From: a virus
UHGV virus genome: UHGV-1373641
Length of the DNA stretch: 64,000 nt
Reading direction: 5' to 3' (one strand)
The translations under genes and the position numbers were made by a program. How positions within the stretch are numbered: the stretch's first letter is position 1; every line of letters starts with the position of its first letter. Of the stretch, positions 1 through 64,000 are shown piece after piece. The notes below the pieces were generated by a model, which was not told where the DNA came from, made no database searches, and was given only the letters and a program-made list of their open reading frames with translations.

Positions 1-56
1 CACGAAATCATAAAATCACGAAATCATAAAATCACGAAATCATAAAATCACGAAAA
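1..56 (+). repeat. Tandem direct repeat, about 3.5 copies of the 16-bp unit CACGAAATCATAAAAT, truncated by the window edge
   Basis: Read directly from the sequence: cacgaaatcataaaat occurs three times, then cacgaaaaaagg. It lies upstream of the first Zn-ribbon gene. Confidence 0.8.
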
Positions 57-170
57 AAGGAAAACATACATGATTCCAGATAATTTTATTTACGTTATAG
101 CAATTCTTAGCGTGATTTTCTTCTTTATGATTATTGGGACGAAACGATAAAAAAGAGGAGGTATCTTAAA

Positions 171-503
171 ATGAAATACAGCGATATTGTGGATAGGCCA
201 GCATATAAGGCTCCCGATAAATGCCCTATCTGTGGGGACTGGCCTTTGAATGGTTATACACCAGATATAAAAACAACGGAAGATGGAGAAACGGTATTCG
301 TTTGGAGATGCCGGAGATGCTCCTATAATTACGTGGTTCCGGGAAAAAAGGTTTCCCAAAAGACCGAACATCTAAAATATATTTTTATTAAAATTTTTTG
401 GGAGGATTTAGGCAAAACTTTGATATGCTCCGCATTGGTCTTTATAGGTGTATTTGGGTTAGGTTGTTTGGGACTCCTGCTTTTCGAATCACTCTTTAAG
501 TAA
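171..503 (+). CDS. Small Zn-ribbon protein with a C-terminal transmembrane helix (paralog of 526..846)
   Basis: The SD is aaaagaggaggt followed by ATG. The protein has CPICG...CRRC (a four-Cys ribbon) and a hydrophobic C-terminus, ICSALVFIGVFGLGCLGLLLF. Confidence 0.6.
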   Translation: MKYSDIVDRPAYKAPDKCPICGDWPLNGYTPDIKTTEDGETVFVWRCRRCSYNYVVPGKKVSQKTEHLKYIFIKIFWEDLGKTLICSALVFIGVFGLGCLGLLLFESLFK

Positions 504-525
504 TTTAAAAAATGGAGATAATTAA

Positions 526-846
526 ATGAAAAACGATATTCGTATTTCAGTACCAGCGTATGATTTTGGAAAGGACTGTCCTGTTTGTGGTAGTTCGAAC
601 ACTGTTTTTCAAAAGGATGGAAGAGAACTAAGAGGAGATGGGGAAATGGTTTTTATTTGGAGATGCTCAATGTGCGGGTGTGAATATGAAGTGCCCTCAA
701 AAGATATCTCTCAACGAATGTACGTCATGAAAAGGCGTTTTATTGAAAAGTTTCCCGAATCATTTGCATATGGAGTAGTTGCTTCTCTAGCCGGGTTTGG
801 TGCGGTAAGCTTGTTTATAATCTTTATCGTGTATATTTTTAAATAA
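526..846 (+). CDS. Small Zn-ribbon protein with a C-terminal TM helix (paralog of 171..503)
   Basis: CPVCG...CSMCGC, with the same architecture and the shared motif GE(T/M)VF(V/I)WRC. The C-terminal hydrophobic helix is VVASLAGFGAVSLFIIFIVYIF. Confidence 0.6.
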   Translation: MKNDIRISVPAYDFGKDCPVCGSSNTVFQKDGRELRGDGEMVFIWRCSMCGCEYEVPSKDISQRMYVMKRRFIEKFPESFAYGVVASLAGFGAVSLFIIFIVYIFK

Positions 847-855
847 ATATAATTG

Positions 856-886
856 TTGACATACTAACGAAAATTCGGCATAGTGT
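856..886 (+). promoter_or_regulatory. Sigma70-like promoter, TTGACA-N17/19-(C)ATAGTGT, sharing the TAACGAAAATT spacer element with the promoter at 3935
   Basis: ttgacatactaacgaaaattcggcatagtgtg. A near-identical element recurs at 3935, 6813 and 63124. Confidence 0.5.
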
Positions 887-888
887 GT

Positions 889-933
889 TCACGAAGAGTT
901 TATCTACGAAGAGTTTATCTACGAAGAATTTAT
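889..933 (+). repeat. Three tandem 15-bp repeats (ACGAAGAGTTTATCT) in the 5' leader of the 947 gene
   Basis: cacgaagagtttatct acgaagagtttatct acgaagaatttatc, immediately followed by SD aaggagg. It shares the CACGAA start with the repeat at 1-56. Confidence 0.75.
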
Positions 934-946
934 CAAGGAGGATGAA

Positions 947-2500
947 ATGTCAAATATTTCTCAGAAGAACGTAGAGCGAAGGAAAGAACTTTTTACTCTT
1001 ATTTTAAGTAGAAAGACGGATAAAGAGCTAGCTCATCTTTGTAGAAGATCACCCGGGCCTTGCACGGTATATGCAGTCTGCCCAGATTCAGAAGAAGGCC
1101 CATGCCCGTTCAAGGCTATGTGTGGTGACGTAGATGAAAGCCATTGGAGCGAGGTGAGAGCTATGGTAGAAAAAAAAGGAGGAAATAAATTGGAAAGCGT
1201 AGAACATGAAAACCAGCGGGAAGTTTTGGCACCTTCTCCTCTCATTGACTCCAGTTTTCTTGATGAAGGCATAGATTCTTATAAATCTTTGTTTGAAGAA
1301 AATTTGGTTGAAAGTCTTGCTAGACAATGTAACGACCTTAATGGCTATAATACGTGTCCTCTAGCAAATGATGATGCTCTATGCCCCTTTGGGTCTAGCA
1401 AGCCGTGCCCAGAAATCACTGCTGACGATTGGAGGAAACTTGAATTGTATGTAGAGGAAAAAGAAATTCAGGATATTAATAATCAAAGCGAGGCCCCAGA
1501 CCCTCTTATTCATTCTTGCGTTATTGATGAATACCTACAATCGTATAAACTTTTATTGGAAAATACAACTCCTTTTGGTTTTGCTAGGCAATGCAGTGAT
1601 GTAAGAAGAACTGCTAGATGCCCTCTTGAAAATGAAAAAGCCCCGTGCCCTTTCGGAAGTAATAAGGGGTGTTCAGAAATCATTGAAGAAGATTGGGAGA
1701 AGCTAAAATCCTATGTACTTGAAAAGACGAAATCTAGTGACGTAAACCAAGAAAATATGAATACTGTAGAACATGAACCTCCAAAGATGGTCAACCCCGA
1801 ACTTTCTGACGTTAATTCATACATCGTCTATGAAAACCTAAAATCATTTAACTCTGTACTTATTAATAATGTTTCATATGATAATCTAGCTAAACGCTGT
1901 AATAACTCTTCAAATAAGATCTTAGGATCATGCCCTATTAGTCATACCAATCATTTTTGTCCTTTTATGTCTCCTTGTGAGAAGATATCTTCCGATCATT
2001 GGAGGGAAGTCGGGGAGCTTGTGGCAAATGAATGGGAAAATCTTGCAATGTATGTAAAGGAAAAGGAGGAAGCTAATATGCAGAGAGAAGCTAACATCCA
2101 GAGAGAAGCTCATACACAGGGTCACAATACTCAGGAGGATATTGCGCAGGAAACTAAGGAATCCCCTGTTCGATGCTACTATGCTTTCATGGTGAAAGAA
2201 GAAAAGATTGTTTTTTACAAAGGCGTTTTTACGCGACGCAAGACTGTACCTGTGGCATTCACCGCTGAAAGCCAACGAGATCTTTTTGTTCGTAATTACG
2301 AATGCTCCTACGCAGTGAGCCGTAGACAGCTTTTGCATGAACTTGCGGACGCCTATCAGGATAGAAGTATTACGGAACTGTCTAGGGTAATCTCGGAAAT
2401 TCGGAGACGCGCAATCTCCGCGACAGAGAATAGTAACGGAGCCATTACTTACAGTGACTATCTTTACTTCGATATGGCGGAAATTGTTTTTGATATCTAA
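947..2500 (+). CDS. 517-aa protein with four tandem copies of a four-Cys module (C..CP(L)..CPF(GS)..C.EI..DW..L..YV.EK), plus a distinct C-terminal domain
   Basis: Strong SD. Repeats seen at aa ~31-75, 128-172, 216-260 and 318-372. Each is preceded by a helix of the form ...SYK.L.EN....ARQC. No family name recognised. Confidence 0.55.
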   Translation: MSNISQKNVERRKELFTLILSRKTDKELAHLCRRSPGPCTVYAVCPDSEEGPCPFKAMCGDVDESHWSEVRAMVEKKGGNKLESVEHENQREVLAPSPLIDSSFLDEGIDSYKSLFEENLVESLARQCNDLNGYNTCPLANDDALCPFGSSKPCPEITADDWRKLELYVEEKEIQDINNQSEAPDPLIHSCVIDEYLQSYKLLLENTTPFGFARQCSDVRRTARCPLENEKAPCPFGSNKGCSEIIEEDWEKLKSYVLEKTKSSDVNQENMNTVEHEPPKMVNPELSDVNSYIVYENLKSFNSVLINNVSYDNLAKRCNNSSNKILGSCPISHTNHFCPFMSPCEKISSDHWREVGELVANEWENLAMYVKEKEEANMQREANIQREAHTQGHNTQEDIAQETKESPVRCYYAFMVKEEKIVFYKGVFTRRKTVPVAFTAESQRDLFVRNYECSYAVSRRQLLHELADAYQDRSITELSRVISEIRRRAISATENSNGAITYSDYLYFDMAEIVFDI

Positions 2501-2513
2501 ACTATAAACTCAC

Positions 2514-2556
2514 TATATGCAGCGTGTCTTTATCGATCTCGGACACGCTGCATATA
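2514..2556 (+). promoter_or_regulatory. Perfect 15-bp-stem hairpin (13-nt loop) between the stop of the 947 gene and the RBS of the next gene
   Basis: tatatgcagcgtgtc tttatcgatctcg gacacgctgcatata. No U-tract follows, so a classic intrinsic terminator is not supported. It could be an RNase III or attenuator site. Confidence 0.5.
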
Positions 2557-2571
2557 AAAAGGAGTGAAAAT

Positions 2572-2934
2572 ATGAATCTTTCCGAATGTTTGAAAATGTT
2601 CCCACATGATCGGTATTTTGATGACCTTGAAGTTAATCCTATGCAGCTTGCGGAGCACTATTACTTTAGAAAAAACACTAGACCGGGAAGCATTGATTAT
2701 AGGGATTCCGCGCTTGCTTTGATGTTAGCGGAAGGCACAGATTTTTCTTCGACCGATAACACTACTCATTTGATCCACAGATTTATTGATGTCAAGTGTA
2801 TTCAGTGTAAGGGTAAGATGCACTATAAGACAGCACATGGCTCTGAGCATACGAATGTCATTTTCAAGTGTGATTCCTGTGGAACGGAACTTACTTTGTG
2901 CCTTGCAAATTTCTCCGTAAAATTTAAAAAATAG
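2572..2934 (+). CDS. Hypothetical protein with a C-terminal Zn ribbon (CIQC...CDSCG)
   Basis: SD aaaaggag precedes the ATG at 2572. C-x2-C...C-x2-C at the C-terminus. Confidence 0.55.
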   Translation: MNLSECLKMFPHDRYFDDLEVNPMQLAEHYYFRKNTRPGSIDYRDSALALMLAEGTDFSSTDNTTHLIHRFIDVKCIQCKGKMHYKTAHGSEHTNVIFKCDSCGTELTLCLANFSVKFKK

Positions 2935-3061
2935 AAAAAATGGTTGACTCCTATGAAAAGTTTCGCTACATTCAGTTTTGTTGAAAGGATGATTGTCGCC
3001 GCCATAGTGGTCTTTGTGTTTTCTATTCTTCCCGTATAAAATAAACTAAAAGAGGATAAAA

Positions 3062-3412
3062 ATGAAGATTCGTAATTTCACCGGGCACCAGATTAATGTT
3101 TACAATCCTTCTGGGACTACAGAATTGTTTCGTTTTGAACCGGAAGGCATGGCTCGGGTTAACTATGTCCGAGAATATGATACTGTTTTGTCTGCTCATG
3201 ACCCTAAAGGGTTTGTTCCTGTAAATGAAATTGTGGAAAGGGAAATTAAAGGCTTGCCAGCTCCTGCCAAGGATGTTATGTACATCGTAACGAACATGGT
3301 TTTTGACTCGTCTGACAGGATTGATTTGCTTTGCCCAGACGAACTTGTACGGGACGAAAATCACCGTGTTAAAGGATGCTCCAGTTTGCGTCGACGTACC
3401 ATTTTTAACTAA
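3062..3412 (+). CDS. Hypothetical protein
   Basis: SD aaaagaggat. The ORF is in an operon with its neighbours. Confidence 0.5.
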   Translation: MKIRNFTGHQINVYNPSGTTELFRFEPEGMARVNYVREYDTVLSAHDPKGFVPVNEIVEREIKGLPAPAKDVMYIVTNMVFDSSDRIDLLCPDELVRDENHRVKGCSSLRRRTIFN

Positions 3413-3426
3413 AGAGGTTAATTGTC

Positions 3427-3927
3427 ATGCAGACATTTCTTCCCGTTCCAGACTTCCTTGAAACGGCTAAGATTCTCGACAATAAGAGGTTAAATAAGCA
3501 AATCGTGGAAGCCTATCAGATTTTTTCTGGTCGTGTACCTACAAAGAACCATCCGGCTTGCCTTATGTGGGAGGGATATGAATATGATTTGAGTAGATAT
3601 ATTGCGACTTTATGCTCCGAATACTATATGCGGTTTGGAAAGTCACATGTAATTCGTGAGAGGTTGAGTGGTGTCAGATTATACAGTTTTGAATCCACCG
3701 AAAAACCTTTCTGGCTTGGGGATGGTCTTTTCCACTTCTCGCAAAGGGTCAATCTCTTGCGTAAGGACTTTGACTACTATCATACGAAAAAGTTTTTTGG
3801 TGGCATTAGCAAGGACTCGTTAGATCGCTATCCGAAGGGCTATTATTGGCCTGTAGCGAAGCCCAATGGAACCGCGCATAAAGATAGGATGAATTGGATT
3901 GAATGGATTTCTGAAAAGAGTTTTTAA
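3427..3927 (+). CDS. Hypothetical protein with possible weak resemblance to the MRLWSLHP..YLD / NHP 'pyrimidine dimer DNA glycosylase-like' phage family
   Basis: The N-terminus MQTFLPVPDFLE...NHP loosely parallels the family start MRLWSLHPQYLD...NHP. This is from memory and needs a profile search. Confidence 0.25.
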   Translation: MQTFLPVPDFLETAKILDNKRLNKQIVEAYQIFSGRVPTKNHPACLMWEGYEYDLSRYIATLCSEYYMRFGKSHVIRERLSGVRLYSFESTEKPFWLGDGLFHFSQRVNLLRKDFDYYHTKKFFGGISKDSLDRYPKGYYWPVAKPNGTAHKDRMNWIEWISEKSF

Positions 3928-3934
3928 AAAAGTG

Positions 3935-3963
3935 TTGACAAGGTAACGAAAATTTCATAGTAT
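3935..3963 (+). promoter_or_regulatory. Sigma70-like promoter TTGACA-N17-TAGTAT
   Basis: ttgacaaggtaacgaaaatttcatagtat. It shares TAACGAAAATT..CATAGT with the promoter at 856. Confidence 0.55.
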
Positions 3964-4045
3964 GCCTTTCAAGAGAAAGGGAGCACGGAAATATTCTATC
4001 AAACCATTTTAATCTAAACATTTTAATCAACAAGGAGAGATCAAC

Positions 4046-4216
4046 ATGGCTATTATGATTCCTACCAGCTTTTTCTATGGCAAGAAGAATCCCGAAAAGG
4101 CGTTGCGTTGTGCAGAATGTGGAAAGCCCCGCGTAAGAGGGACTCAGCTTTGCGACAAGTGCAAGGCGGAATTTCGTAAGCCCGTAAAGGCCCCGAATTA
4201 CGCGAAGCCCGAATAA
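4046..4216 (+). CDS. 56-aa Zn-ribbon mini-protein (not in the ORF track)
   Basis: SD caaggagag plus ATG. MAIMIPTSFFYGKKNPEKALRCAECGKPRVRGTQLCDKCKAEF... Confidence 0.45.
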   Translation: MAIMIPTSFFYGKKNPEKALRCAECGKPRVRGTQLCDKCKAEFRKPVKAPNYAKPE

Positions 4217-4283
4217 TTGGATTTTGTAAAGTAGTGGGGGCTTAATGCCCCCACATGCTAACAAAAAAATAAAAGAGGATAAA

Positions 4284-4922
4284 ATGGAAGAAGAAAACGT
4301 AAAACGTGAAGCTTCTTATGGGACCATCCGTTTATCGAGGGCGCAAATCGGTGGAGGCGGTCAGTTCTTCTTTGGCTCTAAAGTAAGAGTAACTAATTCG
4401 ATTCTTATTGAAATCAATAATGCCGAAATTGTTACAGACCACGGGGAACAACGAGTCAGGGATGCTGGAGGTGCCCCGCTTATCAGGGTCGAGCTTACTC
4501 CACTCCAATTCTCTGAGCTTCTTATGTCCGCCGATAGATATGAAGGTGTCCCATGCACCATCACTCGGCATCCTATCCACGGCTCCGTAAAATATGTCCG
4601 GGAAGGAATTAAGACGGATGCCGACCTTGCGGAGGAAGCCTTTAAAAATTCCGTTAGGAAGCTCAAGAATACTTTGACTAAGGACGCTGTGAATATAGTC
4701 AATGATTCTAAGTTGTGTAAACGTGATAAAGAACGTGTTTTGAGTGCTCTTGGTACTGTTGAGCGCAACCTTACAGCTAACAGTGAATATAACCTTAAAT
4801 GCCTTCGCGAAGCCACGGAACGTACTTTGATGGAAGCTAAAGCTGAAATGGAAGGGTATATTCAAAATCGGTGCAAGCAGCTTGGCCTTGAAAATCCGTA
4901 TGAAAAGGAAGCGATTGAATGA
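4284..4922 (+). CDS. Hypothetical protein
   Basis: SD aaaagaggataaa precedes the ATG at 4284. The ORFs on the opposite strand are treated as shadows. Confidence 0.5.
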   Translation: MEEENVKREASYGTIRLSRAQIGGGGQFFFGSKVRVTNSILIEINNAEIVTDHGEQRVRDAGGAPLIRVELTPLQFSELLMSADRYEGVPCTITRHPIHGSVKYVREGIKTDADLAEEAFKNSVRKLKNTLTKDAVNIVNDSKLCKRDKERVLSALGTVERNLTANSEYNLKCLREATERTLMEAKAEMEGYIQNRCKQLGLENPYEKEAIE

Positions 4923-5152
4923 CGGAAAATAATAATGATGATAAAGATGAGCTTGAAGCTCTCGCAAAGCTATTAGCTATCTCTTGTCAGAAACATCGTA
5001 TTCGTGAAATTAAAAAATCCTGTCCTTTTCGTGGATATAGCTGTCCTCTAAATAGTTTTACTTTTGAATATGGATGTGAGGACATTAAAGTCAATGACTG
5101 GCTACGGTTTTTTGAAAAATTAAAAGACCTTGCAAAGGAGGCGATTGAATGA
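4919..5152 (+). CDS. Single-module member of the four-Cys 'CPF...C.(E/D)I..DW' family
   Basis: SCQKH...SCPFRGYSCPLNSFTFEYGCEDIKVNDWLRFFEKL matches the repeat unit of the 947..2500 protein. SD aaggaag. ATGA overlap with the upstream gene. Confidence 0.55.
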   Translation: MTENNNDDKDELEALAKLLAISCQKHRIREIKKSCPFRGYSCPLNSFTFEYGCEDIKVNDWLRFFEKLKDLAKEAIE

Positions 5153-5352
5153 AAGCTAATAAAAAAGACGTAGGGGAGATAATTACTATTAGCGATATTG
5201 CTTACATGCACACTCAGGCTTGTAAAGATCTTGGTAGGGACTGTTTGTGGAGCCACTGTCCATTATTTCATAGAGGATCGTGCGATGAAATTGAACAATC
5301 AGATTGGATTGAAGCTTTGGAAAAATTGGTTAAAGGGGAGCTTGTAATATGA
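5149..5352 (+). CDS. Single-module member of the same four-Cys 'C.EI..DW' family
   Basis: ACKDLGRDCLWSHCPLFHRGSCDEIEQSDWIEALEKLV. SD aaaggagg. Overlapping start and stop. Confidence 0.55.
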   Translation: MKANKKDVGEIITISDIAYMHTQACKDLGRDCLWSHCPLFHRGSCDEIEQSDWIEALEKLVKGELVI

Positions 5353-5537
5353 GCATCAATAAGAAAACCGTGGACCTCGCAATTTTCGAGTGTGAAAGAT
5401 TCCTTGAGCGAGCTAAGCTTGTGGCTTCTCTTGGTTATATTCATGCTGACGTAAGATACACCGCAGCATTGAAGCGGTCTTGCGCGGAAGTAAGAAACGC
5501 GGTGGTAGCTGTAAGAAAGGATGCTCGAATATGCTAG
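5349..5537 (+). CDS. Hypothetical 62-aa protein
   Basis: SD aaagggga. Translationally coupled within the operon. Confidence 0.4.
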   Translation: MSINKKTVDLAIFECERFLERAKLVASLGYIHADVRYTAALKRSCAEVRNAVVAVRKDARIC

Positions 5538-5842
5538 GCAACGGCAGAAACTTTGGGATGAACAACATAAAGGCGGCTCAGATGAATAACGAAAAAACGG
5601 AAAAGACAGAAAACGCATCTTCAATTCTACAAAAGACGGAAGATGATATCCTCATGTTTTTGGTTTATGCTATAATCAATCTTGTTTACGTTGTTGGTTT
5701 GTTTGGGTTTCTTCTGCCGTTTTTGATTAGCTCCGAATCTACGGCTTTAGTCCTGACCGGAGCGGCATTGATTTTTAGTTTCCCCGTAACTGTGTTTTTG
5801 AGCTATAAAACCTTTAAAAGTATTTTTAAGGAAGACGTATAA
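5531..5842 (+). CDS. Small two-TM membrane protein immediately upstream of the SPFH gene, in the position of an NfeD-like partner
   Basis: The ATG at 5531 has SD aaagg. Hydrophobic segments are FLVYAIINLVYVVGLFGFLLPFLI and LVLTGAALIFSFPVTVFL. Its stop overlaps the SPFH start (ATAATGA). Confidence 0.45.
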   Translation: MLGNGRNFGMNNIKAAQMNNEKTEKTENASSILQKTEDDILMFLVYAIINLVYVVGLFGFLLPFLISSESTALVLTGAALIFSFPVTVFLSYKTFKSIFKEDV

Positions 5843-6726
5843 TGAAAAAGATTATCGCATGTGTTACTCTTGTTTTTGTCCTTATTTTCGGCATTTATGC
5901 TCTTACTTGCATTGAGAAGGTCGAGGCTGGTTACGTTGGCGTGAAGGTGAACTTGCTTGGCTCGTCGAAAGGCGTGGACACTGAAAAGCTTGGTGTAGGC
6001 CGCTATTGGGTAGGCATCAATGAACAGCTTTTCACGTTCTCTACGGCGCAGCAGACAAAGGAATGGCGGGGAACCGGAAATAGCGGCGCATTCCAATTCC
6101 AATCCAAGGAAGGGCTTTCTCTCAGTGCTGACGTTTCTCTGTCTTACTCCGTTGATCCCGATAAAGTGTCTTTGCTTTTCCAAACGTATAGAAAGGGTAT
6201 TGACGAAATCACGAACGTATATGTTTACAACATGATTCGAGACGAGATTGTCCGCGCCGCTTCTACGAGGACTTCTGAGCAGCTTTACGGGGAAAAGAAG
6301 ACCGAGTTTATTATGCAGGTGACGGAGGCCGTCCGTGAACGTCTCGCGCCTCTTGGGATTAAGATTGATTACATTGCCATTGTCGGCAATATCTGGCTTC
6401 CCCAGAATGTAAAGGAAGCGATTGACGCTAAGGTGGGCGCTATTCAGATTGCTACGCAGCGCCGCACAGAAATTGAAACCGCGCAAGCTGAGGCGGATAA
6501 GAAGAAAGCCGAGGCGGAAGGACGCGCCGAATCCATGCGGAAGATTGCGGATGCCGAGGCATATTCCATTACGAAGAAAGCGGAAGCTCAGTATACAGCA
6601 AATAAGAAGCTCGCTGAATCCCTCACTCCTGAGCTTATCCGATACATCATGGCTACCGGATGGAATGGAGTTCTGCCCAAGGTTACAGGAGAGAATATCC
6701 CAATGCTGAGTATCCCCCTCGAATAA
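5842..6726 (+). CDS. SPFH/band-7 (prohibitin/HflC/YqiK-like) membrane protein
   Basis: N-terminal TM, then GYVGVKVN and ...ADVSLSYSVDPDKV...NVYVYNMIRDEIVRAASTRTSEQLYG. The Ala/Glu/Lys-rich C-terminal coiled coil is typical of SPFH. Confidence 0.75.
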   Translation: MKKIIACVTLVFVLIFGIYALTCIEKVEAGYVGVKVNLLGSSKGVDTEKLGVGRYWVGINEQLFTFSTAQQTKEWRGTGNSGAFQFQSKEGLSLSADVSLSYSVDPDKVSLLFQTYRKGIDEITNVYVYNMIRDEIVRAASTRTSEQLYGEKKTEFIMQVTEAVRERLAPLGIKIDYIAIVGNIWLPQNVKEAIDAKVGAIQIATQRRTEIETAQAEADKKKAEAEGRAESMRKIADAEAYSITKKAEAQYTANKKLAESLTPELIRYIMATGWNGVLPKVTGENIPMLSIPLE

Positions 6727-6734
6727 ATGCTAAT

Positions 6735-6790
6735 AAAGACTTGTGACAACCTAAATGCGGTTTTAGTTGTCACAAGTCTTTATTTTTATC
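6735..6790 (+). terminator. Rho-independent terminator (16-bp perfect stem, 15-nt loop, U-tract)
   Basis: aaagacttgtgacaac ctaaatgcggtttta gttgtcacaagtcttt atttttatc. Confidence 0.8.
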
Positions 6791-6812
6791 TTGTAGTTTA
6801 AACAAAAAAGTA

Positions 6813-6841
6813 TTGACACCCCCAAGATAATTTCGTAGTAT
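6813..6841 (+). promoter_or_regulatory. Sigma70-like promoter TTGACA-N17-TAGTAT
   Basis: ttgacacccccaagataatttcgtagtat. Confidence 0.55.
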
Positions 6842-6862
6842 CTATTTAAAGAGAGGGAGGAA

Positions 6863-7075
6863 ATGAACATGAAAACCGAATCAAAGCAATTTACAAGAGA
6901 AGAAGAGATTGAAGCTAACCTATTCGCATATGAGCTTTTGATGCCAGAGGAATTGTTTAGAGAGAAAGCAGCGGAACATAATTACAGTATTACTAGGCTC
7001 TCAATGCTTTTCGGAGTTTCGAAACCTCATGTTCTTACGAGGCTTATAACTTTGGGATTGCCAGACAGAAGTTGA
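6863..7075 (+). CDS. Truncated ImmA/IrrE (COG2856)-like fragment. It keeps the C-terminal E..EAN.FA.ELLMP helix but has no HEXXH
   Basis: EEEIEANLFAYELLMPEELF...LSMLFGVSKPHVLTRLITLGL matches the C-terminal half of ImmA/IrrE metallopeptidases. There is no upstream coding space for the catalytic motif. Confidence 0.5.
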   Translation: MNMKTESKQFTREEEIEANLFAYELLMPEELFREKAAEHNYSITRLSMLFGVSKPHVLTRLITLGLPDRS

Positions 7076-7093
7076 AAAAGGAGAATGGTGTGT

Positions 7094-7342
7094 ATGGAAA
7101 TGATTAGAAACGTAAAAAATTATATAGCTTTATCGATGGACTTTTCGGGCATATTTTTAAGAACGCTGGTCATTTTAGTTATTTTGTATGTAGGGATGGT
7201 TTTTGTAAACGGAGATTTTTTCAATCCTTTTATGTCTGTGCCAAATCCAGACGGTGTAGATGTCGCTAAAGGAACTAGAGCCATAATACTTGTATTATCT
7301 TTTGTCCTGTCAATTATGCTCCCATCTTTAATTGAAGATTAA
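7094..7342 (+). CDS. Small membrane protein (two TM segments)
   Basis: The ATG at 7094 sits 10 nt after SD aaaggag. Hydrophobic IFLRTLVILVILYVGMVFV and AIILVLSFVLSIMLPSLI. Confidence 0.45.
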   Translation: MEMIRNVKNYIALSMDFSGIFLRTLVILVILYVGMVFVNGDFFNPFMSVPNPDGVDVAKGTRAIILVLSFVLSIMLPSLIED

Positions 7343-7358
7343 AAAAAAGGATAAAGTA

Positions 7359-7781
7359 ATGAAAACATGGATTTATCTGGATGACGAAAGAACGCCTTCA
7401 TATAATTTCTTCCAAGATGTGGATGAAGGTGACGATGAAGATTTTGAAGTCTACACCGTTCGGAGCGGAAAGCAATTTATGAAGATTATTGAAGAAGTGA
7501 ACCCCCACGGCATTAGTCTTGATAATGACCTTGGAGGCTCGGGGCATCTTAGCGAAGGCTATCAAGTCCTGAATGAAATAGAAAAACTGATTTCTGAGGG
7601 TAAGCTCCCCGCCCTTCAAATCGTGAGAGTGCATTCCGCTAACATCGTAGCCAAGCTCAGGATGGTTACTACCGCGAAGGAGATGTTCCAGAGATTCGGA
7701 AGAAAGGATGGTATTGCATTCGCTACGTATCATGAGCCTAGCGGGAATAAAAACGACGCGGTTTTCTATAAAAATAAGTAA
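7359..7781 (+). CDS. Stand-alone receiver (REC/CheY-like) fold protein
   Basis: beta1 WIYLDDER (acidic pair), central ISLDNDLGG (phospho-Asp-like position), later ALQIVRVHSAN. The ATG at 7359 follows SD aaaagg. The longer ORF would need a TTG start. Confidence 0.4.
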   Translation: MKTWIYLDDERTPSYNFFQDVDEGDDEDFEVYTVRSGKQFMKIIEEVNPHGISLDNDLGGSGHLSEGYQVLNEIEKLISEGKLPALQIVRVHSANIVAKLRMVTTAKEMFQRFGRKDGIAFATYHEPSGNKNDAVFYKNK

Positions 7782-7798
7782 AAATGAGGATTGACATC

Positions 7799-8176
7799 AT
7801 GGCAAAAAGCAAGTACGGTCTTACAAACAAGGAAAAAGAGTGGCTTAAAAACAGAGTTTATTTTATCGATCAATGCAAAAATTGTGAATATCAATCCTCC
7901 CTTATGTGCAGAGATTGTCCGGAAAGAGGGTATCTTGATTCCTTGTATCCTAACTATTATGACGCTCTTATGTTCGAGTCTCGTGTGAAACTTAAACTGA
8001 TTAGCATGGATTACAACGATGTTCCTTGCGCTCACAGCATGAAGGCATTGTGCCCGCGCAAAGGTGGAAGTTTCCCCGGTTGCGGCAATTGGTGCCTTTT
8101 GCGTGAAGCTGAACTTATGGTCGAAGCGGAAATGGAACATGAAGAAAGGATGGCGAGATATGAACGAAAGTCTTAG
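7799..8176 (+). CDS. Cys-rich hypothetical protein
   Basis: CKNCEY...CRDCPERG...CAH...CPRKGGSFPGCGNWC. Confidence 0.45.
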   Translation: MAKSKYGLTNKEKEWLKNRVYFIDQCKNCEYQSSLMCRDCPERGYLDSLYPNYYDALMFESRVKLKLISMDYNDVPCAHSMKALCPRKGGSFPGCGNWCLLREAELMVEAEMEHEERMARYERKS

Positions 8177-8537
8177 ATTCCTTACAGAATTGGAAAAGCT
8201 AAGGAAAGCCGCCACGAATGGAGGCGATTGGCATCTTGACGAGTCTCATTGTCATGGAGCCATTAACTGTGGGGACAAACATATCGCAATGGTAAATATG
8301 TATGTTTGCAATGATTATCCTACGCAAAATGTTCTTAGAGAGCAACAGCTTGCCAACGCTAAGTATATCGTTGCGGCGTGTTTGTCGGTCAAACTTCTTT
8401 CCGAAGCACTTATATGCCTAGCGTCCATATCTGTAGAGAAAGATGGCATTAAGGACGAAAATTATAATGCTGACCAACTGGCTAAGGAAATTGATGCCGC
8501 ATTTATTATGGCAGAACAAATTAATAAAGGAGAATGA
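8139..8537 (+). CDS. Hypothetical protein
   Basis: The ORF overlaps the upstream stop. Start is 8139 or 8160. Confidence 0.4.
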   Translation: MKKGWRDMNESLRFLTELEKLRKAATNGGDWHLDESHCHGAINCGDKHIAMVNMYVCNDYPTQNVLREQQLANAKYIVAACLSVKLLSEALICLASISVEKDGIKDENYNADQLAKEIDAAFIMAEQINKGE

Positions 8538-8542
8538 ATAAC

Positions 8543-8935
8543 ATGCCTAAGTTTAAAGAATATCAAAAGGTTTTGGTTAGAGATACTGAGGATGGAATTT
8601 GGGCAGTAGACTTGTTTTCCCATTATATTGATGACGAATTTGTGACTCTCGGCAATCGTTTGTGGGCGTATTGTATTCCCTATCATGGCAATGAAGATCT
8701 TGTAGGAACAGCTAAAAGCGCATGGAAACCTAAGAAGGGGGAACTTGTGGCTGTGAGTCATGAGGGTAGCTCATGGTTCGCTAGGGTCTTTATAAGTGAA
8801 GAAAAAAGCGAAGAAGGTATTATCTACAGAGTAAAAAACTGTGAAGGCCGTATTTTTGAAGAGTTATTTGAAACATGGGAATACCGTGCACCTCTTGAGC
8901 ATCATTTTGATATTGGTAAGAAGGAAGAAATCTAA
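8543..8935 (+). CDS. Paralog 1 of a triplicated small-protein family (shared motif F(K/D)KVLVRD.ED..W...FSHY...YCIP..GNE.LVGT..KKGELVAV...WF.R.F)
   Basis: SD aaaggag. About 35-45% identity to 8935..9318 and 9645..10034 by eye. Confidence 0.55.
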   Translation: MPKFKEYQKVLVRDTEDGIWAVDLFSHYIDDEFVTLGNRLWAYCIPYHGNEDLVGTAKSAWKPKKGELVAVSHEGSSWFARVFISEEKSEEGIIYRVKNCEGRIFEELFETWEYRAPLEHHFDIGKKEEI

Positions 8936-9318
8936 TGCCTGAGTTTAAAATGTTTGATAAAGTTTTAGTTAGGGATTCCGAGGATGATAATTGGGTCGCA
9001 ACTTTTTTCTCTCATTATGATATAGAAGGGCGTGCTATAGCTATCAATGACGCTTCTTGGAAATATTGCATCCCTGCCCTCGGCAATGAGCATCTTGTGG
9101 GGACGAAGAATAATGAATGGGTTCCTAAAAAAGGCGACCTTGTTGCGGTCAGAGATAGATTTCATGGTGGTGGGTGGTTCCTTCGTATTTTTTATGGAAC
9201 GATTACTCGTAACGGCAATAAGGTTTATATTGCAGGAGGTATGGACACATTTGACCATAATCGAGGAGAATGGGACTGTTGCGAGCCCGCAAAAAATCAC
9301 TTTGAATTTAATTCTTAG
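8935..9318 (+). CDS. Paralog 2 of the triplicated family
   Basis: MPEFKMFDKVLVRDSEDDNWVATFFSHY...KYCIPALGNEHLVGT...KKGDLVAV. Confidence 0.55.
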   Translation: MPEFKMFDKVLVRDSEDDNWVATFFSHYDIEGRAIAINDASWKYCIPALGNEHLVGTKNNEWVPKKGDLVAVRDRFHGGGWFLRIFYGTITRNGNKVYIAGGMDTFDHNRGEWDCCEPAKNHFEFNS

Positions 9319-9329
9319 GAGAATAGGTA

Positions 9330-9620
9330 ATGCGCGAAATTAATCTTGTACGCTACGAATGGAACTCTGAAATTGAAGAAGGGCATCTTACTTTTACAGT
9401 AGATGGAGAAACGAAGGTTCTATCGGGAGGATTTTATAGGGAATGTAGCATTGAGTGGCGGGAGGACCAAAACCAAAAGGGAGAAAAATTTGAAGAATGG
9501 AGACTTGACCCTTACGCACGCGATCATCTTATAGAGGGATGTAATTTCAATCTTTCTTACGAAGAGGTTAATTTTCTTGAAGAAAGATTTAATCGTAAAA
9601 TGAACGAACTTTCACTTTAA
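9330..9620 (+). CDS. Hypothetical protein
   Basis: SD aggagaatagg. Confidence 0.45.
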   Translation: MREINLVRYEWNSEIEEGHLTFTVDGETKVLSGGFYRECSIEWREDQNQKGEKFEEWRLDPYARDHLIEGCNFNLSYEEVNFLEERFNRKMNELSL

Positions 9621-9644
9621 TCATTTAAAAAAGGAGATTACATA

Positions 9645-10034
9645 ATGTACGATTTTAAGCCTTTTGATAAAGTCTTGATGCGAGATTCTGAACATGAAAT
9701 TTGGGAGCCAGCGCTTTTTTCGGGAAAGGTAGGGGACGCTTTTAAAGATACCAGCTTGATTGTGTATAGGTATTGCATTCCTTACGAAGGTAACGAACAT
9801 CTTGCAGGGACCTACAATGCGCCGAAGCCTATTTGGGAGCCTAAACCAAATGAACTTGTGGCGGTTAGTGATAATGCTGTGGACTGGATTATGCGGATTT
9901 TTAAAGAAACGATTCATGAAAATGGAACTAATCGTTTTATTACGAAAATTGGGAAGGCAAATAGCTCCACAATTATTTCATGGAGGTATTGTGAACCCGT
10001 AAAAAAGCATTTTGATTTTATCCTGCCCGAATAG
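9645..10034 (+). CDS. Paralog 3 of the triplicated family
   Basis: MYDFKPFDKVLMRDSEHEIWEPALFS...RYCIPYEGNEHLAGT...NELVAV. SD aaaaaggag. Confidence 0.55.
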   Translation: MYDFKPFDKVLMRDSEHEIWEPALFSGKVGDAFKDTSLIVYRYCIPYEGNEHLAGTYNAPKPIWEPKPNELVAVSDNAVDWIMRIFKETIHENGTNRFITKIGKANSSTIISWRYCEPVKKHFDFILPE

Positions 10035-10044
10035 GAAAAATATT

Positions 10045-10374
10045 ATGAGAATCGATCAGGCAACCTGCGATTTGCATTATTGTAGATTTTTTCTTGATTA
10101 TAATTGTTCCGCACCTAAAAATGCTAGAAAGTCATGCGGATATTATTTATATGAGAAACGATCTAGGGACGTGATGAGATTATTAGTCTATAAGTATCTT
10201 ACTGGACTTCCAATTGTTGATATTCCTTGTAGACATACTGTACGCCCCTTGAAAGAATGCTCAAAAGATATGTATGAGCGCGATTGTTCGCAATGCTTCA
10301 TTGATGCTATGATTGACTTTCTTGATAGTCCTGAAAGGGAATTATATCCATTTTTAAGTAAGGAGAATGAATAA
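10045..10374 (+). CDS. Cys-rich hypothetical protein
   Basis: Several Cys pairs: CDLHYC, NC, C.HT and CSQC. Confidence 0.4.
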   Translation: MRIDQATCDLHYCRFFLDYNCSAPKNARKSCGYYLYEKRSRDVMRLLVYKYLTGLPIVDIPCRHTVRPLKECSKDMYERDCSQCFIDAMIDFLDSPERELYPFLSKENE

Positions 10375-10562
10375 TGGGTTTAAGGAATACATTTATATGC
10401 TTTTTACTATCGTTATTAGGTCTTTACTTTCTTTCTTGTTTTATCTGTATGGAATGGATTAATCCATTCGCAGATTATATAAGCAAAGACCAACTTAGTG
10501 GAGCTGTCTATAGACTGGCGTGGCTTCTTTCCGCTGGAGCCTTATCAATAAAATACGATTAA
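10374..10562 (+). CDS. Small membrane protein
   Basis: SD aaggag. TM segment FICFLLSLLGLYFLSCFIC. Confidence 0.4.
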   Translation: MGLRNTFICFLLSLLGLYFLSCFICMEWINPFADYISKDQLSGAVYRLAWLLSAGALSIKYD

Positions 10563-10578
10563 TTATGGAGGTCCATAT

Positions 10579-10950
10579 ATGCCCCCTAGACCAAAAAAAC
10601 CATGTAAGCACTGTAAAAAGCCAACGGATCACCCTTCGGGGTACTGCGAAGATTGTGCCAAGCACAGAATATCGTCGGACAAACGATATGACATGAAGCG
10701 TGGAACTCCGGCGGAAAGAGGGTACGATTCAAGGTGGAAGAAAGTTCGTGAGCGATATCTCAGGAAGCACCCCTTTTGCGAGGAATGCGAGAAAACGACC
10801 CCATTTCCTAATGTGGCTAACGAAGTCCACCACATAGTCCCTATTAACGAGGGTGGAAAAATACTTGACGAAAATAACCTTATGGCGTTATGTAAATCCT
10901 GTCATTCAAAAATAACCTCCGATTATCGGAAAGGGAAGGGAGTAGCATGA
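10579..10950 (+). CDS. HNH endonuclease (phage packaging-associated type)
   Basis: CKHCKK...GYCEDC... then EVHHIVPINEGG...LMALCKSCHSKIT (His-Asn-His core plus a Zn-binding Cys quartet). Confidence 0.8.
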   Translation: MPPRPKKPCKHCKKPTDHPSGYCEDCAKHRISSDKRYDMKRGTPAERGYDSRWKKVRERYLRKHPFCEECEKTTPFPNVANEVHHIVPINEGGKILDENNLMALCKSCHSKITSDYRKGKGVA

Positions 10951-11189
10951 AACTTTTTAATTTTAAATATGGCCCAGAACTTGAAAGAACCATATCTATT
11001 GATTTGGATCGTATCATTTTTATAAGTGATGCCCTTGGTGACGATTGTGTATTGGTTATATCAGTGGAAACAAAAGTCAAGAATCTAACAGATCGTTTTG
11101 AATTTCCATCGAAGGAGTATCGTGATAGTGTCCATTTTAATATTCTCCGTGCCTCTTATTCTTCTGTTATTCTACCTACTGGGGAATGA
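10947..11189 (+). CDS. Hypothetical protein
   Basis: SD ggaagggag. Overlapping stop and start. Confidence 0.4.
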   Translation: MKLFNFKYGPELERTISIDLDRIIFISDALGDDCVLVISVETKVKNLTDRFEFPSKEYRDSVHFNILRASYSSVILPTGE

Positions 11190-11307
11190 AGGCGGCAATA
11201 CAGGAGTCCACATAGTCTCGCATCCAAAAGGGTGGATCTGCCCTGAAAGGCCAGATCCACCAAAAGGTCAGCGTTCCTTATACCATAAATAAAAAAGGAA
11301 ATTAAAA

Positions 11308-11604
11308 ATGTATTATAATCTTGATGGAAATAAATATAGGGATGAAAAGCCTTTACGCCACGCACCTCCACCACCGCTTCCTCCCATGTCAAAAAAGAAT
11401 TATATAATTTTTGAAAATACCTTATCATCCGATATTGAATTTTTTGAAATAGACAGTATTGTCGGAGTTAAGAAGAAAAATAATATTATAACTATATTTT
11501 TAAGGGGAGGATTAACACACGATATCATTTTCGATACGATCAAAGGAGATGATGATATAAATGAAGCGCTCAATATTCTTCGAGAAGAAATTACAGGTTC
11601 TTAA
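11308..11604 (+). CDS. Hypothetical protein (proline-rich PPPPLPP segment)
   Basis: SD aaaaagga. Confidence 0.4.
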   Translation: MYYNLDGNKYRDEKPLRHAPPPPLPPMSKKNYIIFENTLSSDIEFFEIDSIVGVKKKNNIITIFLRGGLTHDIIFDTIKGDDDINEALNILREEITGS

Positions 11605-11803
11605 ATACTATGACCTGACAATAAGTTCCATAATCTTTGCGATTGGATTATTTTTATTTTCAGATGTACTAAGATCAAAAGATTTTAGTACAACCTTTTT
11701 CTTCTTTTTACTGCCTATCATTAGCGTTTGTTTTATAATTGATAGGTGCATCCATACATTATTTCTAAAGTCGATTAATAAGGGAAAAGGATTTCCTTTT
11801 TAG
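11561..11803 (+). CDS. Small membrane protein
   Basis: Hydrophobic IIFAIGLFLFS and FFFFLLPIISVCFII. Confidence 0.35.
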   Translation: MKRSIFFEKKLQVLKYYDLTISSIIFAIGLFLFSDVLRSKDFSTTFFFFLLPIISVCFIIDRCIHTLFLKSINKGKGFPF

Positions 11804-11815
11804 GGTTCCCTAGAA

Positions 11816-11883
11816 TACAATAATACCCGATTAATCGCGGAATCAATGGAAAGAGATTCGTAGATTAATCGGGTATTATTGTA
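11816..11883. repeat. 21-bp perfect inverted repeat (26-nt spacer) between the convergent rightward arm and TerL
   Basis: tacaataatacccgattaatc ... gattaatcgggtattattgta. Confidence 0.8.
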
Positions 11884-11897
11884 TGTGCTAACGCACG

Positions 11898-14033
11898 TTA
11901 AAGGAACATAATAAACGGATCTGACGCCTCTTCTTCTTTATCTTCCATAGCCCTAGCGATAGCCATAATCATAGCAACCATCGGGTCGATTTTATTTTCA
12001 TTCGCCGTTTTGGTCATATAGACAAGTTTATTTGTCGTAGATTTCAGGACAACATTACCAGCGGCGAAGTTGAGGATGGGGTCATTCTGGTGGAAAAGTT
12101 CCCCATTAAGGTACGCAGCTTCAAACTCTTTCATCGGCTCAGAGAAAGTGGCAGAGGATTGGGTAAACTCAATACATTCAAAAGCTGCCCATTCCCGGAT
12201 ATTCTGCATAAGATATTCGGCTTCCCTAGGGTCATATGCTACTTCCTGAATAGCATATTTATCAGCCCAATTTTGCAGGTCTTCTTCCAGAGCGTGATAG
12301 TCCGTTCGAGCTCCTTGCGTTACGGTCAGCCAGCCTTCATCTCGCCAGCCCCGATAATGGTCATTCTCCGGCCTATCTACAGTATCAGAAGGAAGATAGT
12401 ATTTTCCGAAAACATAGAATTTACCATCGCGCTTAAAGACGGCAACCATTGCAGTTAAGTCGACTTTAGAGGCTAAGTCAATGCCAATCCAGCATTTCTC
12501 GCCTTCAAAATCTTCCATCTTTAGATTTCTGTCAGTACAATTAAGCCATTTAGGAAAGTCAATCCATCCCACTGATTCGTTGTTCCAAACATTCAACATC
12601 TTGGTAAGAATAGAGGAGCGCTTGTACTGTGATGATTTGGCTATTTCGTATTGCTCGCGCAAGAACTCTTCGGATACGGAAACTCCGAAGTTCGGACTGG
12701 CTTTAATCCAGCACGAAAAATCTTCCCATTTATCCGTGTCATCAATGGTAAACTCCATGTAAAATAATCGGTCGTTCTTTGCTTTCCCCAACACGACCTT
12801 TCTGCCTTGCTCTACATAACGATAGCAAGGCCCTTTGATGTTCGTCCCTGCGGTAGTAGTAACAAGCAAGAGAGGATGCTGTCTAGCGCCCATACCGAGC
12901 TTCAACGAGTCATACAGCGCGTCCGAAGGATGTTCATGATACTCGTCAACGATAGCGCACTGAGGGTTACTACCATCCTTTGGGCTTCCGATAATAGGTT
13001 TGAACGTAGAAAGTGTCGATTGTGCATGAATAGACTCTTTAGTATAAGTCAGGCCGAATGCCTCTTCAAATGCTTTATTGGCAACAATCATGTCCCGAGC
13101 AATGTTGAACAGCACAAATGCCTGAACTTCCGTGGTTGCGCCACAGTATACTTCCGAACCTTTTTCTTTTTCACCAACCAACATATAGTGTCCAATAGCC
13201 GCCGCAAGGCTGCTATTGTGAGTCGGAATATACGTTTCCCCGCAAAGATACATTCCATCCTCATTATCAACCTGTATACACTTCACTGGAACGCTTTCCA
13301 CAGGCTTACAATCTGTAATGAATCTTACCACAGGCACCGTCTCGCCATCATGCCGTTTTACATTCGGGGCCACCCACACTTTAGGCTTTCTGCCATTGTG
13401 AGACAGAATTTGATGCAGACTTTCGGAGGTTACGATATTCTTACCGTCGATTTTCCAAAGATGCTCCGCGTCGGCAGTAATAACGGAACCATCACTGAAA
13501 GAAATTTCATAGCACGGCCTTCCGTACATCACTTCCGTTACGGCTACTACTCTCCGTATATCCGAATTTGGCCCATAAACGGCATCTCCGGGCTTTAAAT
13601 CATTCATCGTGACCCAACCCTCGGGAGTAGGGATTGGAGTGCTTACAGCTAAAGCCTTGCCAGCTTTTCGGGGGACGATAAGGGCGGCCTCCCTGTACCT
13701 GCGGAGATTGTTTTTCTTATCCAGCCACCCAAAGATGTTTCCAACGAAGAATTTCTGCCAAGGCTCAAGCTTTAATCTTTTTCCAGTAAGAACGCCCTTG
13801 ACATGCACCATATTTTCAATAAAACAAATTACTCGGATAGACGATTCTTCCGAAAAATAAAAATCGAGGTCTTTATTGGCAAGATCATCTTTAAAGTTTT
13901 TGCACAATGCTCTAATGTATTTACAGACCTGAATATTTCCGTTAAGAACATTGTCGGCGTACCAATGGATGTCGGTGATATGCTTTTTGTTTTGATTGAA
14001 TTGTTTAGTCGTTATGGGTTTTACATTAGCCAT
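11898..14033 (-). CDS. terL: Terminase large subunit (Terminase_1-like ATPase plus nuclease) interrupted by a mini-intein
   Basis: Walker A is VPRKAGK|...|SSLAAAIG. The C-terminal nuclease region is typical of large terminases. The MANVK start at 14033 follows SD ggagagga. Extein about 564 aa. Confidence 0.85.
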   Translation of the reverse strand: MANVKPITTKQFNQNKKHITDIHWYADNVLNGNIQVCKYIRALCKNFKDDLANKDLDFYFSEESSIRVICFIENMVHVKGVLTGKRLKLEPWQKFFVGNIFGWLDKKNNLRRYREAALIVPRKAGKALAVSTPIPTPEGWVTMNDLKPGDAVYGPNSDIRRVVAVTEVMYGRPCYEISFSDGSVITADAEHLWKIDGKNIVTSESLHQILSHNGRKPKVWVAPNVKRHDGETVPVVRFITDCKPVESVPVKCIQVDNEDGMYLCGETYIPTHNSSLAAAIGHYMLVGEKEKGSEVYCGATTEVQAFVLFNIARDMIVANKAFEEAFGLTYTKESIHAQSTLSTFKPIIGSPKDGSNPQCAIVDEYHEHPSDALYDSLKLGMGARQHPLLLVTTTAGTNIKGPCYRYVEQGRKVVLGKAKNDRLFYMEFTIDDTDKWEDFSCWIKASPNFGVSVSEEFLREQYEIAKSSQYKRSSILTKMLNVWNNESVGWIDFPKWLNCTDRNLKMEDFEGEKCWIGIDLASKVDLTAMVAVFKRDGKFYVFGKYYLPSDTVDRPENDHYRGWRDEGWLTVTQGARTDYHALEEDLQNWADKYAIQEVAYDPREAEYLMQNIREWAAFECIEFTQSSATFSEPMKEFEAAYLNGELFHQNDPILNFAAGNVVLKSTTNKLVYMTKTANENKIDPMVAMIMAIARAMEDKEEEASDPFIMFL
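13215..13655 (-). mobile_element. 147-aa mini-intein (Hint domain, no endonuclease) in the TerL P-loop
   Basis: It starts with Ala (ALAVSTPIPT...), ends ...YIPTHN, and the +1 residue is Ser. Block B has a Trp (EHLW) and there is an internal Cys (VKCIQV), so Ala1, W, C and T-H-N match the class-3 'WCT' pattern. Confidence 0.7.
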
Positions 14034-14083
14034 TGAAACTCCTCTCCTTATCTGATAAAATGATATTTTCAATATATCTTTGA

Positions 14084-14112
14084 AGTATATCTTCATTCTA
14101 TATTTTTGTCAA
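14084..14112 (-). promoter_or_regulatory. Near-consensus sigma70 promoter TTGACA-N17-TATACT driving terL
   Basis: On the minus strand it reads cttgacaaaaatatagaatgaagatatact. Confidence 0.55.
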
Positions 14113-14145
14113 GAAAAGAAAAAGGCGTCCGGATAGACGCCTTTA
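14113..14145 (-). terminator. Intrinsic terminator on the minus strand, upstream of the terL promoter
   Basis: The minus strand reads aaggcgtctatccggacgcctttttcttttctt. Confidence 0.6.
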
Positions 14146-14181
14146 AGGGAGGGATGGGAAGGAGGTAGGGAGAATTTCTGA

Positions 14182-14391
14182 TTAAGCAGTAAAGCCCCAA
14201 CGACAACCGAAGCTAGGTTCCGTTTTGCATTTAGAGGGCTTCCGATACGGGCAAATACCGTGTTTCGGAGGTTCGTGTACTCCGTCTTTGACAATCGGAA
14301 TCCATGCCTTGCATAATGCACAAGGTATCCATCCGAAAGTCTTAGATTCCGATTGTCCTGTATCTATCCTGCGATCAGATTCGATGTTCAT
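14182..14391 (-). CDS. Small Cys-rich hypothetical protein
   Basis: CALCKAW...CPYRKPSKCK...GC. GC content is elevated relative to the genome. Confidence 0.35.
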   Translation of the reverse strand: MNIESDRRIDTGQSESKTFGWIPCALCKAWIPIVKDGVHEPPKHGICPYRKPSKCKTEPSFGCRWGFTA

Positions 14392-14393
14392 GA

Positions 14394-14918
14394 TTATTTC
14401 GCCTTAGAACCGTATTCTTCGGGATACGGCTTATGGAAATGGTGCTTTTTATGGTATTCCTTGTCAGAGCAGGTCATTTCTTCCAGAGCGTAGCAGATTG
14501 CAGCGGCGGCATGTTTAAGCTCGTGTACGAATTGAGCATGGGTCATCGTGGGAGGCGTGGCGCGCATTCCTTCATAGGCGTGCATCATCTCTCCGACTTC
14601 CATCTCAATGATATTCATGTGCCCGCCCGGTTTATCCATGTAGGGATACCACGTATGGGGCGGATTTTCAATAATGTCTTCAATCTCATGATACACTTCG
14701 GAATATTCCGACATTTCATGAATGGCGCACTTATACATGAGATAATGGCACAATTCTTTATGTGCTTTAAGCAGTTCACGAGTGCTTTCGACATGGGGCA
14801 TTGACCGGACTCCGGCTTCACAATGCTCGCCAATTTCATGTTCAAGTTCTTCCAAGAATGCAAGTTCTTCTTTATATTCTTCTTTTGCAATCTTTTCGGC
14901 GGATTTGCTATCGTGCAT
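14394..14918 (-). CDS. His/Glu-rich hypothetical protein
   Basis: Many His residues (HEMSEYSEVYHEIED, HAYEGM, HHFHKPYPEEYG). No HEXXH motif. Confidence 0.4.
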   Translation of the reverse strand: MHDSKSAEKIAKEEYKEELAFLEELEHEIGEHCEAGVRSMPHVESTRELLKAHKELCHYLMYKCAIHEMSEYSEVYHEIEDIIENPPHTWYPYMDKPGGHMNIIEMEVGEMMHAYEGMRATPPTMTHAQFVHELKHAAAAICYALEEMTCSDKEYHKKHHFHKPYPEEYGSKAK

Positions 14919-14938
14919 GATTCATTTCCTTGTGGTGG

Positions 14939-15328
14939 TTATATAATGGGCGTGGTTTCCGCTGTCAAAGCATCCACACGCTGTTGAAGAAGATCAATTT
15001 GATTCAAATTTTCGTTGTTTCGTTCGGTAGCCAAAGTTTCTCCGGCTAGAATGCCTCCGGCGGCATTACCAAGCACAGCTTCCTCTGCAACCGTATCTAT
15101 GATAGCATCCTCAGCTACGTCTTGGGCGATATTTTCAGCGATGCCTTTCGGGGAAATTTGCTTTTTAACGAAATCAGCGACTTTATCCGCATCAATATGC
15201 TTAGACGCATAGTCTATGGCTTCACCGGATTTATCTTTGATAAATTTACCAGCCTTATTCGAAGCCTTTTTCCCTTCTTCATCAAAGATAAGCCATCCTA
15301 ACAGGATACCTAGTCCTAATCTAAACAT
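14939..15328 (-). CDS. Hypothetical protein with an N-terminal TM or signal anchor
   Basis: MFRLGLGILLGWLIF, then a soluble Ala/Asp-rich region. Confidence 0.4.
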   Translation of the reverse strand: MFRLGLGILLGWLIFDEEGKKASNKAGKFIKDKSGEAIDYASKHIDADKVADFVKKQISPKGIAENIAQDVAEDAIIDTVAEEAVLGNAAGGILAGETLATERNNENLNQIDLLQQRVDALTAETTPII

Positions 15329-15435
15329 GGTATTTCCTTAATAAAAACGCAGCGCGAGAAGATAAAAATCGTCCCACGCTGCGCGGTAGGGGTTACGTAG
15401 TCATAGGCTACGTATGCTCCCAAATCCCGGATACT

Positions 15436-15873
15436 TTATTTCTTAGCGGGGGCTTCCGACTTGTCAAGTTCCGGGGAAGCGAGGGAAGCAGAGGCGGTTG
15501 CGGGAAGCAAAGATGTCCCGCAGTTTACGATGGGTACTCCGTTCGGGCCGGGGCAAGACACATCAATAGCCATGATGTTACCCGCAGGATTGCTCGTTTG
15601 AGTCATACGAATGCGGCAGCCGCATCGAACGAAACGAGAAAGTTGTCCAAGGGTAAGATAGTTCCCAGAGGTGTTGAGTACGTTCGTAAACGTAACGCCT
15701 CCAGCAACAATCTGAACTTTTTCATCAGCACAAGGACTGATGCACAAGTTCCTTCCAACTACGATATCAAATCTTCCTACCGGAATACTGGTAGCGAGAG
15801 TAAGAGTCGCAGTCGTGGCGGTTGTAGTGATACTTGCTACACGGATGCACGGAATGCAGCAGCGATTGCACAT
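15436..15873 (-). CDS. Cys/Thr-rich hypothetical protein in the GC-rich island
   Basis: SD ggaga. MCNRCCIPCIR plus a TTTATTATLTLA run. Local GC is about 55%, against about 40% for the genome. Confidence 0.4.
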   Translation of the reverse strand: MCNRCCIPCIRVASITTTATTATLTLATSIPVGRFDIVVGRNLCISPCADEKVQIVAGGVTFTNVLNTSGNYLTLGQLSRFVRCGCRIRMTQTSNPAGNIMAIDVSCPGPNGVPIVNCGTSLLPATASASLASPELDKSEAPAKK

Positions 15874-15948
15874 AGTAGTTCTCCGTACATTGTGGTTAAT
15901 GAGAGGGGTTATTAAGCCCCTCTCATATCAGGGTGAAATCAGCCCGTG

Positions 15949-16518
15949 TTAGGCGGTGACGCCACCGCAACCACAAGGATTCACGCACGGGGAGCAACCC
16001 ACGGGGAAGAAGGGCGGACGCTTGACAGTCTGGCAGAAACCAGCTTCAATGGAGCGTTCCAGGGCGTTGAAACGACCGTCATTGTACATCTGCGCCTTGA
16101 GCCCCTGAATTTCGTTGTTCTGAGCCATCAGGGTCATGTCGCGGGTACGAATCTGGTCTTCGAGCATCTGAGTACGCAGAGCCGAGAAACCAGCGTCCTG
16201 ATTAGAGATAATCGTGCGGAAGGCAGTTTCAAGCTGCTGCGTCAGCACAGCGTTCTGCGCAGTCATGTTGCACTTGAGTTCCAGAACATCGCGGTCGGTC
16301 TGGCAGTTATCCGTCATGGTCTTGTGACCAAGCACGGAGCGCAGCGCGACCAGATCAGCAAGCTCGGTACCAGCAACAGCGGCGGCACCACCGCAATTAC
16401 CACGACCGAACAGGCCGTTACCACCGCAGCCGAAGCCACCGCCGAAGATCCCGAAGAACAGGAGCAGCACGATAAAGATCCAGCCGAAGTTCATGGAAGA
16501 TTCGCGTTCAGATTCCAT
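15949..16518 (-). CDS. Membrane-anchored coiled-coil protein with a Gly-rich segment and a Cys-rich C-terminus, in the GC-rich island
   Basis: SD ggagaatgactt. N-terminal TM WIFIVLLLFFGIFGGGFG, a central heptad-like region, and C-terminal CSPCVNPCGCGG. An ORF on the opposite strand is also open. Confidence 0.4.
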   Translation of the reverse strand: MESERESSMNFGWIFIVLLLFFGIFGGGFGCGGNGLFGRGNCGGAAAVAGTELADLVALRSVLGHKTMTDNCQTDRDVLELKCNMTAQNAVLTQQLETAFRTIISNQDAGFSALRTQMLEDQIRTRDMTLMAQNNEIQGLKAQMYNDGRFNALERSIEAGFCQTVKRPPFFPVGCSPCVNPCGCGGVTA

Positions 16519-16597
16519 AAGTCATTCTCCATAAAAAAGTTTTTGGGTATATGTGAAGAGAAGAAACTGCGAATTTCTTCTCGAATCACCGAAGGTA

Positions 16598-16966
16598 TTA
16601 TTTTATTCCAAGTTTTTGAAGGCGTTTAGCCAATTCGTCGTTTCCGGGATTAGGAACGTTTGAAGCAGGGGCTGGACCTCTTTGACGAAGCGCGGCCTCA
16701 AGCTGGTTCCCCATCTCGGTAATTTTGTCGATGCTTCCGGGAGCTATGGTATTCAGCCCCATTTTAATAGCAGGATTGTCCAAATGTTTCTTCATCCCCG
16801 CAAGGATTTGAGCATCAATACCAAACTTCTGGGCGACTTGAAGCGCACCCTCAAGAGTTGGTTGGTAATTACGAGATTCGGAGATAGCCTTTTGCGCGGC
16901 GTCAATTACCTTTGAGTTTCCTCCGGACAAGGTATTTACAATGCTCATTATCTTTTGTACGTTCAT
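16598..16966 (-). CDS. Hypothetical protein
   Basis: ORF in the late operon. Confidence 0.45.
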   Translation of the reverse strand: MNVQKIMSIVNTLSGGNSKVIDAAQKAISESRNYQPTLEGALQVAQKFGIDAQILAGMKKHLDNPAIKMGLNTIAPGSIDKITEMGNQLEAALRQRGPAPASNVPNPGNDELAKRLQKLGIK

Positions 16967-17478
16967 CGTTTATTACCTCTATTGTTGCCTTGTTCCATTT
17001 TAACTGGAGGATTCTTTGCATCTTCCTTAATCACGTCATCTACGAATTTCTGAGTGTCCTGAGTTTCCTCATTGACGGACTTAGTTGAAGCGATATTCGA
17101 TGAAATGACTTGAATCTTATCGGTAAGACCAGCAATCATCTCAGCCAGTTTAGCATTCTGCGCACGGGATTCCTGCAATTCCTTCAAAGCGTTATTAAGA
17201 ACTTCTTCTTGCGTAGGTTCAGGCTTTATAATCCCGTTTTCTACGAGCATCTTATAATAAGACTCTGCCTTATCAATCGCTTGTATAAGCTGCGCTTTAA
17301 GTTTTTCGTGAATCTCCGTGGCTACCCCGATAGGTTGGTTCCCGGCGTTGACATCCCATGTGTAAATAACACCATCAGAACTTACCATCGCGTAGCTATA
17401 TGTGTTCATAGGCATAGAAGAACGCTGCGTAGGAGAAGAATATGTGGATTGATTAAATCCTGTAGTTGCGTTAGACAT
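16963..17478 (-). CDS. Hypothetical coiled-coil protein
   Basis: ORF in the late operon. Confidence 0.45.
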   Translation of the reverse strand: MSNATTGFNQSTYSSPTQRSSMPMNTYSYAMVSSDGVIYTWDVNAGNQPIGVATEIHEKLKAQLIQAIDKAESYYKMLVENGIIKPEPTQEEVLNNALKELQESRAQNAKLAEMIAGLTDKIQVISSNIASTKSVNEETQDTQKFVDDVIKEDAKNPPVKMEQGNNRGNKR

Positions 17479-17577
17479 AATAAAGCCCCCAAGTGATGAT
17501 TAACATCATGGGGGCAATATAGCGCAGAGTTTTAAATATTGAAATGCGTCCACGACCGTCGACGGAGTTATTTAAGA

Positions 17578-18858
17578 TTATCCGAATATACGGTATGTTC
17601 CGATTTTTATATTACCATAGATCTGTATTTTAATTTCAGTAACTTTATTTTCAGTGAGTGAGGGGGGCGTATTGTTTTCCCATTGAATAGGTTCGGAAAT
17701 CGTTAATGCAGCAGAGGTATTCGCGGCTTTAAGTATAGCGTGAAACTCATAGAATTTATCAGATTGTAGTCCTGCTGGAAGTGTTACGGTAAAAGCGCGG
17801 TCCACTGTAACGATATGGGTTACGGAAGGAATTAATTCGACAGAAACGTTTCCTGCGCCAGAAGACAAACTTTGGATATTTCTTTCCAACGCGAAATCTA
17901 TATTTTTGGTTCCATTAACAATAGCTTCCGCTTTATATACTCCGGAAATATAGAATGTCCTAGGAGTTTTCCATTGGGTAGCCGTTGCAGCATTGCCGGA
18001 CACATTTGTTTGAGCTGGATGAACATGGTCGCCTCTAGCGAATGCGTTTTCCGAACCTATATTGGCTACGCCAAGAGCTTTTGGAGTAGTTGTCGTAATT
18101 TTTGCATGACCATATTGAGTAGTGGATGATACACCAAATCCAGTTCCAACATACGCATGATTTATGGGCTTAAAAGCATTAGGTATTCCAGAAAGAAGGC
18201 TCCAATCGGATTTTGACTGATACGCATAAAACGCTGCCATTGTACCAAGTGCGCCGTCATCGACCACAGCGTACATAAGAGGCTTCGGCTCTTTGACAAT
18301 TACAGAGTCACCATTTTGTACATCTTTGATTGTCAAGGAAAGCATTGCAGCTTCATTGGTAACTATGGTGAATCTTTCTTTGACCGATTCCGGAATTTGA
18401 GAAGGATCAAGCTCAGGGCTACTTCCAGAACCGAAAGACCATTCAGGGTCGCCGGAAACATAGAATGTAATCGCAGCGCTATTTGCAGAGCCTACGGAAC
18501 CGGAAACAGGTACAGAGGTTGGGTGCCCCATGAAGGCTACGCTAGTCCCTGTCTCAGTAAAATCGATGCGATAAGGAATGTTGACCGCAGACTTGCTATC
18601 AGCAATCAAAAGATTCTGGTGAATCGTGTTTAAATCATCAAAATACAAGGTTATGGATGAGCTTCCGCTCTCTCGGATTCCGGGAGCGTATACAGTGGCT
18701 TCATCTTTAATCGTCGTCATATCAATCGATTGGATGGTGGGTGTTGGGGCCGCCCAATCCGAAATGCCATTAATTATCTGCCATGATGTCGTTGCAAGGT
18801 CTACTCCTGTTCCCCGGAAAAAACGAAGACCTTTGCTTGTGCGAGGTTCGTATGCCAT
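17578..18858 (-). CDS. Fiber-like protein whose N-terminal ~145 aa is paralogous to the major tail protein at 37392..38195
   Basis: PRTSKGLRFFRGTG / ARTSKGLKFFRGTG, HQNLL in both, and FMGHPTSVPVSGSVGSANSAAITFYVSGDPEWSFG / FMGQLTGMPLSGGVGAANTTTYTFDVSGKIEWVFG. The C-terminus has the fiber-like LGVANIGSENAFARGDHVHP. SD aaggagg. Confidence 0.6.
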   Translation of the reverse strand: MAYEPRTSKGLRFFRGTGVDLATTSWQIINGISDWAAPTPTIQSIDMTTIKDEATVYAPGIRESGSSSITLYFDDLNTIHQNLLIADSKSAVNIPYRIDFTETGTSVAFMGHPTSVPVSGSVGSANSAAITFYVSGDPEWSFGSGSSPELDPSQIPESVKERFTIVTNEAAMLSLTIKDVQNGDSVIVKEPKPLMYAVVDDGALGTMAAFYAYQSKSDWSLLSGIPNAFKPINHAYVGTGFGVSSTTQYGHAKITTTTPKALGVANIGSENAFARGDHVHPAQTNVSGNAATATQWKTPRTFYISGVYKAEAIVNGTKNIDFALERNIQSLSSGAGNVSVELIPSVTHIVTVDRAFTVTLPAGLQSDKFYEFHAILKAANTSAALTISEPIQWENNTPPSLTENKVTEIKIQIYGNIKIGTYRIFG

Positions 18859-19100
18859 TATTTAGCCTCCTTCTTGCTTAATTTCCTTACTAGCCAAGCT
18901 GGAGGCGTTTGAGTTTTGACTTGATAAAACTCAGGTTTTACCTTTCTCAGAAAAGTCGCTCCGCATACGGCACAAGTATAGGTCGATCTCTCTTCCATTC
19001 CTAATCGATGTAAATGAGTATCTTCAAAAGCTACTACGGTTGTTTGATAAAAAGCCCTTTCTTTGCAAACGGGACAAATATTAGCGTCGGATGTAGCCAT
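18858..19100 (-). CDS. Zn-ribbon protein
   Basis: CPVCK...CAVCG. Confidence 0.4.
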   Translation of the reverse strand: MATSDANICPVCKERAFYQTTVVAFEDTHLHRLGMEERSTYTCAVCGATFLRKVKPEFYQVKTQTPPAWLVRKLSKKEAK

Positions 19101-19118
19101 TGTTTACCATTGCCACTT

Positions 19119-19478
19119 TTATTCTGAAATTTCATGATTTGAATCTGATTTAATATTCGCTTTAGAAAGAGACTGAATATCTCCCTTGCCGATAGCCCTA
19201 ACCAGATCTCTATGTCTACGATTAATTGATTCGATAGCTCTGTTTTTCTCAGAGATTTGAGCTTCCATATCATTGATTCTTGATGAAAAATAATAGGAAG
19301 CTCCCCCGGTAAGAAGGAACATGACGATAAGAAGCAACGTCAGCATCCTCCAAAAGAGCGTAGATACATGATCTGAAACTTCCCTCGGGATATCTTTAGC
19401 AAATGCAAGAATAGCACTAGAAATTCCGTCCGTTTTCTCCCCACCGCCTACCGTAACTGTTTGATGCGTGTCGCTCAT
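19119..19478 (-). CDS. Single-TM membrane protein (holin-like candidate)
   Basis: TM LTLLLIVMFLLTGGASYYF with charged, coiled flanks. Confidence 0.35.
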   Translation of the reverse strand: MSDTHQTVTVGGGEKTDGISSAILAFAKDIPREVSDHVSTLFWRMLTLLLIVMFLLTGGASYYFSSRINDMEAQISEKNRAIESINRRHRDLVRAIGKGDIQSLSKANIKSDSNHEISE

Positions 19479-19696
19479 ATTCGTATATTGTCCTTTTTAA
19501 TTGTTATCAAGAAATTCTTTGATTCCGTTATAAATAAGTTCATATTCATCGGTATCCGGGATAATAAATTCCGCAGTCTGATCTCCGATACCAAGAGTTA
19601 TGGTAAAAGATTGGTCTTCGTTCTTCTTAATTCCACGGATAGAAAAAATATTATTTTGAAAAGAGAGGTCTTCCATTAAAACTTTACCTTATATAT

Positions 19697-19933
19697 TTAA
19701 TTTTTACGCAATTCGGGAGGAAGCTGTCTTCCTTTCCTTTCATTTTCATAGCTACTTTTACAATGGTCTTTTTGCCAGAAGAATAAAGAGTTTACTGTCC
19801 TTTGAGGCCATATATAGACACCATCTTTTGCCCATCTATAACACCTAGATGATAATGTTTCGTCGGGCCAGCCGCCGAGGAGCGTATTGATTAATTGATC
19901 TATAGAAATAAGAACTTTTCTTAAATACTGCAC
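19697..19933 (-). CDS. Hypothetical protein
   Basis: ORF. Confidence 0.35.
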   Translation of the reverse strand: MQYLRKVLISIDQLINTLLGGWPDETLSSRCYRWAKDGVYIWPQRTVNSLFFWQKDHCKSSYENERKGRQLPPELRKN

Positions 19934-19945
19934 GTTAAAATCCTT

Positions 19946-20482
19946 TTAAGCAGTAATAATATCTACGGTTATCGCCTTTACTTCGTCAATAGTAGTACAA
20001 ATTTTAAGTTTGTCTTCTAGAGCTTGTCGTTGCCCAATAATACGTGCCGATAAAATCGAAAACTTATCTGCTTTAAGAATAACCTTATTTACAAGATCCG
20101 GCAATGCGATTCCTCGTGTTTTAGCAAGAATAGAAAGAAAAGGCGTAGGAGATTCTGGGTTTTTAAGATATGCGCGTGCCTCTAGTTCTTGTTTTCCAAA
20201 AGAATCGATCTCTTTTTCAGGGTACGTAGATACAATTTTTGAAATAGCTGAATCCGCAGCCGTATTAATCTCTTCAAGTTTTAATGCTTTTACATCTTCA
20301 AAAGTTGGTTCTGGGGGAATATGAGGATACTCTTCTGTTACACATTCGGGATGATTCGTAATATAAGTATTAATTTCATCCCACAATTTAGCGTGTTCTT
20401 TAATATATGGATGAACTTGATAAGGCATCCCATATTTTTGGATAACAAACGAATCATCTGAGGTACGCAGGATAACTTTCAT
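19946..20482 (-). CDS. Tail fiber assembly/chaperone-like protein
   Basis: Immediately downstream of the tail fiber. The C-terminal EEINTAADSAISKI...EARAYL resembles tail-fiber-assembly (DUF4376-like) proteins. Confidence 0.4.
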   Translation of the reverse strand: MKVILRTSDDSFVIQKYGMPYQVHPYIKEHAKLWDEINTYITNHPECVTEEYPHIPPEPTFEDVKALKLEEINTAADSAISKIVSTYPEKEIDSFGKQELEARAYLKNPESPTPFLSILAKTRGIALPDLVNKVILKADKFSILSARIIGQRQALEDKLKICTTIDEVKAITVDIITA

Positions 20483-20491
20483 TTTTTTACC

Positions 20492-22090
20492 TTACTGACT
20501 AATTTTAAAAGCACAAATAGATACACCCGAAGTTTTGCCTCCGATACCGGATGCGTTTCCAATCCATGATCCGCCAGCGGCGACACCACAATAGCAGAAA
20601 TTATTTCGATCCGGAAAATTTGCGTACTTTAACCACAACCAAGTCCCTCCCGCAGGTAGATTTGCTTGACCATGCGATTGCCAAGTTGCATAAATAGTTG
20701 GAGTGGCCTGTCCAGCATTATTTGCCCAATTACAAGAATTAGCATAATTTACAGAGAAGTTTGAAGGATTCCAAACTTTAATATTTACACCGTCATTACT
20801 TCCCCACAACCATTGTGGCTGACCACCCTGACCATCCCAAGCAAAATTCATATCCGCGCCACCAGTATTACGTAGATACTGTGAAGTTCTAGCAACATCG
20901 GCGGTTACAGCGAGACAATCAACGGTAGCTCTTTCTCCATATTGTTTCTTAAATGAAAAAGTACCATCACTTTGTAAGTGAAGAGTTCCAGCAGCTTTAC
21001 CACTCCAATGAAAACCAATCGAAGGCGCATATCCTATGTCTGATTGTGTATTACCAACACCGTCATTTTCTCTAATTTCTATCGCCGCAGTACTATATCT
21101 CGCATTAACTGAGCTATTATAAGTCCCCCGCAATCCGCCAATCCTTCCGGTCATAGTCCCGCCAGTCAAAGGCAATTTCGTATCCGCGTAAGATTTGAGA
21201 TTCATCAATGCTTTTGCTGATGCGGCGACAACAGATGAGTTTGTGGTGTAATTATCTGTTAAACCTTCGGGGACACGATACCACGGGGTCCAAGTACTTC
21301 CGGTATTTTGAGTTAGTCTCCAAAATCGACCTGTATTATTGTAATTAATATAGTCTTGATGAGAATACGTGGCATAAGCACGGACATCCAATGACCCGCC
21401 TACATTATTCTTTGGGAAATTTACTAATGCATCGCCATTATTAAACCAATATCTACCATTTCCCGTAAATAAATTCGCATCTGTACCGATACCTCGGCCC
21501 ATTGCAAGTCCACCTATTTGACCCCTCCCTTTTGCGGTAGTGACATTAGCGTCTACTACTACACTCGGAGTTTGAACATCATTCGCGCTACCATCTGTAC
21601 GACCTGTACCGCCCCGTGCGAAAGGAAGAACTCCAGCCGTAAGATTACCTACGTCATTCGTACCGAGATTGGCGCGAGCCTGTGCAGCGGTAGAAGCTCC
21701 TGTCCCCCCTTTCGCAATAGGATTGACCGTAGTAAGTTCGTCAGCCTGTGTAGCATTGGGAGCCCGTCCGGAAATATTTCCGGGAATGACACCCTTAGAA
21801 TCACGGACTACTATGGAATTGGCAATAATCCCTGCATTAGCATGAAACCCGTCGAGCCTATCAACATTGAAAGCGTACTTGCCAGTACCGTTATCCAGAG
21901 CATTCCAAACCGTTCCGCTTTTCATTTGGAAATTCATTGCAGATTGATTGAAGATGATAGTACCTTCCGGAGCATTGTCAGCAAGATCCCCTCGCATCCT
22001 CGCAATAAGTTTTGCAAGTTCTCGAATGGAATCAATATCCGATGCTATTTTATTGGATATTGCTGGTGCTGAAAAATTAGGATTTGCCAT
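20492..22090 (-). CDS. Tail fiber protein
   Basis: Contains the canonical fiber repeat NPIAKGGTGASTAAQARANLG, then GGTGRTDGSAN. The C-terminal domain is Gly/Asn/Thr-rich. Confidence 0.75.
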   Translation of the reverse strand: MANPNFSAPAISNKIASDIDSIRELAKLIARMRGDLADNAPEGTIIFNQSAMNFQMKSGTVWNALDNGTGKYAFNVDRLDGFHANAGIIANSIVVRDSKGVIPGNISGRAPNATQADELTTVNPIAKGGTGASTAAQARANLGTNDVGNLTAGVLPFARGGTGRTDGSANDVQTPSVVVDANVTTAKGRGQIGGLAMGRGIGTDANLFTGNGRYWFNNGDALVNFPKNNVGGSLDVRAYATYSHQDYINYNNTGRFWRLTQNTGSTWTPWYRVPEGLTDNYTTNSSVVAASAKALMNLKSYADTKLPLTGGTMTGRIGGLRGTYNSSVNARYSTAAIEIRENDGVGNTQSDIGYAPSIGFHWSGKAAGTLHLQSDGTFSFKKQYGERATVDCLAVTADVARTSQYLRNTGGADMNFAWDGQGGQPQWLWGSNDGVNIKVWNPSNFSVNYANSCNWANNAGQATPTIYATWQSHGQANLPAGGTWLWLKYANFPDRNNFCYCGVAAGGSWIGNASGIGGKTSGVSICAFKISQ

Positions 22091-22152
22091 GTAAGGATTA
22101 CCTTCTAAAGATTAGGCTTCTTAGATTAGACTTCTATAGATTCAATTTTTAT

Positions 22153-22419
22153 TTAGGCCGAGGGTTTGTCCGATGAAACTACTTCTGCGATTTTATCGTC
22201 TTCTTCTTTATCCGGGGCAATAATCACGGAAAAAAGGCTTTTCAATTTTTCGGAAGCTTCCTCAAGGTCTTTTTGCTTCTTTTCAAGAGACTTGTCTACA
22301 AAATACAGCGTGCTTCTAAGCTGCGTAAGCATAGCATAATCGTCATTTACCTTATGCTGATTCTCATCAATAAATTTAACAATTTCATTAATTTTTTCGA
22401 GATTCATATTTCTCTCCAT
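22153..22419 (-). CDS. Small coiled-coil protein
   Basis: ORF. Confidence 0.4.
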   Translation of the reverse strand: MERNMNLEKINEIVKFIDENQHKVNDDYAMLTQLRSTLYFVDKSLEKKQKDLEEASEKLKSLFSVIIAPDKEEDDKIAEVVSSDKPSA

Positions 22420-22478
22420 TAAGATTTTATTTTATTCGTCTATCAGATATCGAAAAAAATGTCAATAGTATTTTTCTA

Positions 22479-22808
22479 TCATGCAAACAAAGCAATAGCC
22501 AATCTATCTATTTTTACGTTACTATAGTAAATTTGAACTTGATCTCCAGCGGTAACATGGATATTTGCATATACGGCATTTCCTGAGCCTCCCCCAGAAT
22601 ATCCGCTTGAACCTTCTCCCGTTCTTTTATTAATTAGCCACATCGAACCAACAACGTCTGTTGACGTTCCGTATCCCAGTAAAATACCAGTATAGTTTAC
22701 GGTAAAGATGCCAGCGGTTGCAGGGATTGGAGTTATTAATTTAAGTTCATCAGAAAGTTTTGTTCCATGTGCAGCGTTAAGTTCCGCCCAAATTTGAGTA
22801 TTATTCAT
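22479..22808 (-). CDS. Small tail-associated hypothetical protein
   Basis: ORF in the fiber cluster. Confidence 0.4.
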   Translation of the reverse strand: MNNTQIWAELNAAHGTKLSDELKLITPIPATAGIFTVNYTGILLGYGTSTDVVGSMWLINKRTGEGSSGYSGGGSGNAVYANIHVTAGDQVQIYYSNVKIDRLAIALFA

Positions 22809-22809
22809 T

Positions 22810-23148
22810 TTAAAACCACACTCTAATTGGAGTCTTGGGCTCAGGAATAAGGAATTTCGAGTTAACGAATTTGTCTGGAATTACTGAACTCGAAATTCGG
22901 ATATTGACCAATTCAAAATCATAATAAGTAGCCGGAGTAACGATAGTAGCGTTTTCTGGGTCATCGTTTGAATATACTGGAGGAGTTTTTTCAGCTTTTC
23001 CAATATAATCAACATAAACACCTTCCGGAGGATCATTAAGGGAGATTCCCAATGATTCTTCAAGGGCGGCTACATTAGGAGCGGCGAAATAGAAATCTGT
23101 ATACGCATTGATAAGCTCCGAAGGCATTGGTGCTATAGCAGTATTCAT
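22810..23148 (-). CDS. Small tail-associated hypothetical protein
   Basis: ORF in the fiber cluster. Confidence 0.4.
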   Translation of the reverse strand: MNTAIAPMPSELINAYTDFYFAAPNVAALEESLGISLNDPPEGVYVDYIGKAEKTPPVYSNDDPENATIVTPATYYDFELVNIRISSSVIPDKFVNSKFLIPEPKTPIRVWF

Positions 23149-23163
23149 AATGAGATTTTTCCT

Positions 23164-25146
23164 TTATCTAATTAAATCTGAAAGTTGACTATCTGTTAAA
23201 TGCGCAGGGAAAACGACGCACTGTTTCGTGGTACCCATAGAAAATTCGATTGTTCTAGTATTTTTTACGGAGTTATATGCCCGTTTTCCATCACCCTCAT
23301 TAAAGAAGAACGCTTGACGTACAGGATTAAATAAAAATGGAGAGTCCTTTGTCGGATATACGTTAGTATAGATATCAGTAGCACGAGTAGTTGCGCTATT
23401 GTTAATGAGTGGGATATAGGATGAATATCCAGCCCCTATTTCATGCTGAATATTCCCAACTAAAATGGAGGAAAAAGAGTCTCCATCTATTCGAGTATTT
23501 CCAGTTGAATCCGCAAAATATATAGCGGAATAAAAACCATACGATGATTCTACCACAGAGTATTCTTCTAATATTCTTGCTCCAATAGAAATTTGTGTCC
23601 ATCCATTCCGCATTTTTTCTATAGTAGTCCTCCATCTTACATTTGAGGATGCTGGTTTAATAACTTCTATGAGGGAACTTGTTTCTAGATTATATGAAGC
23701 GGCGTGATACCCTGTCGTTCCCGTAATGTCGGAGCCCATTTTTATTTGAATATAATTATGATTTATGGGCTTTACTACTAACGAAAATGTTATATCCTCG
23801 TTTAGATGGTTTGGGATATCGGAAGCGGCATACAATCTGTGCATCAGATAATGGTACGAATTCAAACTTGCATCAAGTTTTAAGATGTATGCTGGACCTA
23901 TAAATTTATCTTGAGTTTCTTCTTTTGTTATTTTAACGGCGGTGAGTGTTTTCGCATAATTCGTTCTTTGTTTTTCAGTGAGCGTAGAAATGAATTTACC
24001 TGTTTTATTATCATATAAAGGCCGTTCAACGTCATTTCCGACAGTTCTCATATATCCTTTCGCATCAAAATACGTAGCTTGTGATGCTCTAGTAAACGTA
24101 ATCCCGTTATTTATAGAAAACTTGTCTTCGGCTCTTGTAACTTGGGCGGTTCCTTCCGTAGGAATCGGGGATGTTGGTTTAGTATCAAAATCTTCGGCTT
24201 CTTCCATTTGGGGACAAGCGTACCAGAAAGCGGATGTTTTATCTCCATCTAATGTAACATTAAAAGTTCCATTCGCTGTTTTTTCCGCAAAGGATAATTT
24301 AATACCTGTTCTCGCCGTAGCTCCAGTAACACCTTTGATCTTAAACCAGATTCGATACCATTTATCCCCCAGATTTTCTAATCTAAAATTATCATCGGTC
24401 GCATTAGCTGATTTTAGTTCTATCATACCAGTTTTTGCGTTCACAACAACCCTGCGACCACTACCCTCAATTGCAATATAGTTAGGTGTATCAATGCTAA
24501 TGTACGGAAAAGGGCTATTTGGATCGGGTCTAAATAAAATAGAAACAAAATAATTCTTATCATCGCTAGGAATTTCACCAAGAGCAAATATTCCTTGGAC
24601 ACTATTTTGAACGGAACCACATCGAAATTTAGTTACACCTGATTCGACTTTAAACTTATATGACGCACTTGTTTCCGGAGCATGAATGACATTTGAATCC
24701 ATACCCGAGACACTAATTTGGGAAATGAGGTTCGTCCGCTGTGGCTCACGAAGCCACCCAAGGCATTCACCCGTAATGGGATTATGCTCAATGCGAGGAA
24801 CGTTTGCTTCATGCGTCCGTAGAACTCCATCAGGCCCCCAACACGTAGCTGATGAATTACGAGTAAACGTGATTTGCGGAGGAATCTTTCCCCAAGAATA
24901 TTCATATTCATCAGCGAAAAGATTGAGGGAAGGATTCCGGGGAAGGACGTTAAATAAAGACAGGCTGTCTTGAATTGATCGCCCTTCCCCGGTTGACGAA
25001 CTCCCGATAAGCACCCATTCAGTACCATTCCAATATTCAAAATTGCGTTTTGAGTAATTCCATCTTACGCAATCCGTACTCAGATTTGATCTGAATGATG
25101 ATTTCATGCCGACAATAACGTCAACTTTAGAAGGTGCTTCTGCCAT
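23164..25146 (-). CDS. Large tail or receptor-binding protein
   Basis: Its position is just downstream of the J-like protein. Beta-rich composition. Confidence 0.45.
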   Translation of the reverse strand: MAEAPSKVDVIVGMKSSFRSNLSTDCVRWNYSKRNFEYWNGTEWVLIGSSSTGEGRSIQDSLSLFNVLPRNPSLNLFADEYEYSWGKIPPQITFTRNSSATCWGPDGVLRTHEANVPRIEHNPITGECLGWLREPQRTNLISQISVSGMDSNVIHAPETSASYKFKVESGVTKFRCGSVQNSVQGIFALGEIPSDDKNYFVSILFRPDPNSPFPYISIDTPNYIAIEGSGRRVVVNAKTGMIELKSANATDDNFRLENLGDKWYRIWFKIKGVTGATARTGIKLSFAEKTANGTFNVTLDGDKTSAFWYACPQMEEAEDFDTKPTSPIPTEGTAQVTRAEDKFSINNGITFTRASQATYFDAKGYMRTVGNDVERPLYDNKTGKFISTLTEKQRTNYAKTLTAVKITKEETQDKFIGPAYILKLDASLNSYHYLMHRLYAASDIPNHLNEDITFSLVVKPINHNYIQIKMGSDITGTTGYHAASYNLETSSLIEVIKPASSNVRWRTTIEKMRNGWTQISIGARILEEYSVVESSYGFYSAIYFADSTGNTRIDGDSFSSILVGNIQHEIGAGYSSYIPLINNSATTRATDIYTNVYPTKDSPFLFNPVRQAFFFNEGDGKRAYNSVKNTRTIEFSMGTTKQCVVFPAHLTDSQLSDLIR

Positions 25147-25167
25147 TTCGGGGGATCTCCATTTTTT

Positions 25168-28100
25168 TTATATTCCTACTGCTTTCCATACTACATTTCC
25201 GGTAGTACGGACACCTTTATTATTGAAAAGAGACACTCTGAAAAACTTGGGAGAAGGTATGTCTTGGAATGAAACCAAAGCTACCAATCCCGCATCTTCA
25301 CTTTCAGGTGCAGCCGTAACTTCCCATATGTCAAGGAATGGCATTGAGAAATTCACCAAGTTTCCAGTATCATCTTTATTTTCGGGCCATTCGGGGCCGT
25401 TCGTATTTGCCTCAGCTAGTGCGACGCCAGAGTCATTTCGAATCTTAACATCGAATTTAAGGTTTAATTCGGATACTCGGATAAGTCCTTTGGAACCCGG
25501 AAGCATACTAAGCGTAAATCGGATATACCGGAATCTTTGCAAAAAGACCTGCGTAGCATTTTCGGTAGCCAATTCCCACGGATCACTCTTATCTATTTTA
25601 TATTCAATCTTTATCGAATATAAGGGTGTTCCGGAAAGAACTTGAATAGTGGGGGTAACAACAAGCCTGATGGACTGCATGATTTGTCCATAATCAAATT
25701 CTTCTTGATACCATCCCTCTGAACCTGCTGGTTCCATCCAAGTGGGTCCGGCAATGTCCACCTTGTTTTTCCATGTGGATGCCGCAGTAGTTCCACCAAA
25801 TCGTGCGATATTTTGTGCCCACGTTTCATTCTCGTTTACGATAGGGCCAATCATCCCACCAACGCCGTCAAGAATAAAATTATGACGTGTTCCAGAGAAA
25901 ACAGAATCCCAATCGTAGAAAAGAACATAATCAGGAGGTTGAGAAATAACACAGGTGATAGGTGATGCTGCGCCTTTATTTCCGGCTACGTCTACCGGAA
26001 CAACCCAATATGTATAATTCCCGGATACAGCTTCAAAGATATTGACGATTAAAGCGTTGACATTGAAAATAAGTTCCGCGTATTCCAATTCGTCTCCACG
26101 AAGTACTTCATAATGATGAATTGGGAAGAATACCGTGGAAGGTTCAGTCCAAACAAGAAGCGCGTTATTGTCGATGACGGTAGGAGTTATATAAACTCTG
26201 CCGGGAGCTTCGACTCGGAAACTCGTTTGACCCCATGCTCCAGCATTTCCTCCAGTATCCCAACTACGAACCCTGAAAATGTGGTTTCCGGTTTTTTCAG
26301 GAGGTACGACTATCTGTGTCGCATTAATCCTTCCGAAAGATTCTCCTGTTGTACTATTTTCTATCTCGTATTCAGTTATTGGTAAATTGATTGTTGAAGG
26401 CGCTACCCAAGAAATAAGGATTTTATCTTCTTGAATTGTCGCTTTTACAGTTGGTGCTGCGGCGGCTTTAATCTCGATAGAAACTTCACCCCAATCTCCA
26501 TAGTTACCGACGATATCTCGTGCTCGGATTTTCCATTCATGAAACCCGACAGCTCCCGCAGGAACTCGGAAATAGTTGACTTTCGCTCTACCTACCGGAG
26601 TGAAATCCCCTTCAACGATTTCGAATTCATCTATGGGGAATGCGGACGGAGTAATAGGCCATTCTAACAGAATATCAGCGCCATCAATTCTTGCTGTCGG
26701 CTGGACCCTCCCGAGAAGATCCACTTCAATAAATGTAGGAACAGCATTAGATTCATTTCCAAAAATATCTATCGCTTTCACTGTAAATTTATACCTACCT
26801 ACAGGTCTTGGCGACACATATATTGAAGTCACATTAGAAAATTCCGTTCTTGACATATATTCATCATGAACTTCATAATTCTTGATAGGCCAAGAAGTTG
26901 TACAATCTGTCCAACTCAATTTAAGGCCATCAATAGTGACTTCCGTTTTAATGACAGGGTTTTTAGGTTTTTGAATAGTAACAGAAACGGGGGCAGGATT
27001 CAAGGAAAAATTTCCAAGCGTATCTACTGCGCTAACTGTCATATTCAATGTGCCGAATTTATTTGGGACGGGAAGTATGATACTCGTGTCAATCGTTTTC
27101 CCTGTAATGTCCCCTTGAACAGCATAGTAATCTATATCAAGAGTGGCTACGGGATTCCAACTGATTTTTACCCCGGACGGAGGAAGAAGCTCAGCGGTAA
27201 CGCCGTCCACATCAGGAGGCGGCGCGGTTTTTCCAATAACGAAATATCCGGTTTGAGTTATCCAATCACTGCTAATTCCCCGTACAGGATCGGTAACTTG
27301 GATAGACAAGTCATATAGCTCACCAGACTCCATATTCGAAATGACGACATATCCTTCGGATACGGAAGTTCGAACGGTATTGCCCCAAGCTGCTTCTTGC
27401 GTTTTCTTTGCACGGGCGTAAACCACACAATCTAACGAGGTTCCATCTCCAACCTTAAACCAGATACCAACCTGAGGAATGATATTCTGCCCAATCTTAA
27501 CGAGCATGGACTCATCGGAAATTATCTGTGTAATAGTAGGATTAGGAATAGTATAAGTAGGTAGCTTGTCAATAATAATAGGAGGATTCCAAGGAGGAAT
27601 TTCTCCTTTATCCGCGTCGAGGACTTCGGGAGAATACGGAATCGCCTTAATTTCAGCCGAGGAATTTTCGGCGGGCGCAATCTGAGTTACAAGGTATTTA
27701 TCATTCGCTTCACCCATTAATGATACGCTAGCTAAATCTCCAATATAGGGAGTAGTAGCATATGTTATTGCAAAAGTAAAATAAATATGGGAATGTTCCT
27801 CTCCAAATTGTGGTTGAATTTGATAAGTAACAGTTTTTCCATATGGATTTCTGATTGCAATACCGTAAATAACATCACGTTCGCTAAAGACAATGGAATC
27901 ATCAAGAACGACACCTACGGCGGGAGTATCAATGGGCCTTTCGGAATTTTCGTAAATAATATATTCCGTCCCTTCCGTATCCTGATAAATCAACCCTACA
28001 ACACGAGCCGCCCCGAAAGTGTTCATGAGAACGTCATGGAAAATTTCAATAACGTCTCCGCGATGACACATTCTGTGCTCCCAGTCAGCATTAATTGTAA

Positions 28101-30411
28101 CGCTTAGGGGACGAAGAAGTTGTGATGCTAAATGATATCTTCCTTGCTTCCAGTTATTTGTCCACGTAGTAATGCCGGGAAAATCGATTTCTTGAATATC
28201 CGTAGCATTGTTTTTATCAAATCCGTCCGCATAGCAAAAATCCTCCGATTGCAAGAAATTATTTTCACTATTAACAAATTTGATTCTAAGAGCATGAGGG
28301 ACGTTAGGAAAAAGTTTCTCCATGCTGAATCCCCAACTATTACGCTGGTTGAATTGCTGCACAGGAGTTTTATTCTTATCGTCAATCACCACACCATATT
28401 TTCCATCTATTTCTGTGGTTACGGAAGCACGCGCTGCCGCAGCGATCTGAGTAAGACGTGACCACAGATTCTCTTCTGTATCACAAACAAAATCGAAAGT
28501 CCACCCCATTCGGGTACAATACTTATGAAACTCACGTAGCGTTGGTTCGTCAAGCTTGTCTTCCGTATAAGGAGAATTTAAAGCATGACGGGATGTCAAT
28601 ACATACCTATAAGCAGATGCAGGATTTCTCGTCTCCCTCCATTCCCACGTATTATTGCTAGTATTAAAGTCTGGAATCAGTGCCGTGCAAATAGCATTAA
28701 AGTTATCGACGTATCCAGAAAGCTGTTCCGATGCCTGAATACGCAATTCAGAAACACATACGGGAACAGGAGTTGAAAAAGATTGACGATTTACAATAGC
28801 CCTTTTCGTCGCCCACGTAGCTTCATCATAGATATACTTATTTGAATTATCATCAGTAAGTCTTCGAATACGAACATCATAATCTCCGTGAGGAACATTC
28901 ACAGTATAGGTACGGGTCAAGGGCTTTAATTGCTGTCCAGTGATGGCAAATTTGTTAATGCCATTCACATATTGGTCAGGAATGACAATTTCATAAGTCG
29001 AATAATCATAAACTTCGACGCAAGTATAACTCCAATAAGGACTACCTAATCCATATCCGCATTTTTTCGTATAATGTTTTACTTCATTAATATACGGAGC
29101 GGCACCGGACACAGAACTTACCCGCAAGTCTTCGCAAGTATATGAATATGTATATGTTACCCGCTGTCTTCCATCATCATCAAATTCATAATGAGGAGTT
29201 GATACAAGAATAACTTTTGCTAATGGAACGGTATTAACTGGAGCTGTTTCTCCATCAGCCATATTGATATTACCAGAAAAATCACTATAGACAATAGAGT
29301 TTCTTCCGGCGTTTAAATAAAAGCCAGTTTTTCTTTTAAGCTCGATAGATGTCCCACGAATAGGGAATGACCCTCCGACAAGTCCTTTCCATACCGTATC
29401 ATTCTTTAATTTATATTCAGCTTCAAACTCAACGGTACGATCATAGTTATCTCCATTTTTCTCATTGATGGAAGTCAGCCCTTTGGAGAATGTGATGTCT
29501 AAGCTGATTGTATCGCATTCTCCCATTGTCCGAGTAATATATCCAGCTTCTTTCGAGATTAAAGTCCCCACGGTTTCTTCATTAAAGGATTTGCCAAAAT
29601 AGACAAGCCCTTCACCAGTGGTAGAAGGATGGAATCTGTGGTCAATATTTTTAAAGTTTTCTAAAGGCGTATCCCCAATTTTAAAATCTCTTACGGACAT
29701 ATCTGGGTGCCCCCAGATAACGCACATATTGAAATAGGTTTTATCCGATTCAATATTCGTCCAAGATTTCGCTGCCAAAGGAGGAGTGACCTTATTCCTT
29801 CCGAAGATAAGAGGAACAAAACCATATGGGTTCGCTCCGTTTCTTGCCCCGGAAATAGAATAGGTAGGAGATTCTTTTTCGGAAGATTTAGGTCCGCTAA
29901 GTTTAGGCGTTGCAGGAGGGCAAAGCATATTGACAGCGAGTGAGCCAACCGTTAAGATACCAAAACTTACTGCGGCACCAGTCCAAGTCAAGGCTCCCGC
30001 CGCTGTCATCAACCCCCATGAAGCCGGAGCAAGTACGGGCACTGCGATAGCAGCGACAGCTACAACAATGTTAAGGATTGTAGCAAAAGGATTTTTACCG
30101 CCACCTTTACCGGGCTTAATGAAAAATTCGACACGCTGACCATCCGCAGGATAAGTAACAGCCCATTTTTCTTTAGGGATATTGATAAAATCCACACGGC
30201 AAACACAATGCTTCTTTAGATATTCGGCATATGCGGGAGTAATAGCTTGGTTAGCCCGAAGAATTTTTACGGAGTCTGTGATGATGTTTTCAAGGGATTG
30301 TCCTTCTTGGACTGTGAGCGAGACACGAGACGAACTTGCCCAATGCCGACCAAGAACTGTGATTTCCCCTCTTTTACGAGAGGCTCGCTTTTTCATTGCT
30401 TTACCGCGCAT
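25168..30411 (-). CDS. Lambda gpI-like N-terminal region fused to a gpJ-like central tail fiber / host-specificity protein with multiple FN3-like repeats
   Basis: It follows the M-L-K-like genes. A hydrophobic stretch lies at aa ~100-160. There are many ~90-aa repeats with W..P...I.YEI-type FN3 signatures. 1747 aa. Confidence 0.6.
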   Translation of the reverse strand: MRGKAMKKRASRKRGEITVLGRHWASSSRVSLTVQEGQSLENIITDSVKILRANQAITPAYAEYLKKHCVCRVDFINIPKEKWAVTYPADGQRVEFFIKPGKGGGKNPFATILNIVVAVAAIAVPVLAPASWGLMTAAGALTWTGAAVSFGILTVGSLAVNMLCPPATPKLSGPKSSEKESPTYSISGARNGANPYGFVPLIFGRNKVTPPLAAKSWTNIESDKTYFNMCVIWGHPDMSVRDFKIGDTPLENFKNIDHRFHPSTTGEGLVYFGKSFNEETVGTLISKEAGYITRTMGECDTISLDITFSKGLTSINEKNGDNYDRTVEFEAEYKLKNDTVWKGLVGGSFPIRGTSIELKRKTGFYLNAGRNSIVYSDFSGNINMADGETAPVNTVPLAKVILVSTPHYEFDDDGRQRVTYTYSYTCEDLRVSSVSGAAPYINEVKHYTKKCGYGLGSPYWSYTCVEVYDYSTYEIVIPDQYVNGINKFAITGQQLKPLTRTYTVNVPHGDYDVRIRRLTDDNSNKYIYDEATWATKRAIVNRQSFSTPVPVCVSELRIQASEQLSGYVDNFNAICTALIPDFNTSNNTWEWRETRNPASAYRYVLTSRHALNSPYTEDKLDEPTLREFHKYCTRMGWTFDFVCDTEENLWSRLTQIAAAARASVTTEIDGKYGVVIDDKNKTPVQQFNQRNSWGFSMEKLFPNVPHALRIKFVNSENNFLQSEDFCYADGFDKNNATDIQEIDFPGITTWTNNWKQGRYHLASQLLRPLSVTINADWEHRMCHRGDVIEIFHDVLMNTFGAARVVGLIYQDTEGTEYIIYENSERPIDTPAVGVVLDDSIVFSERDVIYGIAIRNPYGKTVTYQIQPQFGEEHSHIYFTFAITYATTPYIGDLASVSLMGEANDKYLVTQIAPAENSSAEIKAIPYSPEVLDADKGEIPPWNPPIIIDKLPTYTIPNPTITQIISDESMLVKIGQNIIPQVGIWFKVGDGTSLDCVVYARAKKTQEAAWGNTVRTSVSEGYVVISNMESGELYDLSIQVTDPVRGISSDWITQTGYFVIGKTAPPPDVDGVTAELLPPSGVKISWNPVATLDIDYYAVQGDITGKTIDTSIILPVPNKFGTLNMTVSAVDTLGNFSLNPAPVSVTIQKPKNPVIKTEVTIDGLKLSWTDCTTSWPIKNYEVHDEYMSRTEFSNVTSIYVSPRPVGRYKFTVKAIDIFGNESNAVPTFIEVDLLGRVQPTARIDGADILLEWPITPSAFPIDEFEIVEGDFTPVGRAKVNYFRVPAGAVGFHEWKIRARDIVGNYGDWGEVSIEIKAAAAPTVKATIQEDKILISWVAPSTINLPITEYEIENSTTGESFGRINATQIVVPPEKTGNHIFRVRSWDTGGNAGAWGQTSFRVEAPGRVYITPTVIDNNALLVWTEPSTVFFPIHHYEVLRGDELEYAELIFNVNALIVNIFEAVSGNYTYWVVPVDVAGNKGAASPITCVISQPPDYVLFYDWDSVFSGTRHNFILDGVGGMIGPIVNENETWAQNIARFGGTTAASTWKNKVDIAGPTWMEPAGSEGWYQEEFDYGQIMQSIRLVVTPTIQVLSGTPLYSIKIEYKIDKSDPWELATENATQVFLQRFRYIRFTLSMLPGSKGLIRVSELNLKFDVKIRNDSGVALAEANTNGPEWPENKDDTGNLVNFSMPFLDIWEVTAAPESEDAGLVALVSFQDIPSPKFFRVSLFNNKGVRTTGNVVWKAVGI

Positions 30412-30820
30412 CTACGTGCCTCAAAATTCTCGTAATTCTGTTTTTCCATTCGGACGTATCGTACCTACGAATCGTACTATGCGCCCCTTCAAGTATGTCC
30501 AAAAGCCATCCATCCTCAACCCAAAGTCCGATATGTGTTTCAAGACCTCCAGTCCTAAAAATAATAATATCAAGAGGTTTGCGAGGCTCATTCGTAACGT
30601 CTATATAGCAACCAAGATCAATGTTCTTTTTTACCGTGGAGTTTACGTCTTTTCTACGATACGCATGAGAATAGGAATCCCCGAGCCACGGAAGATCAAT
30701 GCCAAGCTCCTCTTTATACACGAGAAGCACAAGGCCGTAGCAATCACAGCCTTCGGAAGTTATTCCGTGATCCACAAAAGGGATTCCTATGTATTTTGAA
30801 AACTTGTCTCTCATTTTCAT
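30401..30820 (-). CDS. gpK-like NlpC/P60 tail assembly protein
   Basis: GCDCYGLVLLVY (catalytic Cys), DIIIFRTGG..THIGLW (His). Confidence 0.7.
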   Translation of the reverse strand: MKMRDKFSKYIGIPFVDHGITSEGCDCYGLVLLVYKEELGIDLPWLGDSYSHAYRRKDVNSTVKKNIDLGCYIDVTNEPRKPLDIIIFRTGGLETHIGLWVEDGWLLDILEGAHSTIRRYDTSEWKNRITRILRHVDAR

Positions 30821-30823
30821 GTT

Positions 30824-31345
30824 TTATCCGTTATAAAAAAGACTGTAAAAATATGCTTGAACAAATCTAAGCCACGGCACGGGTTCTTGAGAAGCCGTAT
30901 TCAAGGAAATGCTGGCATCTACAGTTTGGGCGTTGATTGTTACGGAAGATAAATCAAATTCCGGATACACAGTATCAACAATATCCGGAAAAGCGGTGGT
31001 AACTATTTCAAAAGTTACTTTAGGAGTGCGTCGATCTGTTTTAACAAGATACGGTGCTATATACCGAGAAACATTGTCGATTGAAATTTTGCATTCAGGA
31101 GGTGTCTCTTGTCTGGAGTCCGGGGCAATAGCTCTCATGGGAATATAAAGAAATTCTTTGCCACGGGATATCGTTCCGTAGATAGGAAGATTAGTTTCCG
31201 TATCATTCCTGAGAAAAACCGTAGGGTCGGACGATAGATAAATAGGTTCCGTCCAGCTTGGATGCGTAATTGTCAAAAGAACTATGTCGGCGTTATCCGT
31301 TTCCTGCGCCATCATCGACGCCACCGTACTAGGCGAGAGGGGCAT
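30824..31345 (-). CDS. gpL-like minor tail protein
   Basis: Its position and size, between the M-like and K-like genes. Confidence 0.45.
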   Translation of the reverse strand: MPLSPSTVASMMAQETDNADIVLLTITHPSWTEPIYLSSDPTVFLRNDTETNLPIYGTISRGKEFLYIPMRAIAPDSRQETPPECKISIDNVSRYIAPYLVKTDRRTPKVTFEIVTTAFPDIVDTVYPEFDLSSVTINAQTVDASISLNTASQEPVPWLRFVQAYFYSLFYNG

Positions 31346-31715
31346 CGTAAAAAACCTCAAAGGTAAAATCTACTTTCCATAGGCCGGGAGCGATGAAATT
31401 TATTTCATACAATTCCGTGTCCGACTTCGGCATTATACGTACTTTTACATTTTTGTCAAGTCTAGGATGAGGAAATTCAAAGGCTTTTGCCCCACCGCCA
31501 AGAATTGTTCGGATAAAGGTTTCTAATTTTTTAGTAGCTGCCGTAGTCATTTTAAAAGATACATTCATTTTTCCGGGAGTCGCGCTTCCCCTCCGTCTAA
31601 CTTTACTCGGACCTGTATCCATAGTAGACACAAGAAGGTTGGACGGCATTGATTCGGAGTACCCTCCGTCTGCGAAGGGTACTTGAGGAAGATCTGCGGG
31701 CCAAATAATACTCAT
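31329..31715 (-). CDS. gpM-like minor tail protein
   Basis: The start MSIIWPADLP overlaps the TMP stop. Its position and size match lambda M. Confidence 0.45.
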   Translation of the reverse strand: MSIIWPADLPQVPFADGGYSESMPSNLLVSTMDTGPSKVRRRGSATPGKMNVSFKMTTAATKKLETFIRTILGGGAKAFEFPHPRLDKNVKVRIMPKSDTELYEINFIAPGLWKVDFTFEVFYDAPLA

Positions 31716-31719
31716 ATAA

Positions 31720-34700
31720 TCACCGCTTAATCGTCGGGGGAGTAGCCCCGGTTTGAGTTCTGATAGCATAATTGGCTTTGGTGCCGGGAGTAAGCATCTG
31801 CTGTGCAGCGACATCACCAATTATAACATCTATGCTTTTTGACCCATTTGCATTCTGAGTTTGTTTGGTTTGCGCCTTTTGACCAGTAGAGTTATAAACA
31901 TTTACAAACACCTCGGAAGATGAAGAAGATGTGGGTCGGCTCGACTCATTTTCTCGTTTGGAAATGACGCCGAGTTTACCTGAGCTTGTTCTCGTCAAAG
32001 GCATAATAGCTTCGGGTCCAGCTTCTCCCATCAATCCAGCACCATTGGCATACTGGCTGATTTCTTTTCCGTAAGAGAAAAGAGTCGGTGAAGTTACTAT
32101 CGAATTGCTATGACCAGAAATTCCAGTCATCACGCCACCATTGGCTTTTCTATTAATACCGCCGAACCAAGACGAGAATGAAACCGCATTATCGGCACCG
32201 CCTCCACCGCCAATACCTCCGGTGAAGAGGCCAAGCGCAGATTGGAGAATGCCGGACATAAGCTGTTGCGCAAGCAATTTTGACAGGCTTCTGATCATGT
32301 CATTGACCAAGCTATCAAATGCCTCTCCGAAGGACTTAAAGTCTCGCATACCTCCTACCACAAAATCAGATAAGGCGGCAGCCATGCTATCCGTAGTAGA
32401 GGTTACTACTTCTCCCAATCCAAGAGCATAGTTCTTGTGCTGATCATAGTAGTCTTTGATACCAAGTTTCAGATTATCTAAAACACCACCAGACGTACGG
32501 ATTCTCTGTTCCGCCATCCATTCATCAATACGGGCAACGGTATCGGCATATTCTTGTTCAGCGGCGATTCTTTCTTCTGTGGAAGAGAACGCGGAATTGG
32601 ATATAGACCTATAGAGCTTCTCAGCGGTGTCTTTCCATTGCTTAGATTGCTTTTCATAGGATTTAAGTGCGGCCTCACCCTTATCGCCAGAAACGATTTC
32701 GGAATAAGCCCTTTCAAAGTCCATCAACTTTTCACGAAGATCATCGACAGCTTTTTTTTCTTTTTCCGCTTGCTTGGCGAACAATCCTTCTTTGAGCTTG
32801 TTGCTCAGGAACTCTTGCGCCTCAGCAACGGAATGTAATCCATCAGGAAGCTCATCTTTGTAGATTTCCGCGACTTTTTTAATATCAAGTTTATGTGTAG
32901 CCAGTGAAGCGTTTAATTTTTCAATTTCGGCTTCAACAATTTTTGCGAAGTTCGTTTCGGTTCCAAACAACTTCTGTACGCGAACATCAAATCCTTCAAT
33001 ATCAAATTCAGGGATTTTCTTTGGCTTTTTATTTGCGTCTCTTTTTGCTTTGCGATTAGCCTCTTCTGCGGCAACAAGAGCTTCGGATTTTTCAGCGATT
33101 TCTTTATAGACTTTAGCTACATCTGCGGCTATTTTATTTCCTTGTGCATTAAGGAGATTCGTAAAATCACCGGATTCTATAGCTTCTAATATCTGTTTCT
33201 CCTGCCCTTTTTGAAGTTCTTTCATTGATGAAAGAGTAGTCAAAGCAGCACGAGAGGTCTTACTCCCTACTGTTGCTAATTTACCTTCAATAGCAGCGAG
33301 TTTTTGTTCCGCAGATTGGAGTGCCGCAACAGACAACGCAGAATTTAGTTTTGTTCTAAACTCGTCAATATCTTGAGATGAAAGATGGAAAGTCTCCCCA
33401 AGTTTTTCAATAATTGAATCGAGAGTAGAAGCGTCCGCTCCAGAAGATACTGCCGCCTCAGCTACAAGCCGGAAAGCGTTATCAAGTTGACCAGATTGAC
33501 TAGACATAGAATCAAAAGCTGATTCAAGCTCTCTCATCTTTTCTTCGGTCAAAGTATTGGCGTTCTGCTGTTCAGTATATGCTGCAAGGAGATTCCGAGT
33601 CTTGTTTTCCAACTGCTCTTGAGCTTCGGACATTTGGAGAAGTCCGCGAATCTGAGCCTCGAAGTCTTCCTGCCCGGCAAGCTGCTTGCCAAATTCTGTG
33701 GTCTTTGTTCCTTTACGAATAGCTTCATAGGCTTCCGCGAATTTAGCTATGCTATTCCCGCTTTTGTTCGCTTCTCCGGTGAGTGCTTCCAACGCCGCTT
33801 TAGCTGCATCTGCGGTATCTTTTGCATTGAGAATGGCACCACCGAAATTATCCCATTGCTTAATGACCTCTTCGGATGCACCAGCTTCTTTCATGCCATC
33901 TTTGATAGTACGGAACATGATCTTGAAACGATCAAGAGTGTTCTTAATCATTTCATCTCTGGCTTTCGGGTCGGTTTCTTCGTTTAATGCTTTATCAATA
34001 GCATCACGAGTCTCTTTAGCAAGCTTAACGGCTTGACTTCTTAATGTAAAGAGAGCTTCTGAATCAGTATCGGAAAGAGGCCCGAGTATGGAATCAAAAA
34101 AACTAATCACCTTAGTAGAAGAGAATACGTTAGGAAGCTCTTGAAGGGCTTGGATAAAGTCCATCTGGCGCTTTACGTATTCACCGCTAAGATATTGTTC
34201 TTGGAGTCGTTTATTGGAATTTGAAAGATTGTTCTGGCTTGCCGCAGCCTTTTCAGACTTACTGGCAATCTCGTCGAAGCTCTTGGCATATCCGGAAATA
34301 AACTTTTCGGAGTCAGACATCTGGTTGCTAAGAGCGTATGCCGCAGTACCTACAGCGACTAGCGCAGTGACGGTAAGCGCGATAGGATTGGCGTTAAAAG
34401 CAAGTGCGAATTTAGCGATTACAGCTTGTGCGGCTTTCATTATGCCGGAAGTTTCCGCTGCGGCTACTCCAGTTAAAGTGAAAGCAGTCCTGAGATTCTT
34501 GAGCGCATCTACCGCAACACCGAAAGCCGTAGTAACTTTAAGCGTTGTATATACAATCCCAATCCACTTCACGAAATTCATTATTGAATCAATGTTCTGT
34601 CCAATGAATTTCGTAATTTCCGTAAGTACGCGAATAAAAGCTGCCGCACCCTCAGAATCCATCATTGCGGATTTAAGGTCAAACCATGCGGTAGCCAATC

Positions 34701-35820
34701 TATTAAGCTCGGCTTGCAGACCGTGAGAAGCTTCTTCCGCTCCCTTAGCATACGTCTTTCCGACTTCTTCCGCAAAGGTACGAAGATGTTCAAGTCCCAC
34801 TTCGCCTTTTTGGAGCATATCGTCAAGTTGTTTTGTGGTCACTCCAATAGCTTTCGCAAAAAGATTCACTGCACCGGGCATTCTTTCAGAAAGCTGCAAT
34901 CTAAGTTCTTCCGCGCTGACCTTGCCCTTAGAAATCATCTGAGAGATAGCGAGGAACACAGAGTCCATCTGTTCGCCAGTGAGTTTAAGTGCAACACCCA
35001 TCTGGGAGAAGCTTTTAAAAATCATCTGAGCGTCGTTTTCTAAGACAGTGCCTTTCGCGGAAGCGAACAGAGCTTTTGCAGCTTGCGCAGTGTCGATAAA
35101 AGACAATCCGAGTTCATCACTTACTTTACGCACAAATCCGAGGGATTGCTCGGCTACTGCGGATTCTCCGTAAATCGACTTGAAAGAAAGCTGTAAGCTA
35201 TCAAGAGCGGTGGTAGCGTTAAATACGGACTTGGTAAGCTCGACCATTCCGTACATACCGAAAGAAACGCCTACAGCGCCCGCTGCGGCTTGAACACCAG
35301 AAGTAAGGGAATACGGCGTAAGAAGCCCGGAAACGCCTCTACCACCCTGTTTTGTGCGTTCCTGAGTGTCAGCAAATCGACGAAGAACCTCGTCCGACGC
35401 ATTGATGCTTTTCGCAAACTCAATAGCTTCGGCGGATGTAAGCCCATACTCACGCTGCATCCGTTTTAACTGAGTTACCGCCCTTTCAACACCGCGCATC
35501 TCAAGGAATTTTTGCATCATAGAAGACGCTTTCGTCGCATCTACGCCGAAAGCACCTTGCAGAGCGTTCCCAATTTTATCAGTCTCACTTTTAATTCCTG
35601 CGGCGGCGGTTTTGGCGGACGCTTGAATACTTCCGATTGACCTGATAATATTTATAGAAGCATTAGTAATATCAGCAACGGGCAGGGCTTTCTCCATGCT
35701 CCGAGAAATTTGCTGGCTTGTTTGAGTGATTACTTCTTTAAGATTGGTGAGAGTGCTTGCTGTTTTACTATCGTCAAGCTCCACCGGAATAACTAGCCGT
35801 GTGAGTCTTTTAGTCGCCAT
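31720..35820 (-). CDS. Tail tape measure protein
   Basis: 1366 aa, Ala/Gln/Lys-rich and helical, with TM-like segments and a C-terminal Gly-rich region. Confidence 0.85.
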   Translation of the reverse strand: MATKRLTRLVIPVELDDSKTASTLTNLKEVITQTSQQISRSMEKALPVADITNASINIIRSIGSIQASAKTAAAGIKSETDKIGNALQGAFGVDATKASSMMQKFLEMRGVERAVTQLKRMQREYGLTSAEAIEFAKSINASDEVLRRFADTQERTKQGGRGVSGLLTPYSLTSGVQAAAGAVGVSFGMYGMVELTKSVFNATTALDSLQLSFKSIYGESAVAEQSLGFVRKVSDELGLSFIDTAQAAKALFASAKGTVLENDAQMIFKSFSQMGVALKLTGEQMDSVFLAISQMISKGKVSAEELRLQLSERMPGAVNLFAKAIGVTTKQLDDMLQKGEVGLEHLRTFAEEVGKTYAKGAEEASHGLQAELNRLATAWFDLKSAMMDSEGAAAFIRVLTEITKFIGQNIDSIMNFVKWIGIVYTTLKVTTAFGVAVDALKNLRTAFTLTGVAAAETSGIMKAAQAVIAKFALAFNANPIALTVTALVAVGTAAYALSNQMSDSEKFISGYAKSFDEIASKSEKAAASQNNLSNSNKRLQEQYLSGEYVKRQMDFIQALQELPNVFSSTKVISFFDSILGPLSDTDSEALFTLRSQAVKLAKETRDAIDKALNEETDPKARDEMIKNTLDRFKIMFRTIKDGMKEAGASEEVIKQWDNFGGAILNAKDTADAAKAALEALTGEANKSGNSIAKFAEAYEAIRKGTKTTEFGKQLAGQEDFEAQIRGLLQMSEAQEQLENKTRNLLAAYTEQQNANTLTEEKMRELESAFDSMSSQSGQLDNAFRLVAEAAVSSGADASTLDSIIEKLGETFHLSSQDIDEFRTKLNSALSVAALQSAEQKLAAIEGKLATVGSKTSRAALTTLSSMKELQKGQEKQILEAIESGDFTNLLNAQGNKIAADVAKVYKEIAEKSEALVAAEEANRKAKRDANKKPKKIPEFDIEGFDVRVQKLFGTETNFAKIVEAEIEKLNASLATHKLDIKKVAEIYKDELPDGLHSVAEAQEFLSNKLKEGLFAKQAEKEKKAVDDLREKLMDFERAYSEIVSGDKGEAALKSYEKQSKQWKDTAEKLYRSISNSAFSSTEERIAAEQEYADTVARIDEWMAEQRIRTSGGVLDNLKLGIKDYYDQHKNYALGLGEVVTSTTDSMAAALSDFVVGGMRDFKSFGEAFDSLVNDMIRSLSKLLAQQLMSGILQSALGLFTGGIGGGGGADNAVSFSSWFGGINRKANGGVMTGISGHSNSIVTSPTLFSYGKEISQYANGAGLMGEAGPEAIMPLTRTSSGKLGVISKRENESSRPTSSSSSEVFVNVYNSTGQKAQTKQTQNANGSKSIDVIIGDVAAQQMLTPGTKANYAIRTQTGATPPTIKR

Positions 35821-36395
35821 TAAGATCCCTCTTCCGTGGACAAATATTTTTCAAGCACTTTTTCGGCTGAGTCCGCAGTTTTACGCACATATCCCGCAGG
35901 TTGAAAAGGGTTTGGCGTGGATTTACCGGGAATGCCATGCTCTTCTTTTTTTGAAAAAACGTAGACTTTTCCGTCTACTTTACTTCTTTCCGTAAATCTG
36001 ATAATTTCTTTCGTAGCTGGATCTCTGAATACTATACCGGGAGGTACGCCAAGTTTGTCTTCATATCGCATCCATTTTTTAGGACTTCTTTTTCCCTTGA
36101 CAACATGGGGCTCCGTACCGTATTCAAGAAAATGTGCATACCAAGCTCCAGCGTCAACAAGTTTAGCTTTTTTAGGTATTCTTTTTGATGGACGGACAAA
36201 TGGCGTTTCTCTAAAATTTTCATTGGGCGTTACGTACCAAGGGTTCTTGGAAAGGGGGATACTTTTAGCATTTTTTATCATCTCAAGACGGAGCGCATTA
36301 GAAAAGCCCGTAAGGACTTTCGCACCCTCCGTCTCTATTTGAAATGAAATTTCAGAGAGAAGTTTGAGCGGGAGTTGTTGTACATTAAAAGCCAT
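35820..36395 (-). CDS. HK97 gp10-like tail component protein
   Basis: The AWYAHFLEYGTEPH motif is the HK97-gp10 family hallmark (EYGT). The start MAFNVQQ is taken after SD ggaggtg. Confidence 0.45.
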   Translation of the reverse strand: MAFNVQQLPLKLLSEISFQIETEGAKVLTGFSNALRLEMIKNAKSIPLSKNPWYVTPNENFRETPFVRPSKRIPKKAKLVDAGAWYAHFLEYGTEPHVVKGKRSPKKWMRYEDKLGVPPGIVFRDPATKEIIRFTERSKVDGKVYVFSKKEEHGIPGKSTPNPFQPAGYVRKTADSAEKVLEKYLSTEEGS

Positions 36396-36438
36396 GTACA
36401 CCTCCAATCCATTACGGGCTTTTTAAGGGAGATTAAAA

Positions 36439-36699
36439 ATGAAAAAATTTTACGTTTTGCTTAGAGTCTTTGTTTCTGTTGAAATCATCGGTGCCTTGAT
36501 TTTTGCCTTTGGTATTCTTGCGGACGTAAATGGAAAACCTTATGGTACAAAGTTGGGCATAATCGGTTTGTATATGGCATTGAGTTGCCATGTGCTACTC
36601 AAGAGTGCAATTATTCCGGGCATCAATCAGATTGTTTCGATGCGTAAAGAATGGGAGGTGCGCAAACGGCTGGATAAAGAAAACGCTGCGAAGAAGTAG
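36439..36699 (+). CDS. Reverse-strand moron, a small two-TM membrane protein, inside the tail operon
   Basis: SD aagggaga precedes the ATG at 36439. TM segments VLLRVFVSVEIIGALIFAFGIL and LGIIGLYMALSCHVLL. It converges on the GT gene and shares its T-run. Confidence 0.55.
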   Translation: MKKFYVLLRVFVSVEIIGALIFAFGILADVNGKPYGTKLGIIGLYMALSCHVLLKSAIIPGINQIVSMRKEWEVRKRLDKENAAKK

Positions 36700-36708
36700 G
36701 CGACTTTT

Positions 36709-37319
36709 TTATTCAATAACTTTTCCGCCATAAAGAGCGAACATCGCCTTTTCTTGTTCTTCGGGGGTCATCTCTCTTTTTCTAGGAGATTGGCCCCCTT
36801 CTTCATTCTCTTGTTCTTCGTTTTTAATCTTATGGTAGGCAACCCATCCCATGAACTCTTCTACGTCCATGTTTTCTAAAAGCTGGTTTACCGTCATATG
36901 AAGATCACGCGCAAGAGAATACGCAAACATCCAAAGCCAGCCAGTAGTTAGTTTTTTTCTGCCTCTTCCTGAGCCTTTTCATTGATAGTATTCATCTTTG
37001 ATGCGGCTTCAACCAAGGCAGTAACAACCTGAACATCCTGACTCAAAAGCCAATTGATGTCATTTTCAGTAAGCATCTGGTTGCCGTTCTCATCGACAAG
37101 GCAAGCAATAACCATGCGGTACATCGCAAAGTTATACTCTTCGACCTTTTTATCCTCGTCTTGAACTTTCTCGGCGCGGCTATAAATTTTCATTGCTTCC
37201 CCGGCGCTCAGTCTACGCATGTAAACTTCCGCGTCCCATACGGGGATATAAAACTTGTCTTTCACAACAGTAAGACTATTACGCAGCTCCGCAAATTTTT
37301 CAATAGTAAGAATAGCCAT
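36709..37319 (-). CDS. Tail assembly chaperone G-T fusion, via a programmed -1 frameshift at A_AAA_AAC (about 36951-36958)
   Basis: The -1 frame continues from the heptamer ...gcagaaaaaaac|taa into the 36709..36930 ORF: RKKLTTGWLWMFAY... Confidence 0.65.
36948..37319 (-). CDS. Tail assembly chaperone (gpG-like)
   Basis: Between the major tail protein and the TMP. It ends at the slippery site A_AAA_AAC. Confidence 0.7.
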   Translation of the reverse strand: MAILTIEKFAELRNSLTVVKDKFYIPVWDAEVYMRRLSAGEAMKIYSRAEKVQDEDKKVEEYNFAMYRMVIACLVDENGNQMLTENDINWLLSQDVQVVTALVEAASKMNTINEKAQEEAEKN

Positions 37320-37391
37320 ATGATTCCTCTCCTGAATTTTTTTTTCGAGAGGGAGACGATTCTCCCTCTCTTTCTATTTGGTTGTTATAGA

Positions 37392-38195
37392 TTAAACGAA
37401 AGTGATAGCAATATCGGTCTTCGTACTGCCGGAAATGAGATTCGCATCAGCATTAGCAAAAGCGCTATCCATAAAAGTCAAGGCGATATTAGAAACATCT
37501 GCCTTATTAGTAGCGGCTCCAGTGAAAGACAATTCAGCAACCGTATCACTAACTTTCTTAAGAGCACCAACAAGTCCCGCCGGGGCATTAGCCAATTTAT
37601 AATGCGTATTTGCGGTAAAGTTTGCGGCGTTTTCAACGCTCGTAGTAAATTTAGCAGTAGATTCCTTACCCGGAATAAGCGTTACAGTAACTTTACCAGT
37701 CACAGCGCCAGACGATTCAGTGCCAGCGAGTGTGCTATCCCAACTCAAGGTTGCGCGTTTACCACCAAAAACCCATTCAATCTTGCCGGAAACATCGAAA
37801 GTGTACGTAGTCGTATTCGCAGCACCGACACCACCAGAAAGCGGCATCCCGGTAAGCTGGCCCATGAAGTACATAACCGTACCCGTGGGGAATTCTACCT
37901 TACACGGACGGTAATCACGAGAGTACAAATCTTGCGTCAGCAAATTCTGATGCGTTTCACAAAGGTCATCAACATAACCGTTAAAAGTAATAGTGCCGTT
38001 ATCAGGAATATCCGAGATTTTTTCTACGGCTTCCGATTGAGTAGTCGTAACGGTAATTGTAGGTTTGGAAATGTTAGGTCCATTCCAAGCCGAAATTCCC
38101 GGAACGTGTTCCCATACTGCCGTAGCGAAAGAAGACCCCGTACCACGGAAGAATTTCAGTCCTTTACTCGTTCTGGCTTGATAAGATACAGCCAT
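37392..38195 (-). CDS. Major tail protein
   Basis: Its position is just upstream of the G/GT pair. SD gaaggag. The N-domain is paralogous to 17578..18858. Confidence 0.7.
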   Translation of the reverse strand: MAVSYQARTSKGLKFFRGTGSSFATAVWEHVPGISAWNGPNISKPTITVTTTQSEAVEKISDIPDNGTITFNGYVDDLCETHQNLLTQDLYSRDYRPCKVEFPTGTVMYFMGQLTGMPLSGGVGAANTTTYTFDVSGKIEWVFGGKRATLSWDSTLAGTESSGAVTGKVTVTLIPGKESTAKFTTSVENAANFTANTHYKLANAPAGLVGALKKVSDTVAELSFTGAATNKADVSNIALTFMDSAFANADANLISGSTKTDIAITFV

Positions 38196-38197
38196 TG

Positions 38198-38608
38198 TTA
38201 AGCTCCTTCTTCAAGGATAAAATCTACAGATTGGATATGCCAAATATTTTGCCCAATCTGCGTTGTTCCATAATGATCTCCATCTACGCAAGATGGAAAC
38301 TCCGTTTCCGATAAACTTCTGATAATTTCGGAACCCTCTGTGGCGTCTGCATAGTTGGTGCTCATTACATCAACTTGTACACGGACTGACCGCAATAAGT
38401 CTCCCCTATCAGAAAGTGTTTTGTCCAAGGGATCTCCGGAAATTCGATGAATTAGAACGAAGCGTTTAGTATTAGCTACAGTGTTCGCTTCGACGATTCC
38501 TTGGAAAATATTTTCACCAAAAAATTTTTTTACTTCTTGAGACTTTATGAAAAGTTGAAAAAGTTTTGTTTCCGCTCTTTGGACAAGCTTTAATGGCGTA
38601 TTAAGCAT
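38198..38608 (-). CDS. Head-tail joining or tail completion protein
   Basis: Its position. The start MLNTPLK follows SD aggaga. Confidence 0.4.
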   Translation of the reverse strand: MLNTPLKLVQRAETKLFQLFIKSQEVKKFFGENIFQGIVEANTVANTKRFVLIHRISGDPLDKTLSDRGDLLRSVRVQVDVMSTNYADATEGSEIIRSLSETEFPSCVDGDHYGTTQIGQNIWHIQSVDFILEEGA

Positions 38609-38960
38609 CGGAAAGTCTCCTACACATAACTTCAAGATAAGTATTCTCTTTATTTATAGGAGGTGACTTTACTTCCAAAACAATATCGCCTTCATGATCC
38701 GAATGTAATATGAATCTACTTCTATCTGAAACGTCCGAACGAAATCTCATGGAAAGTCGTATCGTCCCTTCTCCTTGAGACTGAGAAGCAATCCAATATT
38801 CTCTCCCAGACATATATTCAATGCCAACATAGATGTCAGCTACAGGATGATATAAACTTGTCGGTGAACCAGTAACGTCTCTTGATCGAACTTCTTTAAG
38901 CAATGTCGCTCTTTTATTTAATACGGCAGGATTTGAAGTATAATCAAGCATATCAAACAA
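38601..38960 (-). CDS. Head-tail adaptor-like protein
   Basis: Its position and size. Confidence 0.4.
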   Translation of the reverse strand: MFDMLDYTSNPAVLNKRATLLKEVRSRDVTGSPTSLYHPVADIYVGIEYMSGREYWIASQSQGEGTIRLSMRFRSDVSDRSRFILHSDHEGDIVLEVKSPPINKENTYLEVMCRRLSDA

Positions 38961-39915
38961 ATCCTATAATTTTAAATGTGTCCAATATATTATCTATAAA
39001 ATTGCTTGGGAATAATGCGTCGTTAGATTTGCCAGCACGAAGGGCTATTTCAGACCTTTGCTGAAAGAGCGTTCCTGTACGAACCATAATCCATTGTTTC
39101 AAAGGATGAGGACAATTGCTTACAAAAACTTTTTGAGTTGGGATCGCATCAGGCGCAATATATAATTTCGGAATTTCCGTGATAGGAGGAAGCTTTACAG
39201 ATTGGGCATCTACATAATTATGAAATTCATCGTGAATGAAACCACCAGCATAATTTATGATGAGGGATGCACCTTTTACAATTGATGCTTCCGTAGTCTG
39301 AATTTCTACAACATCATCCTTGACAAAAATGGCAAGCACGGGTACGTTGTTTCCAACGGAATCATAGATTTGAAAATTTTCTGGTTTTGCATCGCCCATA
39401 ATGGGTCGATTGAATACGAGAGTAACACTAGATTCAGTGAATCCGGTTTTAGCTGGCTCAATGAAAGGAGATTCGTTAGTTACAATTTTTTCCAATTTTT
39501 CTTCTACCGTATATCCAGCGCGAAGAACAATCTTTGGATTAAGGGGAAATCCGCTCAAAGGGGAGAGAGATCCAATAAGCGGATTTCCTTGCGGCGACAA
39601 CGCAGGGTATTCAACAGTATACAGGTCAGGAGAGACAGGCTGGCCCGAAGAGTCAAACACTTCTACGGATGTAACGGGAACCACGGGGAGAGGAACCGCA
39701 GACCCATTCATCTCTTTTTCGGAGGGAGTCCACGACCATTCTGAATCTACAAAAACTCGCCCGGTCTTCTGTTCCGCGTGAGTTGTAGCGGAAGCTATAA
39801 GATTTTCAATATAAAAATCTTCTTCCGCAGTTGTGGTATTCAGCCTCAAATGCTGCTTGACCTCTTCTACAGAAACAGGGTAGCATTTAGGGGCAATGGT
39901 CATGTCAAGACTCAT
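38953..39915 (-). CDS. gp6-like head-tail connector (Phage_connect_1-like N-domain) with a long C-terminal extension
   Basis: The N-terminus VSVEEVKQHLRLNTTTAEEDFYIENLIASATTHAEQKTGR matches the connector family consensus (L.eaK.hLRid...i..li.aA...e..tgr). Confidence 0.55.
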   Translation of the reverse strand: MSLDMTIAPKCYPVSVEEVKQHLRLNTTTAEEDFYIENLIASATTHAEQKTGRVFVDSEWSWTPSEKEMNGSAVPLPVVPVTSVEVFDSSGQPVSPDLYTVEYPALSPQGNPLIGSLSPLSGFPLNPKIVLRAGYTVEEKLEKIVTNESPFIEPAKTGFTESSVTLVFNRPIMGDAKPENFQIYDSVGNNVPVLAIFVKDDVVEIQTTEASIVKGASLIINYAGGFIHDEFHNYVDAQSVKLPPITEIPKLYIAPDAIPTQKVFVSNCPHPLKQWIMVRTGTLFQQRSEIALRAGKSNDALFPSNFIDNILDTFKIIGFV

Positions 39916-39920
39916 ATCGT

Positions 39921-40232
39921 CTATTTCCCTTCGTTAATTTTATGCTTTACTTTATCGGCAAGTTCGGTAAGAACAATCTCGGCGGAACCGAAACCGGAAC
40001 GACCACCGACAAAAGCAACGATAGTAAGATTTTCCCTTTTAAGGCGTTCATCAAGCCCGGCCTTTTTCAGGTCTTCTACGATACCCATAACATCTTCTGA
40101 AACGGAGGGGGCGGGAACCGCCCCACTCACAATTTCTTTTGATGATTTAGGCTTCGCAGAGGACTTCGGAGTTTCATCAGCGATGACTTCTGTAGAAGCC
40201 ATAACGCTGGTAGTCGCTTCATTGATAGCCAT
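39921..40232 (-). CDS. Hypothetical head protein
   Basis: Its position. Confidence 0.4.
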   Translation of the reverse strand: MAINEATTSVMASTEVIADETPKSSAKPKSSKEIVSGAVPAPSVSEDVMGIVEDLKKAGLDERLKRENLTIVAFVGGRSGFGSAEIVLTELADKVKHKINEGK

Positions 40233-40238
40233 AGAGAA

Positions 40239-40589
40239 TTACTCCACCGGAACGAGGTCGGCACGCATCAGGACCGCATGAACGGTAGGAGTGCCTTCGG
40301 ACTTAGTGACGGTTACTTTCACGAACTGGCGGCTACCGATGTAACCGACTTTAGCACTCTTGGCGGACGCAGTGACTTTCACTTCCGCAATGGGTTTAGT
40401 GAGGTCCAGAGGTTCAAGTTCCTCGGTAGCGGTAGAATCCGTGTCGCCATGCGTAATAGCAAGCGAAGCTTCATTGGTGCCGTCACCTTCGAGCACGAAA
40501 GTAACGGAATTGAACCCCTGAATGTCAATGGGAGTTCCCGAAGTAACCGGGACCACCTTCATATGAGATGCAAGATCTTTCATAGCCAT
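40239..40589 (-). CDS. Possible head decoration protein
   Basis: Directly downstream of the capsid gene. SD aaaaggag. Confidence 0.4.
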   Translation of the reverse strand: MAMKDLASHMKVVPVTSGTPIDIQGFNSVTFVLEGDGTNEASLAITHGDTDSTATEELEPLDLTKPIAEVKVTASAKSAKVGYIGSRQFVKVTVTKSEGTPTVHAVLMRADLVPVE

Positions 40590-40609
40590 AATGATTTCTC
40601 CTTTTTTGC

Positions 40610-41911
40610 TTAGGCCGCGAACTTGAGCAGCTTAATAGCTTCAAAGTTCTGAATGCCGCCGCCAGTACGCAGGTCAATGTTGAAGATAACGAGAGGGGCC
40701 TTGGTCACGGTGTCTCGCTGGATACGCATACCGCGACGTTCGACAACAAGATATCCCTTACGGAAGTTGCCGAAGGCTATAGAGAAAGCATTGGCTTCAA
40801 TGTCGGGCATATTTTCGTCAATTTCGATGTTGTAGCCGAGCAGGGTGTTCGGCTTGCCCATCTGCAAGGATGGCTGCCACAGATAGTTACCATCGTTATC
40901 CTTGAGCTTACGCACGGAGGACTCGGTAAAGGAGTTCATCAACCAGTTAGCGCCCTGACGATAACCACGTTTCAGGAAGGTGGTCATATCGATAAGGCAA
41001 TCGGCGGGGCCTTTATCCTTAGAGGCAGAATCGTAAGGAAGGAACGCACCAGACTTGCCAGTCTTAGCAAAACCGAGCTTGCCCCAATCAACACCAGCCT
41101 TGCCAGTCTGTTCGGCAACGGGATAGGCAAGAATGCCGAAAGGCTTCTTCACGCCATTGCCCCACACATGGGCATGAGCAATCGTTTCACCGAAGGCGAT
41201 ACGGGTACTGTCCATGAGTTCGGCTTCGATGTCGACATAAGAGTCTTCGATGAGTTCGGAAGACAAGGTGGGCTTCGCCATGAGCGTGTGAACATCCCAC
41301 TTGAGCTGACCGTAATCCGGAGTCTTGGTTTCGCGGCGCGTTTCGACTTCACCAGTCCACACAGCGGATGATTCGGAAAGACGGACAGGACGTTCATAGC
41401 TTGACGTACCCGTGGTCTTCTTTTCAGCAAGACGGTAAATCGCAGAGTCATCACGAGCGAGTTTCAGGATATCACGTTCGACTTCCACAGGGACGAAAAT
41501 GCCACCATAGGTATCAATACCAGACAGGAGGGTCTTCATTTCCGTTTCTGACTTGGGAAGGCCATAAGCTTTCGCGGCGCGCATTTCAGCTTCAATAAGA
41601 GCTGACTTTGATTCCTCGGGAAGATCCTGATAATTGGTCTTGTGGACGGTACGGAAGAAAGCGGACTTAACCATATCTTCACGAGTCTTCGGATCACCAG
41701 AAGGGGCGCTTGAAATCTTGAGACGCTTAATCTCTTCGTCCGCCTCAGCCTTATACTTCTTAAAGTCTTCGTCCTGTTTAGCAAGCATTTCTTTGAGATC
41801 GGAAATAGCGGCAGAGCTATCCTTTTTCAGGAGTTCGTCACGCTTGTCGAGAGCAGCCTTCTGCTCCTCCCAAAGTGCATTGATCTTGTCGATAATAGTA
41901 TTTTCAGCCAT
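40610..41911 (-). CDS. Major capsid protein (HK97 fold) with an N-terminal scaffold-like delta region
   Basis: An N-terminal coiled coil of about 110 aa, then a Phage_capsid-like body. The MAENTII start follows SD aagaggaag. Confidence 0.8.
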   Translation of the reverse strand: MAENTIIDKINALWEEQKAALDKRDELLKKDSSAAISDLKEMLAKQDEDFKKYKAEADEEIKRLKISSAPSGDPKTREDMVKSAFFRTVHKTNYQDLPEESKSALIEAEMRAAKAYGLPKSETEMKTLLSGIDTYGGIFVPVEVERDILKLARDDSAIYRLAEKKTTGTSSYERPVRLSESSAVWTGEVETRRETKTPDYGQLKWDVHTLMAKPTLSSELIEDSYVDIEAELMDSTRIAFGETIAHAHVWGNGVKKPFGILAYPVAEQTGKAGVDWGKLGFAKTGKSGAFLPYDSASKDKGPADCLIDMTTFLKRGYRQGANWLMNSFTESSVRKLKDNDGNYLWQPSLQMGKPNTLLGYNIEIDENMPDIEANAFSIAFGNFRKGYLVVERRGMRIQRDTVTKAPLVIFNIDLRTGGGIQNFEAIKLLKFAA

Positions 41912-42061
41912 AAAAACACTTCCTCTTTTCGAGATTTTTAAAATAGATAAAGTAAAAAGTACCTCCCATTCATCCCGAACTGAGGCATTGCCAATATTGA
42001 CTTTGATAGTGTAAATCATATTTTTACATTTTTGTCAACCCCTTTTTTAAAAAGAACAAAA

Positions 42062-42100
42062 AAATTACGCCGTCTCAATTAAGAAAACGACGTAATAATC
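42062..42100 (-). terminator. Candidate intrinsic terminator between the protease and capsid genes
   Basis: On the minus strand, attacgtcgttttcttaattgagacggcgtaattttttt (the stem has one mismatch). Confidence 0.4.
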
Positions 42101-42121
42101 AGTCATATTTTTTATTAAAAA

Positions 42122-43060
42122 TTATTTTCTAAACAATGCTTCCAAGGCTTCCAGAGCTTCCCTTTCTGCATTTTCTTTACGTTTGGCAGCAATAGCCTCA
42201 TCAAGCCATGCGGAAAGTTCTTCGTCCATTTTAGCTTCTTCTGTGTTTTCAGAAACAGTTTCGCCTTTCGTTTTATCTTCGGCGTTATTTTCGGGAGTAT
42301 TGTTTTCGGGCTCATTCGACTCTTCGGAAATATTTACGGATTCCTCTTGGATGCCCTTGGGTTCTTCATGAGTCTCCTTAGATTCTTCCGGCTGTTTAAT
42401 TCCTTTGATTTCCGCATCAATATCAGCGGAGATAATGGATTTAAGCTGGACAACGATATCTTTGGCTTCCTTATTAGAAAAACCTTTTTCACGGAGGAAT
42501 TGTTCGGCATCTCGCAGAGTGCCGATATTTTTCACCGCGTCAATAGTAGCTTCCGTATTCATGGGAAACGTCACCACAGACCCTTCAATGAGATGTACTT
42601 TATTTAATTCTCGGACAGTATATGCGGAAAATTTCCGACCGTATTTCTTTCCTTCCACATATTTATAATCTCTGGCTTGATAGCCAATGCTCATGCCCAT
42701 AGAACCGGGATCTGATTCTTTCAAGACTGTCCACATATCTTTGCCAGACGTGGTGCTGAAAAGTTTCCCTTCTACATAAAGACCCTTTTCATCCTCACGC
42801 ATAAGCGTCCATTTTCCAATAGGCTCAAGATCATCAGCGGTAAGTTTCATGCCGCCATGCTGCTTTAGCATTGGAGGATAATGCCCCTTATTTTTCCATT
42901 CTCGGAGAGTGTCTTTAAATGCGCCGGGCATGATAACGTCCATACCTTGGTCGACATTATTACAAACGGCGAGATATCCGGAAAATGTATATTGATCTCC
43001 GTCATCACTTTTACATTCAAGATCACTAAAAGGGCAAAAATGTTTCGTTTCAACTGTCAT
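42122..43060 (-). CDS. Prohead protease (HK97 gp4 / S78-like) with an acidic C-terminal extension
   Basis: FSGYLAVCNNVDQGMDVIMPGAFKDTL matches the S78 N-terminal motif. Confidence 0.7.
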   Translation of the reverse strand: MTVETKHFCPFSDLECKSDDGDQYTFSGYLAVCNNVDQGMDVIMPGAFKDTLREWKNKGHYPPMLKQHGGMKLTADDLEPIGKWTLMREDEKGLYVEGKLFSTTSGKDMWTVLKESDPGSMGMSIGYQARDYKYVEGKKYGRKFSAYTVRELNKVHLIEGSVVTFPMNTEATIDAVKNIGTLRDAEQFLREKGFSNKEAKDIVVQLKSIISADIDAEIKGIKQPEESKETHEEPKGIQEESVNISEESNEPENNTPENNAEDKTKGETVSENTEEAKMDEELSAWLDEAIAAKRKENAEREALEALEALFRK

Positions 43061-43236
43061 TATTTTTTCTCCGAATTTCCTTTAAATTCGCTCTCCAGTT
43101 CCGCCAACTCTTTTTTAATGAGTTCATATTCAGTACAGGTTGGGTCGACGCCTTGCCGCAAAAGCTCCTCTACCCAATCCAAATCACGTTTCTTGAAATA
43201 AATAAGCTTAGAAAGGGTGGCTTTATCTTTACTCAT
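43060..43236 (-). CDS. Small protein, translationally coupled to the portal gene
   Basis: ATGAGTAA overlaps the portal stop. Confidence 0.35.
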   Translation of the reverse strand: MSKDKATLSKLIYFKKRDLDWVEELLRQGVDPTCTEYELIKKELAELESEFKGNSEKK

Positions 43237-44557
43237 TGTCTTCGTCATTCCGTTGATCGCCATTGTTCGTCTCTCCGTTTTTAGGTTTTTTCGGAATTGT
43301 ACTACCTGATTGAGGAATCTGTGCATCCATTACGTCCGCTTCCTTAACAATGGATTCTACAGTCCTCATAGCTCCCTGCATAAATAGCTCATCACCGCCC
43401 TTGACGGGATTCATTTCAGACAGGGCTCGAACTTCGTTAGGAGTCATATACCCGGAATTGATGGCAGTACGATAAACTTCGGCACGGCTTTTCGCGTCGC
43501 CACGAAGCAATCCATCATCCATGAACTTGAAATACAGACCTTCCTTTCTACGCTGTTCTTCTGTGAGCAAGAATTTATTGGCACTCGTTTCAATACGCCG
43601 ATACCACGGATCAAGCGTATGAATTTTATGCTGCAAGAAAAGCTGTTCGGAAGATGCGTACGTTGTGGTCTTCATATAATCAAAGACCATGATTGGCATC
43701 ACTCCCCAATTTCGACAAAGATCCGCAACTTGGAATTGACGATTCTCAACAAACTGAGCGTCCTGATTAGTCATGGACATCTGCTGATATCGAAAATCGT
43801 TGCTCAAGATAATTGTCTTATTGGCATTTCTTGAACCGCTATATTCTCTCTCCCACGTCTCACGAATACGCTTTCTCTGTTCCTCTGTCAAGTCATTTAC
43901 TGCGGTAAGAATTCCGGAAGGTTTAACTCCATTCTTTAAAGATGTTCCAAGATATTTATCCGAAGACAAAGAAAGACCAATAGCATTTTTTGCCAGTTTG
44001 ACAGGAGACAGTCCACGAATAACATCGTACCCTCTCCACTTCAAATGCCACATATCCTTTTCAGGAATTTCAATATATCGCCCGTTTTCGGTCGTTACAA
44101 AATATTTTGACCGAAGCCCAAGAGAATCAGATTCATCCATCTGAACATTAACCATGCCGGGAGGGAAAGGATACATCTCCTTAATCTCTCCACGTACTCT
44201 TACAAGCCAAACGAAAGCTTCTCCAGTCAGCGCGAGATGCAAGCCGAGAGTCTCCCGAAATTCAAATTGACTTTGATATGGATTTGGGCCTTCCTCAAAA
44301 AGCCAATACAATGGGTGGTTTTCCGCTGGCTTTCTAGTATTTCCCTTTTTTTGATACAAACGAAAAGGAACCTGAGCGATACCATTGGAAATAACGGAAA
44401 CACAAGCCAAGACGACAGAGCAATCAAGCGCTGTCCGCGTAGTTACTGGAGTACCGGAATCGGAAACAGAGATCGAATTTAAGAACGAATCGTCCATATT
44501 CGATTTAGACTCTGAATCCTTTTTTCGGAAGTTATTGAAAATATTTAAAAAACCCAT
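43229..44557 (-). CDS. Portal protein (HK97-family portal)
   Basis: Its size and position. Hydrophobic core LDCSVVLACVSVISNGIAQVPFRLY. Confidence 0.7.
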   Translation of the reverse strand: MGFLNIFNNFRKKDSESKSNMDDSFLNSISVSDSGTPVTTRTALDCSVVLACVSVISNGIAQVPFRLYQKKGNTRKPAENHPLYWLFEEGPNPYQSQFEFRETLGLHLALTGEAFVWLVRVRGEIKEMYPFPPGMVNVQMDESDSLGLRSKYFVTTENGRYIEIPEKDMWHLKWRGYDVIRGLSPVKLAKNAIGLSLSSDKYLGTSLKNGVKPSGILTAVNDLTEEQRKRIRETWEREYSGSRNANKTIILSNDFRYQQMSMTNQDAQFVENRQFQVADLCRNWGVMPIMVFDYMKTTTYASSEQLFLQHKIHTLDPWYRRIETSANKFLLTEEQRRKEGLYFKFMDDGLLRGDAKSRAEVYRTAINSGYMTPNEVRALSEMNPVKGGDELFMQGAMRTVESIVKEADVMDAQIPQSGSTIPKKPKNGETNNGDQRNDEDNE

Positions 44558-44775
44558 AATACCCGCCCTGCGGTAAAAATTTACTACTACGTCCTATACG
44601 ACATATATTTTCCTTTGTCAAGTAAAAAATTGACAAAATTGTAAAATATAGAAAATTAAGGGGCGTAAATACGCCCCGTTATTAGTTTTTATTTATATCA
44701 AAAATAATCAAGCATAGATTATGAAGTTGAAGTGTAACTGCTCTTTATAGAACACTAAAGACCTAAAATTGACCC

Positions 44776-45351
44776 TTACCACTCATGAATGGATTGTTGT
44801 CTATGGTGGCTTCCTTTATGATTTAAAAGGATTTCGTCAATCACAGCGTTGTATCCGTATTCATCCCCAATAATATAGAATTGAGAAGATAAATTAGTGT
44901 GCTTTTCAAAAATTTCTTTAAGAATTACGTCTTTCTCTTTTGCTTCCGTTTCCGTTTGGATTCTACCTACCATAGAATATTTTTTAACCCTTTTAATAAA
45001 AACATCCATTGTCTTTACGGAGCGGTGCAGATTGAGGATCAACTCGGATAAAGACGCGGAATAATATGACCTAGGAGCGATATATGCCAGTCCAATCAAA
45101 ATAGGCGAGTCCGTAATAATATAATCGACTTTTCCAAGAAGCCTATCTACTCGATGCCATTGCTGCGCAGTAACGAGCAATTGATCATTCAGTAGGTCGA
45201 CGCTATTGTCCCATACACAATCTTTAGCAAACTCAGTTACAAGCTCGCAAGAAATCCCACACAGCTTTAGCTCCGAGAATATATGGGCGGCTCCGGTACT
45301 TTTCCCACATCCGGGGCCTCCATAAAGATTGATAACTTTAGTATCCTTCAT
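44776..45351 (-). CDS. P-loop NTPase / nucleotide kinase-like protein
   Basis: LYGGPGCGKST (Walker A) and a downstream ...ITDSP... (Walker B-like). Confidence 0.6.
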   Translation of the reverse strand: MKDTKVINLYGGPGCGKSTGAAHIFSELKLCGISCELVTEFAKDCVWDNSVDLLNDQLLVTAQQWHRVDRLLGKVDYIITDSPILIGLAYIAPRSYYSASLSELILNLHRSVKTMDVFIKRVKKYSMVGRIQTETEAKEKDVILKEIFEKHTNLSSQFYIIGDEYGYNAVIDEILLNHKGSHHRQQSIHEW

Positions 45352-45817
45352 ATACTACGGCTCCTTTCTTAATCAAATCTTCCCAAAGCTCTTCTCGCTG
45401 CTCCAAAGGGATGAGGGCTATGCTAAGATGCAAAGGGGCTTTGAAAATTATATCTATTTCCCTTTTTTCTTTTAACTTGCACCATCCATCCCCATACGCC
45501 ACTTTCTTATTTGAAAACCAATGCTTACGAGCATAATAGATTTCAGAATCGTCCTTATCGTATTTATCAATTTCTTCTTCTGGTATTTGCTCCTTAAAAA
45601 GAAGATCATATTGAGAATAGCGTCCCTTAACCCGAAAAAGGTTAAGACCATTTGCAAAAGAGAGAGTTCCATCCTCGATAGGAAAGGCGTCATCCCCAAT
45701 ATCCACAATTCTGCATCTATGAGTTCCAAGAACAATTCTATGAATGGGGCGTTCTCTGGTAGGGATGAACAGTGTAAATTTAGGTATTTCTATAATAGTT
45801 TGCGTCAGCTCTTCCAT
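45338..45817 (-). CDS. Hypothetical protein
   Basis: ORF. Confidence 0.4.
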   Translation of the reverse strand: MEELTQTIIEIPKFTLFIPTRERPIHRIVLGTHRCRIVDIGDDAFPIEDGTLSFANGLNLFRVKGRYSQYDLLFKEQIPEEEIDKYDKDDSEIYYARKHWFSNKKVAYGDGWCKLKEKREIDIIFKAPLHLSIALIPLEQREELWEDLIKKGAVVYEGY

Positions 45818-45819
45818 AT

Positions 45820-46065
45820 TTATACCTCCTTAGTATTTTCTTTTCCACTATTAAGCCATTCCTCGTAAAGAATATCGCATATACCTACAAAGTCTGGACG
45901 GGCTTTTTCTCTAAGCTCCTTTCTAAAATCAGGGTCGCACATTTCTGCGGGGGTTACGGGCCGCCCAAAAAGTTCCTCAACATAAGAATGATATTCACTC
46001 CACGCGCCCATCAAGAATCCGGTAAATGCGGAAACTATTGCGCCTTCTCGATTCGTAAACTCCAT
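45820..46065 (-). CDS. Hypothetical protein
   Basis: ORF. Confidence 0.4.
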   Translation of the reverse strand: MEFTNREGAIVSAFTGFLMGAWSEYHSYVEELFGRPVTPAEMCDPDFRKELREKARPDFVGICDILYEEWLNSGKENTKEV

Positions 46066-46127
46066 AGATCCTCCTTTTTTAATATGGAGTACGTAAGATT
46101 AAATGTACTTACGTACTCCATATTTAG

Positions 46128-46571
46128 CTACAACTTTACGATTCTTTGGTTATTCGATGCCAACTTTATTCCGAATAAAGGTTCTATATAAGATGGTTTT
46201 GTTTTATCATACATTCCGAGCTTGGCATATTTTAACAGGTGGTGAAGCGGCTTAGGAATTTTTTCATATCTTGTCCATAACCAAATCTCCTGAAAATACG
46301 CATTCAATCGAATGATAAAGTTTTGAAGAGAAATCAAATTCTGATCAAGAGGTTCTCCTCCCAAAATCCAAACTTTTTTTACTAATAGTTCACTGTCTTT
46401 AAAAAGTCCAGAATTTTCTTGAGTTTTAAGCCATTCCTGATACGGAATCCCCTGATTGAATTCCCAAAGTTCTTTGTTATGACATCCCTCACAATGAGGT
46501 GCCTTACATCCGGAAAGATATATTTCCAGTGCCCGATGAGCCAGATTAAATTCTGTGCCCGCTACTCGCAT
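46128..46571 (-). CDS. nrdG: Anaerobic ribonucleotide reductase activating protein
   Basis: SGCKAPHCEGCHNKELW parallels the E. coli NrdG SGCVHECPGCYNKSTW radical-SAM cluster motif. Adjacent to nrdD. Confidence 0.65.
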   Translation of the reverse strand: MRVAGTEFNLAHRALEIYLSGCKAPHCEGCHNKELWEFNQGIPYQEWLKTQENSGLFKDSELLVKKVWILGGEPLDQNLISLQNFIIRLNAYFQEIWLWTRYEKIPKPLHHLLKYAKLGMYDKTKPSYIEPLFGIKLASNNQRIVKL

Positions 46572-49507
46572 CTCATTTCTTCCTTACCATAGAACTGGCG
46601 ATTGGGACGGTCTTTTTCACGGCGAACCTTATTCCAATTTTTTACATTAGTAAAGAATCCGACAACACGGGTAATCTCCTCAGACCATTCTTTGCCACAG
46701 GTAGGGCATCTGTCGGAACCCACCCAAGTATGGTTATCATCGCAGATCCGAAGAAGATAGTTTACTGCCCAATAAACAACGCCAGACTTTGCGGCATAGA
46801 TGATAAGGTCTTCGATGTTCTTCGTGTCCTCAATTCTCTCACCAACATTGACATGGCAAATCGCTCCACCCGAAAACAATCCATCGAATTTTCCTTGGAG
46901 TCTAATACGGTCGAGCATATTGGCTTTAGCGATAAGCGGAATAAACTGATTCGAATAGAAGGATACTCCACAATCGTAACCAAGGACTTTATCTTTCTTC
47001 GCGAGTTTCACAGAGGATGACTCGGCAGGAACCTGTTCACAATTATGAGGAGCTTGATACAATTCTTGAGCTTCATCAATCCAAAGGTTAATCTGTTCAA
47101 GAGTCCGCATCACAAGATCTTGCCCATCCTCATCCAAAATGTCCTTTCCGAGGATGCTCACTGCTTCATAGAGTCCGGTGACTCCAAAAGTCGAATATTG
47201 TTTAGTAATATCCATGTATCCATGCGTGTACAAAGGCGCTGCGCCAAGGTCAATTCGACGCTGTACAATCTTGCGTTTAGCGTTATTGATTTTCGCTGCG
47301 GTAAAAAACGCATCCCTAAGCTTATCAATAAACACGCCCTCATCTCCCCCCGACTGCATTGCAAGGCGAGGGAAGTTTGCCGTCACAACACCAAGAGATC
47401 CAATTTTTGTGCTTCCGGAGCCGAAAGAATTAAAATACTCATTTTTCCTGTCCGAGCGCAAACGACAGTTATGGGTGATTACGCCATTGGGCAAAGTGAA
47501 GTAAGGTTCTTCCGGATTCTGCATTTCAAAACAATATACGTATTCTTCGTCGTAAGGAACTTCTTCGACACTTTCTACCTTAAAATACACAGAGTTGTTT
47601 CTTACCTTGTATACGCCCGGATGCTCACGACGATTCTTCAAATCATACCAACGGATACAATATAGGGGGTAATTCCGAGAATAGTTCTTTCCGCGAATCT
47701 CCACCAACTCATCAGTGCGATCCGACAGGTCGATGTTGCTAACCATACCCAGAGAAGTAAGGATGGCTTCTCCAGTTTCGATAAGCTCTTTAGACGTAGA
47801 ATAAATACGATTGCTATTTCCTCCGTCAGTTGCATACCATCCGGCGATGATGCCCTTGCGGAACTCTGTGGATTGAAGAAGAATGTTCATATCAAACGAC
47901 TTCTCTTCCGCATAAGAACCTTTAACATACTTCCCAATAATATCATATATCGCCTTAGAATAAATTTTGGCAAACACAACTTTGTTCCGGGACGGATTAA
48001 TATGGAAGTCCTCTTCAATACCCCAATCTTTTGCGGCTTGAATAAGCGTGTCGATACAACCGCGCTTCGCTTCACTCAAAGAAAAAGTCACATCGTAACT
48101 TTCGACGCCCTCTCTTGCATATCGGCTTCCATCGCCAGCATAGGCCCCAATGAGATACCCCTGAGCATAGGTAAGGTGCTCATCTTTTTCATTATAAGAG
48201 TTAAGCTCCCTCATACTGAATCCGATATAATCATCAGTAGTCAAATCAACAGTAGTTTTATCCCCAGAGAGAGTATAGTTGATATGATTATCCGTTACAA
48301 CAAATTCCTTCTTATTAGAAAGAACGACCTTATACATCTTATGGCCCAAAACAGGAAGCATCACGGGCTTTGCCTTGACCCAAGACCCATTGTGGAATAC
48401 AGCGAAGTTCTTCCTATAAAGATCATAGTTGGATGATTTTACGATATCACGAATATCCGCAAGAACCACGCCATTACTGGATTTCGTAAGGACTTTCTGC
48501 CCTCCAGAAAAACAGCATGAACTCAAAGTTGACATTTTGCCATTATACATATTGATAAATCCGAACTCTTTGTTCTTCTCAGCAATGAACTTTACAAAGT
48601 CCTTATCTACGATATTTCGGTCGTCATCAATAGAAAAACAAGCTGTCGTTACGGGAAACGTAAGAGGCGTTCTCCGCATCTCTTCATTCATGGCGTCGAG
48701 GAAAAGCCCCTGCAACTCATGAACAGTTTCAGGATTAGCGGCTTTTCCGTCCATCATGTAATCAGGACAGAGGGATTCAAGGAAATTACGGTCGAATACA
48801 GAAAGATTGGAAAATGGGCTTTGATTTCCCCGGAATTCCCAATTCACCGTATAAATAAAATTGATAAGTTTTTCCTTTACATATGTTTTATAATCATCAA
48901 CTTTAATCCGACCATCGTATCCGATCTTTTTCATTTTTTCTACGAAAAGAGATGCCACAATAAGAAAATCTGCAAATCCGGTAGCTCCCAAGGTTGAGTT
49001 TGCAGCAACAACCATAAACTGTTCTACTTGACGCACAAACGTCTCCAAAGATTTAGGAGCGCTCACACGAACTCGCTTAGATACGCCTTCCAAACCATTA
49101 AGAGCGATATCATAAGTAGAATAATTAAAACAATAGGGAAGGGCTACATCAGTGGAGTCGTTAACATAAAGATCACCACGAAGCACTTTTTCCACGACAG
49201 TATTAGCTTCAAGGAGCCCATAATCCTTTTTAATCTGTTTCCAGAGGAGGAAATAACTATTGTACTTTTTAATGGGCTTCGGCATTTCATGATTATACTC
49301 AATAGATGTCCGCGCACATACATTGGCATTAGAGTCTACGGAAACATCTGCCGTTGTAGTATCCGTATTAAAAAAATCTTTAGAAAACTTATTGATATCC
49401 ATCTGATCGCCAATTCCATCCAAGGTCAAAAAGTCCCTGCCATATTTAGCGATAAGATACATCATAAGGTCATAGAACTCTTGATCCCAAGTAATCTTAA
49501 TATGCAT
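46562..49507 (-). CDS. nrdD: Anaerobic ribonucleoside-triphosphate reductase (class III) interrupted by an intein
   Basis: C-terminal Zn ribbon CDDNH...CPTCG plus glycyl-radical-like RVVGFF. Extein about 632 aa. Confidence 0.75.
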   Translation of the reverse strand: MHIKITWDQEFYDLMMYLIAKYGRDFLTLDGIGDQMDINKFSKDFFNTDTTTADVSVDSNANVCARTSIEYNHEMPKPIKKYNSYFLLWKQIKKDYGLLEANTVVEKVLRGDLYVNDSTDVALPYCFNYSTYDIALNGLEGVSKRVRVSAPKSLETFVRQVEQFMVVAANSTLGATGFADFLIVASLFVEKMKKIGYDGRIKVDDYKTYVKEKLINFIYTVNWEFRGNQSPFSNLSVFDRNFLESLCPDYMMDGKAANPETVHELQGLFLDAMNEEMRRTPLTFPVTTACFSIDDDRNIVDKDFVKFIAEKNKEFGFINMYNGKMSTLSSCCFSGGQKVLTKSSNGVVLADIRDIVKSSNYDLYRKNFAVFHNGSWVKAKPVMLPVLGHKMYKVVLSNKKEFVVTDNHINYTLSGDKTTVDLTTDDYIGFSMRELNSYNEKDEHLTYAQGYLIGAYAGDGSRYAREGVESYDVTFSLSEAKRGCIDTLIQAAKDWGIEEDFHINPSRNKVVFAKIYSKAIYDIIGKYVKGSYAEEKSFDMNILLQSTEFRKGIIAGWYATDGGNSNRIYSTSKELIETGEAILTSLGMVSNIDLSDRTDELVEIRGKNYSRNYPLYCIRWYDLKNRREHPGVYKVRNNSVYFKVESVEEVPYDEEYVYCFEMQNPEEPYFTLPNGVITHNCRLRSDRKNEYFNSFGSGSTKIGSLGVVTANFPRLAMQSGGDEGVFIDKLRDAFFTAAKINNAKRKIVQRRIDLGAAPLYTHGYMDITKQYSTFGVTGLYEAVSILGKDILDEDGQDLVMRTLEQINLWIDEAQELYQAPHNCEQVPAESSSVKLAKKDKVLGYDCGVSFYSNQFIPLIAKANMLDRIRLQGKFDGLFSGGAICHVNVGERIEDTKNIEDLIIYAAKSGVVYWAVNYLLRICDDNHTWVGSDRCPTCGKEWSEEITRVVGFFTNVKNWNKVRREKDRPNRQFYGKEEMRCE
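47468..48514 (-). mobile_element. 349-aa intein with a LAGLIDADG homing endonuclease, in NrdD
   Basis: CFSGGQKVL... (Cys1), LAGLIDADG motifs YLIGAYAGDGS and IIAGWYATDGG, C-terminal ...GVITHN then the +1 Cys (CRLRS). Confidence 0.8.
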
Positions 49508-49591
49508 GTGCTTTCCTCTTTTTTTTATTTATGTTTTTATACATTTTTCAATGGCTAAATATTGACATCTAGCCATTGAAATTTTTTCTAT

Positions 49592-50047
49592 TTACACACC
49601 AGTGCTGCCAAACCCGCCAGTGCCTCGAACGGTTGTGGAAAGCTCCTCAGTCTCCACCCAATCGACAGGAAGATACGGAACAATGACAATCTGGCAAATC
49701 CGATCGCCCGTTACATAAATTTTATTCGCAAGGCTAGGATCTTGGAAGTAATTCTTGGGAATACGGAAGACAGCCTTGATCTCTCCGCGATAATCGGAGT
49801 CAATGACGCCTACGCAATTAGAGAGCGTCATTTCCTTCTTGAATACAGAAGACCGAGGAAACACGAGGCCCACGTACCCCGCAGGGATTTCCATACCGAT
49901 TCCGGTTCCATAGGTAACAAGCCCTTTATCCCAATCGATATCGCAGGTGACTGCATGGAGGTCATATCCAGCGGACCAATCGGTTCCACGGAGGGGCATA
50001 CTGGCATTTTCATGAAAACGCTTGAAGTTGATAATGTGATTGCTCAT
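49592..50047 (-). CDS. dut: dUTPase
   Basis: SAGYDL, RSS and GVIDSDYRGE motifs. Confidence 0.85.
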   Translation of the reverse strand: MSNHIINFKRFHENASMPLRGTDWSAGYDLHAVTCDIDWDKGLVTYGTGIGMEIPAGYVGLVFPRSSVFKKEMTLSNCVGVIDSDYRGEIKAVFRIPKNYFQDPSLANKIYVTGDRICQIVIVPYLPVDWVETEELSTTVRGTGGFGSTGV

Positions 50048-50061
50048 GTAGATTCTCCTTA

Positions 50062-50715
50062 TTAGTTAAAGATTGTATATCCGATAAACATCTTCTCAGG
50101 ATAGGGCATTTTCCCATTTTCAAGAAAAATGATTCCCTTTATAATCTCGGGGAGATGTTTAAGAACATTAATTTTTTCATCCGGGGATACTCCTACGATA
50201 TTAGATAAATTACGAACATATTTTTTTGTATCGTTTTCGTGAGGAGGTCCCATTCTATACACCATGCTCCGCAATGTGTCAAGGCCGTTCTTGTGTTGAT
50301 AATTCTTTAGATTTTTTGCACAAGCCCGGATACCATACTCAGGGGATTCAAAAATGATGAACTTGCCATCACTTCCAATTTGACCGTCCCATTTCGTATT
50401 CTTCGAGCTTTTGAGATTACAAGGATTGTTATTCCGCAATCCTCTAGTATCTCCATACGTCTCTTTTTTATCTTGAGACGTATTTTCCTTTTTTTGATAA
50501 GGGGCTTCTAACTTCTGCTTCATAATAGCATTTTCAGAGGCCATACTTCCTAACGCTGTACTTAAAAATTCTATCTTATGATGAAGTTCCTCTATCTGAA
50601 TATTCTTACTTTTTCTAAAATTTGTAAGTGTTACATAATTATGTACTGAATTAGCAATAAATACGCTAATTAAAAGAGCTATAAGAATCCTATCCAAATA
50701 ATTGAATTTAAACAT
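50062..50715 (-). CDS. N-terminally membrane-anchored protein with a conserved RGLRNNNPCNLK motif
   Basis: TM ILIALLISVFIANSV, then a coiled segment and a globular domain. Confidence 0.35.
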   Translation of the reverse strand: MFKFNYLDRILIALLISVFIANSVHNYVTLTNFRKSKNIQIEELHHKIEFLSTALGSMASENAIMKQKLEAPYQKKENTSQDKKETYGDTRGLRNNNPCNLKSSKNTKWDGQIGSDGKFIIFESPEYGIRACAKNLKNYQHKNGLDTLRSMVYRMGPPHENDTKKYVRNLSNIVGVSPDEKINVLKHLPEIIKGIIFLENGKMPYPEKMFIGYTIFN

Positions 50716-50880
50716 CCACCCTACCTTAATATTTTTTATCTACTATTTTCAATTCTTACGTTTTCCCAATATTCTCTTTCGGCTTTTTCACATTTTTGAA
50801 AACCCCAAATGAAAACAGAAACAAAAACCGCCAATAAAATCATACCTTTGATTTTCATAATAACTATTTTCTTTCTGTGT

Positions 50881-51486
50881 TTATTCATTATTACTCTCTC
50901 CCTTTACGGCAGGGATAAACCTATCATCAAGATACATGAGAATCTGGTCGCAGAAAAACCTCCATTCTTTCAGCTTATGGTTCTTGCGCTGATGGTACAT
51001 ATTCCGAAGAACCTTATAATTAGTACATACGATTCTCCGCTGCAAAAATCCTTCGGGGAGATTTTCTTTTACACCTTCAAAGTCCTTTTCGTCAATCATT
51101 TTATTCAGAATATCGATAATTTCCTGACGAACTTTGTCGGAGAAATCGTCCTTCGTGAGATGCCGCTTCATAATCGTGTGCATCGTAGACTCGGACTGTT
51201 TGGATGTTCCCACACGATAGGTATCGAATTGCGACCAGAAATAGCGGGGTGCAGTAATATCGATCCAAACTACGATACTTTCTAAAAATTTATTATGCCC
51301 TCCATCAAGTCCAGCAAGTTTATGCGCACGAGCAGAAAGTTTATTTAAAGTATTTTCGGCTTTCACCCTCCCATCGCATTCGATGTCGCCTATAGTTTTA
51401 TCAGACGTAAGGCCATAAGACAAACCCATCCCAAGAAACGCAGCGACGTGTCCAGCTTCCCCAATAAACTCAACTTTCATGTTCAT
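50881..51486 (-). CDS. ThyX-like flavin-dependent thymidylate synthase (tentative)
   Basis: Its size (about 200 aa) and the motif block RYFWSQFDTYRVGTSKQSESTMH resembling the ThyX R..F.eQ..RhR..S..SqS region. The MNMKVEF start follows SD. Confidence 0.35.
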   Translation of the reverse strand: MNMKVEFIGEAGHVAAFLGMGLSYGLTSDKTIGDIECDGRVKAENTLNKLSARAHKLAGLDGGHNKFLESIVVWIDITAPRYFWSQFDTYRVGTSKQSESTMHTIMKRHLTKDDFSDKVRQEIIDILNKMIDEKDFEGVKENLPEGFLQRRIVCTNYKVLRNMYHQRKNHKLKEWRFFCDQILMYLDDRFIPAVKGESNNE

Positions 51487-51499
51487 TTGTTTTTCCTTC

Positions 51500-52621
51500 T
51501 TATGCTTTAAAGTTATATACTGGCTTAATAGTGAACAAGGCTTCCACCGATTGAAGATTGTTACGAATCTCTGATCCATCCTTGTATGCCATAGGGCTTT
51601 CGTCAAGAGTAGAAGTATTTACGCAAGAAGAATAAATACCTTCCATTTCATTTTTAAAATCATTCATATCAAGACTGCGCTTGGCTTCACCTCTGCTTAG
51701 TCTACGTCCAGCTCCATGAGGTGCGGAATAGTTCCAATCTTCAAGCCCTTTACCAAAACCAAAAATAATACCGTCTCTCATATTCAAAGGGATCATAAGA
51801 GCCTGTTCTTTTTTAGCGGAAACGGCTCCCTTGCGCAGCATGAACACATCATTGTCAATACGTTCTATATAGTTATGAACGGTTTCATAAACATCATCTT
51901 TCTTAATCCCAATGTGTAGCATGATATCGTTAATGATCGCCTCACGATTCAAAGAGGCATAATATTTCATGATTTCCATATCATACATATATTCATCGAA
52001 CATCTCCCCTGAAAGATACGCTAGATGTTTGGGGGTGCCCGGACATTCTTTAATAGCGACATTTTGATAATAAGTAGCTACTTCTTTTCCAATATTCCTA
52101 GAACCAGAATGTACGGTAAGGAAATAAGAAAAAGTACCATCGAAATTATCGGATTCCCCTATTTCAATAAAATGATTCCCTCCCCCCAAAGTCCCAATAC
52201 TGTGCTCCGCACGAGCGATATTAACTTCATTACGACACGCAAGCATATTCAAATTGATGGCGCTAACCAATTCATGCTTGTCGTTACGAATATTAAATCC
52301 TGCGGGAATATGCTTTCGAATAATTCGATCAATTTCTTCAAAAAAGCTATTGTTAAGTTTATCGTCCAAAGTAAATTCACAGGAAAGTAATCCACAACCT
52401 ATATCGACTCCGACAAGATTAGGAACGATTTTCTTGTTTTCGATAGTCATCGTCGTTCCAATAACGCATCCAGCGCCAGCATGTACATCTGGCATAATGC
52501 GAATCCTACTACCTTCGGTGAACTCTTGATTACACAATTCGATAATTTGAGCCATAGCTGTCGGCTCAACATAATCCGTGAAAACCTTAGCTGTACTTAC
52601 TGAGCCTTTTACTTCAAACAT
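51500..52621 (-). CDS. rtcB: RtcB-family RNA ligase
   Basis: DVHAGAG, VGVDIGCGL, GGGNHFIEIG and APHGAGR motifs. Confidence 0.8.
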   Translation of the reverse strand: MFEVKGSVSTAKVFTDYVEPTAMAQIIELCNQEFTEGSRIRIMPDVHAGAGCVIGTTMTIENKKIVPNLVGVDIGCGLLSCEFTLDDKLNNSFFEEIDRIIRKHIPAGFNIRNDKHELVSAINLNMLACRNEVNIARAEHSIGTLGGGNHFIEIGESDNFDGTFSYFLTVHSGSRNIGKEVATYYQNVAIKECPGTPKHLAYLSGEMFDEYMYDMEIMKYYASLNREAIINDIMLHIGIKKDDVYETVHNYIERIDNDVFMLRKGAVSAKKEQALMIPLNMRDGIIFGFGKGLEDWNYSAPHGAGRRLSRGEAKRSLDMNDFKNEMEGIYSSCVNTSTLDESPMAYKDGSEIRNNLQSVEALFTIKPVYNFKA

Positions 52622-52643
52622 TTGAACTCCTTATTTCCAATAA

Positions 52644-53180
52644 TTAATCTTCACTACAAAAAATAGCAATGAAATCTTCTTTTTGTCCGAGTCTTGCATC
52701 ATCCCAATCTTTCATTAATGTATAAGCAACTTTATGCGCTGAGGAACATGCATCTCCCTTTATTGCCTCTCTTATCGCCGCCATTACTTCTACGAGTCCA
52801 TATGTATATTTAGTATCATAGTTATACCATCTTACAATTTCTTCCGCTTTTAATAACTTAGCATATACTATGATAAGCTCCTCATCAGTAACCTCTCCAA
52901 TTGCATATGCCTCAACTATATCAAGAGCATTCAAAGACAATTCATTGAAAAGCAAAGACGGGACCTGCCTGATACATCGTACAGCAAAAAGACGAACTTC
53001 CGGAGCTTTAATAGTTCTCAATGCCCAAATTGCTGTATCGAGTCCATTTGAATCAAGAATAGTTTTAAAAGATAAGGGCTCATCATCAGCTTTCATTTTT
53101 CCAAGGTACTTAAGAAGTCTCTGCCAGTCTTGGGTAGAAGGGCCGTACTCACGAATTTCATTCAATGTAGTGTAAAACAT
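52644..53180 (-). CDS. Hypothetical protein
   Basis: SD aaaaaggag. Confidence 0.45.
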   Translation of the reverse strand: MFYTTLNEIREYGPSTQDWQRLLKYLGKMKADDEPLSFKTILDSNGLDTAIWALRTIKAPEVRLFAVRCIRQVPSLLFNELSLNALDIVEAYAIGEVTDEELIIVYAKLLKAEEIVRWYNYDTKYTYGLVEVMAAIREAIKGDACSSAHKVAYTLMKDWDDARLGQKEDFIAIFCSED

Positions 53181-53207
53181 TCTTACGCTCCTTTTTTTAC
53201 TAGAAAT

Positions 53208-53255
53208 ATTTGCTTCCGATGAATGGAGTATTCATCAATCGGAAGCAAATGTCAA
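53208..53255 (-). promoter_or_regulatory. 13-bp perfect-stem hairpin overlapping a candidate promoter for the 52644 gene
   Basis: atttgcttccgat ... atcggaagcaaat. On the minus strand, TTGACA-N17-AATACT embeds the stem. Confidence 0.4.
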
Positions 53256-53268
53256 CACGTTTTTTAGG

Positions 53269-56199
53269 TTATTTTCTATAAAATTCTCCCCTCCATCCTT
53301 CGGCCTTTACTGGCAGACCTTCCGCCCATTGAGGAAGCTTGCACATGATATTTTCAAATTCCTCGACAGACCCAAACCCTTTAGGAACCTCAGCAATGAT
53401 TTCATCGTGAACATGAAACACTACCGGATAGTTGGCTTCTTCGAGATTGAACATCGCATTCACCATCAGATCTCTACAGAAAGCTTGTGTAACATTTTCT
53501 GAAAGTATGAGATGGTTAAGCGGCCTTCTCACAAATTGTTTTTCTGGCGTCAAGGTCATCGCCGTAACAAGCTTCTTGAACGCTGGCTTTTCTGGAGTAG
53601 ACCATGCCATCTCCACATCTTCAAGTTTAGGCTCGAAGTAGAAGAGGAACCTGCCACTAGGGAGCTTCATAAGGAGGAATCTCTTATAGTATTGGAATGA
53701 TACTCCACGATAAGAATAAATTCCGCCCTTATTCGTCATAGCCATGACAGCAGCTTCAACGAGTTTGTGCCAAAGCTTAACCGTCATTGGGTGCCCGTCT
53801 CTCCATGCAGCAATAATCTTCTTTCCTTCCTCTTCATCAATGCCCATTCTATCAGCTCCAAAGCGAAGGAACGCGCCATAACCACCTCCGTATCCACAGT
53901 TATGCACAATGCGTGGACCGCAGGATGTATGTATCATAAACCTGCTTTTATCTCCACAATTCAAAAGATCATAAACTTTTTCTATTTTAGTATAACCATC
54001 TCTATTAGATAAAATGCTCCCAGTAAGAATAATTTCATCGCTATCATCTTTTTTGATAAACTTTAAAATCGCCATATTTATTTTATTATAGTCCTTAATA
54101 ACGGCTTCACTCACTTTAATATTCAGATAATTTTGAGCTGTTGAATACTTAGAAAAAATCGTAGCTAAAAAGACGATAATGGAGCATACATATTTAACTT
54201 TATCTTCAAGACTCGTGTTCCTTAAGCTTTCACCCAAGTATACATAAACACCTTTTCTACTTTTAGAATCAACAAAGGATACATTAAAGTCATCTTCGTC
54301 AAAATCGGAAAGAATTACTTCAATTCCCATTTCAGCTATAGTTACTTTTACTGGGTATTTCTTCAAACTATAAATAATTTTATCTTGAACTTTTGAGATT
54401 TGATAACTAACCCAACTAGAGAATATTTGATATTGCTCGCTAGAATAAACTTTCCCATCTCCTAGCCATTTACACAATTCAATAGCTGCATCGGAGTCTA
54501 TCCAAATATTTTCATCCATCAACCATTTTTGATCAGGCGTAGATTCTACTCCCAAAAAATTAACGATTTCTTTAATACCTTGGCAATATGCTCCATCTGT
54601 CAAACACCAGTTTTCTCCATCCCATACATAATCATCTTTAGTTATGTCGACGATTTTTTTTATTCCATAGCTCGTATAAACCATTGTATCCGCAGAGAAG
54701 CAAGCCAACGTAGCCGTCTTACCTACTTGACGCTGCTTCTTATCCACATCTTCATATTTCACCCCATAGATAGTCGTAGCTGCAACTTTATACGGGTCGA
54801 GGCCATCCCTAAAACCTTGAAGAACATACTCTTCGCCAGCGAGATATGCCAATGCTCGGGCTTCAATCCCACTATAGTCGGCACAGATAAAATCGTATCC
54901 TTTTCTAGCGTGAATCATTGCGCGAAGGCAATCGGAGGCAAGGACTTTAGGGTCTTTCCAATACTGCTGGATAAGATCTAAATCCCCGCTAGCTGCAAGT
55001 TCGATATCCATTTCACTGATATCATAATTATCCAAAGGCTTGGAACCTTCGGGTATATTCATATTATTTGTTGAAGGTCTAGTCAAATTTTGCGGTTGAA
55101 TAAGAGCACCAGCAAATCTTCCCGTAGAGGCTCCATGATATATCATCGTTCCATGCGCCCTGCCATCATAGCACGAAGTACAAAGCATGGTCTGATATTT
55201 TGCCGTAGAAGACATGGCAATAGTCTGACGAATCTCAAGGAATCTACGAACATCGGAGGGGAGATCAGTCCGTTCAAGAAGGTCGGAGATAGCTTGCTTG
55301 CTTGCCGAATCAGTATCAACCCCACGAGATTGAAGCCATTCAATAATAGACTTGGAAGACTTCATGGTAGATACAGCACCATACGTAATCTCGGAAGCTT
55401 CCTCCGTCAAAATATCTTCTACTTTATTAACCATATCCATAATTTTGACCGCGTGAAACCTGTCAATTCCTACTCCACGGTCATTGATCGTCTGGTCGAG
55501 CCGCCACACTTTAAGCTCCCGCTCAGGGATAGGAGGAAGCTCCATAAAAAGAACTTCTTCCGCAACCACGTCCTGTCGACAATATTCAACATATCGTTTA
55601 AACATTGGCTCGTCACAAGGATAGACAATATATTGATGGTAGTTTTTAATGGTAGGAATGCCACCTTTTGAAAGCACGGCATAGACGTACTCTTGAGTAG
55701 CCTTAGCCTTTTCGGGGTCTGGAAATGCGGAAAGTTCGGCTTTACGGAATTTCCTAGGCTTTGACATTTTCATCATCAGCTTATGCCCTTCATTATCCTT
55801 CTGAGGAGCGTCTTTTCGCCAAACCTTTACCGCTTGTTCCAGTTTACGGGGAAGGTTGCACATAAGGGCCTGAGACATCGTGCATCGAATTTTCTCTAAT
55901 GGCAATGGCTTAAACCAGAGAGGCTCCATCTTGAACTTCCAAATGGCTCTTTCGAAAGGGGCGTTATGTGCTGCAATCTCTTCACAATTATTAATAATAT
56001 CCTGCAATTCATCGTCGCTCAATTCAGTATCAAGAAAATGCCTATATGCCGGAGCTACCCATACACGAGCCTCCTGTCCACATATACGGACGGCAAGCAT
56101 CATCACCTCAGTATCAGGGTGCGCAGCATATGCGTAAGCTCCACAGGTTTTAATATCTACAGGGGACCTCGTTTCAAAGTCAATTACGGATTTCATCAT
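53269..56199 (-). CDS. Family A DNA polymerase (3'-5' exonuclease plus polymerase) interrupted by an intein in motif B
   Basis: DFETRS (Exo I), DYSGIEARALAYL (motif A), RQVGKTATLA|intein|CGYGGGYGAF (motif B), HVHDEI (motif C). Strong SD. Confidence 0.8.
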   Translation of the reverse strand: MMKSVIDFETRSPVDIKTCGAYAYAAHPDTEVMMLAVRICGQEARVWVAPAYRHFLDTELSDDELQDIINNCEEIAAHNAPFERAIWKFKMEPLWFKPLPLEKIRCTMSQALMCNLPRKLEQAVKVWRKDAPQKDNEGHKLMMKMSKPRKFRKAELSAFPDPEKAKATQEYVYAVLSKGGIPTIKNYHQYIVYPCDEPMFKRYVEYCRQDVVAEEVLFMELPPIPERELKVWRLDQTINDRGVGIDRFHAVKIMDMVNKVEDILTEEASEITYGAVSTMKSSKSIIEWLQSRGVDTDSASKQAISDLLERTDLPSDVRRFLEIRQTIAMSSTAKYQTMLCTSCYDGRAHGTMIYHGASTGRFAGALIQPQNLTRPSTNNMNIPEGSKPLDNYDISEMDIELAASGDLDLIQQYWKDPKVLASDCLRAMIHARKGYDFICADYSGIEARALAYLAGEEYVLQGFRDGLDPYKVAATTIYGVKYEDVDKKQRQVGKTATLACFSADTMVYTSYGIKKIVDITKDDYVWDGENWCLTDGAYCQGIKEIVNFLGVESTPDQKWLMDENIWIDSDAAIELCKWLGDGKVYSSEQYQIFSSWVSYQISKVQDKIIYSLKKYPVKVTIAEMGIEVILSDFDEDDFNVSFVDSKSRKGVYVYLGESLRNTSLEDKVKYVCSIIVFLATIFSKYSTAQNYLNIKVSEAVIKDYNKINMAILKFIKKDDSDEIILTGSILSNRDGYTKIEKVYDLLNCGDKSRFMIHTSCGPRIVHNCGYGGGYGAFLRFGADRMGIDEEEGKKIIAAWRDGHPMTVKLWHKLVEAAVMAMTNKGGIYSYRGVSFQYYKRFLLMKLPSGRFLFYFEPKLEDVEMAWSTPEKPAFKKLVTAMTLTPEKQFVRRPLNHLILSENVTQAFCRDLMVNAMFNLEEANYPVVFHVHDEIIAEVPKGFGSVEEFENIMCKLPQWAEGLPVKAEGWRGEFYRK
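53899..54702 (-). mobile_element. 268-aa intein in DNA polymerase motif B, with a possible degenerate LAGLIDADG
   Basis: CFSADTMVYT (Cys1, block A), internal LCKWLGDGKV, C-terminal PRIVHN then the +1 Cys. Confidence 0.7.
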
Positions 56200-56259
56200 G
56201 CCTCCTTTATTAAAAAAGATACCAGAATTTTTAACAAACGCTGGTATCTTTTTTTTTAT

Positions 56260-56451
56260 TTATTTCGTTTCCATGTTTATATGATTTAGATAAAGCGGCT
56301 GTATACTTTCGCCTTTTACCCTACGTTTCGCTGGATATGCCAATTGGCAGACTAGATATTTTTCATCCCACATCATACACCTCTTTTCCTTACACGGCGC
56401 ATTCAAGAAAGGACAAATTTTTTCTACTACCCTGAAAGTTCCTTTTGCCAT
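56260..56451 (-). CDS. Small Cys-containing hypothetical protein
   Basis: ORF. Confidence 0.3.
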   Translation of the reverse strand: MAKGTFRVVEKICPFLNAPCKEKRCMMWDEKYLVCQLAYPAKRRVKGESIQPLYLNHINMETK

Positions 56452-56465
56452 TATATCCTCCGTGC

Positions 56466-57515
56466 TTACAGAATTTCAATGCTTCCGGAACAAAAGTCCC
56501 CACGGCCCCAATGAATAAGCGGAGTAGGAGGCAGCGGGTCGCCTACCGCATTAAGCTCAATATATTCCTCCATCAAAGAATCAATAAGAGCAAAAGCTTC
56601 GTCGATATGAATCTTTGCATGTTCAAATTCTTCAAACACGTCGCTCGGCTTTTCTTCCATCTTAGGAATAGGGAGCCCGGAAATATTGAGGCTTTCATTA
56701 TTCAAAGTAAACTCAATATTGATGCCGGAGCCAGCGCAGCAAGTAACCGCTGCCTTTTCCGCACGAAGACCACGCAGAAGGGCCATACGAGCCTCGTGAA
56801 GCTGGTCCGACTTCTCCGTGACCTTCTCCCCGGTTTCCGCCGAACTTACCGTTACAGTGCCGCTCATGGAGCATTCGTAGGAAGTATTCTCGGTGGTGAC
56901 AGGTTTGGTGGGATCATTCTCCATGCGCCACCAGAACCACGTCAGGAACGTCTGGCTATCGACTGTGAAATCAAGGTTTCGAGATTCCACAATTTCTTCG
57001 AGATTCTTAACATTTGGAATCCCGGCGACCAACTTGAACGACGCCCGGAACTTCTCAAAGACACTATTGGAAGTAGCGAAAAGATACCCTTCCCCTGTTT
57101 CGGGATTAAACATGACCGGATAGAAAGAGGGCTTGGCTTTTTCTTCATTGAGCAGTTTGTTCTTCACAGTGACCTGAATGTCCTTACGTTCTTCACGATT
57201 GGGTTTCTTTCCATGAGTTTCGGAGAAACGTTCAATCCGGTCAGAAATTTCACGCTTGAGAAGATTGGGATCTACCCGCTTAGTGTCGGTACGGAAAAAG
57301 AATGCAATAAACCCATTCGCCTTGATGTTGCCTTCGTGGAAATCAGAGGAGCCCCAACGGTCATTAAGGGGGCAGAAGCCTTGCATGGAATCCATTCCCG
57401 CTTCCCACTTTTCCTGAAAACGTGCGGCGTTAAGCCCATTGATGATAGTTTCCAGATTGTCTTCAACTTCGGTGATAAAACGGATAACGGAAACCTTGGA
57501 CTTGAGAATAGACAT
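56466..57515 (-). CDS. RdgC-like recombination-associated protein (tentative)
   Basis: Its size and the composition of the N-terminal region. SD aaggagag. Needs an HMM check. Confidence 0.4.
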   Translation of the reverse strand: MSILKSKVSVIRFITEVEDNLETIINGLNAARFQEKWEAGMDSMQGFCPLNDRWGSSDFHEGNIKANGFIAFFFRTDTKRVDPNLLKREISDRIERFSETHGKKPNREERKDIQVTVKNKLLNEEKAKPSFYPVMFNPETGEGYLFATSNSVFEKFRASFKLVAGIPNVKNLEEIVESRNLDFTVDSQTFLTWFWWRMENDPTKPVTTENTSYECSMSGTVTVSSAETGEKVTEKSDQLHEARMALLRGLRAEKAAVTCCAGSGINIEFTLNNESLNISGLPIPKMEEKPSDVFEEFEHAKIHIDEAFALIDSLMEEYIELNAVGDPLPPTPLIHWGRGDFCSGSIEIL

Positions 57516-57579
57516 ATTTGCTCTCCTTGTTGATGTTTTTTACAACCTATTAAATTACGCTTTTCGTGTCAAGAACTTT

Positions 57580-57768
57580 TTATGCGGAAGGATACCCTTT
57601 TCCATTCCAATAACGTATAGCATTGATTTCATTATCGGATATAGGGCCTCTAGCACGACATTTATTGCATTGCACCTGATAAATATCGACTTTACGATAA
57701 TTCTTTAATCCGGATCGAATTACGAGCTTCCCCTTTCCCCCGCAGTACAAACAGTTTGATATGGTCAT
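57580..57768 (-). CDS. Zn-ribbon mini-protein
   Basis: CLYCGGKG...CNKCRARG. Confidence 0.45.
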   Translation of the reverse strand: MTISNCLYCGGKGKLVIRSGLKNYRKVDIYQVQCNKCRARGPISDNEINAIRYWNGKGYPSA

Positions 57769-57848
57769 AGCGTATCTCTCAGTATAAACGTAGAGTCCCC
57801 GCTCTTTGCTTTTTTTAGCTCGGATGCGGGGACTTTTGTTATAGGGTT

Positions 57849-58151
57849 TTAGTTCTTCTCATTAATCTGGAGTCGGGAGGAAAGCTTCACACGAACACGT
57901 TTTCGTGCGGGCTTACGAACAATTTCTCCGGTAAGGTTTGAACGGAACTCACGGGGGGCCAAGTCTACGACCTTGAAAGTACACAGCCGATGCAGCTTCA
58001 CGCTACGCCCTGCTTTAAGATTGGCATAAATCACCTCGGTATACGCATTGATAACCTTTTCGATATCAGCACGGCGGAATCCGGTAATACGCATGACGGC
58101 ATTCGTCAAATCGCGGCGGCAAACATTGTTGGTCTTTTCATTCTCTGACAT
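57849..58151 (-). CDS. HU/IHF-family DNA-binding protein
   Basis: ...GRSVKLHRLCTFKVVDLAPREFRSNLTGEIVRKPARKRVRVKLS (beta-arm region). Confidence 0.7.
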   Translation of the reverse strand: MSENEKTNNVCRRDLTNAVMRITGFRRADIEKVINAYTEVIYANLKAGRSVKLHRLCTFKVVDLAPREFRSNLTGEIVRKPARKRVRVKLSSRLQINEKN

Positions 58152-58175
58152 TATTTTATTTCCTTATTTTTTTTA

Positions 58176-58835
58176 TTAGAACGGCACATCATCGGAGGAA
58201 GAATCTTCCGAACCACCGTAGGTTACATCGTTATTTTCTTCGGTGCCATAGAGTTCGCCAAGGTCGACGGGAGAGCTTCCGGCAAGACGCTGCCCTTCAC
58301 CAGTCTTTACGACACCCTTGAGGGAAAGGAAGCACCCGGATTCGGTTCCCGGCTTGTCATTATAGTAAACATCCATGATGACATCAGCGATACAGCCCGC
58401 ATAAAGTTCCTTTTCGATTTCTTCTTTCGATTCGAGCTTCCGATAAGTCGTAGGGCCAGTCTTGACACCAAGAGCAATAGGATACTTGTTTTTGACGCTC
58501 ATGAAAACAATATCGTCGCAATCGCCACTCGGCTTGTACTTGCCGTCTCGAAGAGGGAAACCATCCTTACCTTGCTTCGACAGATACGTATCAAAAAATC
58601 CGGGCTCACGGAAATCAACTTTCCACTTCTTCTTATCCGGGCCAGCGCCCTCGGTATAAACTTCCTCAAGCACGGAGCGCACTTTCTTAATCGTGTCTAC
58701 GTCGCTCTTGGGAATGCGCGCTTCAATGCTGTACTGAGGGTCTTTGTTCTTATCATTAGGATTGACTACGGGCTCGGAAAGATGAGGATAAGAAATAGAA
58801 GCCTTGAAAATAACGCGCTTAGTAACTCTTGCCAT
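58176..58835 (-). CDS. DUF2815-family phage ssDNA-binding protein
   Basis: ISYPHLSEP near the N-terminus and an acidic tail ending DDVPF. Confidence 0.65.
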   Translation of the reverse strand: MARVTKRVIFKASISYPHLSEPVVNPNDKNKDPQYSIEARIPKSDVDTIKKVRSVLEEVYTEGAGPDKKKWKVDFREPGFFDTYLSKQGKDGFPLRDGKYKPSGDCDDIVFMSVKNKYPIALGVKTGPTTYRKLESKEEIEKELYAGCIADVIMDVYYNDKPGTESGCFLSLKGVVKTGEGQRLAGSSPVDLGELYGTEENNDVTYGGSEDSSSDDVPF

Positions 58836-58836
58836 T

Positions 58837-60099
58837 TTAGTTTTCCTCTTGTTGCGAATAAAATTCGTCGATAGATGTTAATGGATTTACGGATTTACGT
58901 TTATCGTTTTCTGGTTTTAATTCCATACCGGATTCCGGTCTAAATGAGTAGAGATCAATTTCCTCTCCTGTCAAAATACCTTCTAACTTAGATGGCGATT
59001 TTAACTTTCTCTCCTCAAAAATTTCATCTCCATATTTCAAACTTAGCTCTTGGGCGGTGAGCGCATTGTCCCTCCAAACTCGTCTCGATTTTCTTTTTTT
59101 AACTAGCTTAAACCCCGGAACTAATCTTCCAGCGACAGCGTCTTCATAAGCGGATTTTGCTACCGCTTCGATCCAAGGGGCGTACACAATCGATAGATGC
59201 AATATACGAGACTTTTCTTCACTTGTCAAGTGTCTTGGGTCTGGAAGTTCAATATTTTTTTTCTTTTCTTCTATATAGTTGTTATAATTTACTAAATATC
59301 CAAGGTCTTTTTCGATCTGAGGACAAACTCCAAAAGCCGGGCACCATTTACAGTGATCTCCTGATGAAAATTCGGCATCAGGGTCTTCTGTCTTTTCCAC
59401 CGCAGGACGTAATTCCGTTTCAGCCCAGAGATAGAGGTCATCGATCTTTAAACTATACGAACTTACTCCAAAACAATCGTTTCTCGGCTGGACAATAACC
59501 ATTACTACTTCGTCAAAGTCGTCATTCGATAACGGCTCTCCTACAATACCCAAAGCATAATATTTCATTTGGGAATTATCGATGGCGGTTACTGGCGTGC
59601 TCTTTCCATATTTTAGGTCGAATACATAGAGTCTCCTATTCTTATAATCTTTGTAATTACAGTCGCATGTACCGAACATCCCTTCCTTTATCCAAGTAAG
59701 AGCGAATTTTTCCTCGACGGACAGCTTCTTGCTATCCCCTTTCTCAAACTTTTCAAAATGGACATTTTCGGTGTCGATTTGAACAAGGTCGCCATTCTCG
59801 TCCATCCACAATTTTTGATTATGAACTACGTAAAGAATGTGGCCTACGTAAAGAGAGACGCTTTTTATCATCTCTTCTTCTATCTCAAAGGAATCTCCCT
59901 TTACGTAGATCTTTTTTCCTTTCTTACAGGCGGGATACATCTCATTTTTAAGGCAGAACTCCGCTAGAGCATGTGCAGCAGTGCCCTCTCTTGCTGCAAG
60001 GCTGTCTTCATTTTTGAGCCCAACACTCATCCTGACGGAAGCGGGACACGCCATCCATCTTTCTGAGGAAGAGGCTCCTATCCTGCTATGTTTTCCCAA
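58837..60099 (-). CDS. DUF2800 / Cas4-like PD-(D/E)XK nuclease with a C-terminal Cys cluster
   Basis: SSSERWMACPAS, GTAAHAL, DLKYGK, C-terminal CKWCPAFGVCP. Apparent TTG start. Confidence 0.65.
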   Translation of the reverse strand: MGKHSRIGASSSERWMACPASVRMSVGLKNEDSLAAREGTAAHALAEFCLKNEMYPACKKGKKIYVKGDSFEIEEEMIKSVSLYVGHILYVVHNQKLWMDENGDLVQIDTENVHFEKFEKGDSKKLSVEEKFALTWIKEGMFGTCDCNYKDYKNRRLYVFDLKYGKSTPVTAIDNSQMKYYALGIVGEPLSNDDFDEVVMVIVQPRNDCFGVSSYSLKIDDLYLWAETELRPAVEKTEDPDAEFSSGDHCKWCPAFGVCPQIEKDLGYLVNYNNYIEEKKKNIELPDPRHLTSEEKSRILHLSIVYAPWIEAVAKSAYEDAVAGRLVPGFKLVKKRKSRRVWRDNALTAQELSLKYGDEIFEERKLKSPSKLEGILTGEEIDLYSFRPESGMELKPENDKRKSVNPLTSIDEFYSQQEEN

Positions 60100-60120
60100 T
60101 ACATTTACCTTTCATTTTTT

Positions 60121-60924
60121 TTATTCATTGGTTGAATTATGGTCTTCTCGCAAAAGATCTATGTGATTATGAAGTTTCGTCACAATCGTATTGTAATATT
60201 TCTCCTCAACTTCAATGACTTTGCGAGTTACACCCGTCACATTTTGAAGAATATCGGCAAGCATTCTATGGGACGTATCAAGATCTCTGCCAGTCCGCAT
60301 TACCCGACTGCAATACCGCTTGCACTCATCCAGAAATTCTGCGGGAGTATAAGTTCTTTCGGGCTCTTCCTCAAACTTGAGCGGAGCGGAAGGAACATCC
60401 ACATAGTCCTCTTCTTCGGAGGCACAGCCTTCCCCGCCGTTATATTCTTCCTGCCCGGTCTTCTGCAAAATAGTCGCCGCAGGGTCTTCCATGACTGGAG
60501 GAACATCGTCATTTTCGATAATTTCGGGTTCAGGTTCTTTGGTGGTTTCTTCGACAGTGTTATCGGAATCTTCTACGAGCTTCTTCAATGTGGCAAGACG
60601 TGCACGAGGAGAAAACTCGATGCCACGTTCGGTAAGAATAGACTTCAAATGCTCACGTTCTTCGTCACTATTCGTAGGCTTGTTTTCTACGTCAGATGCC
60701 TCTTCTTCATTTTCAACGGGCTTATCTTCGATGGAAGACGTGTTCTTTTCATCTTTCGTATCAATCTTTTCTACCACTTGTTCGGGTTTATGTGGATCGG
60801 TAGGATTGGGCGATTCTACTGCTTCATTAAATCCGGACTTCATTCCTCCAAGACGCAAGAAAAACTCGGCAACCGCTTCGGGGGAACCTTCCACATTTAC
60901 TCGGATATTATCAGATGCCCACAT
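60121..60924 (-). CDS. Acidic hypothetical protein
   Basis: SD aaaggagag. Asp/Glu-rich central region. Confidence 0.45.
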   Translation of the reverse strand: MWASDNIRVNVEGSPEAVAEFFLRLGGMKSGFNEAVESPNPTDPHKPEQVVEKIDTKDEKNTSSIEDKPVENEEEASDVENKPTNSDEEREHLKSILTERGIEFSPRARLATLKKLVEDSDNTVEETTKEPEPEIIENDDVPPVMEDPAATILQKTGQEEYNGGEGCASEEEDYVDVPSAPLKFEEEPERTYTPAEFLDECKRYCSRVMRTGRDLDTSHRMLADILQNVTGVTRKVIEVEEKYYNTIVTKLHNHIDLLREDHNSTNE

Positions 60925-60943
60925 TAAGTTCTCTCTCCTTTAA

Positions 60944-61441
60944 TTATTTATTAAAAAAATTTTCAAAAATAAGGTCTGCAAGCTCAGATTCCGACATACT
61001 TTTTATAAGAATAGCTAAAGACTTTCTTTCCTCCACAGGAATATTTTCCAAAGAATCTAAAATTTCAGGGATAAGAACTTCTTTCACATAAACGGAAATT
61101 ATGGCTAGTTTACTCGGATCTCTGAAAATAAGTTCCTCCTTATTTCGCATGGCATAGGAACCAATTTCTCTTTCAAGGCCCATAAATTTTGCGCCATGCA
61201 AAACCAATCTTTCATATTCGGAGCTTTCTTGACATTTAATAAGTTTAACGTACTTTTTAATAAGAGGAAGATATGACCTGCCATGACAATCTTCTTCTTT
61301 CACTAATGCAAACCCCAATTCCCTACGAGCTTTCAAAGAAATCTCTTCCATAAAACATGGATTTCCATCAAGAACAGAGGTTAGGATATCACGAAATTCA
61401 CCTATCTCCACACCTACGATACTATCAAAATTAAGCTTCAT
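60944..61441 (-). CDS. Hypothetical protein
   Basis: ORF. Confidence 0.45.
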   Translation of the reverse strand: MKLNFDSIVGVEIGEFRDILTSVLDGNPCFMEEISLKARRELGFALVKEEDCHGRSYLPLIKKYVKLIKCQESSEYERLVLHGAKFMGLEREIGSYAMRNKEELIFRDPSKLAIISVYVKEVLIPEILDSLENIPVEERKSLAILIKSMSESELADLIFENFFNK

Positions 61442-61455
61442 ATTATCCCTATTTA

Positions 61456-63054
61456 TTAATTTAAAATTTTATCTGCAATTTCCTGTTTATGAATAAGCAT
61501 GGAACAAAGTTCTTTATCAAGGGATTTTTCTAAGACTAAATGCTGAACAAGCACATAATCCGCTGTAGCCCCGATTCGTACACAACGATCCTCAGCTTGA
61601 CTCATAAGACCGGGCACAAATGCCAATTCTACAAATATCACTATTGAGCTTTTTGTCAAGGTGTATCCGACACCAGCAGCTTGGATATTTCCGATAAAAA
61701 GATGCACATTATCATTTTCTTGAAATGAATCAACACTTTCCTGCTTTTGTTTGTCCGACATTCCTCCTACAACTTTTACGGGATTGTACTCTTTAAGCTC
61801 GTCAGTTAGTAAATCAACAACAGCCCTATGATGCGCGAAAACGACGACTTTGTCAACCCCCTCAAGCAAATCTTTTAAATATTCTACACAAAATGGGATT
61901 TTGCTCAATGCAACTTCCTTGCGCTTTGCCGCCATCTCGGTAAACGCGACTCCCTCACCAAACTCCATCTGGCGCACGCATTCTTCGTATCCATAAAGAT
62001 CACATAATTTAGCCCATCGTTTGGCTTCTTCTTTGATAGCTGCCTTACAATCTTTCGTTTCCAAAGGTATTTCGATAAGTTGTCTTCTTTTCTTGGGAAG
62101 CTGCGGAAGCACATCTGATTTCAATCTTCGAATCATCATCGACCCACGGAGCTTCTCAGATAAGGATGGAAGATTGCTAGCTCCACTCATATTGAGTACG
62201 GATTTTTTTACCGCATGTCCTTTTTGCTTATCATATATGTATATATCTTCATAATGTGCGGAACAATACTCGAATGCAAACGCGAATTTATTAGGCCATC
62301 TTTTTTCGTCAAGACAGTTCAGGAGCGGGAATAATTCTATGGGCCTATTCACCAAAGGAGTTCCGGTCATCAAGACTTTCCGAAATGCTTTTTTTGCGAG
62401 ATGAAGCGATTGAATAGTCTTTTTCGCTTCGTCATTCTTACAATTGTGAGCTTCGTCAATAGCCACGACATCGTATTTTCTCTTGTCGAGGAAAGGGAAT
62501 ACGTTCGGCCTCCATACACTCGAAAAGCTTACGATATGCGCGAAAGCCTCATCGTCTTTAGGGTCCAAAGTTACTTTACGGGATTTATCGACAAGCCATT
62601 TATCCAATTCCCTTTTCCAATTCAGCCGGAGAGATGATGGACATATAATTAAAGCTCTCTTTATTTCCGGAAGGCTGTTCAGATATCCGGCAATCTGAAT
62701 GGTTTTCCCCGTTCCCGGTTCATCAGCAAGTAAGACTCCGGGGTTCCTCATCATATATTCTATACCTGCCAACTGATAATCTAAATACTGCAAGCCTTCA
62801 TTAGATGGTACGGAAAATCCTTTCGACGGAGCTGTGGCCCAAGAAAAATCCCATTTTTCTGAAAAACTCTCAAGAATGCTTCTAGTCCTGTAATCGTGAG
62901 AACTTTCTATAAATTCCTTCGCAATCCTGAATAGCTTTGTCTCGAACCAATCTTCTTCCTTATTATATGTTACGTGTTTCATTTTACTAAGGGCACCCCG
63001 TTCTTCCTGTGTATGTGCCCGTATTTGAAAAAGTTTTCCGTTATACCTCAACCT
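61456..63054 (-). CDS. SNF2-family (SF2) helicase
   Basis: LADEPGTGKTIQ (motif I), VAIDEAHNCKN (DEAH), a C-terminal helicase-C region. The start MRLRYNG follows SD ggaggg. Confidence 0.75.
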   Translation of the reverse strand, partial: RLRYNGKLFQIRAHTQEERGALSKMKHVTYNKEEDWFETKLFRIAKEFIESSHDYRTRSILESFSEKWDFSWATAPSKGFSVPSNEGLQYLDYQLAGIEYMMRNPGVLLADEPGTGKTIQIAGYLNSLPEIKRALIICPSSLRLNWKRELDKWLVDKSRKVTLDPKDDEAFAHIVSFSSVWRPNVFPFLDKRKYDVVAIDEAHNCKNDEAKKTIQSLHLAKKAFRKVLMTGTPLVNRPIELFPLLNCLDEKRWPNKFAFAFEYCSAHYEDIYIYDKQKGHAVKKSVLNMSGASNLPSLSEKLRGSMMIRRLKSDVLPQLPKKRRQLIEIPLETKDCKAAIKEEAKRWAKLCDLYGYEECVRQMEFGEGVAFTEMAAKRKEVALSKIPFCVEYLKDLLEGVDKVVVFAHHRAVVDLLTDELKEYNPVKVVGGMSDKQKQESVDSFQENDNVHLFIGNIQAAGVGYTLTKSSIVIFVELAFVPGLMSQAEDRCVRIGATADYVLVQHLVLEKSLDKELCSMLIHKQEIADKILN

Positions 63055-63123
63055 CATAATTCCCTCCAAATCTGTGATTTTTTCAAAGTAACCTATCCAA
63101 CCAAAAAATTCAAGACTTTTCCC

Positions 63124-63152
63124 TTGACAAAAACTTCTTCGTGAAATAGTAT
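63124..63152 (+). promoter_or_regulatory. Sigma70-like promoter TTGACA-N17-TAGTAT (fourth copy of the motif)
   Basis: ttgacaaaaacttcttcgtgaaatagtat. Confidence 0.55.
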
Positions 63153-63177
63153 GGGAAAAAATTGAGGAGGATGAATT

Positions 63178-63498
63178 ATGGATTATCATTGGGTAGACAT
63201 ATCGACATGCGGGCAAGAAAGGTATCTCCTTCGTACGAAAAGCGTGATAAGTCCAGATGCGACTGTTTTTAAAGATGAAAAAGGAAATTGGGGATTTACA
63301 GCATTTGGTAGGACGTTTCTGTCGAGTTCGAGACATGTAACTAAATATAGAGCGATGCAAAATTGCGAAAAACTTATCCGCTCGGAGTTAAAGTCTCTTT
63401 TAGATGAACTTACTCCAACGGAAAATGTCTCTATCGATGATGAAGAGAATCCATATCTCTCTACTATCGAAAAACTGAAATCTATATTTCATATGTAA
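63178..63498 (+). CDS. Hypothetical protein
   Basis: SD gaggagg. Confidence 0.5.
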   Translation: MDYHWVDISTCGQERYLLRTKSVISPDATVFKDEKGNWGFTAFGRTFLSSSRHVTKYRAMQNCEKLIRSELKSLLDELTPTENVSIDDEENPYLSTIEKLKSIFHM

Positions 63499-63509
63499 GG
63501 AGAACACAG

Positions 63510-63666
63510 ATGGAAACTATTATGACACTTTTGTATGGTGGCCTGATTTCTTTTGCTGCGGTCATCATTTGTGTTTTTATCATCCCTGTACCTAATAAAG
63601 AAAAACTCGAAAAAGAATGGGAAGAGGAGGCTCTTAAAAATGGATTCAAAAATTGGAACGTGTAAG
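63510..63666 (+). CDS. 51-aa hydrophobic peptide (not in the ORF track)
   Basis: SD aaggagaa plus ATG. LLYGGLISFAAVIICVFIIPV. Confidence 0.3.
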
Positions 63667-63870
63667 TGCGCCTATGTGGATATTCCTGAAAATGAAAATA
63701 GGCTTGTTGTACGATGCGTAAGATTTGTTTACAAAAATCCTGAAAATGAAGATGAAGTAATCGCGCCTATCACTTCTGGCGAGGTATGCTCCGTTTGTAG
63801 GGAATATGAGCCTTTCATTGAAGATACTGAAAATACCGATGATTCCGAAATTGAATTTGAAACACTTTAA
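63640..63870 (+). CDS. Zn-ribbon hypothetical protein
   Basis: SD gggaagaggagg plus ATG. CKC...CSVC. Confidence 0.45.
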   Translation: MDSKIGTCKCAYVDIPENENRLVVRCVRFVYKNPENEDEVIAPITSGEVCSVCREYEPFIEDTENTDDSEIEFETL

Positions 63871-63890
63871 TAGGACGCTTCATGATTATA

Positions 63891-64000
63891 AAAGACCTGC
63901 GGCATTGCCCTGAAAAATACGATGTCATTTACGCGGACCCGCCTTGGAGCTATTCCAATAAAGGTCTTAATGGCTCGGCAGAAAAACATTATTCTACTAT
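63891..64000 (+). CDS. N6-adenine DNA methyltransferase (MT-A70 / phage Dam-like), 5' part only
   Basis: VIYADPPWSYSNKG contains the DPPW motif. Truncated by the window end. Confidence 0.65.

Follow-up and report, generated by a model that had tools for sequence, protein, structure and literature searches.

A four-cysteine module of phage proteins that occurs as single mini-proteins and as variable arrays in an uncultured gut phage

Introduction

The Wbl proteins of actinobacteria and actinophages carry a [4Fe-4S] cluster and work through protein–protein contact. They resemble the module described here in being 60–100 aa long and mostly helical and in having exactly four invariant cysteines, which in both cases are the sole strictly conserved ligand-type residues, and phage-encoded copies occur in both. 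Wbl proteins are the best analogy for the possible mode of action of the module, although the module is not itself a Wbl member. Its cysteine pattern is C-x4-11-C-x6-8-C-x5-7-C, whereas that of the Wbl proteins is C-xn-C-x2-C-x5-C; the G[V/I]WGG turn of Wbl proteins is missing and no Wbl chain in the PDB was matched. In addition, the host of the phage uses SD sites and probably belongs to the Bacillota, in contrast to the Actinomycetota hosts of Wbl proteins.

Small Cys4 proteins are common in the accessory regions of phages and nearly all of them are knuckle-type zinc ribbons, from which the present family is distinct. Knuckle-type zinc fingers (zinc ribbon, treble clef, Lar-like) are, like the module, small Cys4 proteins of early or accessory phage gene blocks; however, they present paired CxxC motifs on beta-hairpins, while the module has no CxxC, no predicted strand and no Pfam match. 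Knuckle-type Cys4 proteins also adjoin the locus studied here (171..503, 526..846, the C-terminus of 2524..2934, and 4046..4216).

Two further comparisons concern architecture and gene habit. Tandem zinc-finger arrays with an effector domain, of the KRAB-C2H2 type, like the 517-aa protein of this phage, consist of swapped modules in variable number that diversify faster than an adjoining conserved domain. This analogy is architectural only, since the folds are unrelated, KRAB-C2H2 modules are basic while those described here are acidic, and the latter are prokaryotic-viral with no indication of DNA binding. Phage early inhibitors such as Ocr/ArdA-type DNA mimics, AsiA and anti-CRISPR proteins share with the module genes small size, acidity, a place in early-type blocks, presence/absence polymorphism and occurrence as cassettes; however, these and other anti-defence families are without a Cys4 signature and show no sequence or fold match to the module.

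Here we describe the module in a 64,000-nt stretch of the virus genome UHGV-1373641 (the window), which belongs to a tailed phage carrying an anaerobic (class III) RNR. All features below lie on the + strand.

Results

The module has the signature LAxxC-x4-11-C(P)-x6-8-CP(F)-x5-7-C-x7-W and spans ~60 residues (55–65). Six copies are found in three genes of the phage, four (R1–R4) in the 517-aa array protein (947..2500) and one each in the mini-proteins M1 (77 aa, 4919..5152) and M2 (67 aa, 5149..5352). The initial annotation had placed these three ORFs correctly and had described the large protein as four tandem repeats of ~90 aa; the repeats are indeed present, with periods of 96, 88 and 102 aa. 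The core motif occupies aa 32–67, 128–162, 216–250 and 318–352 of the array protein, aa 23–61 of M1 and aa 25–53 of M2. When the regular expression C-x3-14-C-x3-10-CP-x3-12-C-x7-W was run on the 997 six-frame ORFs of the window, it matched the three module ORFs only, against an average of 0.025 matches after residue shuffling, and a chance origin of the motif is excluded.

A profile HMM built from R1–R4 alone had M1 (E=4.7e-5) and M2 (E=3.6e-3) as its top non-self matches, which upholds the earlier view that the two mini-proteins are single copies of the same module. A second HMM was derived from an alignment of 98 mini-proteins (A2; 96 distant ones, M1 and M2), with R1–R4 left out, and it matches all four repeats with i-E values of 1.5e-9 to 2.5e-14. 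The comparison is therefore not circular, as the HMM made from the repeats finds the mini-proteins and the HMM made without the repeats finds the repeats. All six copies have the four cysteines, the proline after Cys3 and the tryptophan seven residues past Cys4. The DW that had been called invariant is HW in R1 and R4, so that among the copies the tryptophan alone is invariant; likewise, the cysteine pattern of the motif first proposed has stood, while its SYK, EI and YV-EK elements are confined to the modules of the large protein and are not features of the family. The four repeats are old: they are 21–49% identical in pairwise comparison, and a search for a DNA-level tandem repeat among the modules of the 517-aa gene found none.

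A consensus scan of the gap that precedes the 517-aa gene gave a sigma-70-like promoter candidate, TTGACA-17-CATAGT (856..884), the sequence of which is conserved in eight related loci. Promoter-like sites in the region are not more numerous than expected by chance, and it is the position and conservation of this one that suggest a promoter role. Between the candidate and the ribosome-binding site AAGGAGG (935–941), TRF detected three tandem 15-nt units, ACGAAGARTTTATCW (891..935); most relatives have two copies of this unit, the window and locus L014 have three, and L001 and L002 have at least eight.

The array protein itself is composed of four Cys4 modules in the order B-A-A-C, a linker of hexapeptide repeats and a conserved C-terminal domain. 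R1 (aa 10–80, 974..1186; A2 HMM i-E 2.4e-10) has its cysteines at 32, 45, 53 and 59 and a fifth, C39, in the first loop. R2 (aa 106–175, 1262..1471; i-E 2.5e-14; Cys 128, 137, 146 and 154, W162) and R3 (aa 194–263, 1526..1735; i-E 1.4e-13; Cys 216, 225, 234 and 242, W250) are 49% identical to each other. R4 (aa 296–378, 1832..2080; i-E 1.5e-9; Cys 318, 329, 338 and 344, W352) has an 11-residue insertion in its last helix. The EANMQR/EANIQR linker, which joins the last module to the C-terminal domain, is encoded by an 18-nt tandem repeat of 2.6 copies (2069..2114, TRF), and the number of repeats varies among array-protein homologues. The C-terminal domain (aa 402–517, 116 aa, 2150..2497; alignment A3) is 84–99% identical across all of these homologues. 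Its relatives were found only within this phage lineage, searches of PDB and Pfam with it were empty, and its AF2 model is poor (pLDDT 52).

M1 and M2 lie directly downstream of a gene for a 225-aa protein of phrog_6452 (4245..4922), to which they are translationally coupled: ATGA stop/start overlaps join the 225-aa gene, M1, M2 and the gene that follows, so that M2 has such an overlap at both ends. M1 matches the A2 HMM with E=2.2e-12, a value to be read with M1 itself being one of the 98 rows. Among related loci M1 is present in the window and L011 only, while orthologues of M2 (P0204–P0207), 73–88% identical, are found in most of them. A repeat search showed that the junction sequence at 4901..4938 (…KEAIE-stop/ATG with its ribosome-binding site) recurs at 5131–5168 with 79% identity, and in relatives without M1 the M2 gene directly follows a gene of 212–225 aa. 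The two junction repeats mark the borders of the M1 cassette, which is insertable.

The same plasticity is seen in the array. Of 50 homologues of the array protein, 38 have two modules, five have three and seven have four, in the architectures BA, BAA, BAAC, BAAD, BAAE, BAD, AGH and BIJ, and at the position of R4 relatives carry modules of type D, E, G or H instead. Relative to L019, the window has a dS of 0 in the C-terminal domain and of 0.45 in the second module, a mosaic pattern. Starting at its Met1, the stand-alone protein P0052 is 37% identical to the first module of P0012 (E=2e-16), and the P0052 gene is located directly upstream of the array gene in L020 and L021, which points to fusion or fission of modules. 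Even near-identical phages differ by gains, losses, swaps and fusions of modules. The dN/dS ratio is 0.16 for the C-terminal domain and 0.36–0.41, that is 2–2.5-fold higher, for the modules; the latter value indicates relaxed purifying selection, positive selection not being demonstrated by it.

We searched 1.84 billion proteins exhaustively with a profile, and at E<=1e-3 this gave 129 representative clusters that align cleanly. The majority of the members are acidic single-module proteins of 55–80 aa, and some have two modules. The initial annotation had proposed to check whether the cysteine pattern holds in aligned homologues, and in the A2 alignment it is strict: the four cysteines are invariant, the proline after Cys3 and the tryptophan are at least 90% conserved, and the remaining positions are variable. 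In 155 modules the spacings between cysteines are 4–11, 6–8 and 5–7, a proline follows Cys2 in ~70% and Cys3 in nearly all, and no CxxC pair is present in any. A DNA pattern specific for the module gave nine true matches out of nine in IMG/VR; in species-representative genomes totalling 596 Gb it gave a single true match, on a contig packed with small genes, and hardly any family member is found among 185,579 genomes of bacteria and archaea. The family is thus found almost only in phages. In other phages its members lie in densely packed small-gene blocks upstream of PolA, with two to three copies per locus, and three adjacent copies are found in L009 and again in L012. It takes the form of single mini-proteins, clusters of adjacent mini-genes, two-module proteins and lineage-specific arrays of two to four modules; the amplification that had been ascribed to one phage has therefore to be seen as a widespread habit of paralogue clustering and fusion.

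No neighbouring gene was found to be conserved next to family members across different phages, and hence there is no association-based clue to function beyond this lineage; only one informative domain fusion came up, with DUF6378. The family has a median pI of 4.8 and a median net charge of −5, with 9% of members above pI 8, and the array protein and R2 have net charges of −26 and −10. Since the sequences read contained no signal peptide or membrane segment, these proteins presumably reside, in reduced form, in the cytoplasm.

The AF2 model of R2 (pLDDT 82, pTM 0.71) has three helices and a Cys loop of ~25 residues. Two N-terminal helices end in LAxxC, an irregular loop contains the other three cysteines (C-P, C-P-F and C), and the C-terminal helix begins with xxVTxx(D)W; no strand is predicted. 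In hmmscan against Pfam, NCBIfam, PHROGs and PADLOC, which cover small Cys-rich domains, the Lar family and defence proteins among others, no family matched more than one of the 98 members. A profile search of PDB sequences gave no match to the module and no Fe-S protein at E<=10, and fold searches were equally empty. A zinc ribbon, treble clef or zinc knuckle was rejected because there is no CxxC, because the AF2 model contains helices only and because no Pfam zinc-finger family matched more than one of the 98 members. Membership of the Wbl proteins was rejected on the spacing, the lack of GVWGG and an hhalign probability of 0.65% against WhiB1. Bacterial-type 4Fe-4S ferredoxins (CxxCxxCxxxCP) and the MutY/EndoIII cluster loop (C-x6-C-x2-C-x5-C) were rejected because their spacings are absent and no PDB chain of these families was matched at E<=10; against the E. 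coli MutY cluster loop, hhalign aligned CPx3-4C-x7-W with a probability of 0.9%. One family member has been annotated by JGI as 'adenine-specific DNA glycosylase', probably a spurious transfer from a cluster-binding loop. The initial annotation had called the module undescribed and without a named family, and the profile and fold searches support both statements; the module belongs to a protein family that had not been classified before and has no known sequence or structural relatives.

Discussion

The reading that we favour, at somewhat short of an even chance, is that the module is a metal-stabilised protein-binding scaffold that provides exchangeable heads, used against host defences or in taking over the host early. 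We infer a role directed at a host target from the early-type small-gene block, the acidity of the proteins and the shuffling of copy number and modules. The module genes are probably expressed early, because they form a small-gene block whose strand is opposite to that of the structural and replication genes and lie behind sigma-70-like promoter candidates; this rests on gene order and consensus matches. In mechanistic terms, the four cysteines would ligate a single metal centre, of the Zn(Cys)4 or the Fe-S cluster type, which together with a small core of L, A, F, V and W residues would make a rigid scaffold, leaving variable loops and helix faces to bind proteins. The gene products would probably bind host proteins, either defence or takeover targets, and neutralise or redirect them. 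The modules of the 517-aa protein would be exchangeable recognition heads through which several targets, or several variants of a single target, reach the conserved C-terminal domain. M2, alone or with M1, may cooperate with the 225-aa protein that is inherited along with it.

An unlikely but substantial alternative is that the module works as WhiB-like proteins do, in that a [4Fe-4S] or [2Fe-2S] module docks on region 4 of a host sigma factor or on RNA polymerase and reprogrammes transcription in a way that may respond to redox state or O2. Widely spaced cysteines without CxxC are commoner in cluster-binding loops than in Zn(Cys)4 fingers, and the four invariant cysteines with long variable spacing, the prolines after Cys2 and Cys3, the small helical fold of the R2 model and the early-type position of the genes all agree with such a regulator. 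The host is judged to be a strict anaerobe from the class III RNR of the phage, and an O2-labile cluster would be viable for that reason. The glycosylase label also points this way, although it is itself probably spurious. Against a regulator of this kind stand the lack of similarity to WhiB1 and the failure of the PDB search to return any Fe-S protein.

We consider it quite improbable that M2 (and M1), instead of being free-standing host inhibitors, serve the co-transcribed phrog_6452 protein as subunits, chaperones or antidotes. The ATGA overlaps described above would suit such a partnership, as would the distribution of the 225-aa gene and M2, which are both present in the window, L001–3, L007, L011, L014 and L016 and both missing from L020 and L021; however, the joint absence is seen in just two loci and the loci compared are close relatives, in other phages no phrog_6452 gene adjoins the family members, and the array protein and the P0052-type gene are located elsewhere. 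Less probable still, and very unlikely in our view, is a nucleic-acid-binding zinc-finger array whose modules read DNA or RNA and whose C-terminal domain is the effector. Tandem modules of variable number beside a conserved domain would fit this, but the modules are acidic, the alignment has no conserved basic positions and no nucleic-acid-binding finger family was matched. Finally, it is hardly credible that the module is a mini-domain without metal, structural or stabilised by disulfides, or an artefact of chance, low complexity or non-coding sequence: the confidence of AF2 in the Cys loop is moderate (pLDDT about 70–80), but the motif is far beyond chance and conserved in 129 clusters, the ORFs are conserved with synonymous change, and in proteins that are presumably cytoplasmic and reduced, as these are, four invariant cysteines are almost always a metal site.

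A more far-reaching form of the scaffold reading, which we offer tentatively and regard as rather doubtful, is that the module is a new metal-cluster-binding fold, possibly with an Fe-S cluster that would suit strictly anaerobic hosts, and serves phages as an evolvable, general-purpose binder scaffold. Its single, clustered and arrayed forms would then be a combinatorial repertoire of inhibitors of host immunity or takeover targets, with modules exchanged by recombination between co-circulating phages and coupled, in the lineage studied here, to a conserved effector domain.

The family has an unusual evolutionary habit, in which paralogues cluster, modules fuse and split, and arrays that differ in copy number are joined to an ultra-conserved domain, and a module of 60–70 residues offers a compact entry into the 'dark' early genes that abundant gut phages of anaerobes carry. 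If an Fe-S cluster is indeed present, the family would follow WhiB as the second group of phage-encoded mini-regulators with such a cluster, here in phages of a different host phylum. If the binder-scaffold reading holds, the module would be a phage counterpart of the fast-evolving zinc-finger arrays, and if the modules bind specific targets, the family would amount to a natural inhibitor library against host defence or physiology.

Results

In this study, the Cys4 module was found in three ORFs, at 947..2500, 4919..5152 and 5149..5352, in agreement with the positions given in the initial annotation. The first encodes a 517-aa array protein with core motifs at aa 32-67, 128-162, 216-250 and 318-352 (R1-R4), and the other two encode the single-module proteins M1 (77 aa, core motif at aa 23-61) and M2 (67 aa, core motif at aa 25-53). 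These were the only three of 997 six-frame ORFs to match a permissive regular expression of the motif (residue shuffles gave 0.025 matches on average), and the best non-self matches of an HMM built from R1-R4 alone were M1 (E=4.7e-5) and M2 (E=3.6e-3). When the HMM was instead built from 98 mini-proteins (alignment A2, consisting of 96 distant proteins, M1 and M2, with R1-R4 excluded), all four array repeats were recovered with i-E values of 1.5e-9 to 2.5e-14. The array repeats are ancient; R2 is 21, 49 and 28% identical at the amino acid level to R1, R3 and R4, respectively, and no DNA-level repeat with the period of the module was found in the window. Parts of the motif as first described had to be revised: only the Trp of the supposedly invariant DW is in fact invariant, R1 and R4 having HW, and SYK, EI and YV-EK are confined to the 517-aa protein. 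R1 also contains an extra Cys. Further candidate copies in the window (+46389..46589, +55874..56134, -56475..56263 and +62649..62801) do not rise above noise (E>0.01). With one exception, -56475..56263, they sit within larger opposite-strand genes. The exception is a 71-codon minus-strand ORF (56263-56475) that lies between the DNA polymerase gene and its neighbour and contains 'ICPFLNAPCKEKRCMMW'; it is a partial motif look-alike (E about 0.1) that is probably unrelated to the module.

An exhaustive search of 1.84 billion representative proteins with profile A1, built from 16 diverse modules, yielded 129 clusters at the cut-off of E<=1e-3. Outside the array proteins of this phage, the matches are mainly single-module proteins of 55-80 aa (median 72 aa), and two modules are present in 16 of 126 family matches. 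The family alignment is unambiguous and runs from LAxxC through C(P) and CP(F) to C-xx-[VI]T-xx-(D)W, with spacings of C1-x4-11-C2, C2-x6-8-C3, C3-x5-7-C4 and C4-x7-W. The four Cys are invariant across the 98 sequences of A2, and the Trp and the Pro after Cys3 are at least 90% conserved. Family modules have no CxxC pair, neither A1 nor A2 contains a conserved stretch of 7-10 columns, and the proteins are acidic (median pI 4.8, median net charge -5). In one family member the module is joined to DUF6378, a domain of unknown function. A 647-aa protein (P0208) clustered with the 55-aa family member P0197 lacks the module and is a clustering artefact. P0197 itself has been named 'adenine-specific DNA glycosylase' by JGI, a name that found no support, as no MutY/EndoIII PDB chain was matched by the profile and hhalign to a MutY Fe-S loop segment gave a probability of 0.9%.

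The proposal that the module belongs to no named family was borne out in all tests available (family HMMs, PDB profiles and hhalign). No consistent match was obtained when the 98 family members were scanned against Pfam-A, NCBIfam and PHROGs, the 517-aa protein, M1 and M2 had no match in Pfam, PHROGs or PADLOC, and PDB sequences searched with the A1 and A2 profiles gave noise only at E<=10. Full-text literature searches found no description of such a motif. An AlphaFold2 model of R2 based on A1 (pLDDT 82, pTM 0.71) has helices at residues 4-13, 16-25 and 54-69, and an irregular loop that carries Cys.

Two modules are present in 38, three in five and four in seven of 50 homologues of the 517-aa protein, and clustering of the modules into types gives the combinations BA, BAA, BAAC (the window), BAAD, BAAE, BAD, AGH and BIJ. 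Across homologues, identity in the C-terminal domain (116 aa) is 84-99%; this domain has no relatives elsewhere, and a PDB profile search with it found nothing. Its alignment is too shallow, and its AlphaFold2 model is unreliable (pLDDT 52). Pairwise NG86 dN/dS is 0.41 for module B, 0.36 for module A and 0.16 for the C-terminal domain. Between the window and the related locus L019, dS is zero in the C-terminal domain and 0.45 in the second module, and the array gene is a mosaic. The EANMQR/EANIQR linker that joins the last module to the C-terminal domain is encoded by an 18-nt in-frame tandem repeat (2069-2114), and the number of these hexapeptide units varies among homologues. Upstream of the gene, an intergenic sigma-70-like promoter candidate with a perfect TTGACA (856-884) is conserved as TTGACA-17-CATAGT, and between it and the RBS the 5' leader contains a 15-nt tandem repeat, ACGAAGARTTTATCW (891-935). 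Most relatives have two copies of this unit, the window and L014 have three and L001/L002 have at least eight; it was not found elsewhere in the window and could serve as an operator or expression-tuning leader.

Modules switch between stand-alone and fused forms. In the related loci L020 (2059-2286) and L021 (414-641), a gene for a 75-aa stand-alone module protein (P0052) lies immediately upstream of the array gene, and the first module of the array-protein homologue P0012 is of the P0052 type, matched from Met1 with 37% identity (E=2e-16). Among related loci, M1 was found in the window and L011 only. It is flanked by two copies of a 38-nt junction (4901-4938 and 5131-5168, 79% identity) comprising an upstream ORF end '…KEAIE', an RBS and an ATGA overlap, while relatives without M1 have one copy; with the junction duplicated at both of its borders, M1 resembles a cassette that entered by recombination at gene junctions. 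The phrog_6452 gene (4245-4922), whose 225-aa product has no annotated homologue that we could find, is translationally coupled to M2. These two genes occur together in most loci and are both missing from L020 and L021, where a homologue of the window's 62-aa gene (5349..5537) comes straight after the 56-aa gene. This suggests that the phrog_6452/M2 region is a two- or three-gene accessory cassette.

The window derives from a tailed phage, with genes for terminase, portal, major head protein, major tail protein, tape measure, family-A DNA polymerase, helicase and anaerobic ribonucleotide reductase on the minus strand. It has no close cultured relative: no nucleotide match to cultured phages was obtained, and TerL is less than 40% identical to that of every INPHARED phage; a tblastn search of cultured phages with the family consensus also found nothing, with the low-complexity filter possibly masking matches. 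A Shine-Dalgarno core precedes 66% of 80 non-overlapping ORFs across the whole window, compared with 12% of random positions, and a class III (anaerobic) ribonucleotide reductase is encoded at 46562-49507. On these two grounds, the host is probably an anaerobic bacterium that uses Shine-Dalgarno sequences, for instance one of the Bacillota. No tRNA genes were found in the window. Flandersviridae have genomes of ~85-90 kb with a 20-kb block of unknown ORFs (PMC8008677); assignment to this family, considered for these similarities, was unsupported, and the Shine-Dalgarno usage disfavours Bacteroides.

The module genes lie in a plus-strand block of small genes that occupies positions 1 to about 11,000 of the window and that is about 21 kb long in full, judged from related 80-90 kb contigs. 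A second intergenic sigma-70-like promoter candidate with a perfect TTGACA (3935-3963) precedes the operon with M1 and M2. Recognisable domains in the block are limited to an N-terminal pyrimidine-dimer-glycosylase-like domain (3427-3927; PF03013, E=3e-13) and, from precomputed Pfam matches on the L001 orthologues, a Band_7/SPFH protein (5842-6726), a short Peptidase_M78 (ImmA/IrrE-like) fragment (6863-7075) and a cREC_REC receiver-like domain (7332-7781). The block also contains an unusual number of small, putatively metal-binding proteins, which fall into several unrelated kinds. Two adjacent paralogous genes (171-503 and 526-846; mutual E about 5e-14), kept in all related loci and unrelated to the Cys4 module, encode proteins with a hydrophobic segment at the C-terminus and, at the N-terminus, a CxxC…CxxC zinc ribbon that has a weak Lar-like restriction-alleviation match (E=0.0016). 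A 136-aa protein (2524-2934) has a zinc ribbon at its C-terminus, a 56-aa protein (4046-4216) is itself a zinc ribbon, and a 130-aa protein (7784-8176) is Cys-rich with no match.

When CPF…C..[VI]T..DW[ED] was searched as a degenerate DNA pattern, for which about four chance matches are expected per 596 Gb, three sites were found in 185,579 species-representative genomes (596 Gb), and only one of these sites is a true member: three adjoining mini-genes on a small-gene-rich contig of a Paludibacteraceae MAG. All nine pattern sites in IMG/VR are true members. Other carriers are phage contigs of 64-68 kb with two to three module genes per locus, placed within tightly packed small-gene blocks upstream of PolA; in L012 three module copies lie side by side. 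No neighbouring gene family is common to the module loci of different phages.

Discussion

We show here that the Cys4 modules form a real, widespread, unclassified and phage-restricted family with striking modular plasticity. From their conservation, the four invariant Cys of what is presumably a cytoplasmic protein would be expected to bind metal. The other conserved residues are L, A, P, F, V/I and W only; these look like a mini-core, so that specificity would lie in the variable loops and on the helix surfaces. The early-type position, presence/absence polymorphism, paralogue clusters and module swapping argue for a protein-binding role in host takeover or counter-defence, and the functional reading of the initial annotation, a binding domain aimed at a host target, is a plausible hypothesis. 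The acidity of the modules argues against nucleic-acid binding.

As to the nature of any bound metal, an Fe-S cluster is a serious candidate besides Zn, given that the module lacks a knuckle, that its Cys have long and variable spacings and form Cys-Pro motifs, and that the setting is anaerobic. The local likeness CPx3-4C-x7-W between P0197 and the MutY loop is a weak lead toward cluster binding; homology to the MutY cluster loop itself was rejected, the MutY segment giving 0.9% in hhalign. Homology to WhiB was likewise rejected, with an hhalign probability of 0.65% against WhiB1.

Within the known range of small Cys4 metal modules in phage accessory proteins, we regard the module described here as a new family, and it may also be a new fold.

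Follow-up and report, generated by a model that had tools for sequence, protein, structure and literature searches.

Within a window of 64,000 nucleotides of the virus genome UHGV-1373641, we find a gene for a 68-70 aa protein corresponding to the C-terminal half of the ImmA/IrrE peptidases. This mini-ImmA is a conserved member of a recurrent stand-alone short class present in unrelated phages. Judged from its sequence, it cannot be a peptidase, because the HEXXH helix is missing. Apart from it the surrounding segment is unremarkable: a variable accessory region with gene families that have already been catalogued in phages. Several accessory genes lie here in a gut-type phage genome, each from a known family and each inherited separately.

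An earlier note, made from the letters of the DNA, had grouped these genes into one candidate host-interaction or anti-defence cluster. All the features that it listed are found at their positions, with scores well above chance (Table 1). The profile searches that it proposed as a check upheld the SPFH, C-terminal-only ImmA and REC-like assignments, and placed the REC-like protein in the cREC_REC family. A single functional cluster, on the other hand, was not borne out, as its parts vary independently among eight relatives.

Table 1 Features of the segment and its genomic context (positions in the window).
Feature	Position	Strand	Evidence
Small 2-TM membrane protein, SPFH partner	5531-5842	+	phrog_1130 E=3.2e-9; two hydrophobic segments
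N-anchored SPFH/prohibitin-family protein	5842-6726	+	Band_7 E=4.9e-26; phrog_200 E=8.4e-72
Intrinsic terminator, 23-pair hairpin and U-tract	6732-6795	+	-28.2 kcal/mol, z=-9.2
Sigma-70-type early promoter, TTGACA-17-TAGTAT	6813-6841	+	conserved in all relatives
Mini-ImmA, 68-70 aa	6863-7075	+	Peptidase_M78 E=3.4e-11; likely start ATG 6869
tm2, small 2-TM protein	7085-7342	+	two hydrophobic segments; likely start 7094
Stand-alone cREC, 140 aa	7359-7781	+	PF20274 E=2.2e-13; phrog_1479 E=5.5e-19
RtcB RNA ligase, genomic context outside the cluster	51500-52621	-	RtcB Pfam E=4.7e-56

The transcription unit runs on beyond position 7781 into more small early genes, and the segment is a variable accessory portion of this long early operon. 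More broadly, we think it probable that it belongs, as a variable accessory portion, to the early (left-arm) transcription units of a tailed phage of ~86 kb infecting an anaerobic host, and that it is made of separate modules. Module 1 would be a 2-TM protein and an N-anchored SPFH/prohibitin whose genes are translationally coupled, closed by the intrinsic terminator; module 2, the mini-ImmA, transcribed from a repeated early promoter of the sigma-70 type; and module 3, an optional cassette in which one or two small 2-TM proteins accompany a stand-alone cREC, presumably an enzyme.

How separately these modules are inherited can be seen in the eight close relatives, all of which are IMG/VR metagenome contigs. 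Both tm2 and cREC are missing in two of the eight. The cREC gene is frameshifted in one relative; tm2 is frameshifted in one and accompanied by an extra tandem paralog in two; the SPFH gene has an internal deletion in one; and in one, a single deletion reaches from the membrane partner into cREC. Some of these frameshifts and deletions may be metagenome-assembly errors. Since each gene thus has its own history of gain, loss, duplication, deletion or frameshift, the segment is not one system. Purifying selection nevertheless acts on each gene, with pN/pS of 0.06 for SPFH, 0.13 for cREC, 0.16 for the mini-ImmA and 0.33 for tm2. No near-identical DNA was found among the cultured phages of INPHARED, no integrase in the phage and no tRNA near the cluster within the window. 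NCBIfam gave weak partial matches only, HflK/HflC-like and RamB-like.

The mini-ImmA aligns to positions 68-122 of the 123 of Peptidase_M78 and no HEXXH occurs in its ORF, just as the note had described: the helix-motif half only. What is present is the third-zinc-ligand helix and the HTH-like subdomain of ImmA/IrrE. The glutamate serving as third zinc ligand is there as well, E15 and E17 (in EIEANLFA) standing at the position of IrrE E113 and CapP E128. Read from ATG 6869, the protein has 68 aa, like its database relatives; the start is preceded by a ribosome-binding site, GGGAGG, at 6855-6860. Its best match in PADLOC is capP (E=9.7e-10), a partial one that covers profile positions 95-153 of 242.

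The other half of the peptidase is not encoded elsewhere in the DNA that we searched. A profile of the ImmA N-terminal half, run in all frames, found nothing in the window (best E=2.4), nor was this half found in related loci covering ~95% of an 85.9-kb relative, which rules out a split ImmA. There is no XRE repressor gene beside the mini-ImmA either, its neighbours being the SPFH and 2-TM proteins. In the window and the related loci, a crude XRE profile of limited sensitivity, made from four seed sequences, found nothing at E<0.5.

The AF2 model of the mini-ImmA (pLDDT 81) has four helices. Foldseek pointed to an ImmA-like Mtb regulator (6cz6) and to IrrE (3dti), with all E-values above 0.1; on the latter, the predicted fold superposes with an rmsd of 1.7 Å over 50 residues.

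ImmA, IrrE and CapP (Peptidase_M78, COG2856) are zinc metallopeptidases that cleave XRE-type repressors, namely ImmR, DdrO and CapH. The mini-ImmA is clearly homologous with them in the helix of the third zinc ligand (E..EAN.FA..LLMP) and in the HTH-like helices after it; it keeps this Glu-containing helix and the three-helix HTH-like subdomain. Unlike them, it misses the whole N-terminal half including HEXXH, and therefore can neither coordinate zinc nor cleave. While the known peptidases act on an XRE substrate, no gene for one adjoins the mini-ImmA. CapP in particular combines peptidase, HTH and GAF and is paired with CapH, whereas the mini-ImmA comes without the peptidase N-terminal part, GAF or CapH.

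Short forms of this kind recur. Single-query, word-indexed protein searches reached close relatives only; an exhaustive HMM search went further and gave 214 matches at E<=0.001 in a library clustered at 50% identity. Ranked after the representative of the query family itself, the best 149 of these 214 include 35 HEXXH-less forms of 53-89 aa (31 of them beginning with M) and 96 full-length homologs bearing HEXXH. The full-length homologs have a median of 173 aa, against 68-70 aa for the mini-ImmA. We checked short forms in their encoding contigs or in IMG/VR, in part with a degenerate DNA pattern scan. All six short homologs so checked are complete and lie in the interior of their contigs, and the genes upstream of them have no relation to ImmA, which rules out truncation at contig edges; those contigs long enough to be classified are phage genomes. 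E17 is retained in 23 of 29 short forms versus 40 of 40 full-length ones (p=0.004), and E15 in 20 of 29 versus 39 of 40 (p=0.001): the zinc-ligand positions are relaxed in the short class.

This recurrence bears on the nature of the gene, which the earlier note had taken for a catalytically dead ImmA remnant. Dead it is, without HEXXH, but it does not behave as a remnant. That the 70-aa ORF is what was left of a truncated ImmA gene, non-functional and open by chance, would agree with an alignment limited to the domain's C-terminal part and with an ORF that begins just past the promoter/terminator junction, a possible deletion site. We nonetheless find it very improbable: the pN/pS of the mini-ImmA is close to that of neighbouring genes, seven of the eight relatives have an intact ORF even though its neighbours decay, ribosome-binding site and promoter are strong and conserved, relatives at 74-77% identity likewise have 72 aa, and there are 35 independent short forms among the best 149 matches.

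Most likely, the mini-ImmA would act as a non-catalytic binding module, interfering with or substituting for an XRE repressor/protease switch of the ImmA/ImmR type. Such a switch would belong to the host or to a resident element, and the mini-ImmA may be a decoy for it. The earlier idea was wider: a single anti-defence cluster, in which the dead ImmA decoys a host ImmR/ImmA switch of the CapH/CapP type and nucleotide immune signals are trapped by the REC-like protein. In its favour are the capP match, the purifying selection on the mini-ImmA and its recurrence in phages, and the contextual ties of the cREC family to NAD/ADPR and cyclic-nucleotide conflict systems. The mini-ImmA is moreover equivalent to IrrE ~97-160, a region in which acidic residues immediately precede the third zinc ligand; in IrrE, D94 and D98 are required to bind the DNA-binding domain of DdrO. 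We still consider such a cluster unlikely, given the independent inheritance of its parts. In CapP, the hydrophobic surface modelled to recognise CapH, V59-L80, is N-terminal to HEXXH; since it sits in the part that is missing here, the mini-ImmA is without it. Also, cREC still has the catalytic Asp residues that mark an enzyme, needless for a sponge, and PADLOC has no match for SPFH, its membrane partner, tm2 or cREC.

The HTH-like subdomain allows for another reading, that of a small Cro-like protein which binds DNA and regulates early transcription of the phage itself, an ImmA-like ancestor having provided its HTH subdomain. It would suit the first gene after a repeated early promoter, and residues 29-63 (pLDDT >90) are modelled as a three-helix bundle like those of FapR, Fis and NtrC4, and also of IrrE; in IrrE and CapP, the HTH subdomain packs against bound ssDNA. 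However, the mini-ImmA has a net charge of -2 and the short forms are slightly acidic on average, its Foldseek E-values are the weak ones given above, and the strongly conserved EAN.FA..LLMP helix has no place in a simple HTH regulator. We hold this to be quite doubtful. The non-catalytic binding module has a far-reaching version, too: mini-ImmAs of ~55-90 aa would be widespread, undescribed phage inhibitors that bind XRE repressors or ImmA/CapP/IrrE proteases, while the cREC of the same operon would be an enzyme destroying cyclic-phosphate immune signals. In this full form, the proposal is a long shot.

The mini-ImmA has its own promoter, as proposed from the sequence, conserved together with the ribosome-binding site; at 3935-3963 the promoter recurs almost unchanged, flanks included. 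Upstream, the SPFH gene is followed by the strong terminator that the note had announced. For its hairpin (6732-6784), none of 200 shuffled sequences was equally good, and the U-tract comes next. In the relatives the stem is kept, and the loop varies in length and sequence.

The SPFH/band-7 protein is well supported by both its profiles: Band_7 (PF01145) is matched with 92.3 bits, for a cut-off of 23.6, over profile positions 2-176 of 176. Its N-terminal transmembrane segment spans residues 1-29 (KD19 hydrophobicity maximum of 2.66), and homologs occur in 538 phage records. The same N-terminal anchor, SPFH domain and coiled-coil tail make up phage SPFH proteins of phrog_200, such as MbpS of Kayvirus and the 'prohibitin family protein' of ProddE. 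Directly upstream, the stop of the membrane partner overlaps the ATG of SPFH (TAATG); the start of the partner may be 5567 or 5582, for a protein of 86-103 aa. The partner had been described by its position as that of NfeD. The gene order is indeed the one expected, but homology is not: in cellular operons the usual partner of SPFH is NfeD, with an OB-fold C-terminal domain, whereas the one here consists of two TM segments only, has no NfeD match in Pfam at E<=1 and belongs with phrog_1130.

In Desulfovibrio phage ProddE and in Pseudomonas phage Pacha_bin_1, too, a homologous 2-TM gene stands directly 5' of SPFH, and all three partners have the motif P-x-L-[IV]-S...LV..G in common. In Kayvirus, MbpS likewise adjoins a membrane protein, MbpV. 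phrog_1130 and phrog_200 are a conserved phage pair, also in unrelated phages. By analogy with SPFH biology, the pair most likely builds an SPFH scaffold or cage at the cytoplasmic membrane of the host.

In the optional cassette, tm2 shows the two hydrophobic segments expected of a two-TM protein; it has no match in Pfam and a weak one to phrog_4766 (E=0.019). The REC-like gene most likely starts at ATG 7359, not TTG 7332. Its product matches cREC_REC (PF20274) best, with 51.1 bits for a cut-off of 27, and PF20274 is borne by all 120 homologs listed in the profile search. The general Response_reg profile (PF00072) remains below its cut-off (15 bits versus 30.2, E=0.028). A receiver fold is predicted for this stand-alone protein: the AF2 model has a pLDDT of 84 and a pTM of 0.81, and the top 50 Foldseek hits in the PDB are almost all response-regulator receiver domains, at probabilities of 0.97-1.0. 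At the level of sequence, solved structures gave no significant match (best E-value 0.21).

For cREC, the cyclic-phosphate-processing receiver domain, the literature predicts the activity of a cyclic-phosphate phosphoesterase (Iyer, Anantharaman, Krishnan, Burroughs & Aravind 2021 PMC7824862; 2022 PMC9503650). In our protein, D8 and D9 follow beta1 and D55 follows beta3. R11, D55, H92 and N95 are invariant in 82 family members, and D8/D9 are at least 90% conserved. The suggestion that a REC singleton sequesters a nucleotide signal found no support, the family being predicted as an enzyme and its catalytic aspartates being conserved. With this Asp-Asp...Asp receiver active site, and following the family prediction, cREC is most likely a hydrolase of cyclic phosphates. 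It might act on 2',3'-cyclic RNA ends, and so feed the phage's own RtcB ligase, or, alternatively, on cyclic ADPR or oligonucleotide immune signals.

PF20274 members of T5-like and V5-like phages, of ~113-120 aa, are stand-alone and phage-borne as here; compared with described members, ours has an extra C-terminal extension of ~25 aa. The described neighbourhoods, linked to RNA repair or NAD/ADPR processing and never to a histidine kinase, hold an RNA ligase, sirtuin, Nudix or kinase, while this cREC follows small 2-TM proteins. Among the proteins scanned, there was no histidine kinase, sirtuin, Nudix or KptA; RtcB was the only RNA-repair gene found, 44 kb from cREC and on the other strand. 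It is present in all relatives sampled, including two without cREC. An obligate pairing is not supported, RtcB being core and cREC optional; and because RtcB is so distant, on the other strand and kept without cREC, a dedicated cREC-RtcB pathway is not required. The occurrence of cREC together with a phage RtcB ligase suggests processing of RNA ends or of cyclic signals. As a compact, natural stand-alone cREC in an RtcB-carrying phage, the segment is useful for a first biochemical test of the cREC prediction.

ImmA/ImmR switches govern the induction of prophages and ICEs and, as CapP/CapH, determine whether CBASS and further defence operons are expressed. A half-ImmA that is selected, recurrent in phages and catalytically impossible would be a simple candidate for tampering with these switches, and with 68 aa it is a small and easily testable reagent. 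If mini-ImmAs were indeed inhibitors, they would keep damage from inducing defence operons, or prophages and ICEs that compete with the phage.

The segment at 5531-7781 is most aptly seen as an accessory stretch that varies between relatives and consists of independent cassettes. The earlier note had read it as a candidate host-interaction or anti-defence cluster; comparison with eight related metagenome contigs does not bear out a single cluster, since the genes vary independently among them. In two of the eight, the small membrane protein tm2 and the receiver-like protein (cREC) are both absent, and mini-ImmA, the short ImmA-like gene, directly precedes the next gene, orf130; an extra tandem tm2 paralog is found in 2/8. 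Frameshifts affect tm2 in one relative and cREC in one relative, SPFH residues ~30-220 are deleted in-frame in one relative, and a single deletion in one relative runs from the membrane-partner region to mid-cREC (n = 8 throughout). These lesions, borne by L008 (contig 150758), L002 (119450), L006 (141352) and L014 (122762), are either real accessory-gene decay or assembly errors; assembly does not account for whole genes being cleanly present or absent. No terminator was found after 7781 and small ORFs run on to about 11 kb, so the operon does not end there. For every gene in the segment, an anti-defence role is hypothetical.

Coordinates and profile matches of the segment genes and of the nucleotide- and RNA-processing genes discussed
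Feature	Position	Strand	Evidence
2-TM protein, SPFH partner	5531-5842	+	two TM segments; phrog_1130 "membrane protein" E=3e-9
SPFH protein	5842-6726	+	Band_7 E=4.9e-26; phrog_200 E=8e-72; N-terminal hydrophobic anchor
mini-ImmA, 68-70 aa	6863-7075	+	Peptidase_M78 E=3.4e-11
tm2, 2-TM protein	7085-7342	+	two TM segments
cREC, receiver-like protein, 140 aa	7359-7781	+	cREC_REC PF20274 E=2.2e-13, above gathering score
NrdD anaerobic ribonucleotide reductase	46562-49507	-	gene interrupted by intein with LAGLIDADG homing-endonuclease domain
NrdG-like 4Fe-4S activase	46128-46571	-	adjoins NrdD
RtcB-type RNA ligase	51500-52621	-	Pfam E=4.7e-56

The window belongs to a tailed phage, encoding TerL, portal, prohead protease and major capsid protein along with PolA, an SNF2 helicase, ThyX, dUTPase, intein-bearing NrdD, NrdG and RtcB. 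It holds no tRNAs, and no close DNA relative was found among cultured phages; relatives of ~80-90 kb are present in one IMG/VR metagenome. The anaerobic NrdD with its NrdG-like activase implies an anaerobic host. Genes at 1-11 kb are small + strand ORFs forming an early-type arm. A match to Pyr_excise (pyrimidine-dimer DNA glycosylase, DenV-like; E=3.3e-13) lies here at the N-terminus of a 166-aa protein (3427-3927, +), as do three almost tandem ~130-aa paralogous ORFs (8534-8935, 8935-9318 and 9645-10034, +) with a common N-terminal motif, FK.[FY].KVL[VM]RD[ST]E...W, and no Pfam family. Past the window's right end, the relative contig 119450 (L141 1-10000, L148 10600-20636) carries a divergent module of an MT-A70 methyltransferase, a Rha + KilAC antirepressor-like protein and an SF1 helicase, then a DUF5906/VapE-like primase-helicase, Bro-N, an M15 peptidase and GNAT. 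Neither integrase nor XRE repressor was seen in this module, suggesting a virulent lifestyle.

The protein features, terminator and promoter described in the earlier note were all found; what needs correcting is where translation probably starts and what the membrane partner is. The hairpin past SPFH (23 pairs, -28.2 kcal/mol, z=-9.2) is followed by a U-tract and is equalled by none of 200 shuffles; relatives keep the stem, with loops differing in length and sequence. They also conserve the promoter TTGACA-17-TAGTAT at 6813-6841 and the GGGAGG ribosome-binding site. A near-identical copy at 3935-3963 has flanks in common with it (AAAAAAGT..TTGACA...AATTTC.TAGTAT...TTT.AAGAGA), and a third, weaker copy lies at 856-884, suggesting that these sigma-70-type sequences are a repeated phage early-promoter element.

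SPFH and its partner are new members of catalogued phage families. The partner's stop overlaps the SPFH start (TAATG), which suggests translational coupling. It lies in the NfeD position named in the earlier note but has no NfeD homology. Phages of many host groups have SPFH homologs (538 records), which go under the names prohibitin family protein, SPFH/band 7 or lipoprotein. The SPFH start is overlapped by a gene of 73-84 aa directly upstream in both the podovirus Desulfovibrio phage ProddE and Pseudomonas phage Pacha_bin_1, its 2-TM product having the motif P-x-L-[IV]-S...LV..G in common with the window's partner; phrog_1130 and phrog_200 therefore form a conserved two-gene phage module. 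Phage genome papers mention such SPFH genes, one example being Kayvirus MbpS, whose neighbour is the membrane protein MbpV. By analogy with general SPFH biology, the pair might act as a membrane scaffold or cage. As for tm2 (82-85 aa), its sole family match is weak (phrog_4766, E=0.019), its pN/pS of 0.33 is the highest of the set, and membrane insertion is the only role that its predicted TM segments would assign to it.

Mini-ImmA descends from the M78 family as a short variant that is new, recurs and is under selection. Its Peptidase_M78 alignment is confined to profile positions 68-122 of 123, and the match to a full-length profile is likewise limited, to positions 111-176 of 189 (E=8e-25). 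HEXXH is absent from the ORF, as the earlier note saw in calling it a catalytically dead ImmA remnant; "remnant" does not hold, given selection, intactness and recurrence. Its pN/pS of 0.16 falls inside its neighbours' range (0.06-0.33), and relatives at 74-77% identity are likewise 72 aa long. The gene is intact in 7/8 relatives, which speaks against decay. Nor is it one part of a split ImmA: with an N-terminal-half profile built from 87 full-length homologs, the best E over all window frames was 2.4, and no such half was found in loci making up ~95% of an 85.9-kb relative with identical mini-ImmA.

When 1.8 billion cluster representatives were searched exhaustively by HMM, 214 matched at E<=0.001. 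Among the best 149 of these below the top match (the query family's own representative), 96 are full-length with HEXXH (median 173 aa) and 35 are HEXXH-less forms of 53-89 aa, 31 of them beginning with Met. The short forms checked are complete internal ORFs with upstream genes unrelated to ImmA; one belongs to a run of small early genes in an integrase-bearing phage of ~25 kb, another adjoins the terminase of a P22-like phage. Scanning IMG/VR with a degenerate DNA pattern for EAN.FA.ELLMPE gave 80 matches, with H[ED]xxH upstream within the same ORF in 69 and one running off the locus edge. The ten without it comprise five from this phage group, one long degenerate-motif ORF, and four that constitute a second, independent short-form family. 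At 6804-6842 of L098 (IMGVR_UViG_3300043466_004445), the motif lies in a >360-aa ImmA-like ORF with YELGH, the first His of HEXXH being replaced; judging from this motif, it may be an ImmA variant of full length whose catalysis is impaired. No XRE gene was seen among the short-form neighbours inspected by reading sequences rather than by profile search. Lacking HEXXH and the usual XRE partner, mini-ImmA does not belong among the ImmA peptidases; we found no description of the short class in the literature searched.

The AlphaFold2 model (76-sequence alignment) has four helices, with pLDDT >90 at residues ~29-63 and 57-81 in the N-terminal helix that carries EAN.FA..LLMP. In the PDB, Foldseek ranks 6cz6, an ImmA-like regulator of Mycobacterium, and IrrE 3dti (rmsd 1.7 Å, 50 residues) first and HTH DNA-binding domains after them; all E-values are >0.1, which a query of this small size would lead one to expect. 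Mini-ImmA corresponds to the third-zinc-ligand helix and HTH subdomain of IrrE (zinc ligands H82/H86/E113, catalytic residue E83) and CapP (H97/H101/E128). Relative to full-length homologs, the short class is relaxed precisely at the zinc-ligand glutamates: E17 is kept in 23/29 short forms vs 40/40 full-length ones (p=0.004) and E15 in 20/29 vs 39/40 (p=0.001), while the hydrophobic F-A..LLMP face is as conserved in short forms as in the enzymes. This pattern fits a loss of catalysis with a structural or binding surface retained.

What the protein binds is a matter for inference. The earlier note's decoy for an ImmR/ImmA-type switch would accord with capP as the best PADLOC match and with the acidic stretch retained just before the third ligand, where IrrE D94/D98 are needed to bind the DdrO DNA-binding domain. 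However, CapP's modelled hydrophobic CapH-recognition surface (V59-L80) lies in the missing N-terminal part, and no target gene was found nearby. Mini-ImmA might instead be a small HTH protein that regulates early transcription in the phage: the gene sits behind an early promoter and the modelled fold is HTH, although its charge is slightly acidic (-2) and its conserved helix outside the HTH speaks against this role.

The "REC-like" call for the last gene was right as to receiver type; its best match is cREC_REC, classical Response_reg falling below cut-off, and the protein is a new member of a catalogued phage family. Comparative genomics of jumbo phages defined this divergent family. Its links are to RNA ligases, sirtuins, Nudix and 2H enzymes, never so far to histidine kinases; its predicted role is resolving 2',3'-cyclic RNA ends or cyclic ADPR-type phosphates (Iyer et al. 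2021, PMC7824862; 2022, PMC9503650). Of 326 homologs from a profile search, every one of the 120 listed has PF20274; most of these are stand-alone and ~110-120 aa long, several on 100-150-kb phage contigs. The Proteus phage Stubb homolog (CPT_Stubb_093, L052 3857-4204) is stand-alone and lies among clustered tRNA genes, a context that connects it with tRNA biology. Across 82 sequences, R11, D55, G67, H92 and N95 are invariant and D8, D9, P13, N56, D57, L58 and G59 at least 90% conserved. In the AlphaFold2 model (pLDDT 84, pTM 0.81, five strands), D8/D9 follow strand 1, D55 strand 3 and H92-N95 strand 4; almost all top PDB matches are receiver domains. The conserved acidic residues argue for an enzyme over a sponge; the earlier note had tied REC-like singletons to nucleotide-signal sequestration.

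RtcB joins 2',3'-cyclic-P or 3'-P ends to 5'-OH ends. Its gene is kept in all sampled relatives and occurs in more distant viral contigs. Since it lies 44 kb from cREC on the opposite strand and persists in relatives without cREC, the latter is an optional extra instead of an obligatory step; the proteins scanned included no sirtuin, Nudix, KptA or kinase partner. Most useful are two small proteins open to direct testing: the half-ImmA of 68 aa and the stand-alone cREC of a phage that also has RtcB.

Follow-up and report, generated by a model that had tools for sequence, protein, structure and literature searches.

Inteins of described types at the catalytic centres of the terminase, anaerobic ribonucleotide reductase and DNA polymerase of an uncultivated phage

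Could a single phage rely on protein splicing to complete the catalytic centres of three different enzymes? The question is raised by a 64,000-nucleotide stretch of DNA (hereafter the window), a portion of a ~88-kb tailed, siphovirus-like phage genome that is metagenome-derived and uncultivated. Its terL, nrdD and polA genes, all on the minus strand, encode the DNA-packaging motor (TerL), anaerobic ribonucleotide reductase (NrdD) and DNA polymerase (PolA), and each carries one intein at the catalytic centre. The three inserts are real inteins of already described types, and the locus therefore illustrates known elements well and does not add a new kind. We consider it highly probable that the window encodes three precursors, each with an intein that most likely splices itself out, restoring an active site. 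The established part of this account comprises the insert boundaries, their homologies, residue conservation, population polymorphism and the modelled HINT fold of the PolA intein ends; protein splicing of all three is what we infer, because the catalytic residues are intact and the insertions lie in indispensable motifs.

The first-pass annotation had listed the three ORFs and their junction strings, all of which we recovered exactly, at the same coordinates. It had read the inserts as a class-3-type mini-intein in the TerL P-loop, a LAGLIDADG intein between two conserved cysteines of NrdD and an intein inside motif B of PolA. These assignments hold, the first through solved class-3 structures, which it matches at E=2e-31 and with which its WCT residues align, the second through an alignment break against 4COI/4U3E, conserved residues and a LAGLIDADG_3 match, and the third through alignment to Taq polymerase, intein-free alleles and the HINT fold. 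Alignment of the exteins to intein-free homologs, the check it had proposed, gave seamless junctions for all three, and the boundaries are thus fixed by intein-free alleles, beyond motif reading. Were the inserts native, lineage-specific domains of the host proteins that are never excised, the lack of any Pfam intein match for the TerL and PolA inserts would fit. Yet Pfam recognised neither of these inteins, whether in the precursors or scanned alone, and since it missed both, its silence is no evidence against an intein here. We reject the native-domain reading, whose probability is negligible, on the strength of the intein-free alleles: the PolA and NrdD inserts are precisely missing from alleles that are 93-99% identical. 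Moreover, the TerL insert resembles solved inteins at E=2e-31, the ends of the PolA insert are predicted to fold as HINT, and the His-Asn/nucleophile geometry (junctions are marked by a slash throughout) is present in all three.

The lineage is on record only from metagenomes and one third-party-annotated (TPA) GenBank record, and a megablast search of 50,697 phage records with the TerL gene gave no match. The genotype with all three inteins was seen again in independent assemblies. To look for a fourth intein, 115 inteins taken from homologs were searched against the six-frame translation; they matched the three known genes only. An SNF2 ORF of 634 aa, as against 508 aa in relatives, was considered as a further carrier and rejected, its extra length being due to an upstream start codon. 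No match came from Rfam or tRNA scans of the window, and terL, nrdD and polA accordingly contain no group I intron. The first-pass annotation called this intein density unusual; three per phage is indeed uncommon, but the mycobacteriophage Bethlehem provides a precedent, with inteins in TerL, RDF and DnaB. In sister phages of the present lineage, PolA alone has up to three intein sites.

The TerL precursor (11898-14096, minus strand) is 732 aa long from its first ATG and matches Pfam TerL_ATPase and TerL_nuclease; its relatives are called at 711 aa, with the start at M22 (base 14033 of the window). Its mini-intein (13215-13655, minus strand; 147 aa, residues 148-294 of the ORF) splits the Walker A motif PRKAGK/SS, the junction string reading PRKAGK/ALAVSTP...IPTHN/SSLAAA. 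In intein-free TerLs of ~560 aa, the alignment gap is exactly 147 residues, with PRKNGK/S.LAA at the site, and TerL without its intein aligns unbroken through the Walker A motif (ARKNGKT) of HK97 TerL (6Z6D), the E-value going from 1e-28 to 2.5e-34. The intein matched MchDnaB1 (6RIX) over its full length by phmmer (E=1.9e-31), and the class-3 structures 6RIX, 6RIY and 6BS8 were matched at E=2e-31 (about 1e-31) with 50.4% identity. Residues A1, H65, W67, C126, T145, H146 and N147 line up with these solved structures, and the WCT triplet W67, C126 and T145 corresponds to W67, C124 and T143 of MchDnaB1, whose catalytic set is His65/Trp67/Cys124/Thr143. In the window, Ala1 lies at 13653-13655, Trp67 at 13455-13457, Cys126 at 13278-13280, the C-terminal Thr145-His146-Asn147 at 13215-13223 and Ser+1 at 13212-13214, all on the minus strand; the C-end likewise aligns with class-3 inteins. 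Among 28 related inteins, A1, H65 and W67 are invariant and C126 and T145 are kept in 25, such that position 1 has Ala, rather than a Cys, Ser or Thr nucleophile, in every aligned relative.

By homology to the Msm, Mle and Mch DnaB1 inteins, the TerL intein would follow class-3 chemistry. Cys126 (block F:4), activated by His65, Trp67 and Thr145, would attack the Lys-Ala1 peptide bond; a block-F thioester branch would then form and the N-extein pass to Ser+1; finally, Asn147 would cyclise and an O-N shift give back the GK-S of Walker A. The DnaB1 inteins have their own site at a P-loop GK/S and a class-3 route shown by experiment, and the block-F Cys nucleophile and branched intermediate have been shown for Msm DnaB-1, Mle DnaB and Bvi IcmO. 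A class-1 or class-2 route in place of this branched intermediate is conceivable insofar as the assignment is drawn from sequence signature and homology, but it is very unlikely: Ala1 excludes class 1, and Ser+1 with the full WCT triplet and His65, at 50% identity, is the pattern of inteins that experimentally need Cys F:4. The class-3-type intein is fixed in the lineage, being carried by every close relative: the TerL cluster has 172 members, all 15 listed (of 40) being 705-732 aa long, and no intein-free TerL comes closer than 61% identity. Most of its homologs at this site have LAGLIDADG domains and a length of 340-430 aa; the copy in the window is a mini version that has no endonuclease and thus cannot home.

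The NrdD precursor (46562-49507, minus strand; 981 aa, Pfam NRDD) is followed by the nrdG activase gene (46128-46571), whose product matches phrog_626. Its intein (47468-48514, minus strand) spans 349 aa (residues 332-680 of the ORF) and reads TLSSC/CFSGGQ...VITHN/CRLRSD, which puts it between the SCCR cysteines, both of them essential. Alignment to Thermotoga maritima NrdD (4COI/4U3E) gives two blocks with a break at SCC/R. Cys1 (48512-48514) opens the intein, block B is TDNH (T74..H77), and the C-terminal T347-H348-N349 is followed by Cys+1 (47465-47467), all on the minus strand. Two LAGLIDADG motifs, YLIGAYAGD128GS and IIAGWYATD230GG, retain both catalytic aspartates (D128 at 48131-48133, D230 at 47825-47827), and across 46 homologous inteins C1, H77, D128, D230, T347, H348 and N349 are each kept in 90% or more. 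Pfam LAGLIDADG_3 (PF14528) matched at 25.7 bits (cut-off 22.5), while Intein_splicing scored 30.7 bits, under its cut-off of 35.8; phmmer against PDB sequences returned nothing useful for this intein. By its residues it is a canonical class-1 intein, and its two-motif LAGLIDADG endonuclease, which we would expect to be active, looks intact. Splicing would proceed by an N-S shift at Cys1, transfer to Cys+1 and cyclisation of Asn349, bringing together the adjacent SCCR cysteines, both essential in T. maritima NrdD, where the C329A and C330A mutants are both inactive; Cys+1 is the counterpart of the T4 radical Cys290.

Intein-free NrdD is represented by 21 homologs of 631-632 aa, ~98% identical and reading LSSCCRLRSD, and the 632-aa alleles occur in at least six sister contigs; in one sister phage (L003), the uninterrupted nrdD site reads AGTTCGTGC/TGTCGGCTTAGATCAGAT. 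In sister contigs of 96-97% DNA identity, the upstream nrdD alignment breaks exactly at the intein boundary and restarts ~20 nt into the C-extein, past a cluster of synonymous changes. Around the intein (47261-48788, minus strand; spliced nucleotides ~720-1200, with the junction at nucleotide 993), the exteins show raised, mostly synonymous divergence, with 5-14 differences per 60 nt where the gene's initial 720 nt have 0-2, and 20 differences within 60 nt on either side of the junction (P=6e-5). The intein-free alleles of two backgrounds (L003-type and L009-type) are nearly the same sequence, with 8 differences in 1899 nt, and the window allele departs from both in the same tracts, which argues that the intein-bearing allele is the recombinant one. 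The tract marks recombination tied to intein presence and is by itself no proof of direction or of endonuclease action. Presence and absence in near-identical phages, together with the flanking, mostly synonymous tract, suggest that the intein was acquired by homing with co-conversion, gain rather than loss being the direction we infer. Precise loss of the intein, or replacement by an intein-free allele in the sister phages, would leave the same polymorphism, since a tract of divergence does not itself tell which of two alleles changed. In one related phage, moreover, the endonuclease of this intein has decayed, with Tyr in place of the first-motif Asp, which points to a longer residence of the intein in the wider group. 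We regard such a history as rather unlikely next to recent homing, given the near-identity of intein-free nrdD in two backgrounds, which points to the window allele as the recombinant, and the two intact LAGLIDADG aspartates.

Of the three inteins, only that of PolA is out of the ordinary. The precursor (53269-56199, minus strand; 976 aa, Pfam DNA_pol_A) is a family A DNA polymerase whose class-1-type intein (53899-54702, minus strand; 268 aa, residues 500-767) has Cys1, a VHN end and Cys+1 (53896-53898), the junctions reading GKTATLA/CFSADT...RIVHN/CGYGGG. Intein-free homologs of 707 or 708 aa, 93-94% identical, read RQVGKTATLACGYGGGYGAF (junction TATLA/CGYGGG), and in the sister contigs of 96-97% DNA identity the polA alignment breaks exactly at the predicted boundaries. 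Alignment to Taq polymerase stops at L498 (equivalent to F667), one residue ahead of the insert, placing the site in motif B, on the O-helix, between the equivalents of Taq G668 and V669 (within the F667-Y671 stretch). The intein has a GC content of 0.32, against 0.446 in the exteins. The same LA/CGY site harbours 25 homologous inteins of 107-374 aa, including mini-inteins of 107-145 aa with TxxH. A junction-centred divergence (co-conversion) tract was sought at polA and none was found.

The first-pass annotation was silent on two oddities of this intein, namely that it has no block-B histidine and no recognisable endonuclease. Block B reads TPDQ in place of Thr-x-x-His, and the first 70 residues contain no His at all; distant homologs have TPDH, TPEH or TPSH in this column. 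In block F, Ser occupies the position of a His retained by distant relatives. No intein residue is better conserved than the block-B His, and the natural inteins that lack it form a very small group. Because such rare natural inteins exist and some of them splice, as in the Tko CDC21-1 group, its absence does not disqualify the PolA intein, which retains Cys1, the C-terminal His-Asn and Cys+1, and is absent from orthologs.

AlphaFold2 with an 11-sequence alignment gave pLDDT above 90 for residues 1-60 and 241-268 and 81 for residues 61-70, whereas the single-sequence model was uninformative (pLDDT 38). In a Foldseek search of the PDB, the top 38 matches to the alignment-based model were inteins or HINT domains, with probabilities up to 1.0; the best E-value, 5e-3, is weak because only ~85 residues align. 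The model thus supports a HINT fold for the splicing ends, and phmmer against PDB sequences gave nothing useful. The centre stayed below pLDDT 50 even with the alignment. This orphan segment (53989-54516, minus strand; 176 aa, GC 0.30) matched nothing in Pfam, PHROGs, the PDB or the phage collection, blastn and tblastn included. Its sole match among 1.84 billion representative proteins, a perfect-tandem-repeat coiled-coil protein with 13 matching stretches, was judged spurious. A nested homing endonuclease domain was sought in Pfam, PHROG, the PDB and the other frames, with none found, and the other frames of the centre contain no ORF, neither an antisense or out-of-frame endonuclease nor a remnant of one. 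Alignment by hhalign to the NrdD LAGLIDADG inteins covered 19 columns, placing CKWLGDGKV on motif 1 at a non-significant probability of 1.3%. The centre is also unrelated to that of the 374-aa sister intein, and sister phages have, at the same place in the PolA intein, a 285-aa out-of-frame HNH endonuclease gene. The endonuclease cassette has probably been replaced by this AT-rich, in-frame orphan segment, and the PolA intein is probably no longer mobile by its own means.

These features make PolA the most plausible candidate for a splicing-dead relic, at least one insert being inert and its host gene either inactive or working with the insert kept. The change of the block-B His, the most conserved intein residue, to Gln and of the block-F His to Ser points in this direction, and the missing endonuclease and AT-rich orphan centre hint at decay. 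However, the insert lies inside the O-helix of an apparent replicative polymerase; Cys1, His-Asn and Cys+1 are all intact; TPDQ is conserved throughout the 268-aa and 374-aa alleles of the clade; the reading frame is open across 30%-GC DNA, an outcome found in 0 of 20,000 shuffles; the same 268-aa intein recurs unbroken in another 11 distinct members of the PolA cluster; and the Tko CDC21-1 group splices naturally without this His. A dead relic is accordingly improbable, and splicing remains our preferred reading for PolA. A stronger version, also improbable, would have the PolA intein as a natural class-1 intein that splices with neither the block-B nor the block-F His and whose 176-aa centre, kept in frame in every copy examined, is an undescribed functional module rather than inert filler left after HNH loss. 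Such a module might make splicing of the replicative polymerase conditional, as a switch, or might be a DNA-binding or homing-endonuclease domain of a new fold.

If all three inteins splice, the packaging motor, the dNTP supply and the replicative polymerase of this phage each need a separate protein-splicing step, one by the rarer class-3 chemistry and another without the canonical block-B histidine. The sister genomes form a natural allele series (intein-free, mini-intein, LAGLIDADG-bearing, nested out-of-frame HNH and split-intein) suited to the study of intein gain, endonuclease cassette turnover and decay in one abundant phage population. The 147-aa class-3 TerL intein and a 24-aa C-intein of relatives are possible parts for protein engineering. 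The current view of inteins is unchanged, with known families extended to an uncultivated phage lineage.

Among known systems, the intein-containing DNA polymerase I of Jerseyviruses (e.g., Salmonella phage vB_SenS-EnJE6) belongs to the same PolA family, within the same DUF2800/SSB replication module, and shares with the window intein homologous splicing ends, a motif B site, Cys1 and Cys+1. Its site lies four residues upstream (RQIGKA/C versus TATLA/C), however, identity is only 23%, the centres are unrelated, and its block B (TEDH) still has the His. Inteins of the Tko CDC21-1 type have in common with the window PolA intein a class-1 architecture, Cys1 and a missing block-B His, but there is no sequence relationship and the -1 residue here is Ala, not a bulky Leu. 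A survey of actinobacteriophages describes inteins with an out-of-frame EndoVII-like homing endonuclease (bioRxiv 10.1101/2025.01.02.630785); the 285-aa gene of the sister phages is comparable to that separately framed gene, although HNH rather than EndoVII-like, and such a nested gene belongs to the related loci only, the window PolA intein having apparently lost its cassette.

The nearest counterparts of the TerL intein are class-3 TerL inteins of actinobacteriophages and the class-3 mini-inteins of mycobacterial DnaB-1 (Msm DnaBi1, 6BS8; Mch DnaB1, 6RIX/6RIY; Mle DnaB). With the DnaB-1 inteins it has ~50% identity across its 147 aa and the same Ala1, His B:10, Trp B:12, Cys F:4, Thr G:5, His-Asn and Ser+1; like them it is without an endonuclease and inserted between Lys and Ser of a P-loop GK/S. 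The host, by contrast, is an HK97-type (Terminase_1) TerL of a non-isolated phage, neither a DnaB nor an actinobacteriophage TerL. In the accessible text of a mycobacteriophage survey, the "classic" TerL1-a site lies in the P-loop between the invariant Lys and Thr/Ser, whereas the class-3 TerL inteins discussed there occupy sites c, d and e; the window TerL intein is in the P-loop, to which sites a and b belong. As for NrdD, homologs of its intein interrupt nrdD in Clostridium phages c-st and D-1873 and Nitratidesulfovibrio phage SRB7757 (PHROG 25611), with 46-54% identity at 100% query coverage, and the intein matches positions 334-663 of 978 in the phrog_25611 NrdD profile (E=2e-76). A putative intein interruption was already noted in c-st nrdD; the likeness concerns the intein sequence rather than the residue-level insertion point, and in the present lineage the intein is polymorphic inside one phage population, with a co-conversion-like tract around it.

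Three minus-strand ORFs of the window are each interrupted by an intein, of 147 aa in TerL (13215-13655), 349 aa in NrdD (47468-48514) and 268 aa in PolA (53899-54702), and the insert-free proteins measure 585 aa (564 aa with the relatives' start), 632 aa and 708 aa, respectively. The first-pass annotation had placed three inteins in the TerL P-loop, NrdD and PolA motif B. Its ORFs and junction strings match ours exactly and its reading is supported, with alignment of the exteins to intein-free homologs giving seamless junctions in all three proteins. The boundaries, homologies and population patterns described below are direct observations.

In TerL (11898-14096), intein-free homologs of ~560 aa read PRKNGK^S(A/V/I)LAA.IGLYM (^ marks the insertion point), and the gap in the multiple alignment is exactly the 147 residues. 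Without the insert, the protein aligns unbroken to HK97 TerL (6Z6D) through ARKNGKT, the E value moving from 1e-28 with the insert to 2.5e-34. Over its full length, the insert matches the crystal-structure sequences of two DnaB-1 class-3 inteins, those of Mycobacterium chimaera and M. smegmatis (6RIX, 6RIY and 6BS8; E=2e-31 to 8e-30; 50.4% identity). The DnaB-1 inteins likewise interrupt a P-loop at GK^S, and mutagenesis has shown that they take the class-3 route. The catalytic set of the M. chimaera intein (MchDnaB1), comprising His65, Trp67, Cys124, Thr143 and then His-Asn, aligns with H65, W67, C126, T145, H146 and N147 of the TerL intein; with Ala at position 1 and Ser at +1, this bears out the proposed class-3-pattern mini-intein in Walker A. 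A1, H65 and W67 are invariant across 28 related inteins, and C126 and T145 are found in 25 of them. The TerL intein has no endonuclease domain; related TerLs elsewhere hold LAGLIDADG-bearing inteins of 340-430 aa at the same site, and the TerL genes of phages of Mycobacterium, Escherichia, Klebsiella and other hosts commonly contain homologous inteins. Since all 15 listed members of the TerL cluster (172 members, 40 read) are 705-732 aa long, and the nearest intein-free TerL among the matches listed is only 61% identical, the mini-intein appears fixed in this lineage.

The NrdD precursor (46562-49507) aligns with Thermotoga maritima NrdD (tmNrdD; 4COI/4U3E, E=2e-108) in two blocks that break between ...SCC and R, and 21 homologs of 631-632 aa, ~98% identical, read LSSC^CRLRSD. 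About 60 other homologs hold a homologous ~345-aa intein at the same point, and C1, block-B His77, the LAGLIDADG aspartates D128 and D230 and T-H-N are kept in at least 90% of 46 NrdD intein homologs. Scanned alone, the intein scores above cut-off for Pfam LAGLIDADG_3, which, together with the SSC^CRL alleles, confirms the earlier description of a LAGLIDADG intein between two conserved cysteines. Cys290 is the radical residue of T4 NrdD; on the published alignment, the intein's +1 nucleophile would correspond to it. In tmNrdD, the motif 328-SCCR-331 has been aligned to T4 288-MGCR-291, and C329A and C330A are each inactivating, so the intein divides two essential cysteines. Homologous inteins interrupt the nrdD of Clostridium phages c-st and D-1873, Nitratidesulfovibrio phage SRB7757 and one human faecal phage, the c-st one having been described before, and the NrdD family has at least four further insertion sites. 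In homolog P0276, an insert is present around residue 480. A related-phage NrdD (P0242, 81% identical) contains the same intein with LAGLIDADG motif 1 reading AYTGYGRR (Asp to Tyr) and motif 2 altered; by sequence, this sister-lineage endonuclease would be in decay, whereas the window's copy is intact.

Sister contigs with 96-97% DNA identity are precisely without the NrdD intein. Against such intein-free alleles, the window's nrdD shows 0-2 differences per 60 nt across its first 720 nt; between about nt 720 and nt 1200 the count rises to 5-14, with the maximum in the junction bin. Within 60 nt on either side of the junction there are 20 differences (P=6e-5), and right next to it (45 nt upstream, 60 nt downstream) all changes are synonymous. 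Short of proof, this is the pattern expected of homing with co-conversion of flanking extein DNA by the predicted endonuclease. A second divergent tract in the C-extein (nt 1320-1800; window 46661-47141; 5-13 differences per 60 nt), with ~120 nt of near identity between it and the junction tract, might reflect patchy conversion or have been left by another mobile element. Two intein-free nrdD alleles of different genome backgrounds diverge from one another at just 8 of 1899 positions, and the window departs from each of them in the same tracts; it is therefore the intein-bearing allele that looks recombinant.

For PolA (53269-56199), the alignment to Taq polymerase reaches L498 (F667 in Taq), ending one residue before the insert; counted on from F667, the intein lies between the equivalents of G668 and V669, inside the O-helix between F667 and Y671. 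In homologs of 707/708 aa with 93-94% identity, the sequence is RQVGKTATLA^CGYGGGYGAF, and sister-contig DNA breaks exactly at 54702/53899, with just 1-2 synonymous differences within 60 nt. Inteins of 107-374 aa occupy the same site in 25 homologs. The insert is unrecognised in Pfam and PDB sequence searches. Its AlphaFold2 model (11-sequence alignment) has pLDDT >90 for residues 1-60 and 241-268 and 81 for 61-70, and the top 38 Foldseek matches in the PDB are inteins or HINT domains; these matches and the uninterrupted 707/708-aa alleles agree with an intein inside motif B, as first annotated.

Block B of the PolA intein reads TPDQ where distant homologs have TPDH, TPEH or TPSH, block F has Ser in place of their His, and residues 1-70 contain no His; natural inteins without the block-B His are rare but exist. 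Its GC content is 0.32, against 0.446 in the exteins. Compared with the 374-aa motif-B intein of sister contigs (L009:11498-12619), its splicing ends are 82-84% DNA-identical and its central 503 nt are unrelated. Nested in the sister intein, on the same strand and in another reading frame, is a 285-aa ORF (L009:11671-12528) matching HNH-endonuclease PHROGs (phrog_374, E=2e-28); neither this ORF nor the in-frame translation of that centre has a Pfam match. Out-of-frame endonuclease genes within inteins have been reported only recently, for other endonuclease types (bioRxiv 10.1101/2025.01.02.630785). The window's centre contains no other-frame ORF and no HNH gene remnant, and has no match in Pfam, PHROGs, the PDB or the phage collection. 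Its sole match in 1.84 billion representative proteins, a tandem-repeat protein, was judged spurious, and the likeness of its CKWLGDGKV to LAGLIDADG motif 1 was not significant. The frame of the centre is open, as it is in none of 20,000 shuffles, and 11 further distinct sequences of the cluster also keep it unbroken; an open frame is expected, since the C-extein has to be translated. Only this His-less, orphan-centred intein might surprise a specialist.

The lineage is intein-rich, and in relatives two further PolA sites are occupied, TGRF^SG by a split intein and SEN^C..HN^CTQ by another intein. Some relatives encode PolA in two adjoining genes whose stop and start codons overlap as TAATG (L004:2485-4955, and homologs P0379 and P0377), and what looks like a naturally split intein, whose N-intein measures ~91 aa and whose C-intein 24 aa (MRTYDILNAGPKNRFMANGKIVSN^S), joins the halves at TGRF^SGALIQ; PolA of the window is uninterrupted there (TGRFAGALIQ, ~55000-55030). 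The third site, SEN^C...VHN^CTQAF, holds a further intein in homologs P0012, P0013, P0376 and P0378, which means that some PolA alleles contain two or three inteins. The window's equivalent reads LSEN^VTQAF (near 53490-53520), and its PolA has the motif-B intein only.

These genes belong to phage DNA with a minus-strand run from ~63 kb down to 11.9 kb, in the order SNF2 helicase, DUF2800 nuclease, Enc34-type SSB, PolA, RtcB, dUTPase and NrdD/NrdG, then portal, prohead protease, HK97-fold capsid, connectors, tape measure, J-like tip protein and, last, TerL. No isolated phage is close to the window at the DNA level; near-identical 85-92 kb contigs occur across many metagenome assemblies, one deposited as 'MAG TPA: Caudoviricetes sp.'. 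The window holds no tRNA or Rfam elements. TerL, usually beside the portal, here closes the late operon, ~30 kb downstream of the portal (43229-44557) and after the tail genes, a distal position common to relatives. Just past its 3' end, on the opposite strand, is a 123-aa ORF (10579-10950, plus) whose syntenic gene in related contigs L012-L014 carries Pfam HNH (PF01844); its placement recalls small HNH proteins assisting HK97-type terminases. The RtcB RNA ligase gene, whole in the window (51500-52621, 373 aa), is called as two ORFs (~150-209 aa and 162 aa) in several sister contigs (L004, L005 and L008, at ~6225-7350). Between PolA and RtcB sits a 178-aa ORF (phrog_18326; 52644-53180, minus) without counterpart in L003-type sister contigs, where PolA adjoins RtcB. 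IS605-family OrfB/TnpB (Cas12f-like) genes, of which the window has none, occupy differing replication-module spots in sisters (L004:5031-6209, L009:7420-8595), and in L003 (8015-8770) and L005-L008 a free-standing 251-aa gene, faintly marked by Pfam as GIY-YIG and NUMOD3, stands where the window has a ThyX-like ORF (50881-51606).

Given that the P-loop, the SCCR loop and the O-helix are interrupted, TerL, NrdD and PolA would each most likely be made as an inactive precursor, becoming active only after autocatalytic splicing. From characterised homologs, we infer the splicing chemistry and activities as follows: the TerL intein would use class-3 chemistry via Cys126 and then Ser+1, the NrdD intein canonical class-1 chemistry via Cys1 and then Cys+1, and the PolA intein class-1-type chemistry, Cys1 then Cys+1, with some substitute for the block-B His. 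As to mobility, the TerL intein appears immobile as well as fixed, the NrdD intein is probably still homing, and the HNH cassette of the PolA intein is gone.

All three inteins are of described types and occupy described niches, namely P-loop TerL, the RNR catalytic loop and polymerase motif B. Jerseyvirus PolA ('intein-containing DNA polymerase precursor') carries an intein homologous to that of the window's PolA, but inserted 4 residues upstream. Mycobacteriophage Bethlehem has a genome of ~52 kb. This phage provides a precedent for three inteins per phage, in TerL gp10, RDF gp51 and DnaB, and earlier reports describe both P-loop TerL inteins and class-3 TerL inteins. With types and niches already described, the Bethlehem precedent and an intein-rich lineage, the three inteins are thus additions to known types.
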